Assembly (NCBI GenBank): GCA_964627275.1
Contig: CAZVHT010000036.1
Location: forward strand, 1-43,675
Origin: an uncultured Candidatus Saccharibacteria bacterium
GTDB taxonomy: Bacteria > Patescibacteriota > Minisyncoccia > Phycocordibacterales > UBA6065
Reading direction: 5' to 3'
DNA: 43,675 bases
Shown here: positions 1 through 43,675 of the stretch, piece after piece
Numbering within the stretch: position 1 is the first letter of the stretch
Layout: the number at the start of each line of letters is the position of its first letter
Notes under the pieces: model-generated
Databases searched by the model: none
What the model was told of the DNA's origin: nothing
What the model saw: the letters and a program-made list of their open reading frames with translations, nothing else
Translations under genes and position numbers: made by a program

Positions 1-7933: not shown

Positions 7934-8899
7934 ATGTCTAACACAAACATCGTAGTGCCGTCAAAGCCAAAGATTGTCCTCGAAAAAGATTTTTTGGGTG
8001 TATATGAAATTGATGGTCTCTATCCGGGTTACGGGCATACTCTCGGCAACAGCCTGCGCCGGATTATCCTCTCATCTCTCCCCGGTACGGCTATAACTCA
8101 TGTGAAAATCGCCGGAGTAAGCCATGAATTTTCAACTCTGCCGGGCGTCAAAGAAGACGTCATCACTCTCATGCTCAATTTGAAGCGTTTGCGTATCAAA
8201 ATGACTACGGACGAGCCTCAAACTCTCTCCATCAAAATAAAAGGCTTAAAGAACGTGACGGCCGGCGATATAAAATTTCCCGGTCAAGTTGAAATTCTCA
8301 ATCCTGAATTGCCTATAGCAAGTATTACAGACAAGGGTACGGAACTGGACATCGAGATGACGGTCGCTCGAGGTCTCGGCTATGTGTCAAAAGATGTTTT
8401 GCAAAAGGAGCGCGTTGATATCGGCACCATCGCTCTCGACGCCACGTTCACTCCCATACGGCGCGTCAATTATGAAGTAGAGAATATGCGCATAGGTGAC
8501 AGAACCGACTTCAACCGCTTGAAAATTACAATTGAAACCGACGGTACTATCACTCCTCACCTGGCTCTGGAGAAATCCATTACGACCATGATCAGTCATC
8601 TCAAGGCTATTGTCGGCTTCAAAGAAGAAGAGCCTGTAGAAGTAAAGACGGAAGAAAAAGCAGAGTCGGCTGGCAGTGCTCCAAAGAAAGAGTTGGATAC
8701 GGAATTTTTGAAAACCCGCATCGAGACTCTGAGTCTGTCGCAGAGGACATCGAATGCTCTGGCTGGAGCCAATATACGTACGGTGGGCGGTCTCGTTCGA
8801 AAGAAAGAAATAGACATAGAAAATGTCGAAGGTTTGGGGCCAAAGGGTATTCAGGAGATCAAAAAAGCTCTATCTGAATTTGGTATTACTCTAAAATAA
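7934..8899 (+). CDS. rpoA: DNA-directed RNA polymerase alpha subunit
   Basis: GHTLGNSLRRILLSS-type N-terminal domain and a C-terminal HhH domain (LSLSQRTSNALAGANIRTVGGL). Confidence 0.93.
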   Translation: MSNTNIVVPSKPKIVLEKDFLGVYEIDGLYPGYGHTLGNSLRRIILSSLPGTAITHVKIAGVSHEFSTLPGVKEDVITLMLNLKRLRIKMTTDEPQTLSIKIKGLKNVTAGDIKFPGQVEILNPELPIASITDKGTELDIEMTVARGLGYVSKDVLQKERVDIGTIALDATFTPIRRVNYEVENMRIGDRTDFNRLKITIETDGTITPHLALEKSITTMISHLKAIVGFKEEEPVEVKTEEKAESAGSAPKKELDTEFLKTRIETLSLSQRTSNALAGANIRTVGGLVRKKEIDIENVEGLGPKGIQEIKKALSEFGITLK

Positions 8900-8925
8900 T
8901 GATAGTGTAGTTTTTCTAGAAACAC

Positions 8926-9276
8926 ATGAGACATCACGACAAATATAGAACATTGGGCAGAGAAAAGGGGCAGAGGACAGCTCTAGTCAAATCTCTCATT
9001 CGTTCATTTGTCATACATGGAGGCATTACCACGACCGAAACCCGAGCCAAGGAACTACGCAAATATATCGAACCGCTCATAACCAAAGGCAAGGAAAATA
9101 CGCTCGCCAATCGCCGTTTGATTACTAGCAAAATCGGCGATGAAACGGTGGCCAAAAAACTGGTGGAAGTTATTTCAAAAGATCACAAAAATCGCCAGGG
9201 CGGATACACCCGGGTCATAAAACTGCCTCTGCGCAAATCAGACGGCGCAAAAATGGCGCGCATAGAATTGGTATGA
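8926..9276 (+). CDS. rplQ: 50S ribosomal protein L17
   Basis: MRHHDKYRTLGREKGQRTALVKSL...TTETRAKELRKYIEPLIT. Confidence 0.92.
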   Translation: MRHHDKYRTLGREKGQRTALVKSLIRSFVIHGGITTTETRAKELRKYIEPLITKGKENTLANRRLITSKIGDETVAKKLVEVISKDHKNRQGGYTRVIKLPLRKSDGAKMARIELV

Positions 9277-9623
9277 AAACAATCCACACAATAGATGCAG
9301 AGGGAAAGAAGATCGGCCGAGTGGCCTCTCTCGCCGCCAAAATTTTGGCCGGCAAAACTTCCGTTTTCTATGCTCCGAACGTCGTGGCCGATGTGGAAGT
9401 GCGTATCATAAACACGGCCAAGGCGGATGTGACAACCAAAAAGAAGCAAGAGAAAATCTATCGCCGATACACAGGCTTCCCCGGTGGTCTGATAGATACA
9501 AAGCTCGAACATTTGATAGGCAGGAAGGGTATGAGCGAAGTTTTCCGCATAGCAGTCAAAGGTATGTTACCAAAAAACAAACTTCAGGCAAAAATGATAA
9601 AGAATCTGGTTGTTACGGAATAG
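9273..9623 (+). CDS. rplM: 50S ribosomal protein L13 (short form)
   Basis: IDAEGKKIGRVASLAAKILAGK...YRRYTGFPGGL. Confidence 0.88.
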   Translation: MKTIHTIDAEGKKIGRVASLAAKILAGKTSVFYAPNVVADVEVRIINTAKADVTTKKKQEKIYRRYTGFPGGLIDTKLEHLIGRKGMSEVFRIAVKGMLPKNKLQAKMIKNLVVTE

Positions 9624-9638
9624 AAAAAAGAATAAAAA

Positions 9639-10052
9639 ATGACCACTACACCAGAAATAAAAACAAAATATTTTGAAGCAGTAGGCAGGAGAAAGACGGC
9701 CATCGCCCGCGTCCGCATCACACCTGCGTCGAAACAGTCTATTTTAATCAATGGTAAAGATGTGGTTGATTATTTCGCCACTATTGAAATGCGCATGATA
9801 GCCGAAGCTGCTTTAGTGCAATCAAAAATTGCTCAAAAATTCAAAGTCACAGCATTGCTCTCTGGCGGCGGCATACATTCCCAAGCGGAAGCTTTGCGCC
9901 ACGGCGTATCACGCGCTCTTCTAGAATATGATATTGAACTGCGCAAAAAATTAAAAAAACTCGGTTTCCTCAAACGCGATCCTCGCGCCAAAGAACGCCG
10001 AAAGTTCGGTCTCAAAAAAGCCCGCAAGTCTCCGCAGTGGAGTAAGCGTTAA
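9639..10052 (+). CDS. rpsI: 30S ribosomal protein S9
   Basis: AVGRRKTAIARVRI...GGGIHSQAEALRHGVSRAL...KKARKSPQWSKR. Confidence 0.93.
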   Translation: MTTTPEIKTKYFEAVGRRKTAIARVRITPASKQSILINGKDVVDYFATIEMRMIAEAALVQSKIAQKFKVTALLSGGGIHSQAEALRHGVSRALLEYDIELRKKLKKLGFLKRDPRAKERRKFGLKKARKSPQWSKR

Positions 10053-10071
10053 TGAGTCTCGCGAAAGAAAA

Positions 10072-10106
10072 AACCGGCCGCCAAAATGGGGGTCGGTTTT
10101 GATTTT
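10072..10106. terminator. candidate bidirectional terminator between convergent genes
   Basis: AACCGGCC (10072-10079) pairs with GGTCGGTT (10091-10098), with one G-U pair. An A-run lies upstream and TTTTGATTTT downstream. Confidence 0.5.
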
Positions 10107-10111
10107 GTCTC

Positions 10112-10345
10112 CTATGAGACTTTTGGAGGTGAGACTATGTTATCAATAAAGACCTTCTGCTTGCCGACTTCATTCCAGAGTAATTCACGGCGTCCGCGGG
10201 CGCTTGCAAGTGCCAGTTCTAGCTCCTCAATTTCAGAGTTGCAAGTCGAGAGCCTTATACATGCTTTTTCGTACTCGACCTTCAATTTTTCGAGCTTCTC
10301 AATTTGCTCTTTGAGCTCGACGACTTTTTTCTCGAGCGTCGTCAT
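10112..10345 (-). CDS. hypothetical coiled-coil protein; may be the 3' part of a longer or degraded gene
   Basis: ORF with heptad-like sequence (EKKVVELKEQIEKLEKLKVEYEK). The same frame stays open upstream to 10513 but has no ATG, GTG or TTG start. Confidence 0.4.
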   Translation of the reverse strand: MTTLEKKVVELKEQIEKLEKLKVEYEKACIRLSTCNSEIEELELALASARGRRELLWNEVGKQKVFIDNIVSPPKVS

Positions 10346-10483
10346 TTCAACTAGACTGGTTTCACTTGTCGCGTCTGGAGACGGAACTGGAGCCGGAATT
10401 TGAAATTTCTTCTCTCCATGACGTTTTCCACTAATTCTTTTGACGTGGCCTGCTTCACCGAGCCGCCGGATGAGCTGACCTGT

Positions 10484-10510
10484 TTGACACCCTACAAGCT
10501 TTTGTATAAT
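10484..10510 (+). promoter_or_regulatory. candidate sigma70-type promoter for grpE
   Basis: TTGACA (10484-10489), a 15-nt spacer, then TATAAT (10505-10510). The spacer is shorter than optimal. Confidence 0.45.
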
Positions 10511-10562
10511 ATGTCAACGCTTAAAATTGAAGCATAATGTTAGAATAGATAAATCATTTCAT

Positions 10563-11123
10563 ATGAGCGAAAAGGAGATTAAAAACGAGAAAAATCAGGT
10601 TAAAGTAAACGAAGCCGTCAAAGCCGTTAAAACTGTAGAAACTGAGACAATCCAAAGGACTCCCCAAACGGAGCTTGAAAAAGTGACAGCCGAGAGGGAT
10701 GAATATTTGGCTGGCTGGCAGAGAGCCAAGGCTGATTTTGCGAACAATAAAAAACGTACGGAAGAAATGATGAGGGAATTTCGCACTATGGCCAATGAGG
10801 GGTTGATCGAAGAGCTCCTGTCCGTACTCCAAAGTTTTGAAATAGCTTTTGCAAGCAAGGATGTTTGGGAGAAAGCAGACAAAAATTGGCGAACGGGCGT
10901 CGAGCACATTTATAGCCAGCTCAGAGGTATCCTAGAGCAAAACGGCTTAAAAGAAGTTTTACCTATGGGAGAAAAATTTGATCCCATGCGTGATGAGGCC
11001 GTTCGGTTTGAAAAAGCGGATATTTCAAAAGCGGGAACTATTTTACAAGTTATAGAAAAAGGTTATATGCTAGGTTCAAAACTGATAAAGCCAGCCAAGG
11101 TGGTAGTTGCGGAAAACCAATAA
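10563..11123 (+). CDS. grpE: nucleotide exchange factor GrpE
   Basis: RDEYLAGWQRAKADFANNKKR motif and position upstream of dnaK. ATG 10563 is preferred over TTG 10527. Confidence 0.85.
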   Translation: MSEKEIKNEKNQVKVNEAVKAVKTVETETIQRTPQTELEKVTAERDEYLAGWQRAKADFANNKKRTEEMMREFRTMANEGLIEELLSVLQSFEIAFASKDVWEKADKNWRTGVEHIYSQLRGILEQNGLKEVLPMGEKFDPMRDEAVRFEKADISKAGTILQVIEKGYMLGSKLIKPAKVVVAENQ

Positions 11124-11167
11124 CTCGTGTACAATCCAGATAACTTAGTTTTTTATCTGCTAAAAAT

Positions 11168-11479
11168 ATGCTCATACCGAAACCCGACATACGAATATTG
11201 ACTCGCAAAATAACGCTGGCAAATGGAGCGGAGGCTCTGGTGTATTTCGCCATACTCGCCGTGCAGGGTGTTTTGGAAGTTAAATTTTTGGGTACAAAGT
11301 TGATTTATGCCAATACGGTTTTTTCCACAGTTTATAGAGAAGCGGTTTTACTTCTGGAAAATACCAAAACTCAAATCTTTGGCGAAACGCCGATTCGGAC
11401 TATATACGAAATATTTTCGCCTTTTTATGCTCTGGATTTTTTGACGAGCCAACTAGCCCGCGCTCCGAGCATCAAATAA
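11168..11479 (+). CDS. hypothetical protein (uncertain ORF between grpE and dnaK)
   Basis: This is the only sizeable ORF in a 430-nt spacer. No recognisable motifs. Confidence 0.3.
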   Translation: MLIPKPDIRILTRKITLANGAEALVYFAILAVQGVLEVKFLGTKLIYANTVFSTVYREAVLLLENTKTQIFGETPIRTIYEIFSPFYALDFLTSQLARAPSIK

Positions 11480-11554
11480 AGTTTCTATCCCGGAGAGCGT
11501 CTTTTTGACGTTCTTATTTGTCTTTTATCAAACTTTATTTAATTCTCAAAATTC

Positions 11555-13459
11555 ATGTCAAAAATCATCGGTATCGATCTCGGTACCACAAATTCAGCCG
11601 TAGCGGTGATGGAAGGCGGTGAGCCGAAAATTCTGGAAAATGCCGAAGGTATGCGCACCACACCATCCATAATCGCTCAGACTAAAACAGGCGAGCGGGT
11701 GGCGGGTGTCGTGGCAAAGAGACAGTCGGTCACAAATCCAAAAAACACTATATTCCAGATCAAACGTTTTATCGGACACAACTTTGATGAACCGGCTGTG
11801 CAAAAGGACGCCAAAGCCGTGTCTTTTGAAACTAGAAAATCCCAGAACGGCGGTGTAGAAGTAAAAATGGGCGACAAATGGTACAGACCGGAAGAAATTT
11901 CGGCCATGATCCTCGGCAAAATGAAAGCCGACGCCGAAGCGCGTCTGGGCGAATCCGTGACGGAAGCGGTTATAACCGTGCCGGCCTACTTCAATGATTC
12001 TCAGCGCCAGGCGACAAAAGACGCTGGAAAAATTGCCGGTCTCGACGTCAAGCGCATCATAAACGAACCGACAGCGGCCGCTCTGGCTTATGGCTTCAAC
12101 AAAAAGAAAGATGAAAAAATCGTCGTCTTTGACTTTGGTGGCGGGACGTTCGATATTTCCGTTCTCGAAGTCGGCGATGATGTCATAGAAGTGAAATCAA
12201 CCGACGGCGACGCGCATCTCGGTGGCAGAGATATAGACCAGAAAATCATGGCTTGGCTGGCGGATGAATTCCAAAAGGAAAACGGCGTGGATCTGCGCAG
12301 AGATGCTCTGGCCCGCCAGAGGCTCGACGATGCCGCTGAAAAGGCTAAAATTGAGCTCTCTACGTCTATGGAGACGGAAGTGAATATTCCATTCGTTTCT
12401 GTGGGCGCCGATGGTCCTCTGCATTTGGTAAAGAAAATGACTAGGGCAAAACTGGAAGAGATCACTAGCGAATTTATCGATCGCGCCATGGTTATCACTA
12501 AACGCGCTATGGAGGCCTCACCTTTCAAACTGAACCAAATCCACGAAGTCATTCTGGTCGGTGGTCAGACACGCATGCCGGCTATGGTCAAGGCTGTGGA
12601 GGACTACTTCAAAAAAAAGGCTCATATCGGCGTCAATCCCGATGAAGTAGTCGCCATAGGCGCGGCTATTCAAGGTGGAGTTCTCAAAGGCGATGTCAAA
12701 GATGTCCTCTTGCTCGACGTTATCCCTCTGTCTTTCGGTATTGAAACTATGGGTGGTGTGGCGACAAAATTGATAGAAAAAAATACCACTATTCCAGCTT
12801 CCAAATCTCAGATTTTTTCCACAGCGGCGGACAGTCAGACATCTGTGGAAATTCATGTTGTGCAGGGAGACAGAGCAATGGCTCGGGATAATAAATCAAT
12901 TGGTCGTTTCATTCTCGGTGGTATTCCGCCCGCGCCGCGCGGTATTCCGCAGGTTGAAGTGACGTTTGATATAGATGCCAACGGTATCTTGAATGTAAAG
13001 GCAAAAGAAAAGTCTACGGGTAAAGAGCAGTCTATAAAAATTCAGGGTTCGTCCGGTCTCACAAAAGAAGACATAGAGCGTATGAAAAAAGACGCCGAAA
13101 TAAATGCGGTCGAAGATGAAAAGAAAAAAGCGGAAGTGGAAACCCGTAACATCGCCGAGCAGATGGTGTATACGGCGGAAAAATCCCTCAAAGATGCGGG
13201 TGACAAAGTCCCGGCTGATATAAAATCTGATGTAGAAGCAAAGGTGACTGATCTAAAAGCGGCTCGGGAGGGAACGGATGTTGAAACCATAAAGAGGGCA
13301 ACGGAGGCACTCTCTAGTTCTATGCAGAAAATTGGTGAGGCTATGATGAAGGCACAGCAGTCGGCTGGACAATCGGTGCCAAAAGAAGGAGAGCAAAAGA
13401 AAGGTCCCGAAGGTGGCGAGGGGAATGTGAAGGATGCGCAGTATGAGGAGAAAAAGTAA
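11555..13459 (+). CDS. dnaK: molecular chaperone DnaK (Hsp70)
   Basis: [31 protein letters not shown] and [11 protein letters not shown] signatures. Confidence 0.97.
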
Positions 13460-13466
13460 ATAAAAA

Positions 13467-13573
13467 GTCTGGTGGTATGAGCTGTCGGAGCACGCTGTAT
13501 GTGCCTACTGGCACATCAGCTCGCTCTCGCGCCGTCGCGTTCCGAGAGTCTCCTCCAGCTCATACCACCAGAC
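13467..13573. repeat. nested palindromic intergenic element E1 (family 1)
   Basis: An 18-bp perfect outer stem, GTCTGGTGGTATGAGCTG (13467-13484) with CAGCTCATACCACCAGAC (13556-13573). The core is GGAGCACG plus inner hairpin ATGTGCC-TACT-GGCACAT plus a C/G/T-rich tail ending TCTCC. Confidence 0.85.
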
Positions 13574-13585
13574 CCATAGAAACAA

Positions 13586-14725
13586 GTGTCCAAAGATTAT
13601 TACAAAACCCTCGGTGTGGACAAAAACGCGTCGCCGGACGAGATAAAAAAAGCTTTCCGAAAAATGGCGCATGAGTATCATCCGGACAAGCAGGGCGGCA
13701 ATGTGGAGAAGTTCAAAGAAGCAAACGAGGCATACTCGGTGCTTTCTGACGAAAAAAAACGCAAACAGTATGATATGTTTGGTTCTGCCGGTCCTGGTGT
13801 AAGTGGTGGTTACGGCGGTTATGGTCAAGGCGCCGGCTTCAGCGCGGGCGACTTTGGTTTTGATTTTTCCGGCTTCAATCAGGACGGTTTTCAGCAGGGT
13901 GGATTTGGTCAGGGTGAATTTGAAGATTTTGATCTAGGCGATATTCTCGGTGGTATGTTTGGCGGTGGTTCGAGGCGTTCTTCTCGGCCTAGGCGTGGTG
14001 CCGATATATCGGTGGATGTAGAATTACCTTTCTCCGAAGCCATTTTCGGTGTGGAACGCACTTTCAAAATCCACAAAACTTCTGTTTGTTCTGAATGTGA
14101 CGGCACTGGCGCCAAAAGGGGTAGTAAAATGAAAACGTGTCACACTTGTGGCGGCAAAGGCAAAGTGACGGAAATTAAAAGATCTATCATAGGCTCATTT
14201 CAGACTAGTCATGTTTGTGGTACTTGCCATAGTTCTGGTAAAGAACCGGAAGAAAAATGCCCCATATGTCGTGGCACAGGCGTGACAGATCGCGATCAAG
14301 AAATAAAAGTAAAAGTTCCGGCCGGTCTAGAGAATGGTGAAACAATCAGGCTTCCTCTCGGCGGTGAGGCGGTCTCTGGCGGCCAGTCGGGGGATCTCTA
14401 CATAAAAGTTCATGTGAAAGAGCACCCGATATGGAGTAAAGAAAAACACAACTTGGTTACAAATATAGACGTGAAGCTTTCAGATGCATTACTCGGCGCT
14501 ACTCATACTCTCAAAACTCTCGATGGCGACATTCTGCTCAAAATTCCAGAAGGCACGGCCTTCGGCGAAATTCTGCGTGTCCGTGGCCGTGGCGTGCCCA
14601 CCACCGCTCGCGGTCGTGATGGCCACCGCGGGGACATTTTGGTACATATTCATATCACCATGCCAAAAAAACTTTCCCGAGAGGCGAAGAGGGCGATGGA
14701 AGAACTCAGAAAGGAGGGGGTGTAG
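13586..14725 (+). CDS. dnaJ: co-chaperone DnaJ
   Basis: J-domain (YYKTLGV...HPDK), a G/F-rich region and four CxxCxGxG zinc-finger repeats. GTG start. Confidence 0.95.
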
Positions 14726-14803
14726 TCAGATTTTTTTCACAATAATTGATGATATAATATACACATCTTGGTTTGGACTAGATGGGGAAGAATGTTTTTT
14801 ATA

Positions 14804-14832
14804 TTGACTATAAGTTTATCTTAAGTTAAACT
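14804..14832 (+). promoter_or_regulatory. candidate promoter of the TA pair, leaderless-type
   Basis: TTGACT (14804-14809), a 17-nt spacer, TAAACT (14827-14832), then 7 nt to ATG 14840. Confidence 0.55.
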
Positions 14833-14839
14833 TGGTTGT

Positions 14840-15187
14840 ATGAAAACAAAGAACATCATAGGTCTCAAAGTGTTGCGCGAAAATATGAATGCTTACATTT
14901 CACAGGTTGAAAAAGGCCAGTCTTTTCTCGTAATAAAAAAGTCAAAACCGGTATTCAAAATTACCCCAGTTGACGAATGGGGTGATGAAGGTGTGTGGAA
15001 AACGATCGTTGATTTTTCAAAAATTAGAAAAAATGGGGTGTCTATTGGAGAAGTAATTACTGCACTAGAAAAGTTGCGTGAACAAGATAAAAAAATTTCT
15101 GGCAAAAATGGAAGAATCAAAACGGGAGTCAATACTGCTTGTTTTGAAACGCGTCAAAGTGGGCGATTGGATGGGGTTAAACATTAA
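14840..15187 (+). CDS. Phd/YefM-like antitoxin
   Basis: The N-terminus LKVLRENMNAYISQVEKGQSFLVIKKSKPVFKITPV resembles Phd/YefM antitoxins. It lies directly upstream of, and overlaps, a RelE-like ORF. Confidence 0.55.
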   Translation: MKTKNIIGLKVLRENMNAYISQVEKGQSFLVIKKSKPVFKITPVDEWGDEGVWKTIVDFSKIRKNGVSIGEVITALEKLREQDKKISGKNGRIKTGVNTACFETRQSGRLDGVKH

Positions 15188-15317
15188 AAAACTCAAAGGA
15201 TACGATAATCTTTATCGCATCAGAATTGGTAGAACGAGAATTATTTTGAAAAAGGATTTTTATGGAATATCAATAAAATCTATTTCTCATAAGGATGATA
15301 AGACTTACAAGCTTTGA
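15078..15317 (+). CDS. RelE/ParE-superfamily-like toxin
   Basis: LKGYDNLYRIRIGRTRIILKKD resembles the RelE/ParE core strand pattern. The protein is small and basic. Start is GTG 15078 or ATG 15108. Confidence 0.5.
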   Translation: MNKIKKFLAKMEESKRESILLVLKRVKVGDWMGLNIKKLKGYDNLYRIRIGRTRIILKKDFYGISIKSISHKDDKTYKL

Positions 15318-15328
15318 ATAGAGAGGGT

Positions 15329-15357
15329 TTGACAATTAAAACCTACACTGATACCTT
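15329..15357 (+). promoter_or_regulatory. candidate promoter for an untranslated leader or small RNA
   Basis: TTGACA (15329-15334), a 17-nt spacer containing TGA, then TACCTT (15352-15357). This fits TGn-TAnnnT. Confidence 0.4.
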
Positions 15358-15490
15358 GTAGGTATGAATCCCATATTCATAAAAACAGTAAATACGGCCT
15401 TTATGTGGCATTATCACGCAATCCCAGAGAGGGCTTGTACTGCTTTTATGTCGCGTGTTTAAATTCGTATCGCGGAAATGAAATCAGAAA

Positions 15491-15516
15491 CCAGCCCTCT
15501 CCGGGGCTGGTTTTCT
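15491..15516 (+). terminator. rho-independent terminator immediately upstream of the HAD-like gene start
   Basis: CCAGCCC (15491-15497) pairs with GGGCTGG (15504-15510), followed by TTTTCTCTT. ATG 15520 follows 4 nt later. Confidence 0.7.
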
Positions 15517-15519
15517 CTT

Positions 15520-15951
15520 ATGAAAATAATTTTTGACTACAATAGAACAATTTTTGACCCAGAGACTGGAACACTATTTCTAGGAGTATTCGACATGCTC
15601 CTACGCCTCGCAAAATCAAACGAACTTTTCCTTGTAAGTAGAAACGAACCAGGCAGGGAAGATGTGCTCGATAGTTTTAATATCAAGAAATTCTTTAAAC
15701 GAATTGAATTTACCGACAACAAAAACGAGGAGCTTTTTCTTTCCATGATAGGCAAAGACAAAAACGTCATGATTGTAGGAGATAGTATCAAGGGAGAGAT
15801 AACTTTGGGAAACAAACTCAAACTCATCACGGTGAGAGTGTTGCAAGGAACTTTTGCTTCCCAAATTTCTACCTTTCCCGTCGAACAAGCCCAATTCGAA
15901 ATAAAAAATGTTACGGAATTGGAACGCATACTCAAACTCTATGAAAACTAG
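15520..15951 (+). CDS. HAD-superfamily-like hydrolase
   Basis: IIFDYNRTIFD is motif I-like, reading DxNxT rather than DxDxT. MIVGDSIKGEI is motif IV-like. The start is placed after the upstream terminator. Confidence 0.5.
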   Translation: MKIIFDYNRTIFDPETGTLFLGVFDMLLRLAKSNELFLVSRNEPGREDVLDSFNIKKFFKRIEFTDNKNEELFLSMIGKDKNVMIVGDSIKGEITLGNKLKLITVRVLQGTFASQISTFPVEQAQFEIKNVTELERILKLYEN

Positions 15952-16115
15952 CATCCAAAATTTTACATATTGGCATTTTTATCACACCGATTTTTACATC
16001 GAGGTTGTTGCGCGTGCTTTTCCAAGAGAATTTTTTGAGTAGATGAGCCTGCACAGTAGCCCCGAATGTCTCGAGGCTACATGTTCTTAAACAATCCAAT
16101 AGGGAGGATAGAAAT

Positions 16116-17384
16116 ATGCACGATATATTGCCAAAATTGCAGTCTGTCATCGATACGTCCGGCATCTGGCGGGGCGAAAGAGCGCGAACTCATAAGTTTC
16201 TGCTCTCACCCTCCGTCTACCGGATCACGGCGGCGCAAAGGAGGGAACTCGAGGGGCTAGGTGTCGCCTTGAACGAATGTCTGAGAGGGCTTTCGCACAT
16301 CGCAGTCGTTGCTCACGATCAGTCGGCTAATCACCGCGGGATGTGGATGAAGATCAGGCGGGTTTTCACGACAGGTGTTCCGAGTGTCTATCATGAGTTC
16401 CATGGGATGCGTATTCGCGATATACCGCGACTGCTCAAGCTTGATCTCATGGTGGACAATGAGGGTCGGTTTCGGATAGCCGAAATCGACGGACACAACA
16501 AACATGGTGTCGGGTATTCGACTCTCGCCATGAGGTTTCGGGATGCTCTGTATCCCGGATCGACTACTCTGCCCGGTGTAGTGAAACTCATCGCTGAAGA
16601 CGCTAAGCGGATGAAGCAGGAGGTGGTTAAAATCTTTTACGCCGACCAGGAAAGGTTTTACATTCCGGAGTTTGAGATCGCCCAGCGCGAAATCGAATCT
16701 CATGGGGTGAAATGCCGTCTCTTCTCGGAAATGGAAGCGACGAGCGATATGCTACAGTCAGGTCTCTTTCTCGACCTGCCGTTTCTCTACAAGAAACCAG
16801 ATCTCTATCGGGTAATCGGTCCGTCATACCACCCCGGTGTCGTCCGTTTTGTCATCCCTCCCAAGCCGTTTTTTGGTTCCAAAGGAGCGCTTGCGCTTCT
16901 ACGGAACGATGAAAAGGATCACAAGCTCGAGTCGATTCTTCATGCCTTCATAGATCGAGAATTCCTCGAGTTGGTTCGGGGATTTATTCCTGAGACAGTT
17001 CTTGTTGGACGGAAAGCGGCCGGAATCGATTTGGTGAGAAAACTTGTCGCGACCAAGCGATACGTTCTCAAGGAATCGGTTTCAAGCGGCATGAAGGGAA
17101 CTGTTTTCTCAACCGATTCCGATTTTGATGCCACTCTTGTTCGGGCGAGCGGTTCCAACATGAACTGGATTCTACAGGAAGAAGTGGTAAATCAGCCGCA
17201 GGAGTTTTCATGGTTTGGGGGAGACAATGGCTCTTCCGAACTGCAGACTTCGGCGGATTGGTTTATGCGAGTGACGGCTCACTATGTGAATCGCGATCTC
17301 GCCGACATCATTGTCACTGCCCGTAGGGACAAGGCAGTTCACGGCGGCAAGGACTGTATTCAGATGGGGACGGTTGTTGTGTAG
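16116..17384 (+). CDS. ATP-grasp-fold amide-ligase-like protein (glutathionylspermidine-synthase or circularly-permuted ATP-grasp-like)
   Basis: KLDLMVDNEGRFRIAEIDGHN, FFGSKGALALL, IPETVLV, RYVLKESVSSGMKGTVF and WILQEEV follow the motif order typical of GspS-like ligases. A strong SD (GGGAGGA) lies 8 nt upstream. The ORF is visibly GC-richer than its neighbours. Confidence 0.45.
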   Translation: MHDILPKLQSVIDTSGIWRGERARTHKFLLSPSVYRITAAQRRELEGLGVALNECLRGLSHIAVVAHDQSANHRGMWMKIRRVFTTGVPSVYHEFHGMRIRDIPRLLKLDLMVDNEGRFRIAEIDGHNKHGVGYSTLAMRFRDALYPGSTTLPGVVKLIAEDAKRMKQEVVKIFYADQERFYIPEFEIAQREIESHGVKCRLFSEMEATSDMLQSGLFLDLPFLYKKPDLYRVIGPSYHPGVVRFVIPPKPFFGSKGALALLRNDEKDHKLESILHAFIDREFLELVRGFIPETVLVGRKAAGIDLVRKLVATKRYVLKESVSSGMKGTVFSTDSDFDATLVRASGSNMNWILQEEVVNQPQEFSWFGGDNGSSELQTSADWFMRVTAHYVNRDLADIIVTARRDKAVHGGKDCIQMGTVVV

Positions 17385-17407
17385 TTAGTTCTTTGAAGTC
17401 AGATACG

Positions 17408-17435
17408 AGGGCTGATCTGTATCGGCCCTTTTATT
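17408..17435 (+). terminator. candidate terminator after the GC-rich ORF
   Basis: AGGGC (17408-17412) pairs with GCCCT (17425-17429), followed by TTTTATT. The stem is short. Confidence 0.35.
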
Positions 17436-17484
17436 CTGAACTCAATGAAATGCGTTCAGTATGATAATATAAACAAGTAAAACT

Positions 17485-18789
17485 ATGCCCAAAATAGAAC
17501 CCCGCACACTGAAGGGATTTCGCGATTTTTTGCCGGAGCGGCAGATTGTGAGGCAGAAAATGATCGAAACAATAAAGGCCTCTTTTGAGACGTTTGGTTT
17601 TGAGCCGCTCGAAACGCCGGCTTTGGAATATACTGAAATTCTCATGGGAAAGTACGGGGATGAAGGCGACAAGCTCATGTATCGCTTTCGAGACAATGGC
17701 GGTCGCGATGTGGCTCTGCGTTATGACCTCACTATACCTCTCGCCCGAGTGGTGGCGCAGTACGATAACGATATAAAAAAACCTTTCAAGCGCTATCAAA
17801 TCAGTCCCGTCTGGAGGGCCGAAAACACCCAAAAAGGTCGTTTTCGCGAGTTTTATCAGTGCGATGCCGACATCGTCGGTTCGACCAGTCCTCTCTCCGA
17901 TGCTGAAATCCTAGCTTTGAGCGCGAACACATTGTGTAAACTCGGCTTGGGAAATGGAGATTTTGTCATTCGCGTCAATTCCCGCGAAATTATTTCTGTT
18001 TTCTATGATTCTCTCAAACTTTCACCAGAACAAAAACAGATTGCTATCCGTATGGTGGACAAAATAGACAAAATCGGCAAACAGGGCGTGGAGGAAGAAT
18101 TGGAGAAAAATAATTTCTCGGCAAAAGATATAAAAACCACCCTTAATTTTGCCGGGACGAAAATAAATGACATAGAAAAAATCGGTACAGCCCAGAAATC
18201 TTTTCCAGTGATCAAAGACGCACTCAATAAACTTTCGGTAATGGTGGCCAAAGCTCTGGTTCTGGCTCCCAAAGCAAAATTTGTCATAGACTTTTCCATC
18301 GCTCGAGGTTTAGACTATTACACGGGCATGATTTTTGAAATTAGTCTCGTTCGCGCTCCGCAATTCGGTAGCGTTCTGTCTGGCGGCAGATACGACAATC
18401 TGATCGGCATGTTTTCAAACAAATCGGTGCCGGCAGTAGGCGCTTCTATAGGTTTGGACAGGCTCATTTCCGCCCTGGAAGAACTGGGACTCATAAAAGA
18501 ACAGAAAACTATCATAAAAGTGCTCGTTGTTAACTTTGACGAATCTCTCGCAGATGATTATTTAAAACTTGCCACAGAACTTCGAGAAGCGTATATAAAT
18601 ACCATGCTCTATTTTGAACCTACGGACCTCAAAAAACAGCTCTCATACGCCAGCGACAGAGGTATTCAGTATGTTCTCTTGTATGGTCCAAATGAAGCCA
18701 AAGAGGGTATGATAATCATAAAAAACTTGGCAAAAGGCACGCAGGAGAAAGTGACGATTAAAGGAGTAATAAATTACTTCAAAAAATAA
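17485..18789 (+). CDS. hisS: histidyl-tRNA synthetase
   Basis: GFRDFLP, LRYDLTIPLARV, FYQCDADIVG, GGRYDNL and AVGASIGLDRL motifs. Confidence 0.93.
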   Translation: MPKIEPRTLKGFRDFLPERQIVRQKMIETIKASFETFGFEPLETPALEYTEILMGKYGDEGDKLMYRFRDNGGRDVALRYDLTIPLARVVAQYDNDIKKPFKRYQISPVWRAENTQKGRFREFYQCDADIVGSTSPLSDAEILALSANTLCKLGLGNGDFVIRVNSREIISVFYDSLKLSPEQKQIAIRMVDKIDKIGKQGVEEELEKNNFSAKDIKTTLNFAGTKINDIEKIGTAQKSFPVIKDALNKLSVMVAKALVLAPKAKFVIDFSIARGLDYYTGMIFEISLVRAPQFGSVLSGGRYDNLIGMFSNKSVPAVGASIGLDRLISALEELGLIKEQKTIIKVLVVNFDESLADDYLKLATELREAYINTMLYFEPTDLKKQLSYASDRGIQYVLLYGPNEAKEGMIIIKNLAKGTQEKVTIKGVINYFKK

Positions 18790-19430
18790 TGAAAATTACA
18801 AAACTCGGACATTGTTGCTTACTCATAGAAGAAAACGGATTAATTATTCTTACCGATCCAGGTAGTTATTCAACAAAACAATCTACAATAAAGAACATCA
18901 ATGTCATTCTTATAAGTCATGAACATGTAGACCATTTACATGTTGATTCTTTAAAAGAAGTGTTAGTGAACAATCCCACAGCTCAAGTTGTCACAAATAC
19001 TTCTGTTGGAATGATTCTCGATAAAGAAGGAATACCTTATATATTAGTTGATCATGGTCAGTCTATTGTTAAGGCTGGTATAGAGATTGCAGGATTCGGA
19101 AAAGAACATTGGAAAATGTATAAGACAGTGAAACCTGTGGAAAACACCGCGTATTTCATAGGTAAAAAGCTTTTCTATCCAGGAGATTCTTTCTACGATC
19201 CAAAACAGTCGATCGATGTGCTCGCACTTCCTGTTGCAGGCCCTTGGGCAACTCTTACAGAAATAATTAATTATGGATTAAAACTTAATCCAAAAAAGGT
19301 TTTTCCAGTACATGATGGAATGCTTGTTTCCGGTAAGTTCGGACCCGCACATCGTTTACCACAACAAGAACTCACTAAAGCAGGGATTGAGTTCATAATA
19401 ATGAACGAGGGAGATCAAAAAGAATTTTAG
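18789..19430 (+). CDS. MBL-fold metallo-hydrolase
   Basis: HEHVDHLH (the HxHxDH motif). The start overlaps the hisS stop (ATGA). Confidence 0.75.
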   Translation: MKITKLGHCCLLIEENGLIILTDPGSYSTKQSTIKNINVILISHEHVDHLHVDSLKEVLVNNPTAQVVTNTSVGMILDKEGIPYILVDHGQSIVKAGIEIAGFGKEHWKMYKTVKPVENTAYFIGKKLFYPGDSFYDPKQSIDVLALPVAGPWATLTEIINYGLKLNPKKVFPVHDGMLVSGKFGPAHRLPQQELTKAGIEFIIMNEGDQKEF

Positions 19431-19459
19431 TAAATGAGAGTGGTTAAAAATATCTATTT

Positions 19460-19996
19460 ATGGTCTTAATAATCTTTGAAGCCCATGGTACAACGTTCGA
19501 CAACGAAGCACATTTGTCTTCTGGCTATAACGATGTAGCTTTATCGCCACTTGGAATACAGCAGTCAAAAGAAATGGGTGAGAGGTATGAAAAAGATCAT
19601 TTTGACGCAATTTTTTGTTCTGATCTGCGACGTGCATACAAAAGTGCTGAGATTGGTTTTGGTAGCAAATGGCTGATTATTAGAGATGCCCGGCTCCGTG
19701 AGTGTGATTATGGAGACTTTACGCAAAATCCGAGTGAAATAGTTGATAAGGAAAAACCACGGAGAGTAGAGATTCCTTTCCCTCACGGTGAAAGTTATAT
19801 TCAAACGACAGCTCGTATGAAAGATTTTCTCAAAGATCTTCTTAAAAACTACAATGATAAGAAAGTTATGATTATTGGACATCGTGCGACTCAATATGGT
19901 CTTGATCATCTTATAAACAAAGTGCCTCTTCTTACACTTACCACTAGTCATTTCAAGTGGCAGCCAGGATGGAAATATGAACTAAAAACAATCTGA
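19460..19996 (+). CDS. histidine phosphatase (phosphoglycerate-mutase-like) family protein
   Basis: The family layout is present: FEAHGTT...SPLGIQQ...SDLRRAYKSAEI...RECDYGDF...IIGHRATQ. The usual RHG reads AHG. Confidence 0.6.
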   Translation: MVLIIFEAHGTTFDNEAHLSSGYNDVALSPLGIQQSKEMGERYEKDHFDAIFCSDLRRAYKSAEIGFGSKWLIIRDARLRECDYGDFTQNPSEIVDKEKPRRVEIPFPHGESYIQTTARMKDFLKDLLKNYNDKKVMIIGHRATQYGLDHLINKVPLLTLTTSHFKWQPGWKYELKTI

Positions 19997-19999
19997 CTT

Positions 20000-21022
20000 T
20001 CACTCCATCCCCTTCAAAACTTCCAGATAGAGTTCCTCCACAATTTTTTGTTGTTCAGCGCCTGTCTTTATATAGTGATCCAGTCCCGGAGCGGAGTTTA
20101 TTTCTATGATTTTATATTTTTTTCCTGTTTTTTCAGTTTTTGGCGCTTGACTGATGTCGCCATCTTCAATCATCAAATCCACACCGCAGAGTCGCAATCC
20201 CATATCGCGAGTGAGACGTACAGCCAAATCTCTGAATTCGGGGTGAACTTCTCTCGTCATATCTACAGAATCGCCGCCTGTGGAGAGATTGGCATTGTCC
20301 AAGAGAAAAATTTGCTCGCCGGTTTTCGGTATTGAACTGAAAGATAGTTTTTGATGGAAAAGTTTTTGCGTCATTCGGACGTCATCGAGCCTAATCATAG
20401 TATCCCTGCCGGATTTTTGAAACGTTTTTTGTTTCTTTTTGAGCAGAGTCATGATTGTAGACTTGCCATCGCCTACGATATTGAGAGGAATACGTTCGTA
20501 AGCGGAAATTACCCTGTTATCCAGCACCACTACACGATAATCTCTACCACGAATATATTTTTGAACCACGGCCACTCTGTCTCCTTCAAAAATAAAACGC
20601 ATAGCCGAGTAAAATTCACTTTTGTTATAAACTAGAGCGACACCTACGCCTTGACTGCCACTATTCGGTTTGACTATGAGGGGAAAGCCGAGTTCTCGAG
20701 CGTATTTGTAGGCCGCATTCAGATTGTCTTTAGAACCGATGGCCTGTGCCCATTTGTCGGAGAAAAAAACTTTGCCCGGAATGGTCGGATAACCCATCAG
20801 TTTCATAAAAAAATCGGCATAGCCTTTGTCTTTGGCAATTTCTGAAGCGGCTTGAGTGTTCAGGTCCAGGCTGGAATATTTGAAATATCTCTTTTGACCA
20901 CTTTTATAAATCACTTGGCCGACGATGTTCCATTCAGGCTCAATGACAATGCGCGCGCCTATGCGCGGAGCGATTTTTTGGATCAATTGGCCGAGCAGCG
21001 GTTTGGAATAGCCTTTTTTCAT
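20000..21022 (-). CDS. ATP-grasp ligase (RimK/cyanophycin-synthetase-like)
   Basis: GFPLIVKPNSGSQGVGV, VVQKYIRGRDYRVVVL, NLSTGGDSVDMTREVHPE and IIEINSAPGL. Confidence 0.7.
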   Translation of the reverse strand: MKKGYSKPLLGQLIQKIAPRIGARIVIEPEWNIVGQVIYKSGQKRYFKYSSLDLNTQAASEIAKDKGYADFFMKLMGYPTIPGKVFFSDKWAQAIGSKDNLNAAYKYARELGFPLIVKPNSGSQGVGVALVYNKSEFYSAMRFIFEGDRVAVVQKYIRGRDYRVVVLDNRVISAYERIPLNIVGDGKSTIMTLLKKKQKTFQKSGRDTMIRLDDVRMTQKLFHQKLSFSSIPKTGEQIFLLDNANLSTGGDSVDMTREVHPEFRDLAVRLTRDMGLRLCGVDLMIEDGDISQAPKTEKTGKKYKIIEINSAPGLDHYIKTGAEQQKIVEELYLEVLKGME

Positions 21023-21066
21023 ATTTATGTGTCAGTCGCATTATACTTTCATAAAAGCTCTATTTT

Positions 21067-21075
21067 TGCTACTAT
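21067..21075 (+). promoter_or_regulatory. extended -10 box (TGCTACTAT), 6 nt upstream of the trpS ATG
   Basis: TGC-TACTAT-TTCTCT-ATG (ATG at 21082). Confidence 0.45.
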
Positions 21076-21081
21076 TTCTCT

Positions 21082-22056
21082 ATGTCAGCAAAAGAAATAA
21101 ACAGCAAGAAAACTCTGCTTTCCGGCGTCAAACCGACCGGCCGACCGCATATAGGTAATTATTTCGGGGCCATGAAGCAGTTTGTGGATCTTTTGAATAC
21201 TGGTAAATACGATTGTTATTTTATGATTGCCGATTATCACGGGCTCAACTTTATTCAGAATGCCGTCGAGATGCGCGAGAATATTATTGAACTCGCTATA
21301 GATTATTTGGCCATAGGCCTCGACCCGAAAAAGTGCGTTCTCTTCAAACAATCCGATGTTTCCGCTCACACCGAACTGGCTTGGATTTTTGACACCATAA
21401 CAACCATGCCGTATCTGGAGAGGGCGCACGCATTCAAAGATGCTTCTGCAAAAGATCGGGAAATCTCTGTAGGCACGTTCAATTATCCTATGCTCATGGC
21501 CGCGGACATTTTGCTATACAATACTGACATAGTGCCCGTGGGCCAAGATCAGAAACAACATGTCGAATACACTCGCGATACGGCCCAAAAATTCAATCGC
21601 ATATTCGGCGAGACCTTCAAAATACCGGAGCCTTTTATTTTGGAAGATGTCAAGGTCGTGCCCGGCACAGATGGCCGCAAAATGAGCAAGAGCCACAACA
21701 ATGATATAGGTCTCTTTGCCACAGATGATGAAATCAGAAGAGCGGTCATGGCGATCATCACCGATTCCGGTTCAAATATTCCGACAAATGTTTATGCCAT
21801 CCATGAATTGATTCGTGACAAGGATTATCTGGACCGGCTTTATACGGCAAAGCAGGGAAAGTACAGAGAATTGAAAGAAGCGCTGATCAGAGATTTGCAG
21901 GATTTTATTCGACCACTGCGCGATTGTCGTGAAAAAATCGCCAAAGATCGCAAAAAAGTCATAAAAATTCTGGAAAAAGGAGGAAAAATGGCGGCAAATC
22001 AGGCGAATGAGACTCTCTCAAAAACAAAGAAAAATATAGGAGTGACACTTACGTAA
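21082..22056 (+). CDS. trpS: tryptophanyl-tRNA synthetase
   Basis: SGVKPTGRPHIGNYFG (HIGH region), KMSKS and a size of about 324 aa. Confidence 0.92.
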   Translation: MSAKEINSKKTLLSGVKPTGRPHIGNYFGAMKQFVDLLNTGKYDCYFMIADYHGLNFIQNAVEMRENIIELAIDYLAIGLDPKKCVLFKQSDVSAHTELAWIFDTITTMPYLERAHAFKDASAKDREISVGTFNYPMLMAADILLYNTDIVPVGQDQKQHVEYTRDTAQKFNRIFGETFKIPEPFILEDVKVVPGTDGRKMSKSHNNDIGLFATDDEIRRAVMAIITDSGSNIPTNVYAIHELIRDKDYLDRLYTAKQGKYRELKEALIRDLQDFIRPLRDCREKIAKDRKKVIKILEKGGKMAANQANETLSKTKKNIGVTLT

Positions 22057-22057
22057 A

Positions 22058-23353
22058 ATGAAATCATCATTACATACAAATAAAGTTTTAGAACATGCAG
22101 GCAAACAGGTGACTGTGCATGGCTTTGTCCATGCTCTGCGTGTACAGTCAAAAATAATCTTTGTGGTTGTTCGCGATATAGAAGGAACGATTCAGGTGGT
22201 TGTTCTCAAGGATAGTCCAGTGTTTGAAACAGCCAAAAACCTCTCTCTCGAATCTGTTGTTGAAGTAGTTGGTCTTGCTAAAAAATCAGAGCAGGCATCT
22301 GGTGGAGTTGAAATAGAAGTGTCCACTATCAATGTTCTCTCGGTTGCTGATCCAGAATTGCCGATCCCTGTCGTCATAAAAAAAGGCGGAGAAGAGACAG
22401 AAGCCCCGATTAGATTCGATTATCGCTGGATTGATTTGCGTAAACCAGAGAAAGCGAAAATATTTAAAGTCTGGACAGCGCTTGAGAAAGGTATGAGGAA
22501 ATATTGGGACGAAAACGATTATATTCAACTCTACCCACCTTCATTTATGAGTACCCCGTCAGAAACAGGCGCATCTGTATTCGAAGTAAAATATTTTGAC
22601 AGGAAAGCATATCTCGCTCAATCACCGCAATTCTATAAACAAATGGGTATCGCGTCCGGATTTGAGAAAGTGTTTATGGTCGAACCTGTATTTCGTGCGG
22701 AAGAATCTTACACAACGAGACATATCACTGAATTTACCGGCTGGGATTTCGAGATTGCTTATGTCGAGTCTCATCACGATATTATGGATGCGGAAGAGGG
22801 TATGATCGTCGCGGGTTTTGAAGAAGTCAAAAAAGAATTCCCCGAGCTTGACTTGGAATTACCGACTCGACCGTTTCCACGCATTCCGATTATAGAGGTA
22901 AAGAAGATTTTGAAAAAGCGCGATGTACAGTCGCCCGAAGATCATGACCTTTCTCCTGAAGAAGAACGGGCTATTTCGGAATATGTCAAAGAAAAGTACA
23001 ATCATGATTTTGTTTTCGTCACGGAATACCATAAATCAAAGAGCGCTTTTTATCATATGCGTTTACCTGAAGACAATAATCGTTCACGTCGTGCCGACCT
23101 CATGTATCGGGGAATAGAAGTAACAACACTTGCTCAGCGCGAACATCGTGTGGATATACTCGAAAAACAAGCTCTTGAAAAGGGCATGAAGCTCGAGCCG
23201 CTCAAAGATTATATAAACTTTTTCAGATATGGTTGTCCTCCGCATGGTGGTGGAGGCATCGGCCCTGGCCGTTTCATCATGAAGATTCTCGATCTACCAA
23301 ATGTCCGCGAGGCAACATATATTCCGCGAGACGTGAAAAGATTAAATCCTTAA
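22058..23353 (+). CDS. aspS: aspartyl-tRNA synthetase, archaeal/eukaryal type (AsnRS not fully excluded)
   Basis: N-terminal OB fold. Class IIb motif 2 (FRAEESYTTRHITEF), motif 3 (GGGGIGPGR) and a C-terminal PRDVKRLNP. Confidence 0.75.
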   Translation: MKSSLHTNKVLEHAGKQVTVHGFVHALRVQSKIIFVVVRDIEGTIQVVVLKDSPVFETAKNLSLESVVEVVGLAKKSEQASGGVEIEVSTINVLSVADPELPIPVVIKKGGEETEAPIRFDYRWIDLRKPEKAKIFKVWTALEKGMRKYWDENDYIQLYPPSFMSTPSETGASVFEVKYFDRKAYLAQSPQFYKQMGIASGFEKVFMVEPVFRAEESYTTRHITEFTGWDFEIAYVESHHDIMDAEEGMIVAGFEEVKKEFPELDLELPTRPFPRIPIIEVKKILKKRDVQSPEDHDLSPEEERAISEYVKEKYNHDFVFVTEYHKSKSAFYHMRLPEDNNRSRRADLMYRGIEVTTLAQREHRVDILEKQALEKGMKLEPLKDYINFFRYGCPPHGGGGIGPGRFIMKILDLPNVREATYIPRDVKRLNP

Positions 23354-23369
23354 TAAATCTCCCAGAAAT

Positions 23370-24092
23370 ATGTCTTTCACCGTCAAACAGGAACATTTTG
23401 AGGGATCGCTCGAGCTTCTGCTCGATCTCATAGAAAAGAGAAAGCTTTTTGTGAACGATGTGTCCCTAGCCAAAGTAGCCGACGATTACGTCTCGTACGT
23501 CAAAAATCTGTCGGAATTTCCTGTTTCCGACAGCGCCCATTTTGTGCTCATCGCTTCGACGCTTCTGCTCATAAAATCAAAATCTCTCCTGCCGACTCTG
23601 GATTTGACTACGGAGGAACAGGCTTCTATAGAAGATTTGGAGCGGCGTTTGCGTCTGTATGAACGCATGAGAAAACTTTCACGTGTTCTAGGATCTCTCT
23701 GGGGCCAAAAACCGCTCTTTGCCCGTGGCGAGCACCGACTGGAGCCGGTTTTTTCTCCTGATGAGAGTATGACGGTGCCAAACTTGCTCGTAGCCGCCAA
23801 TCGCGTTCTCTCCAATATACCAAAGAAGGAGTTTTTGCCGAAAATAATCATGGATAAAGTCATAAGTCTGGAGGAAATGATTACAAACCTAACCAAACGA
23901 GTTTCGGCCAGTCTAAAAATAAGTTTCAAGGAGTTCACCAGTATCGCCGGCAAAGGCCAAAAAGTAAATATCATCGTCGGTTTTCTAGCCATGCTTGAAT
24001 TAGTCAAGCAGGGCATTATCAGCGTCCGTCAAGAAAAGCATTTTGACGACATTCATATGGAGACCGAAAATGTCGGGGTGCCAAAGTATTGA
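23370..24092 (+). CDS. scpA: segregation and condensation protein A
   Basis: FEGSLELLLDLIEKRKLFVNDVSLAKVADDY. Confidence 0.88.
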   Translation: MSFTVKQEHFEGSLELLLDLIEKRKLFVNDVSLAKVADDYVSYVKNLSEFPVSDSAHFVLIASTLLLIKSKSLLPTLDLTTEEQASIEDLERRLRLYERMRKLSRVLGSLWGQKPLFARGEHRLEPVFSPDESMTVPNLLVAANRVLSNIPKKEFLPKIIMDKVISLEEMITNLTKRVSASLKISFKEFTSIAGKGQKVNIIVGFLAMLELVKQGIISVRQEKHFDDIHMETENVGVPKY

Positions 24093-24112
24093 TAAAACGT
24101 TGCGCATACAAA

Positions 24113-24121
24113 TGTTATAAT
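24113..24121 (+). promoter_or_regulatory. extended -10 box (TGTTATAAT), 7 nt upstream of the scpB ATG
   Basis: TGT-TATAAT-TCATAGC-ATG (ATG at 24129). Confidence 0.45.
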
Positions 24122-24128
24122 TCATAGC

Positions 24129-24695
24129 ATGAACCTGGAATCCAAATTGGAGGCTTTGCTTTTTTTTAAAGGCGAACCTATGACAAAAAAGAAAGCGGAA
24201 ACGGCTCTAGATTGTACGAAAGGGGAACGGGAAAACGCTCTTGTTTCACTCGGATATTCTCTGATAAATCGCGGTCTGCGTGTCATTTCGAATGGCGATG
24301 AGATAGAAATGCGCACAGCGCCGGAGGCGAGCGGTTTTATTGAAAAACTGACCAAGGACGAACTCATTCGCGATCTCGGCAAGGCAGGTCTAGAAACGCT
24401 CACTATCATACTCTACAAGCATCCGATAAAACGCTCTGAAATAGATTATATTCGTGGTGTTAATTCTTCTTTTATTTTGCGCAATTTGCTCATCCGCGGA
24501 CTGATAGAGCGTCTGACGGAGAGAGAAGGTATTTTGGGGCAGGGCAGAGGCTTTTTGTACAAACCGACTATAAGTTTGCTCGCTCATCTGGGTATTTCGA
24601 AAATTGAGGACTTGCCTGAATATGTTACAGTAAAAGCTGAATTTGAAAATTTTGCCGCCGGAGAAGAAAGGGCGGAAGAAAAAAATGAATGCTGA
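24129..24695 (+). CDS. scpB: segregation and condensation protein B
   Basis: LEALLFFKGEPMT...ETLTIILYKHPIKRSEIDYIRGV. Confidence 0.88.
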   Translation: MNLESKLEALLFFKGEPMTKKKAETALDCTKGERENALVSLGYSLINRGLRVISNGDEIEMRTAPEASGFIEKLTKDELIRDLGKAGLETLTIILYKHPIKRSEIDYIRGVNSSFILRNLLIRGLIERLTEREGILGQGRGFLYKPTISLLAHLGISKIEDLPEYVTVKAEFENFAAGEERAEEKNEC

Positions 24696-25608
24696 AAAGA
24701 AATTAACTTTGGTGGAAATGTCGCTCATAGCGCTCATGATAGCGCTGTTTTTATGGTGGATTTATCTTGTGAAACAAATTGCGGTGAATGATGAGGTGAT
24801 CACGGAAAAAAACGCCGACCATATTTTCTCGTCCGTATCTATAGAAGCAAAATCGGCATACGTCCTCGATGTCAGCACCGACAAAGTTTTGTTTGAAAAA
24901 GAGCCGGAACTCCAATGGCCTCTGGCGTCTCTGGCCAAACTGATGGTTGTTTTTACCGCTTCAAAATTGATACCTGATTATATGCTGGTGCGCATAACTG
25001 CCGATGATGTGGGAGAGGAAGGGGATACGGGGCTCTTTCCCGGCGAAGAATGGAATATAAAAAAGCTGATTGATTACAGTTTGGTCGTTTCTTCCAATGA
25101 CGGTATTCGAGCGATAGCCGGCATTGCCGGGGCTGAACTGGCTCTGAGTTCCACTACTTCTCCGGAAGTTCTTTTTATAGAGCGTATGAACGAATCGGCT
25201 CGTGAAATCGGTCTGTCTGAAACTTATTTTCTCAATCAATCCGGACTGGATGTCTCCGGAACTCTCTCTGGAGGATATAGTTCAGCCAAAGATATGGCCA
25301 TGTTGATGCAAAAAATTTTGAAAACCAATTACCACATGATTGAAGCTACTTCCTTCTCGAAAATAAACATCGGCTCGAAAAATAAAATCCATGATGCGGT
25401 CAATACAAACAAAGCTCTGGAAAAAATTCCGAACGTTTTGGCTTCAAAGACGGGTTATACTCAATTATCCGGAGGCAACGTCGTCTTGGCTTTCAATGCC
25501 GGCCTCGATCATCCAATCATTATTTCTATTCTCGGTTCTTCATATGAAGGCAGATTCAAAGACTTGAACGCTATCGTCAAAGCCACTCTCCAATATTTCG
25601 CAAAATAA
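24685..25608 (+). CDS. D-alanyl-D-alanine carboxypeptidase (S11, PBP5-like)
   Basis: SLAKLM (SxxK), SSNDG (SxN) and KTGYT (KTG), with an N-terminal TM anchor. ATG 24685 is preferred and gives an 11-nt overlap with scpB. Confidence 0.85.
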   Translation: MNAEKKLTLVEMSLIALMIALFLWWIYLVKQIAVNDEVITEKNADHIFSSVSIEAKSAYVLDVSTDKVLFEKEPELQWPLASLAKLMVVFTASKLIPDYMLVRITADDVGEEGDTGLFPGEEWNIKKLIDYSLVVSSNDGIRAIAGIAGAELALSSTTSPEVLFIERMNESAREIGLSETYFLNQSGLDVSGTLSGGYSSAKDMAMLMQKILKTNYHMIEATSFSKINIGSKNKIHDAVNTNKALEKIPNVLASKTGYTQLSGGNVVLAFNAGLDHPIIISILGSSYEGRFKDLNAIVKATLQYFAK

Positions 25609-25609
25609 T

Positions 25610-26713
25610 ATGAAAAAAATATCAGTCGACAAAAAACTGCTCATCTCCATTCTCCTCTTGGTTGGAGCCGGTTTTCTCATATTTCTGTCGGCATCCCTCG
25701 GCCTCTTGGCGCGCGATTCGGTTCATTTCGGTTCCGCCACTTTCAAACAGATATTTTTCGGTCTTCTTCCCGGTCTCGCTCTGCTCTATATCTTTTCAAT
25801 TTTTGATTATATGAAATGGCGAAAGCTCGCTTTTTTGATTTTTGCTTTCTCTATTGTCTTGAACATTATTATTTTTCTCCCTCACGTGGGTCTCTCGCAC
25901 GGCGGGGCTACGAGGTGGCTTTCCATAGGCTCTTTTTCTTTTCAGGTGTCGGAAGTTTTGAAGATCGCCGCCATCATATATTTCGCGGCGTGGCTCTCTC
26001 TGGTTAAAGAAGGTGTAAAAACATGGAAGAGGGGATTTTTGCCTCTTTTCATAATGCTCGCTATTGTTGGCGCTCTCTGTCTCATGCAAAAAGACACTGA
26101 TACTCTCATCGTCGTTTCCATTTCTCTCATTTCCATGTTCGTGGTGGCAGGAGGGAAATGGAGGCATATCGCTCTGCTTGTTTTCTCGGGAGGACTGGTT
26201 TTTGCCATGCTTGTCTACGAGAGACCCTATATACGCGCACGTATAATCACTTTTTTCGATCCTGGAGCCCAGAGTCTCACTACCGGCTGGCAGATACAGC
26301 AATCTCTCATAGCCATAGGATCCGGCGGCATTACCGGCCGAGGTTTCGGCCAGAGCATTCAGAAATTCAATTACTTGCCGGAGCCGGTGGGTGATTCGAT
26401 TTTCGCCGTGGCCGCCGAAGAGTTCGGATTCGTAGGATCGTTTGGCCTCATCATTCTATTTGTCTTTTTTACTATGCGTGTCCTCAAAGTAGCTGGAAAC
26501 GCAAACCACCCTTTTGGCACATTTTTTGCCGTGGGTATTGTCACGTATATTATTGTTCAATCGTTTGTAAACATAGGCTCTATGGTCGGCGTCATACCAC
26601 TCTCCGGTACTCCGCTTCTCTTTGTATCCCAAGGCGGTACAGCCCTGCTGTTTGTTTTGGCTGAAGCGGGAATACTATTAAATATCTCCAAAAGCGCAAA
26701 GATGGTAAAATAA
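25610..26713 (+). CDS. ftsW: SEDS-family peptidoglycan glycosyltransferase (FtsW/RodA)
   Basis: Polytopic membrane protein with GRGFGQSIQKFNYLPEPVGDSIFAVAAEEFGF. Lies adjacent to murG. Confidence 0.88.
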   Translation: MKKISVDKKLLISILLLVGAGFLIFLSASLGLLARDSVHFGSATFKQIFFGLLPGLALLYIFSIFDYMKWRKLAFLIFAFSIVLNIIIFLPHVGLSHGGATRWLSIGSFSFQVSEVLKIAAIIYFAAWLSLVKEGVKTWKRGFLPLFIMLAIVGALCLMQKDTDTLIVVSISLISMFVVAGGKWRHIALLVFSGGLVFAMLVYERPYIRARIITFFDPGAQSLTTGWQIQQSLIAIGSGGITGRGFGQSIQKFNYLPEPVGDSIFAVAAEEFGFVGSFGLIILFVFFTMRVLKVAGNANHPFGTFFAVGIVTYIIVQSFVNIGSMVGVIPLSGTPLLFVSQGGTALLFVLAEAGILLNISKSAKMVK

Positions 26714-26730
26714 ACGCACTAATTTCTCAT

Positions 26731-27858
26731 ATGAAAATTCTTCTCACCGGTGGCGGTACTGGCGGACATTTTTATCCGATCATTGCCGTGGCGGAATCGA
26801 TCAGAAATATAACCAAAGCAGAAAAGCTCATAGAGCCGGCTCTCTATTACATGGGCCCAAAGCAGTATGACGAGAGAGCTTTGTTTGAAAACAGCATAAT
26901 ATTCGAGAGGTCGTATGCAGGCAAAATGAGGCGGTATTTTTCGCTTCTGAACATTGTGGATGCCCTAAAAACAGCTTTGGGTATCGTAAACGCTGTCATA
27001 AGCGTCTGGAGAATATATCCGGACGTCGTTTTCAGCAAAGGTGGCTATGTGAGCTTTCCCGTGCTCGTGGCCGCGCGATTATTGCGTATTCCGGTCATTA
27101 TTCACGAGTCTGATTCTCATCCGGGACGAGTCAATCTGTGGGCGGGCAAGTTCGCTGTAAAGGTTGCCATTTCATACAGAGAAGCGGCTGTATATTTTCC
27201 AAAAGAAAAAGTGGCTTTTACGGGCAATCCTGTCCGACGCGAAGTGATGGAGCCGGCACATGACGGGGCTCGTGAATTTTTGAAAATCACCAGTGACTTG
27301 CCGGTTATTTTAATTCTCGGCGGCTCCCAAGGTTCGCAAAGGCTAAACGAAGCTATCGTCGATATTCTGGGAGAATTGGTGAAGAAGTATCATATTATCC
27401 ACCAGACAGGCAAAGACAATCTCGAAGAGATTGCCCATACGGCCAGTGTCATTTTGAATGAAAGTCAAAACCGTGATCGCTACAAGCCGTTTGCTTATCT
27501 GAATACTCTCGCCATGAGGATGGCTAGTGGCGCCGCCTCTCTCATAGTTTCTCGCGCTGGTTCGCAAATATTTGAAATTGCTATCTGGGGTATTCCTTCT
27601 ATCATCATTCCGATTCCCGAAGAGATCAGTCATGATCAGACATCCAACGCTTTTGCTTATGCCGCGTCCGGCGCTTGTTCTGTCATAGAGGAAATAAATC
27701 TCACGCCTCATGTCTTGGCTTCGGAGATAGATCGCATTGTAAACAGTTCAGATATTCAGAAAAAAATGAAAGCCGGCGCCATGCGTTTCGCCCATCGTGA
27801 TGCTGCTCACACTATCGCCAGGGAAGTGATACGGATTGCTTTGTCGCATGTGAAGTAA
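26731..27858 (+). CDS. murG: UDP-N-acetylglucosamine--N-acetylmuramyl-(pentapeptide) pyrophosphoryl-undecaprenol GlcNAc transferase
   Basis: TGGGTGGHFYPIIAVAE, IHESDSHPG and ILGGSQGS. Confidence 0.92.
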   Translation: MKILLTGGGTGGHFYPIIAVAESIRNITKAEKLIEPALYYMGPKQYDERALFENSIIFERSYAGKMRRYFSLLNIVDALKTALGIVNAVISVWRIYPDVVFSKGGYVSFPVLVAARLLRIPVIIHESDSHPGRVNLWAGKFAVKVAISYREAAVYFPKEKVAFTGNPVRREVMEPAHDGAREFLKITSDLPVILILGGSQGSQRLNEAIVDILGELVKKYHIIHQTGKDNLEEIAHTASVILNESQNRDRYKPFAYLNTLAMRMASGAASLIVSRAGSQIFEIAIWGIPSIIIPIPEEISHDQTSNAFAYAASGACSVIEEINLTPHVLASEIDRIVNSSDIQKKMKAGAMRFAHRDAAHTIAREVIRIALSHVK

Positions 27859-27862
27859 AAAT

Positions 27863-27975
27863 AAAAGCAAAAGGAAAGCTCTTGTGGAGCACGGATATTT
27901 TCTTGCTAGAAAATATCCTCGGCTTCGTCGCCGTCGCTCCTCAGGCGTCTCCACGCGAGCTTTCCTTTTGCTTTT
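27863..27975. repeat. nested palindromic intergenic element E2 (family 1)
   Basis: A 19-bp perfect outer stem, AAAAGCAAAAGGAAAGCTC (27863-27881) with GAGCTTTCCTTTTGCTTTT (27957-27975). The core is GTGGAGCACG plus an 11-bp inner hairpin with a TGCT loop (27893-27918) plus a tail ending TCTCCAC. Confidence 0.85.
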
Positions 27976-27994
27976 AGTAGCTTTCAAAAGAGGG

Positions 27995-28000
27995 TATACT
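27995..28000 (+). promoter_or_regulatory. -10 box TATACT, 6 nt upstream of the gltX ATG
   Basis: TATACT-AGAGCC-ATG (ATG at 28007). Confidence 0.4.
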
Positions 28001-28006
28001 AGAGCC

Positions 28007-29422
28007 ATGCTTCGCCATATAACAGGCTTTTTTTCTAGGAGAAAGAAGGTAGTAACCAGATTTCCTCCCAGTCCTACCGGTTTTTTGCACATTGGTCGTG
28101 CCAGGACGGCGCTCTTTAATTATTTGTATGCTCGGCAAAATAGAGGCTTTTTTATTTTTCGCATAGAAGACACGGACAAGGCCAGATCAAAAGACGAATA
28201 TGAAAAAGACGTCATCAAATCTCTACACTGGCTAGGTTTATCGCATGACAATCACGAGGTTTGGCATCAATCAGAGAGAACCAATATCTATAAAAAATAT
28301 TTAGAAAATTTGATAAGAGAAGGCAAAGCGTATATCTCAAAAGAAGAAAATCTAAGGGAAGGGGAGAGAGCAGAAGTGATTAGATTTAAAAATCCAAATA
28401 TAAAAATAAAATTCACCGACCTCATCCGAGGAAATGTCGAATTTGACACCACCGAGCTCGGTGACTTTGTCATCGCTCGAGATATCAATGATCCGGTATA
28501 TCACTTTACTGTGGTTGTCGATGATTTTCTGTCTGGAGTCACTCATGTCATCCGTGGAGAAGACGGTGTTTCAAATACTCCGAGACAGATTCTCATAGAA
28601 CGAGCTCTGGGAGTGCCTCAACCTATATATGCCCACGTACCTCTCATCCTCGCAGCCGACCGGTCAAAACTTTCAGGACGACACGGAGCGATATCGGTCC
28701 GTGAATTTAGAGAAAAAGGTTATTTGCCAGAAGCATTGGTCAATTATTTGGCTCTGCTCGGCTGGAATCCAGGAACCGAACAGGAAATTTTTACTCTAGA
28801 CGAACTCGTCACCGCTTTCGATCTCTCCAAAGTTCAAAAGGGCGGGGCCGTATTTGACGAGAAAAAACTGCGCTGGATAAACAAAGAACACATAAAAAGA
28901 TTGTCAAAGGAGGATTTTGAGAAGGAATTAAAAAGGCGCATAGAGTCTTTGGAAAGGGTAAAAGATTTAGGCTGGAAAATATCAGATGAAATTATAGAAA
29001 AAATAGCTCCAGTGATTATAGACAGGATAGAAACGTACTCCGATATAGATAATATGATTACCGCGCAGGATCTGGATTTCTATTTTTCCGAGCCACAATA
29101 TGATTGCCTGTCCCTCAAATGGAAAGAAGAGCCGGATCTGTCTTCGGCGGAGAATCATTTGGATTTTATTAAATCTGAACTGGAAAAATTGCCGGAGAAA
29201 AATTGGAACGAAGAAAATATCAAAGCCATCGTTTGGCCGTACGCCGAAAATCAAGGCAGGGGAGCCGTCCTCTGGCCTCTCCGCTATGCTCTATCAGGCA
29301 GAGAAAAATCGCCGAATCCTTTTACTTTGGCTACTATTTTAGGCAAGAAAACAACTCTGAAACGCATAGAGAGGGCGCTCAAGTTATGTATTCCTATTCC
29401 CGTTGATGCAAACAAATCCTAG
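28007..29422 (+). CDS. gltX: glutamyl-tRNA synthetase
   Basis: TRFPPSPTGFLHIGRARTALFNY (HIGH region) and KLSGRHG (KMSKS-like). The longer ORF start at 27884 would translate through palindromic element E2. Confidence 0.9.
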   Translation: MLRHITGFFSRRKKVVTRFPPSPTGFLHIGRARTALFNYLYARQNRGFFIFRIEDTDKARSKDEYEKDVIKSLHWLGLSHDNHEVWHQSERTNIYKKYLENLIREGKAYISKEENLREGERAEVIRFKNPNIKIKFTDLIRGNVEFDTTELGDFVIARDINDPVYHFTVVVDDFLSGVTHVIRGEDGVSNTPRQILIERALGVPQPIYAHVPLILAADRSKLSGRHGAISVREFREKGYLPEALVNYLALLGWNPGTEQEIFTLDELVTAFDLSKVQKGGAVFDEKKLRWINKEHIKRLSKEDFEKELKRRIESLERVKDLGWKISDEIIEKIAPVIIDRIETYSDIDNMITAQDLDFYFSEPQYDCLSLKWKEEPDLSSAENHLDFIKSELEKLPEKNWNEENIKAIVWPYAENQGRGAVLWPLRYALSGREKSPNPFTLATILGKKTTLKRIERALKLCIPIPVDANKS

Positions 29423-30707
29423 AAAAATTCTCGGAGAATACAGAAAATTATTTGCGATCCTACTTTTTTTGACGGTCTTTTTTATTTCCCATTTTGTTTT
29501 TGCCGAGTCTGTGGAGGAGTTGCGACAGAAAATTGCCGATAACAATAAAAAAATAGAGGAAATCCAAAATCAGATAGAGCAGTACTCGATCCTCCTCAAT
29601 TCAACCTCGAAAGAAGCTCAAACCCTCAAAAACACTCTGTTGGTTCTGGAATTAACTCAAAAGAAATTGGAAGCGAATTTGACTTTGACTTCGACTCAAA
29701 TATCAAAGACAAAATTGACTCTCACCGAATTGAACGGCGACATAACTCTGGCTGAAAAAAATATAAATAAAGCTCTGGTGGTTATAAGTGAAAACATCCG
29801 TGCTACAAACATGACCGAATCACAATCGATTATAGAAGAATTGCTCGGCAGAAAGAGTATTTCCGAAACATGGGATTATGTAAACGCTATCCATACTATC
29901 CAAAGCCGGGTGAAAATTAATCTAGAAAATCTGCGCGATTTGCGGGCAACTCTGGCTGTGAAGAGGGATCAAGCGATAGGGGAGAAGACCAAACTGGAAT
30001 CATATCAAAGAAATCTCTCCGATCAAAAAAAAGTGGTTGTTACAACCAAACAAGAGAAAGATAAACTCCTCAAAGACACTCAAAGTAAAGAATCAAACTA
30101 TAAAGCTATTCTCACAGAGAAAATAAAGCAAAAGGAAACATTCGAAAAAGAACTTTTTGATTATGAGTCACAATTGAAAATCACTATTGATCCATCGGCC
30201 ATTCCCAGCGCTCGATCGGGAATACTTTCATGGCCTCTCGATAAAGTATCTATTACTCAATATTTCGGTAAATCGATTTCAGCTAGGCGACTTTATGTTT
30301 CCGGTAGCCATAATGGCATAGATTTTCGCGCTCCTATAGGCACGCCTATCAAGACGGCTCTATCGGGCATCGTGACAGATACAGAAGCGATTCGCACCAA
30401 GAGCGGCTGCCAGTACGGCAAATTCGTCCTCATAAAGCATCCGAATGGCCTTTCCACCATATATGGCCATCTCTCTCTGGTTTCCGTACAACCCGGCGAT
30501 ACGGTCATAACAGGCGATATCATAGGCTATAGCGGGGATACGGGGTATGCCACAGGGCCGCATCTCCACTTTGGTCTCTATGCTACCCAAGGTGTTCGTA
30601 TAGTTGATTCCAGTTCTCTGGGCTCATCCCGTTGCGCTGGTATAAAAACTATAGCCGCGCCTCCGGTCGCTTATTTGGATCCATCAGCCTATTTATCAAA
30701 GCTGTAA
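29406..30707 (+). CDS. M23-family metallopeptidase with an N-terminal coiled-coil (EnvC-like)
   Basis: Signal/TM segment and long coiled-coil. The C-terminus carries HNGIDFRAPIGTPI...GHLS...GDTGYATGPHLHFGLY. Confidence 0.88.
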   Translation: MQTNPRKILGEYRKLFAILLFLTVFFISHFVFAESVEELRQKIADNNKKIEEIQNQIEQYSILLNSTSKEAQTLKNTLLVLELTQKKLEANLTLTSTQISKTKLTLTELNGDITLAEKNINKALVVISENIRATNMTESQSIIEELLGRKSISETWDYVNAIHTIQSRVKINLENLRDLRATLAVKRDQAIGEKTKLESYQRNLSDQKKVVVTTKQEKDKLLKDTQSKESNYKAILTEKIKQKETFEKELFDYESQLKITIDPSAIPSARSGILSWPLDKVSITQYFGKSISARRLYVSGSHNGIDFRAPIGTPIKTALSGIVTDTEAIRTKSGCQYGKFVLIKHPNGLSTIYGHLSLVSVQPGDTVITGDIIGYSGDTGYATGPHLHFGLYATQGVRIVDSSSLGSSRCAGIKTIAAPPVAYLDPSAYLSKL

Positions 30708-30839
30708 CCTCGGACATTACATAGACATTGACAAAAAATCAGCGAAGCGTAGTTCTGATATTGATTCCTCTTTGCAAGTGTAAGCTCGCCGAGAGGGATT
30801 TTTTTTGGGATAACTTGGCTTTTAGGCCAAGAATATCTC

Positions 30840-30848
30840 TGCTATAAT
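30840..30848 (+). promoter_or_regulatory. extended -10 box (TGCTATAAT), 7 nt upstream of ATG 30856
   Basis: TGC-TATAAT-TTAATGT-ATG. Confidence 0.45.
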
Positions 30849-30855
30849 TTAATGT

Positions 30856-31173
30856 ATGATCAAATGGATAATAATCATTCTCATTACCATCATCGTCTTG
30901 AGTTTTTTTGGTTATGATTTGAAAGCTATTATTGATTCGCCACTGACGCAAAAAAACCTCAATTATACAAAGAGTGGGGTAGAGTATGTCTGGGACGGCT
31001 ATTTGAAAGGTCCTCTCACCTATCTCTACAAAAATATTTTCATAGGCATACTCTGGAAAGCTTTTATTCATAATTTGGGTAGGATAGATGCAGGAGCGCC
31101 GACTGAACTGGAAAATGTTGGACAGAGGCTTCTCAAAATAGGGGATCAGCCGTATCGGCCGATAGATCGGTGA
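30856..31173 (+). CDS. hypothetical small membrane protein
   Basis: N-terminal TM helix (IKWIIIILITIIVLSFFGY). It is preferred over the antisense ORF 30739..31071 because of the leaderless-type promoter arrangement. Confidence 0.45.
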   Translation: MIKWIIIILITIIVLSFFGYDLKAIIDSPLTQKNLNYTKSGVEYVWDGYLKGPLTYLYKNIFIGILWKAFIHNLGRIDAGAPTELENVGQRLLKIGDQPYRPIDR

Positions 31174-31296
31174 TATTTACAAGAAAGGTATTATATAAAT
31201 ATCGTAGTTATATTTTATATTACCGAAAAGATATATTGTGCGACATAGATATGAGATAGATATAGACCCCTTCCCTACATATAATTTACAACAAAC

Positions 31297-31396
31297 AAAA
31301 AACAGCAGGTACAAAGTACGAGTCGTGAGGGAGAGGGGTTGCCCTTAGGCAAGGGTCCCCTCCCGAACGACGAGGATTTTGTACCTGCTGTTTTTT
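31297..31396. repeat. nested palindromic element E6 (family 2), likely bidirectional terminator
   Basis: AAAAAACAGCAGGTACAAA (31297-31315) pairs with TTTGTACCTGCTGTTTTTT (31378-31396). The GC-rich nested interior begins GTACGAGTCG. It sits between convergent genes. Confidence 0.85.
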
Positions 31397-31405
31397 TTGT
31401 TTTTA

Positions 31406-31843
31406 TTACTTCATGGCAATCTCACGGTATTTCTTCCAGCATTTTCCAGAACTGACCCATGGAGTGTCGCCGTATTTGTCATAGAGCCATTTGGCGTAGC
31501 CGAGGTTTCCGTCGAATGTGTAGATGTCGAAACCGAGTTTGACGGCATCTCCCTCGTGATAATATCTGTTGATTTGCATTATACCTATATCACCTTTATT
31601 TTTTTCGCCTTTGATGACGTTGCCGTGAGAGTCGAATTGTCTAAAGGTTGATTCGCATTTTGCTATCTCTGCCAGAATCGGATCGTCCGCGAAATAATCG
31701 CGCACGTACGCTTCTACGGATACAGAGGTGAGAGGATAATTTGCTGATATTGCCTGCTCTATTGTCGTGTCACTCCTATCGCTCGCGATTGCCGGTGAGA
31801 ATACAGAGGCGAGCATGAGAAATGTAGTTGTAAGCTCTATCAT
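31406..31843 (-). CDS. secreted lytic-transglycosylase-like (lysozyme-like) protein
   Basis: N-terminal signal-like segment. CESTFRQF...GDIGIMQIN resembles the SLT/transglycosylase catalytic Glu-Ser and GxMQ motifs. Confidence 0.6.
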   Translation of the reverse strand: MIELTTTFLMLASVFSPAIASDRSDTTIEQAISANYPLTSVSVEAYVRDYFADDPILAEIAKCESTFRQFDSHGNVIKGEKNKGDIGIMQINRYYHEGDAVKLGFDIYTFDGNLGYAKWLYDKYGDTPWVSSGKCWKKYREIAMK

Positions 31844-32053
31844 AATTTGAGGTTCAAAGTTTTTGAAGTATTTACCCTATCGGCTTGCGCCTTTGAGAGT
31901 AAAAGCCTAAAAAACAAATCACCAGAGTAAAAGCTCTGATGTGCCTCCATTGTAGCACCTATCGGTCAAATTGTCAATAATTCACAAGTAAAAGAGAGAT
32001 ATGTCAAACAAAAGTGCCTCTATAAATTGGCCATTTTGTGGTTTTACAGACCT

Positions 32054-32434
32054 TTACAACAGACCTTTACAATTGCCAGCGGGGCTATAACCAGCCTTCT
32101 CGGCCTCTATTTTAGAAGAAAACCAGATTTTATTGGCCTGACTTATCTTTTTTGCGCCTGGACATGATGGTAAATGGTATTTTGTGCCTGATTTGGAACC
32201 GACATACAACCCTCGGCTATTTTCTGTTGGTATGGTGGTTTGAATTGTTTTGACAGTTTTCCAGTCTCCCCTTTCAATGGCAATTGGTTTTCTATTTGCT
32301 TCTATAGAAAAGATTTTGCCTAGAAAAAATGAGCTTATGCCCACAAAAATGATGATAAGAATAGTATATGTATGTCGTTTGTCGAGAATGCGACCCAAAG
32401 CCTTGATTTTTGATATATGTTCCTGTATATTCAT
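32054..32434 (-). CDS. membrane-anchored protein with a C-terminal Cys-rich metal-binding-like domain
   Basis: One TM helix. The C-terminus is GTKYHLPSCPGAKKISQANKIWFSSKIEAEKAGYSPAGNCKG (YH-x-x-x-C ... C pattern). Confidence 0.5.
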   Translation of the reverse strand: MNIQEHISKIKALGRILDKRHTYTILIIIFVGISSFFLGKIFSIEANRKPIAIERGDWKTVKTIQTTIPTENSRGLYVGSKSGTKYHLPSCPGAKKISQANKIWFSSKIEAEKAGYSPAGNCKGLL

Positions 32435-32454
32435 GGCTCAAGCATACAACAAAT

Positions 32455-32727
32455 ATGGCAACCAAAAAATCAGCAGGCACGACCAAAAACGGTCGCGATT
32501 CAAATCCACGATATCTCGGAGTCAAACTCTATGCCGGCGAGACAGCCAAAATCGGCTCTATCGTGATCCGCCAAGAAGGTCTCAATACTCTCCCCGGCAA
32601 AAACACCGCTCTCGGCCGGGATTACACTATTTATGCGACAAAAGATGGCATCGTAAAAAATTCAACAAAGAGAAAAGTTGGTTTCAATAACAAGACAAAA
32701 GTAAAAAACATCGTGTCGGTGGAATAA
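32455..32727 (+). CDS. rpmA: 50S ribosomal protein L27
   Basis: MATKKSAGTTKNGRDSNPRYLGVKLYAGE... This uses an internal ATG of the listed ORF. Confidence 0.9.
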   Translation: MATKKSAGTTKNGRDSNPRYLGVKLYAGETAKIGSIVIRQEGLNTLPGKNTALGRDYTIYATKDGIVKNSTKRKVGFNNKTKVKNIVSVE

Positions 32728-32756
32728 ACCAAAAAACACAGTTTATCTTGTTCGTT

Positions 32757-33200
32757 TTATTTTGTCGTAATTTTCAAGACAAAAGCTGCTTTCTGGCCAC
32801 CGGCGGAGACTTCTATTTTGTGCTCGCCAGTTTCTTTTATGGGTTTTTCCAGCTTTATAAATTCCGGCAGGACGTCCATGCCGGTTTGTTTTTTTACGAT
32901 GAGAGCAATTTCTGCCGTGTGAAGCCCCGCAAAGAGGTGGCCTTTATCGTTTGCCGGCAAAGTCACTTCCATCACTGCGTCAGCGAGAGATTTGAGATTT
33001 TTTGAGAGCAAATCCTCGCGCACTTTTTTGTCCGTCTCTTCCCGTCTTCTCACTTTTTCTACACGCCCGAGAGCTTGCGCTGTTGCCACTTCAGCCATGC
33101 CTTGCGGTATGAGGCTATTTAGAGCAAAACCGTCTGCCACCGTCTTTATGTCATGTTTCTTCCCTACCCCTCTTATATCTTTGATCAAGACGATTTTCAT
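32757..33200 (-). CDS. rplI: 50S ribosomal protein L9
   Basis: MKIVLIKDIRGVGKKHDIKTVADGFALNSLIPQG. Confidence 0.88.
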   Translation of the reverse strand: MKIVLIKDIRGVGKKHDIKTVADGFALNSLIPQGMAEVATAQALGRVEKVRRREETDKKVREDLLSKNLKSLADAVMEVTLPANDKGHLFAGLHTAEIALIVKKQTGMDVLPEFIKLEKPIKETGEHKIEVSAGGQKAAFVLKITTK

Positions 33201-33217
33201 AGTCGTACCAGATTACC

Positions 33218-34477
33218 TCATGGCTCTTTTGAAAGCAATTCCACTGCCTTGTCCATTTGCTTGTCTTTTTTATTCTTTACATCCTCCGGAGTTACCTCTA
33301 CGACGTAGTCAGGCCTAATTCCCTGTTGCGATATGGAATGGCCTTTCGGCGTGAGCCATTTTGCGATTGTCACTTTGAGGGACGTGTCAGGCGTGATGTT
33401 CACCAATTCCTGAACCGAGCCTTTGCCAAAAGTTTTTGTGCCTACCAGTTTGGCTACACCATTTTCAGACAGAGCGCCGGCTAGGATTTCAGAGGCTGAA
33501 GCAGAGCCGCCGTCAACCAAAATAATCGTGCGTAATTTATCGGAAAAAATATTATAACCCTTGCTCCTATAGGCGCGCTCTTCCCTGTCTCTGCCGAATT
33601 CTTCGCGCACGACCACTTTGCCACTTGGTAAAAACCAAGACGCCATATCAACGGCCGCCTCCAGATATCCTCCGGGATTGCCGCGCAAATCAATGATCAG
33701 TTTATGTGAACCGGAGTTTATAAATTCTTTCAGAGCGTTTCGGAAGAGATTGGCTGAATTAGAACTGAAACTATAAAGAGAGATGACAAATATGCCGTCT
33801 CTACGCAATGCCACGCCACCTACATTGTCGCCGCCGACCGTTTCGTTTTTTGTCGTCGTTTTCACTGTCGGTAAATCTATGGTGGCGCGAGTGATAGTTA
33901 CTTCAATTGGATTTTTCACGCCTTCGCGAACCAGAGTCAGTTTCACGTTTGTACCCGCTTTGCCACGGATCATTTGTACTGCTTTGTCCGTCGGCATAGT
34001 GAGAGATTCCTTGCTATTGATCATCAAAATAAAATCTCCTGCTCTGACCCCGGCCATTTCTGCGGGAGAGTCTTTTATAGGTGCCACGACGACGAGCTTG
34101 TTGTCTTTGACTCCTACTTCCATGCCGACGCCTTCGAAATTGCCGGCAATTTCACTCTGAAAAATTTTCGACTCGGCGGGTGGAAAAAAAACAGTATAAG
34201 GATCGCCGAGCGAAGCCGTCATGCCCTCTATGGCTCCCCAAACACGATCTTGGTCAACGGTCGTCGTGCCGGCGTATTTCTGGTCTATGATATTCCAAGC
34301 TGTCCAGAAAGTTGAAAAATCCACGTTCGTGGACTTGCCTATGTCTTTGTTTATGATAGAAGTGGCCAGATTTGGAGGAGGCACAGAAACACGGCCTGAC
34401 TGAAAGCCGACAAAATATGAAACGGCGATGACAACTATCAATACAGCGCCGAGCGAAAGTCGTTTTGATGAATTCAT
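33218..34477 (-). CDS. ctpA: carboxy-terminal processing protease (S41)
   Basis: PDZ segment, LRGNPGGYL, GGSASASEILAGAL and an N-terminal TM anchor. Confidence 0.88.
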   Translation of the reverse strand: MNSSKRLSLGAVLIVVIAVSYFVGFQSGRVSVPPPNLATSIINKDIGKSTNVDFSTFWTAWNIIDQKYAGTTTVDQDRVWGAIEGMTASLGDPYTVFFPPAESKIFQSEIAGNFEGVGMEVGVKDNKLVVVAPIKDSPAEMAGVRAGDFILMINSKESLTMPTDKAVQMIRGKAGTNVKLTLVREGVKNPIEVTITRATIDLPTVKTTTKNETVGGDNVGGVALRRDGIFVISLYSFSSNSANLFRNALKEFINSGSHKLIIDLRGNPGGYLEAAVDMASWFLPSGKVVVREEFGRDREERAYRSKGYNIFSDKLRTIILVDGGSASASEILAGALSENGVAKLVGTKTFGKGSVQELVNITPDTSLKVTIAKWLTPKGHSISQQGIRPDYVVEVTPEDVKNKKDKQMDKAVELLSKEP

Positions 34478-34516
34478 AAGGCCGATTATAATACAAACAG
34501 TATACTATACCAATAT

Positions 34517-35902
34517 ATGGATATCGAATTACACAATACTCTGTCGGGAAAGAAAGAAAAATTTGTGCCACTCCGACATGGTCTCTTTGGAAAGCCCGAG
34601 GTCGGCATGTATCACTGTGGGCCGACGGTTTATAATTATATTCATATCGGCAATGTCCGTGCTTTCTTCTTGGCGGATACGGTTCGACGGGTGTTTGAGG
34701 CAAACGGCTATAAAGTAAATCAAGTGATGAATATTACCGATATAGGAATGCTTGAAAACGATAACGCCGAGGATAAAATGACCTTGGCCTTGAAACGTGA
34801 AGGCAAGCCGCTTACTCTAGAAGCCATGCGCGAACTCGCGGATTTTTATACCAAAGCATTTGTCGCTGATTTAAAAGCTTTTAATATACAGATTCCCCAC
34901 AAGCTGCCTCTCGCAAGCGAGCATATCGAGGAGGACATTGAGATTATTCGAAAGCTCGAAAAAAAAGGACTGACATATAAAATCATCGACGGGATATATT
35001 TCGACATTTCCAAAATCAATGATTACGCGAAATTAGGCGGAGTTGGAGAAACAAACGAGATAAAGAGTCGCATCGGCATGAATATCGAAAAGCGCAATGT
35101 TCGCGACTTTGCCCTCTGGAAGTTTAACGAGAATCTCGGTTGGCGCTCGCCTTGGGGTAAAGGTTTTCCGGGATGGCACATTGAGTGTTCGGCTATGTCC
35201 ATGAAATATTTGGGAGAAACGTTCGACATTCATACTGGTGGCGTCGATCTCATACCTATTCACCACAACAACGAAATCGCACAGTCTGAACATGCGACAA
35301 GTAAACAATTCGCCCGATACTGGCTTCATAATGCTTTTGTTAACGTCGGTACTGAAAAAATGGCAAAGTCAGCCGGCAATTTCATCACACTCAAATCTCT
35401 GAAAGAACAAGGTTATAACGAACTTGCTTACAGGTACTTCTTGCTCCAGGGACACTACTCCACGCCCTTGAATTTCAGTGACTACTCTATGGAATCATCT
35501 TCAACGTCTTACAAACGTCTTCGAAATTTAGTATCAGAAATGCCTCCCGGTGGAAAGATATGTAAAAAACAAGCAGATCTCGCCATCAAGTATATGTCTC
35601 ATGATCTTGATACTCCGGCAACTCTCGCTTTGGTGTGGGACATTCTCAAGATGAATGACATCATTCCCGCAGACAAAAAAGCTACAATTATCGAGATTGA
35701 CGAAATGTTGGGATTGAAACTCGGTGAGCGAATAATGAAGACAGAAGAGATTTCCCAACAAGTTAAAAATCTCGTACAAAATCGAGAGAGTGCTCGTGAT
35801 GAGAAAGATTGGGCCAGAGCAGATGCTCTGCGAGATCAAATAGAAGTTCTCGGTTACAATATCAAAGACACTCCAGCTGGTCAGAAAATAGAAAAGAGAT
35901 AA
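34517..35902 (+). CDS. cysS: cysteinyl-tRNA synthetase
   Basis: [16 protein letters not shown] (HIGH region), WHIECS and KMAKSAGN (KMSKS). Confidence 0.93.
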
Positions 35903-35974
35903 ACTGTTTTGTTTCTCTTCCCCACCTTCTCCCCATCTTATAAACTTTATTTTTTCTCTGATTTTTTATCCGGG

Positions 35975-35983
35975 TGTTACAAT
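35975..35983 (+). promoter_or_regulatory. extended -10 box (TGTTACAAT), 6 nt upstream of the dnaB ATG
   Basis: TGT-TACAAT-GTCTCC-ATG (ATG at 35990). Confidence 0.45.
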
Positions 35984-35989
35984 GTCTCC

Positions 35990-37372
35990 ATGCAACGTAT
36001 TGGAGACCACATTCGCGTTCCTCCGCAGTCACTTGAAGCCGAACAGGCCCTGCTCGGTTCCGTCATGCTTCGTCCGGAGGCTATTCATGATGTAAACGAC
36101 GTCGCGCGCGAGGATGATTTTTATGCCGATAAACATCGATTGATCTGGCGCGCCTGTCTGGAACTGGTTTCAAAAGCTGAACCGATAGACTTGCTTTCTC
36201 TCTCAACAAAACTCAAAGACCGAGGCGAGCTCGATCGTGTCGGAGGCTCATCATATCTCTCCGAACTCGTCTCTCTGGTACCTTCGGCTTCAAACGTGCG
36301 TCACTACGCGACCATCGTTCAGAAAAAGAGCATGATGCGCCGACTGATAGAAGCCGGAGAACATATTGCAACTATGAGTTTCTCTGAAGAAGGCGATTTG
36401 GAAGAAATCATAGACAATGCGGAGAAACGTCTCTTTGATGTTACCAACTCTGTCGGTACTCATAAATTTGTCGAGCTCAAAGACACTCTCCATGAAGCCT
36501 GGGAACAGATAGAAAAACTGCATTCTTCACAGGACGAATTGCGTGGTGTGCCGACCGGTTTCAAAGCGCTCGACAACAAACTGTCGGGTCTGCAGAAATC
36601 AGACCTCATTATTTTGGCGGCCAGGCCCTCCATGGGTAAGACGTCTCTGGCTCTGGATATAGCCCGTCAAGCGGCAGTCAAACATAAAATTCCCACAGCC
36701 ATATTTTCTCTGGAAATGAGCGCTCAACAATTGGTCCAGAGGATGCTCGCCGCCGAGTCCAGGATTGATGCTTGGAAACTGCGTACGGGCAAAGGCCTGA
36801 AAATGGAGGAACTCTCCACCCACTTGCGCGACGCCATGGGCGTGCTCTCCCAAGCTCCCATATATGTGGATGATCAGCCCGGAAATACAATTTTGAAAAT
36901 GAGAGCCGTCGCGCGTCGCCTGAAAGCGGAAAAAAATCTCGGCCTCATCATCGTGGATTATCTCCAACTGATGACGCCGGCCCAATCGCGCGGTTCCGAT
37001 AATTTGGTTCAACAGATAACCGAAATTTCCCGATCACTCAAAAATCTGGCGCGCGATCTGGACGTGCCAGTGCTCGCCTTGTCTCAACTGTCTCGTGCCG
37101 TTGAAAACCGCGGTGGCAAACCCCGTCTCTCCGACTTGCGCGATTCCGGTTCCATAGAACAAGATGCCGATGTCGTTATGTTTATTCACAGAGAAAAAGA
37201 CGAGAGTGGTGAACAAGCCAAATCACGCGATACGACTATCCTCATAGAAAAGCACAGAAACGGTCCGACGGGAGAAGTAAAGCTGATATTCGATAGCAGT
37301 AAGTCCACTTTCTTGCCTGTGGAAAAGGCCGATTTCGGCGAGTTTTTGGGGGCTGGTGATGAATCATTTTAA
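35990..37372 (+). CDS. dnaB: replicative DNA helicase
   Basis: PPQSLEAEQALLGSV and Walker A AARPSMGKTS, plus the RecA-like C-terminal domain. The start is placed at MQRIGDH. Confidence 0.93.
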   Translation: MQRIGDHIRVPPQSLEAEQALLGSVMLRPEAIHDVNDVAREDDFYADKHRLIWRACLELVSKAEPIDLLSLSTKLKDRGELDRVGGSSYLSELVSLVPSASNVRHYATIVQKKSMMRRLIEAGEHIATMSFSEEGDLEEIIDNAEKRLFDVTNSVGTHKFVELKDTLHEAWEQIEKLHSSQDELRGVPTGFKALDNKLSGLQKSDLIILAARPSMGKTSLALDIARQAAVKHKIPTAIFSLEMSAQQLVQRMLAAESRIDAWKLRTGKGLKMEELSTHLRDAMGVLSQAPIYVDDQPGNTILKMRAVARRLKAEKNLGLIIVDYLQLMTPAQSRGSDNLVQQITEISRSLKNLARDLDVPVLALSQLSRAVENRGGKPRLSDLRDSGSIEQDADVVMFIHREKDESGEQAKSRDTTILIEKHRNGPTGEVKLIFDSSKSTFLPVEKADFGEFLGAGDESF

Positions 37373-37375
37373 AAA

Positions 37376-37488
37376 AGCGGAGAAATATGGTTTTGGTGGA
37401 GTACGGAAGTTTTTTCTGCTGAAAAAACTTCCTCGTTTCCGGCGTCGTCACGCCTCCAAAGCCTCCACCAAAACCATATTTCTCCGCT
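37376..37488. repeat. nested palindromic intergenic element E3 (family 1)
   Basis: A 26-bp perfect outer stem, AGCGGAGAAATATGGTTTTGGTGGAG (37376-37401) with its exact complement (37463-37488). The core is GGAGTACG plus a 12-bp inner hairpin with a TGCT loop (37405-37432). Confidence 0.85.
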
Positions 37489-37489
37489 C

Positions 37490-37498
37490 TGATATAAT
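37490..37498 (+). promoter_or_regulatory. extended -10 box (TGATATAAT), 6 nt upstream of the recR ATG
   Basis: TGA-TATAAT-AAAAAG-ATG (ATG at 37505). Confidence 0.45.
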
Positions 37499-37504
37499 AA
37501 AAAG

Positions 37505-38137
37505 ATGGATCATTTGAATCGTTTGCACGAACTATTCCGGCAATTTCCCGGCATAGGGCCCAGGCAGGCCAAACGTTTTGTTTATTTTCTACTGGGCACG
37601 ACCGACGGCTTTCGCAATACTCTGGTCAAAGAGATTGGAGAATTAGCTTCACGGGTCACTGTGTGCTCATACTGTTTCAGGTTTTTTGACAGTAAAAATT
37701 CCAGCGCAAAACTCTGTTCCGTATGTTCCGATGACTCGCGAGACTCATTATCACTCATGCTCGTGGCAAAAGATGTAGACCTAGATGCCGTAGAAAAGAG
37801 CAAGGTATACGATGGGTATTATTTCATCCTCGGCAATCAGTTGTCTCTCATAGAACCGGAGCCTGAATCAAAAATCAGGACAAGAGAGCTCAAACAAACG
37901 ATCGAACGCCGAGTGAAAAGCGGATTAAAAGAAATTATTTTGGCCCTTTCCCTCAATAGTGAAGGAGAACATACGCGAGAGTTTGTGGAGGGTATCATAT
38001 CTCCCCTCGTCAAAAAACATTCATTGAAAGTATCCATTCTCGGCCGCGGACTTTCCACAGGCACGGAGCTGGAATATTCGGACACCGAGACCATCAAAAA
38101 CGCTCTGGCGGGCAGAAAAGAAGAAGTGGTTATGTAA
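37505..38137 (+). CDS. recR: recombination protein RecR
   Basis: FPGIGPRQAKRFVYFLL (HhH), a C4 zinc finger (CSYCFRF...CSVCSD) and a Toprim-like C-terminal half. Confidence 0.9.
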   Translation: MDHLNRLHELFRQFPGIGPRQAKRFVYFLLGTTDGFRNTLVKEIGELASRVTVCSYCFRFFDSKNSSAKLCSVCSDDSRDSLSLMLVAKDVDLDAVEKSKVYDGYYFILGNQLSLIEPEPESKIRTRELKQTIERRVKSGLKEIILALSLNSEGEHTREFVEGIISPLVKKHSLKVSILGRGLSTGTELEYSDTETIKNALAGRKEEVVM

Positions 38138-38290
38138 AAAAACCGGCAAAAATAGCATTCGAGAAAACGCTTCGCCCTCTCCTGCGAAGAGCTCGCTCCG
38201 TCCTCGGCGCTCGGACGTCAAGGACAGACCTTGACGTCTCCTAGCCTCGTGCCTGCGGAGTTTCTCGAATGCTATTTTTGCCGGTTTTTT
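38137..38290. repeat. nested palindromic element E5, likely bidirectional terminator
   Basis: A 30-bp perfect outer stem, AAAAAACCGGCAAAAATAGCATTCGAGAAA (38137-38166) with its exact complement (38261-38290). The GC-rich interior includes a 10-bp hairpin, GACGTCAAGG/CCTTGACGTC. The element exactly fills the gap between the two convergent stop codons. Confidence 0.85.
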
Positions 38291-39289
38291 CTACTCCTTC
38301 CTCTTCAAAACTTTCAAAACGGCGGCTTTTATGTGGGAAATACCCATGCCGTAGTGTTCCAGGAGTTCTTCTGGCCTGCCCGATTGGCCGAATTTGTCGC
38401 GGATGCCTATAAATTCTATGGGAACGGGCAGTTTTGCGGCCAGTAATTCGGCGACCGCGCCACCCATGCCACCGGCGATCTGGTGCTCTTCTACTGTGAC
38501 GATTGCGCCGGCTGATTTTGCAACTCGCAGTATTGTTTCTTCATCCAGAGGTTTTATGGTAGATAAATTGACGACAATGACGCCGATTTTTTCTTTTTCT
38601 AATTCTTTTGCTGCGAGCAGAGCTCGATAAACCAGAGCGCCAGTGGCTATGATGGCGACATCCGGCTTGCCTGTAATCGGTTCGAAATACACCCGCGCTA
38701 CGCCTATTTCAAAAGGCGTTTTTTCTGTCGTTATGACAGGGGTTTTTTCGCGAATCAGGCGTATATATGTCGGTGCCTTAGTCTGTGCAGCTGCTTCGGT
38801 TGCCTTTCTGGCTTCTATGGAATCGCAAGGAGAAATGACCGTCATATTCGGCAAAACGCGCATGAGGGCGATATCTTCTAAAGCTTGGTGGGTACCGCCG
38901 TCAGGTCCCACGGAAACTCCGGCATGAGAGCCTATAATTTTTACAGGCACGTCGTTGTAGGCGATTGTCGTTCTGATCTGTTCCCAATTTCGGCCAGGCG
39001 AAAACATAGCATAAGAAGATACAAAAGGAATTTTGCCCATAGAGGCCATGCCCGAAGCGACAGTTACGAGATTTTGTTCGGCCACGCCGATTTCAATGAA
39101 TCTCCTCGGAAATTTTTCTCTAAAAAGATGCATCTGGGTAGACTCCGTCAGATCGGCGCAGAGACCCACTACCCTATCGTCAGCCTCCCCTGCCGCCAAT
39201 AGTCCCTCGCCAAATCCTCTGCGGATCGGTATTTGTTTGACATCGCGGTCAAATATTTTCGGATTCAGTTTTTGAGAGAGAGAAATCAT
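38291..39289 (-). CDS. tkt: transketolase, C-terminal (pyrimidine-binding plus C-terminal domain) subunit
   Basis: GFGEGLL...FIEIGVAEQNLVTVASGMA...GPDGGTHQALEDIALMR. Confidence 0.88.
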   Translation of the reverse strand: MISLSQKLNPKIFDRDVKQIPIRRGFGEGLLAAGEADDRVVGLCADLTESTQMHLFREKFPRRFIEIGVAEQNLVTVASGMASMGKIPFVSSYAMFSPGRNWEQIRTTIAYNDVPVKIIGSHAGVSVGPDGGTHQALEDIALMRVLPNMTVISPCDSIEARKATEAAAQTKAPTYIRLIREKTPVITTEKTPFEIGVARVYFEPITGKPDVAIIATGALVYRALLAAKELEKEKIGVIVVNLSTIKPLDEETILRVAKSAGAIVTVEEHQIAGGMGGAVAELLAAKLPVPIEFIGIRDKFGQSGRPEELLEHYGMGISHIKAAVLKVLKRKE

Positions 39290-39301
39290 AAAAATATATT
39301 T

Positions 39302-40168
39302 TTATTCATGCTCGCTTCTTATTTTACCTCCCAATGTGCGAAGTTCCTTTAAAGCCATTTCCGCTTCTTCCCTATTCGGTGCTTTGCCGTGCCATTCGTA
39401 TTTGCGCTCGAATTCGGCGACCCCTTTACCTGGAATTGTGTGGGCAATAATAACCGTCGGTTTTTCAAAAATAGTTTTGGCTTCATCGAATGCCAGAGCG
39501 ATTTCGGCTATGGAATTCCCGTCTGTTTCTATGACGTGCCAGTTAAAAGTAATGTATTTATTGGCTAGAGGCTCTAGAGGCATGATGTCTTCTGTATATC
39601 CGTCTATTTGAATGTTATTTCTGTCAACCACCGAAACGAGATTATTTAATTTTTCTTTGCCGGCCAGCATTATGGCCTCCCATGTATTGCCCTCGTCATG
39701 CTCGCCGTCCGAAATGAGGCAATATATACGCCTTTGGGTTGATTTGCCGTTATCCATTCTATCCGCCAGAGCCATACCCACAGCCTGAGAAAGTCCACAA
39801 CCTAGAGGCCCTGATGAAGTTTCCAGCATGGGCAAATATTCTCTGTGAGGATGGCCTTGGAGCCGCGTGCCGAATTTGCGCAGAGTTTTCAATTCGCTCA
39901 CTGGAAAATATCCGGCATGAGCCATAGTGGCGTATAACACCGGAGCTATATGGCCGTTTGAGAGCACTAGTCTGTCGCGTTCTGGCCAGTCTGGCTTCTT
40001 CGGATTATGTTTTAGAGTGTGAAAATAGAGAGTCGTAAAGACATCAGCCATGCCGAGAGGTCCAGCTGTATGGCCAGAACCGGCTTCCACGAGCATTTCT
40101 ATAATCGACTGGCGGATGTTATTCGCTTTTATTTCCAATTCTTTTATTTTGGATTGGGTGATTATCAT
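39302..40168 (-). CDS. tkt: transketolase, N-terminal (TPP-binding) subunit
   Basis: AGSGHTAGPLGMADV...SNGHIAP...GPLGCGLSQAVGMA...SDGEHDEGNTWEA. Confidence 0.88.
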   Translation of the reverse strand: MIITQSKIKELEIKANNIRQSIIEMLVEAGSGHTAGPLGMADVFTTLYFHTLKHNPKKPDWPERDRLVLSNGHIAPVLYATMAHAGYFPVSELKTLRKFGTRLQGHPHREYLPMLETSSGPLGCGLSQAVGMALADRMDNGKSTQRRIYCLISDGEHDEGNTWEAIMLAGKEKLNNLVSVVDRNNIQIDGYTEDIMPLEPLANKYITFNWHVIETDGNSIAEIALAFDEAKTIFEKPTVIIAHTIPGKGVAEFERKYEWHGKAPNREEAEMALKELRTLGGKIRSEHE

Positions 40169-40587
40169 TATGCTCCTAGAAATTCTCTTCTCGTCACAAA
40201 TCTCTCGTCCAGCCTGTCGATTTTTTCGCTGATTATTCGGATAATTCTATTTTCCATACCACCCATCTTATTTTCAACTCCCACCACTTTCTCTTCAACC
40301 CCAATGATTCTTTTTTCAAGCATATTTACACCATCAACGACTTGGTTGACAGTATTTCGAGTATCAATCAAAAGAACTTGTGTTTCTGTTGTTCTAGCAT
40401 CAACCTTGGCTATGGCGTTCGTCATTTTTCTCTCTGATAGTCCGACTGCTTCGGCCATATTGTCCATTATCCTGTCTTCTGTCGTGGCAAGCATACTCAA
40501 GATTTTTGTTTCAGATTTTTTTACAATATCATTCACAACCGATTTCAGAACAGGAATAGTCACATAATTTTCTTTTTTCTTTTTCAT
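40168..40587 (-). CDS. hypothetical coiled-coil protein
   Basis: ORF in an operon with tkt. The stop overlaps the tkt start. It carries an internal repetitive E-x-[RK]-[IVM] pattern (VEEKVVGVENKMGGMENRI). Confidence 0.5.
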   Translation of the reverse strand: MKKKKENYVTIPVLKSVVNDIVKKSETKILSMLATTEDRIMDNMAEAVGLSERKMTNAIAKVDARTTETQVLLIDTRNTVNQVVDGVNMLEKRIIGVEEKVVGVENKMGGMENRIIRIISEKIDRLDERFVTRREFLGA

Positions 40588-40611
40588 GTTGTAGAGGAAT
40601 TTAATAGTAAT

Positions 40612-41328
40612 TCAAGAGACAGAACCAAGTTTCTCCAGTGTACCAGAAAAATCAGTCGCATTGAATAGATACGAGCCGACGACGAGCTCGTCTGCGCCGG
40701 CTTTTATGAGCAGTTTTGCCGTATCGATATTTACGCCGCCATCGACTGTCACAGAGAGAGACGGATAGAGAACTTTCAGAGAGCGGACGAGATCGAGAGA
40801 GCGTGGGTCGAATTTTTGTCCCTGAAAGCCGATTTGCGTTATGCCCATGACCTGGACGAAATGGATATCCGAAGCGATCAAATGAATAGAATCAGTAGAA
40901 TCAGATGGCTGTAGAGCGATACCGAGCTCGACGTCAAGAGGTCCGAGATCGTTTCTATGTTTTCCGTACTCTAGGACGATCTTTGCGAGCTCTGTTTCAT
41001 CAACGCTTGCTCTATGAACGATAATTTTTCCAGCACCGGCGGAAATAAAATCAGCAATTTTTTCATACGGATTTTTGACCATCAGATCAAATTCAAAATC
41101 AATTTCTTCCCAATGAGGCAGAGCTTTTTTTTGGGTCACTAGATCCTCAAAAATCTGATCATTTGTTTCTTTACCCGCTCTTTTTAGATATGGCCATGTG
41201 CGATTTGGTGCATAAACTCCATCACAGATGTCTATTTGCACGGATTTGGAGTGACCTGAAATCATGTCGAGCTTTTCCACGAGCTCGTCGTACGATTTTG
41301 GAAGTATAGCTGGAACGATTTCTGCCAT
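40612..41328 (-). CDS. ribulose-phosphate 3-epimerase-like (ribulose-phosphate-binding barrel) protein
   Basis: VPAILPKSYDEL...VQIDICDGVY...DLMV...QVMGI...VDGGVN follows the Rpe-family motif order. It sits in a pentose-phosphate operon context. Confidence 0.6.
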   Translation of the reverse strand: MAEIVPAILPKSYDELVEKLDMISGHSKSVQIDICDGVYAPNRTWPYLKRAGKETNDQIFEDLVTQKKALPHWEEIDFEFDLMVKNPYEKIADFISAGAGKIIVHRASVDETELAKIVLEYGKHRNDLGPLDVELGIALQPSDSTDSIHLIASDIHFVQVMGITQIGFQGQKFDPRSLDLVRSLKVLYPSLSVTVDGGVNIDTAKLLIKAGADELVVGSYLFNATDFSGTLEKLGSVS

Positions 41329-41361
41329 GATTTTGAAGTTATTAAATTAGAGTTACTCTAG

Positions 41362-41817
41362 TTATTTATGCGCGATATTGAAAAGCTTTTGAAGTCGGCG
41401 TTTATGCCTCTCATCTCCTGAAAAAGCTGTGGCGAGCCACAACGTCACAGCGCTCATAGCTTCTATTGGAGACATAAATCGCGCGCCGAGGGATAGCACA
41501 TTGGCATCATTGTGTTCTCGCGACAATTTTATGATGTCTTGGTTACCACCGTAATAGACCGCCGCCCGGACGCCGTAGAATTTATTGGCGCACATAGCTT
41601 CCCCCTCACCCGATGCGCCTATGACTATGCCTTTGGCGTTGCTCGGCTCGCGAGAAATTTCTTTTGCCGTAAGGGAAATAAAATCTGGATAGTCGTCTTC
41701 GGGATTGAACTGTTTTGGTCCCAAATCGCGCACATCGTGGCCGGCCAAGGACAGTCTCTCCGCGAGAAATTTCTTCAGTTCAAATCCGGCATGGTCGCTT
41801 GAGATAAAAATACGCAT
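41362..41817 (-). CDS. rpiB: ribose-5-phosphate isomerase B
   Basis: MRIFISSDHAGFELKKFL...GIVIGASGEGEAMCANK is typical of the RpiB/LacAB family. Confidence 0.88.
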   Translation of the reverse strand: MRIFISSDHAGFELKKFLAERLSLAGHDVRDLGPKQFNPEDDYPDFISLTAKEISREPSNAKGIVIGASGEGEAMCANKFYGVRAAVYYGGNQDIIKLSREHNDANVLSLGARFMSPIEAMSAVTLWLATAFSGDERHKRRLQKLFNIAHK

Positions 41818-41820
41818 AAA

Positions 41821-42858
41821 TCAAATATATTTCGCAGTTTTCATAACATGGTCTACGAGGGTGTATGTATACCCCATTTCATTGTCATACCACGCCAAAA
41901 CTTTGACCAAATTGCCGTCCACCACGCGGGTGAATTTGAGATCGGCGATGGAGCCGTGGGTATTGCCGAGAATATCCGAAGAAACCAGTTCTTCTTCGGT
42001 TACGGCAAAAATGTTTTTCCAGCGAGACGTGCCGGAGGCTTTTTTGAGAGCGATGTTTATTTCATCTACTGTAGTATTTCTCTTTGCGATAAAAGTGATA
42101 TCAACAATAGATCCGGCGACGACAGGAACACGGATAGATATACCATCAAATTTATTTTCGAGTTGGGTGAGCGCTTTTGTGGTGGCGATAGCCGCACCAG
42201 TAGATGATGGCACGATGTTTTGGGCCGCGGCCCTGCCCTCCCTCCAGTCTTTTTTATTTGGCCCATCAACGATTCCCTGACTGGCCGTGTATCCATGGAC
42301 AGTATTCAAAACCGCTTTTTCAATTCCTATGGCTTCATCCAGAATTGCCAGAATTGGTGATCCGGCATTTGTGGTGCATGAAGCGTTTGAGGTGATTTCG
42401 CATGTTTTTAGTTTATCCTCATTTATACCCATGAGAACAGTTTCGCCCGGAGTGGAGGAATCACCCTTTGCCGGAGCGGTGATGACGACTCTCTTTGCGC
42501 CGACATCCAGATGAACTTTGGCTTTGTCATACGAAGTGAAAAGTCCAGTTGATTCGACAACGACATCTATATTTAATTTTTTCCATGGAAGCTCTCTCGG
42601 TTCTCTCTCACTCAAATAAAAAATCTTTTTGCCATCTACGAGGAAATATGAATCACTGCCTTCTACGACTGTCACATCAAAAGAAAAAGTTTTATAGACA
42701 GTGTCGTATTTTAGGAGGTACGCCATGTTTTTTATGTCGCCCAGATCGTTTATTGCCACAATTTCAATTTCCTCGTGTTCGCGGGCTACTTTGAAAAAAG
42801 CTCTGCCAATTCTGCCGAATCCATTTATAGCCACTCTAATTTTTCTTTTTGAGAACAT
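41821..42858 (-). CDS. gap: glyceraldehyde-3-phosphate dehydrogenase
   Basis: RVAINGFGRIGR, SNASCTTN and WYDNEMGY. Confidence 0.95.
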   Translation of the reverse strand: MFSKRKIRVAINGFGRIGRAFFKVAREHEEIEIVAINDLGDIKNMAYLLKYDTVYKTFSFDVTVVEGSDSYFLVDGKKIFYLSEREPRELPWKKLNIDVVVESTGLFTSYDKAKVHLDVGAKRVVITAPAKGDSSTPGETVLMGINEDKLKTCEITSNASCTTNAGSPILAILDEAIGIEKAVLNTVHGYTASQGIVDGPNKKDWREGRAAAQNIVPSSTGAAIATTKALTQLENKFDGISIRVPVVAGSIVDITFIAKRNTTVDEINIALKKASGTSRWKNIFAVTEEELVSSDILGNTHGSIADLKFTRVVDGNLVKVLAWYDNEMGYTYTLVDHVMKTAKYI

Positions 42859-42879
42859 ATTTATGAAGTTATGTTATGA

Positions 42880-42888
42880 ATTATAACA
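42880..42888 (-). promoter_or_regulatory. candidate extended -10 box (TGTTATAAT on the minus strand) for the gap operon
   Basis: The reverse complement of ATTATAACA lies about 21 nt upstream of the gap ATG and abuts element E4. Confidence 0.4.
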
Positions 42889-43029
42889 GAAAGCGAAATA
42901 CATGTTTTGGTGGAGCACGCCGTCCCCGCCTGCTGGCGGGGCGTCTCGTTCTCGGACGCCTCTTGAGAATCTGTCCCCGACAGATTCTCACCTCCGAAGG
43001 TCTCCACCAAAACATGTATTTCGCTTTCT
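42888..43029. repeat. nested palindromic intergenic element E4 (family 1, largest copy)
   Basis: A 28-bp perfect outer stem, AGAAAGCGAAATACATGTTTTGGTGGAG (42888-42915) with its exact complement (43002-43029). The core is GGAGCACG, a CCCCGCC-TGCT-GGCGGGG hairpin and an extra 11-bp hairpin, GAGAATCTGTC/GACAGATTCTC (42965-42989). Confidence 0.85.
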
Positions 43030-43121
43030 TGTCCCCAATTCATACACAGTTTATCAACATTATTAAACCTTGATAGACATTTTTAAAGGCGTATAATTAG
43101 CAACTATATAAATCAAGCTTT

Positions 43122-43370
43122 ATGGCAGTCTCATTCATGACAATAAAAGACACGGCAACCTATCTGGGAGTCTCTCCTCTCACTCTGCGCAATTGGGATA
43201 GGCAGGGAAAGCTCCCCGCCACCCGTCACCCAATGTCAAATTATCGAATTTACAAAACAGAAGACATAGAAAAATTACTCAGAGACATAGAATCCGGAAC
43301 CATGCCAACTAAAGCAAAACCACGCAAAGTTTTGAAACGGAAACTCACCGTAAAAAGCGTTACGGATTAA
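43122..43370 (+). CDS. MerR/excisionase-type helix-turn-helix DNA-binding protein
   Basis: MTIKDTATYLGVSPLTLRNWDRQGKLPATRHP.NYRIY is a typical MerR-family N-terminal HTH. Confidence 0.7.
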   Translation: MAVSFMTIKDTATYLGVSPLTLRNWDRQGKLPATRHPMSNYRIYKTEDIEKLLRDIESGTMPTKAKPRKVLKRKLTVKSVTD

Positions 43371-43405
43371 AGCTATCTCGGCTATCTCGGGTATACGAGA
43401 ATATA

Positions 43406-43501
43406 AAAAAACAGCAGATACAAAGTACGAGTCGGATGGGTACGGGTCTGTCCCGAGGGCTCCCGTTCCGAGACACGAGGACTTTGTATCTGCTGTTTTT
43501 T
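43406..43501. repeat. nested palindromic element E7 (family 2), likely bidirectional terminator
   Basis: AAAAAACAGCAGATACAAAGT (43406-43426) pairs with ACTTTGTATCTGCTGTTTTTT (43481-43501). The interior begins GTACGAGTCG, as in E6. Confidence 0.85.
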
Positions 43502-43502
43502 A

Positions 43503-43675
43503 TTAAACTATAGAGGTAATGGCGACTTTAAAGTAAGGCTGACGATGACCTTGTTTTTTGAAGTATTTGCTCTTTGGTTTGTAATGAACGACTGTAACCT
43601 TTGAATCACGACCGATTTCCTTGATTTCAGCCTCTACCTTTGAACCGCTCACAAACGGAGTCCCTACGACAGTTT
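43503..43675 (-). CDS. rplU: 50S ribosomal protein L21, C-terminal part (5' end outside the window)
   Basis: Minus-strand translation gives ...VVGTPFVSGSKVEAEIKEIGRDSKVTVVHYKPKSKYFKKQGHRQPYFKVAITSIV*. It is absent from the ORF track because the start lies beyond the window. Confidence 0.75.
   Translation of the reverse strand, partial: TVVGTPFVSGSKVEAEIKEIGRDSKVTVVHYKPKSKYFKKQGHRQPYFKVAITSIV

Follow-up and report, generated by a model that had tools for sequence, protein, structure and literature searches.

The window, by which we mean the whole stretch of 43,675 nucleotides that was analysed, carries four copies (E1 to E4) of a hairpin-within-hairpin element, all on the + strand and all between genes. 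Direct reading of the sequence placed them where the first-pass annotation had put them and agreed with the layout it described; we refer to the elements as Family 1. Overall, the unit consists of a GC-rich core of about 65 nt with a three-way junction fold and a closing stem of about 20 bp or more. Within the core, P1 is the pairing of GGAG with CTCC, P2 is a hairpin of 10-12 bp, closed by a TGCT loop and usually with a bulged T, and P3 is a hairpin with a CGC-CGTC-GCG cap.

E1 (13467..13573, 107 bp) lies in the dnaK/dnaJ interval, behind the dnaK stop codon (13457-13459). Its outer arms (13467-13490 and 13550-13573, 24 nt) are 92% complementary, and the pairing runs from 18 perfect base pairs through a 2-nt internal loop into GGAG/CTCC. 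P2 (13494-13505/13510-13520) carries the bulged T and a TACT loop (13506-13509). The lower stem of P3 (13524-13529/13543-13548) pairs CTCTCG with CGAGAG under a 3-nt bulge, and its upper stem, P3a (13530-13539), reads CGC-CGTC-GCG, with CGC/GCG under the CGTC cap. The covariance model scored this copy at 77.7 bits (E 2e-18). E2 (27862..27976, 115 bp; 67.3 bits) lies between a murG-like GT28 gene (stop codon 27856-27858) and gltX. Its arms (27862-27889 and 27949-27976) span 28 nt at 93% complementarity, P2 (27893-27903/27908-27918) has a TGCT loop at 27904-27907, and P3 is degenerate, with CGCCGTCGC at 27929-27937. E3 (37376..37488, 113 bp; 76.4 bits) follows the dnaB stop codon (37370-37372) and is bordered on the recR side by the extended -10 promoter of recR (TGATATAAT). 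The arms of this copy (37376-37401 and 37463-37488) form 26 perfect base pairs, or 36 nt at 89% if extended; P2 (37405-37416/37421-37432) has a TGCT loop at 37417-37420, and P3a (37441-37454) is GGCGT-CGTC-ACGCC. E4 (42888..43029, 142 bp; 49.5 bits) sits where gap (-) and a merR-like gene (+) diverge, with perfect 28-bp arms (42888-42915 and 43002-43029), P2 at 42919-42930/42935-42945 and a TGCT loop at 42931-42934. Its P3 is broken up by a nested 25-nt hairpin (42965-42989).

This anatomy refines several of the earlier descriptions. The outer stem is perfect in E3 and E4 and near-perfect over the full arms of E1 and E2. The TGCT loop of the inner hairpin, TACT in E1, was borne out. The C/G/T-rich tail said to contain CGTCG is in fact the second hairpin, P3, and E4 lacks CGTCG, the 25-nt hairpin being inserted there. 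E3 and E4 do share arm sequence, over about 22 nt of stem (GAAATA..TG.TTTTGGTGGAG) and not just 12. E1, E2 and E3 do begin just past stop codons, at a distance of 3-7 nt instead of 4-8. The elements also generate spurious open reading frames, as had been proposed: those across E1 and the GTG-start extension of gltX (27884) are artefacts, and the true ATG of gltX is at about 28008. Globally, GGAGYACG occurs seven times in the window against 1.3 expected, and the four occurrences within elements are all on the + strand. The folding energies of E1-E4 lie 10-14 SD below those of dinucleotide shuffles, with both strands alike, and the mean column identity of their MAFFT alignment is 60%.

The shared core has strong statistical support. 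In a plain MAFFT alignment, P2 showed changes on both sides in nine of ten pairs and was 96.9% paired; the observed covariation score was reached by none of 500 shuffles, and the paired fraction was 85%, against 42-55% in slid controls. RNAalifold independently predicted P2 and P3a. For a set of 34 copies, 89% of cells were paired (43-58% in slid controls), with 335 Watson-Crick, one G·T and no A·C pairs in P2. This covariation upholds the earlier view that pairing, not sequence, is conserved in the stems, and it is of the kind expected of a conserved secondary structure. The outer arms, with 800 Watson-Crick, 29 G·T and 32 A·C pairs, show no wobble bias. Conservation peaks at the core and decays outward, the arms being inverted repeats within a copy that differ between copies. 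The notion that the arms are independent of the repeat unit did not hold, as subfamilies have 20-30 nt of arm in common (E3 and E4; a group in L185, L191, L031 and L036; and a Family 3-type pair in L209, a locus of a related organism). A pseudoknot between the junction ACG and the CGU of the P3 loop was considered and rejected, since they do not change together: in L185:804, CGTC is found with ACA.

Family 1 extends well beyond the window. A strict regular expression applied to the recR loci missed real copies, and a loop-anchored scan followed by the covariance model, built on 13 copies, was used instead. With a cut-off of E below 0.005, the model found 37 copies in 1.36 Mb, all intergenic. 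In the window it found the four described above and no fifth. About 35 further copies lie in contigs of Paceibacterota (Patescibacteria) with RecR identities of only 50-84%, and at least one copy is present in 17 of the 80 recR loci. The density varies about five-fold, from one copy per 11 kb in the window to about one per 40-60 kb in the recR loci, with local clusters of four copies in 10 kb (L185) and three in 2.4 kb (L201). Core, loops and bulge are kept across contigs of 32-56% GC and a RecR divergence of about 50%. Truncated copies were seen in L016, L019 and L020. As for known families, the whole window gave no Rfam 15 match at the gathering threshold, and in E-value mode the queries E1, E3-I3 and L037 returned just miRNA-precursor-like noise far under threshold. 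A tRNA/tmRNA scan found none; two patterns searched against IMG/VR viral contigs gave no true copy, with chance matches in high-GC DNA alone. A literature search found no description of Family 1, and an exact-protein look-up of the window's DnaJ and DnaK found neither on record. The three conditions that the first-pass annotation had named as refuting (no copies elsewhere, a core lacking statistical support, a match to a known Rfam family or MITE) all turned out in favour of Family 1. It is a real family of DNA repeats, 100-140 bp long and built as a hairpin within a hairpin, which lies between genes in many ultra-small Patescibacteria and had not been described before.

We compared orthologous intergenic slots in close relatives (RecR 84-90% identical). 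Between dnaB and recR, where the window has E3, L209 has a Family 3-like element, L212 and L213 have Family 2, L214 and L217 have nothing, and L001 and L003 have deletion remnants retaining CTCCAC. The recR/tkt slot holds Family 3 in the window and Family 1 in L209, L212 and L217. Between gap and merR, the window has E4 on the + strand, L003 and L201 have the same core subtype inverted, and L209 has Family 3. Downstream of merR, Family 2 in the window corresponds to Family 1 in L201, and the L9/S41 slot, empty in the window (17 nt), holds Family 1 in L003. What one intergenic slot holds thus differs between close relatives: Family 1, a member of either of two further hairpin families, what is left after a deletion, or no element at all. 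Conversely, one subtype is found at different slots: the E1 type (TCGGAG, TACT loop, CTCCTCC) occupies dnaK/dnaJ in the window and recR/tkt in L212, and E2-type copies occupy three different slots, with the other-site copies in L201, L212 and L217. A sister family shows recent intragenomic copying: the two Family 3-type copies of L209 have cores that are 97% identical and arms that are about 85% identical, with the differences compensated. In total, nested palindromes of 100-150 bp, in at least three families, take up the majority of intergenic slots in one lineage, about 2% of the window.

Are these elements simply intrinsic terminators or operon-boundary hairpins, alike by common descent or by convergence in composition, with a GC-rich stem in AT-rich spacers? 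Their position directly behind stop codons and just ahead of extended -10 promoters would fit, as would the sister families I1, I3 and I7, which bear A-runs and T-runs and resemble bidirectional terminators, and the simple hairpins found at some of the same slots in relatives, e.g. L214. However, a pure terminator role, already doubted in the first-pass annotation, is unlikely because E1, E3 and E4 have no T-run on the upstream gene's strand and 8 of the 33 classifiable copies, E4 and seven others, sit between divergent genes with no upstream gene to terminate. Family 1 therefore does not present the hairpin and trailing U-run expected on the transcribed strand behind a gene, and a simple promoter/terminator scan flagged none of the elements. 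Nor can convergence explain the core: the model matches this 65-nt structure, with its specific loops and bulge, at E-values of 1e-10 to 1e-21 in slots that are unrelated and in genomes that are distant. The census with the covariance model thus largely refutes the terminator explanation, which we regard as very improbable.

A less improbable, though still unlikely, alternative is that the core works for the host as a structured RNA, a module for protein binding or processing that is made within mRNA 5' or 3' regions or from a promoter of its own; examples would be a core freed by RNase III cutting of the long outer duplex, or a 3'-end stabiliser. The three-way junction with strong covariation, the invariant UGCU and CGUC loops and the conserved bulged U are asymmetric features typical of recognised RNAs, the sequence is kept across distant Paceibacterota, and many copies begin 3-7 nt past a stop codon. 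Moreover, 25 copies have at least one gene upstream, and 19 of these run sense to an upstream gene; with pairs read along the transcribed strand, there are more G·T than A·C (18 to 11), a tally that is not significant. The RNA reading is nevertheless weakened, because the orientation to transcription is near-random, not constant, and there is no G·U excess. The classifiable copies divide into 11 ++, 6 --, 8 +- and 8 -+, with a 2:1:1 ratio of codirectional, convergent and divergent gene pairs; besides those between divergent genes, six are antisense to both neighbours, and in L185 the copies alternate (+, -, +, -) though every gene is on the + strand. The same subtype appears in both orientations at one orthologous site, unrelated cores or nothing take the same slot in close relatives, and G·U pairs are nearly absent from P2 (1 in 340). 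The lack of co-variation between ACG and CGU and the absence of an Rfam match also count against an RNA. RNA-seq runs were sought for the window and for L185, and none turned up. Indifference to orientation and intergenic type would instead suit a host signal at the DNA level, in which a conserved chromosomal protein binds a cruciform or a single-strand hairpin, with a role in nucleoid organisation, as a sink for supercoils between transcription units, or in replication or recombination. Stems that are purely Watson-Crick, with G·T and A·C counts that balance, the very long perfect arms in this genome and the class-wide conserved core agree with such a signal. But other families or nothing freely fill the slots in close relatives, deletion remnants and truncated copies are common, and the density differs about five-fold between genomes, so we consider it less probable than an RNA. 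Proposals of an attC site, a riboswitch or leader, a CsrA site and an uptake sequence were each rejected on sequence or context.

We favour, at roughly even odds (a probability of about 0.5), the reading of Family 1 as a non-coding palindromic DNA repeat, REP/MITE-like and interspersed in Paceibacterota genomes, that is mobile rather than a terminator or regulatory RNA. Copies would land in intergenic DNA, typically right behind a stop codon and ahead of the next promoter, and often in or on an existing A/T-flanked hairpin, which would account for the nested, Russian-doll palindromes. After landing, the arms would diverge fast yet remain complementary, the interior could flip via recombination between the arms, extra small hairpins could insert, as in E4, and copies would finally be lost through partial or complete deletion. 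Copying would act on DNA, probably on a folded single strand or cruciform recognised by a candidate enzyme, or alternatively by template switching from hairpin to hairpin; if the host benefits at all, from a transcript-end hairpin or an insulator between operons, this would be secondary. Several points stand against the mobile-repeat reading. The window copies are old, unlike a recently active MITE, and E1-E4 all share one orientation (1 in 8 by chance). Codirectional copies (11 sense, 6 antisense to neighbouring genes) may have a sense bias, weak at most. The core is better conserved than most selfish repeats, which could point to a host partner that is itself conserved. The genome fragments examined yielded no transposase or other mobilising enzyme, and none of the 29 window ORFs scanned has a Y1 HUH (RAYT) domain. 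The link once suggested to the IS110-like island (about 1322-3380) found no support: its ends and flanks hold no Family 1 sequence or half-element, and no other candidate autonomous IS was seen. We saw no target-site duplication, clean insertion junction or direct repeats at the arm ends, and the A/T-rich ends are hard to delimit. A 1-kb insert at the I1 slot of L003, with a 296-aa ORF that has no Pfam match, does not represent an autonomous form of the element. When four metagenome runs were compared with 27-43.7 kb of the window, their Logan contigs broke inside elements; the joints are noise contributed by related organisms, with no usable evidence of excision or inversion.

More speculatively, the core (GGAG-YACG, the bulged-T TGCT hairpin and the CGC-CGTC-GCG hairpin) could be the recognition module of a conserved candidate Paceibacterota enzyme system, an idea we hold only tentatively. 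The system would be either a new DNA mobility aimed at hairpin apexes, in which interchangeable GC-rich modules are put into intergenic palindromes with both arms kept matched, or a new class of RNA excised from long duplexes. On this view, Families 1, 2 and 3 would be different cargoes handled by a single mechanism. Such an enzyme, if identified, could yield a new mechanism of mobility or RNA processing. Patescibacteria have tiny, streamlined genomes that are thought to hold little repetitive or selfish DNA, and nested palindromes filling most intergenic slots bear on this genome economy. Family 1 is conserved class-wide but changes from one close relative to the next, and offers a marker for fine-scale strain typing. 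It explains spurious ORFs and, probably, assembly breaks such as those of the Logan contigs, and is a tractable case for how palindrome arms stay perfectly matched while diverging.

Among known systems, the REP/BIME/REPIN elements (RAYT, Y1 HUH) are likewise extragenic, multi-copy, imperfect palindromes with a short conserved motif 5' of the hairpin and an extrahelical base; they too occupy single intergenic sites as a mosaic that varies between strains, and their inverted doublets have counterparts in Family 1 (L185:4306/4452 and L037:4709/5315). By comparison, the Family 1 unit is larger, a 65-nt three-way junction within a 20-30-bp stem, its 5' motif is GGAG-YACG and not GTAG, and its arms are hypervariable but compensated. 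The literature describes no REPs for the phylum. Correia (CREE/NEMIS), ERIC, BOX and RUP repeats or MITEs share with Family 1 a non-coding length of 100-150 bp, long self-complementary ends, a place between genes, accidental co-transcription and the capacity to form RNase III-sized duplexes; several of these families, too, are not known to have a mobilising enzyme. They retain a conserved terminal inverted repeat, Correia and RUP also a TA target duplication, whereas the termini of Family 1 differ between copies, no duplication or related autonomous IS sharing its ends is visible, and the centre, not the ends, is best conserved. Integron attC sites likewise conserve structure over sequence, carry extrahelical bases and a variable apical structure and lie right behind stop codons. 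However, Family 1 has no RYYYAAC/GTTRRRY core sites (R''/R'), and it is flanked by housekeeping genes (dnaK, dnaJ, murG-like, gltX, dnaB, recR, gap) and not by cassettes, with no integrase nearby. The GC clusters of yeast mitochondrial DNA belong to a different domain of life, with units of 30-50 bp and no conserved three-way junction, but Family 1 resembles them as GC-rich palindromic modules in AT-rich spacers that are nested and polymorphic for presence or absence in close relatives.

Direct reading of the window bore out the four Family 1 palindromes of the first-pass annotation: E1 (13467-13573), E2 (27862-27976), E3 (37376-37488) and E4 (42888-43029). According to a repeat finder, their arms are the longest close-range inverted repeats in the window (24, 28, 26-36 and 28 nt), with 89-100% complementarity. 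Each element folded 10-14 SD better than dinucleotide shuffles, and did so on either strand, as expected for any palindrome. The motif GGAGYACG occurs seven times in the window against 1.3 expected; four copies lie within E1-E4, all on the + strand. The C/G/T-rich tail described earlier is present, but it is a second hairpin (P3) rather than a plain tail, reading CTCTCG / CGC-CGTC-GCG / TTC bulge / CGAGAG in E1. E3 and E4 have about 22 nt of stem in common, and in E4 a perfect 25-nt hairpin, GAGAATCTGTC-CCC-GACAGATTCTC, is inserted inside P3 (42965-42989). The TCTGTCC motif at the apex of this insert also tops the cores of I3 and I7, window copies of Families 3 and 2. Within E2 and E3, at 27914, 37415 and 37425, short-read Logan contigs of the source metagenomes break off, so such palindromes probably break up assemblies of these genomes.

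The RecR relatives placed the window in Patescibacteria, class Paceibacteria/Parcubacteria, with RecR identities of 84-90% for the best species representatives. Its content is housekeeping DNA (alaS, grpE-dnaK-dnaJ, hisS, a murG-like gene, gltX, an M23 peptidase gene, L9, an S41 protease gene, cysS, dnaB, recR, a split transketolase gene, rpe, rpiB, gap and a merR-like gene) plus one IS110-like island, and a tRNA scan of it found no tRNAs. E1, E2 and E3 start 3-7 nt past the stop codons of dnaK, the murG-like gene and dnaB, respectively. E4 occupies the spacer between gap and merR, whose promoters diverge. Directly after E3 comes an extended -10 box (TGATATAAT), the last base of which is 7 nt before the recR ATG. 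Many relatives also carry such a box (TGnTATAAT or TACAAT) 5-10 nt from this ATG (window 37489-37507; loci L001, L003, L005-L012, L209 and L212). The short distance suggests that recR transcripts are leaderless or near-leaderless and start right after the hairpin.

Beyond the window, a degenerate pattern yielded nine true Family 1 copies among 120 metagenome loci, the others being chance hits in high-GC contigs, and copies in L002, L003 and L060 came to light in a loop-anchored scan. A covariance model built from a MAFFT alignment of 13 copies found 37 copies at E < 0.005 in 1.36 Mb; it scored E1-E4 at 49.5-77.7 bits and found no fifth copy in the window. At least one copy is present in 17 of 80 recR loci, and the carriers include genomes labelled Zambryskibacteria and genomes with RecR only about 50% identical. 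Local density is four copies per 10 kb in L185 and three per 2.4 kb in L201, and truncated copies occur in L016, L019 and L020. The consensus runs from an outer stem (often ending TTT) through GGAG and YACG to the P2 hairpin, commonly GGA(T)ATTTTTC-TGCT-GAAAAAT-TCC with the T bulged. There follow TC, the P3 lower stem, CGC-CGTC-GCG, a 3-nt bulge, the return strand of the P3 lower stem, (T/C)CTCC and again the outer stem. The proposed novelty held against Rfam, where nothing reached the gathering score and relaxed searches returned only miRNA-precursor-like noise. Neither of two IMG/VR scans turned up a true copy. No searched paper joined Patescibacteria with REP, MITE or REPIN or reported a REP-like or MITE-like family for this phylum, and structured-RNA queries gave nothing relevant. 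Absent from Rfam and the searched literature, Family 1 looks new, and we would place it among bacterial interspersed palindromic repeats.

Three details of the census deserve mention. L060 (DATGWK010000047.1), labelled Candidatus Nanoarchaeia archaeon, has a RecR of bacterial type, 52% identical to that of the window, together with a Family 1 copy, and is therefore probably a mis-binned Patescibacteria contig. A subfamily with about 30-nt arms in common (L185:4306-4376, L185:4452-4521, L191:6517-6588, L031:9994-10063, L036:9887-9955 and L021:10983-11056) has a conserved internal loop with a (T)CTCGAC/TCAAC motif on both strands, in direct orientation; its 5' arm holds TCGACA with GATATT 18 nt later, which is promoter-like. 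In L037, two head-to-head copies, 4709-4778 (+) and 5315-5390 (-), have a common flank (TTAGTGGTGATTT) and about 540 bp between them with only an 83-aa ORF; the pair looks like a composite or bracketed cassette.

The Family 1 structure is under constraint. In a structure-blind MAFFT alignment, both sides have changed in nine of the ten P2 pairs and P2 is 96.9% paired, and the whole structure is 85% paired, a value that falls to 42-55% on sliding the 3' partners. The observed covariation score was reached by none of 500 shuffles, and P2 and the P3 top (P3a) were recovered independently by RNAalifold. A model-fitted alignment of 34 copies, which leans towards structure, has 89% of cells paired against 43-58% in slid versions, with both-side changes in each of the ten P2 pairs and each of the three P3a pairs. 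Copies that are orthologous, or nearly so, show compensated differences: of the eight between L003 and L201 at the gap-merR spacer, three are double changes, and E2 has GATAT/ATATC where copy L201b has GACAT/ATGTC.

We compared the occupancy of spacers in the window with L001, L003, L201 and the relatives L209-L218, which were fetched via RecR homologues. Between dnaB and recR, the window has E3, L001 a right arm with a left-arm stub, L003 a 13-bp hairpin with the loop still CTCCAC, L209 a Family 3-like core and L212/L213 a reversed Family 2 core of I7 type, while L214 (17-nt gap) and L217 (5-nt gap) have no element. The recR-tkt spacer holds Family 3 (I3) in the window and Family 1 in L209, L212 and L217. 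At gap-merR, the core subtype of E4 is inverted in L003 and L201, and L209 has Family 3. Downstream of merR there is Family 2 in the window (I7) and L003, a Family 3-like copy in L209 and E2-type Family 1 in L201. The L9-S41 spacer, 17 nt in the window, carries Family 1 in L003; gltX and the M23 gene overlap in the window and are separated by a Family 2 copy in L003, an arm of which gives a new ATG. In that copy (L003:1060-1110 versus window 29406-29500) the right arm supplies the start codon of the peptidase, the N-terminus of which is shorter than that of the window's gltX-overlapping gene. The E1 type (TCGGAG, TACT loop, CTCCTCC) occurs at dnaK-dnaJ in the window and at recR-tkt in L212, and the E2 type at three different slots. 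Two Family 3-type copies at different slots of L209 have cores 97% identical and arms about 85% identical, with the arm differences compensated. The copied unit therefore includes the stem, of which no more than about 10 bp at the outer end look site-specific; an example is TTTCT..GCT, found ahead of the recR promoter in four genomes.

Family 2, a second nested palindrome family (window 31290-31403, I1, and 43406-43501, I7; L003:983-1077 and L003:16397-16503; the L212 dnaB-recR spacer), occupies the same slot types as Family 1. Its arms, flanked by an A-run/T-run, have the sequence AAAAAACAGCAGrTACAAAGT, and its GC-rich core is GGGAGAGGGGTTGCCCTTAGGCAAGGGTCCCCTCCC (I1-type) or an I7-type variant. 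Family 3 comprises window 38137-38290 (I3), L002:4954-5115, the L209 dnaB-recR spacer and L209:15449-15602. I3 lies between convergent recR and transketolase; its arms match perfectly over 30 bp, and its 94-nt core is 88-90% identical to that of a copy at gap-merR of L002/L209. The suggested link of Family 1 to the IS110 island (1322-3380) found no backing in the island or its flanks. The IS110-like gene there (1935-3284) has weak DEDD_Tnp_IS110 and Transposase_20 matches and is followed by a classical terminator (3343-3372). The roughly 600 nt of non-coding DNA before it contain two copies of GGCTCT.TAGGCAGACCAATTTC and may be a bridge-RNA region; they showed no relation to Family 1.

The P2 pairs comprise 335 Watson-Crick, one G·T and no A·C, and the outer-arm pairs 800 Watson-Crick, 29 G·T and 32 A·C, the latter two counts indicating no wobble excess on either strand. 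With the element set to +, the neighbouring genes were ++ 11, -- 6, +- 8 and -+ 8; this 2:1:1 context ratio is that of random placement in spacers, and orientation is close to random. Every gene of L185 lies on one strand, yet its four copies alternate. The constraint thus looks unlike that on a transcribed RNA. Searches for RNA-seq runs for the window and for L185 found none. The earlier doubt about a pure terminator role was well founded: the stems of E1, E3 and E4 are not followed by a T-run, and a plain terminator is largely excluded. We regard a host RNA role for the core as unlikely and a host DNA role as somewhat more so; both retain some weight because the core is kept across contigs of 32-56% GC, a conservation exceeding that of usual selfish repeats.

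We favour, with a probability of about 0.5, the reading of Family 1 as a mobile palindromic DNA repeat, non-coding and interspersed, of the type represented by REP/BIME/REPIN, Correia or MITE elements. It occurs in multiple copies, all of them intergenic, shows no preference for orientation or context, and is patchy between close relatives; one subtype occupies different slots, and inversions, nested insertions and deletion decay occur. Recognition of a folded single strand or a cruciform by an enzyme, the way in which HUH transposases act on the hairpins of REP and IS200/IS605, would account for the fixed loops and bulge of Family 1. Mismatch correction between the arms of an extruded hairpin would produce compensated, wobble-free stems. 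In the genome fragments covered we saw no mobilising enzyme, target duplication or clean junction; finding a recognising enzyme or a processed RNA would raise the interest of the family. Family 1 nevertheless departs from the REP, Correia and MITE kind, since its centre is the most conserved part (a three-way junction, fixed loops and a bulged T) and its ends the least. Its arms diverge fast yet stay complementary, perfectly so up to 30 bp in this genome, and, again unusually for this kind, the slots are contested by no fewer than three unrelated cores.
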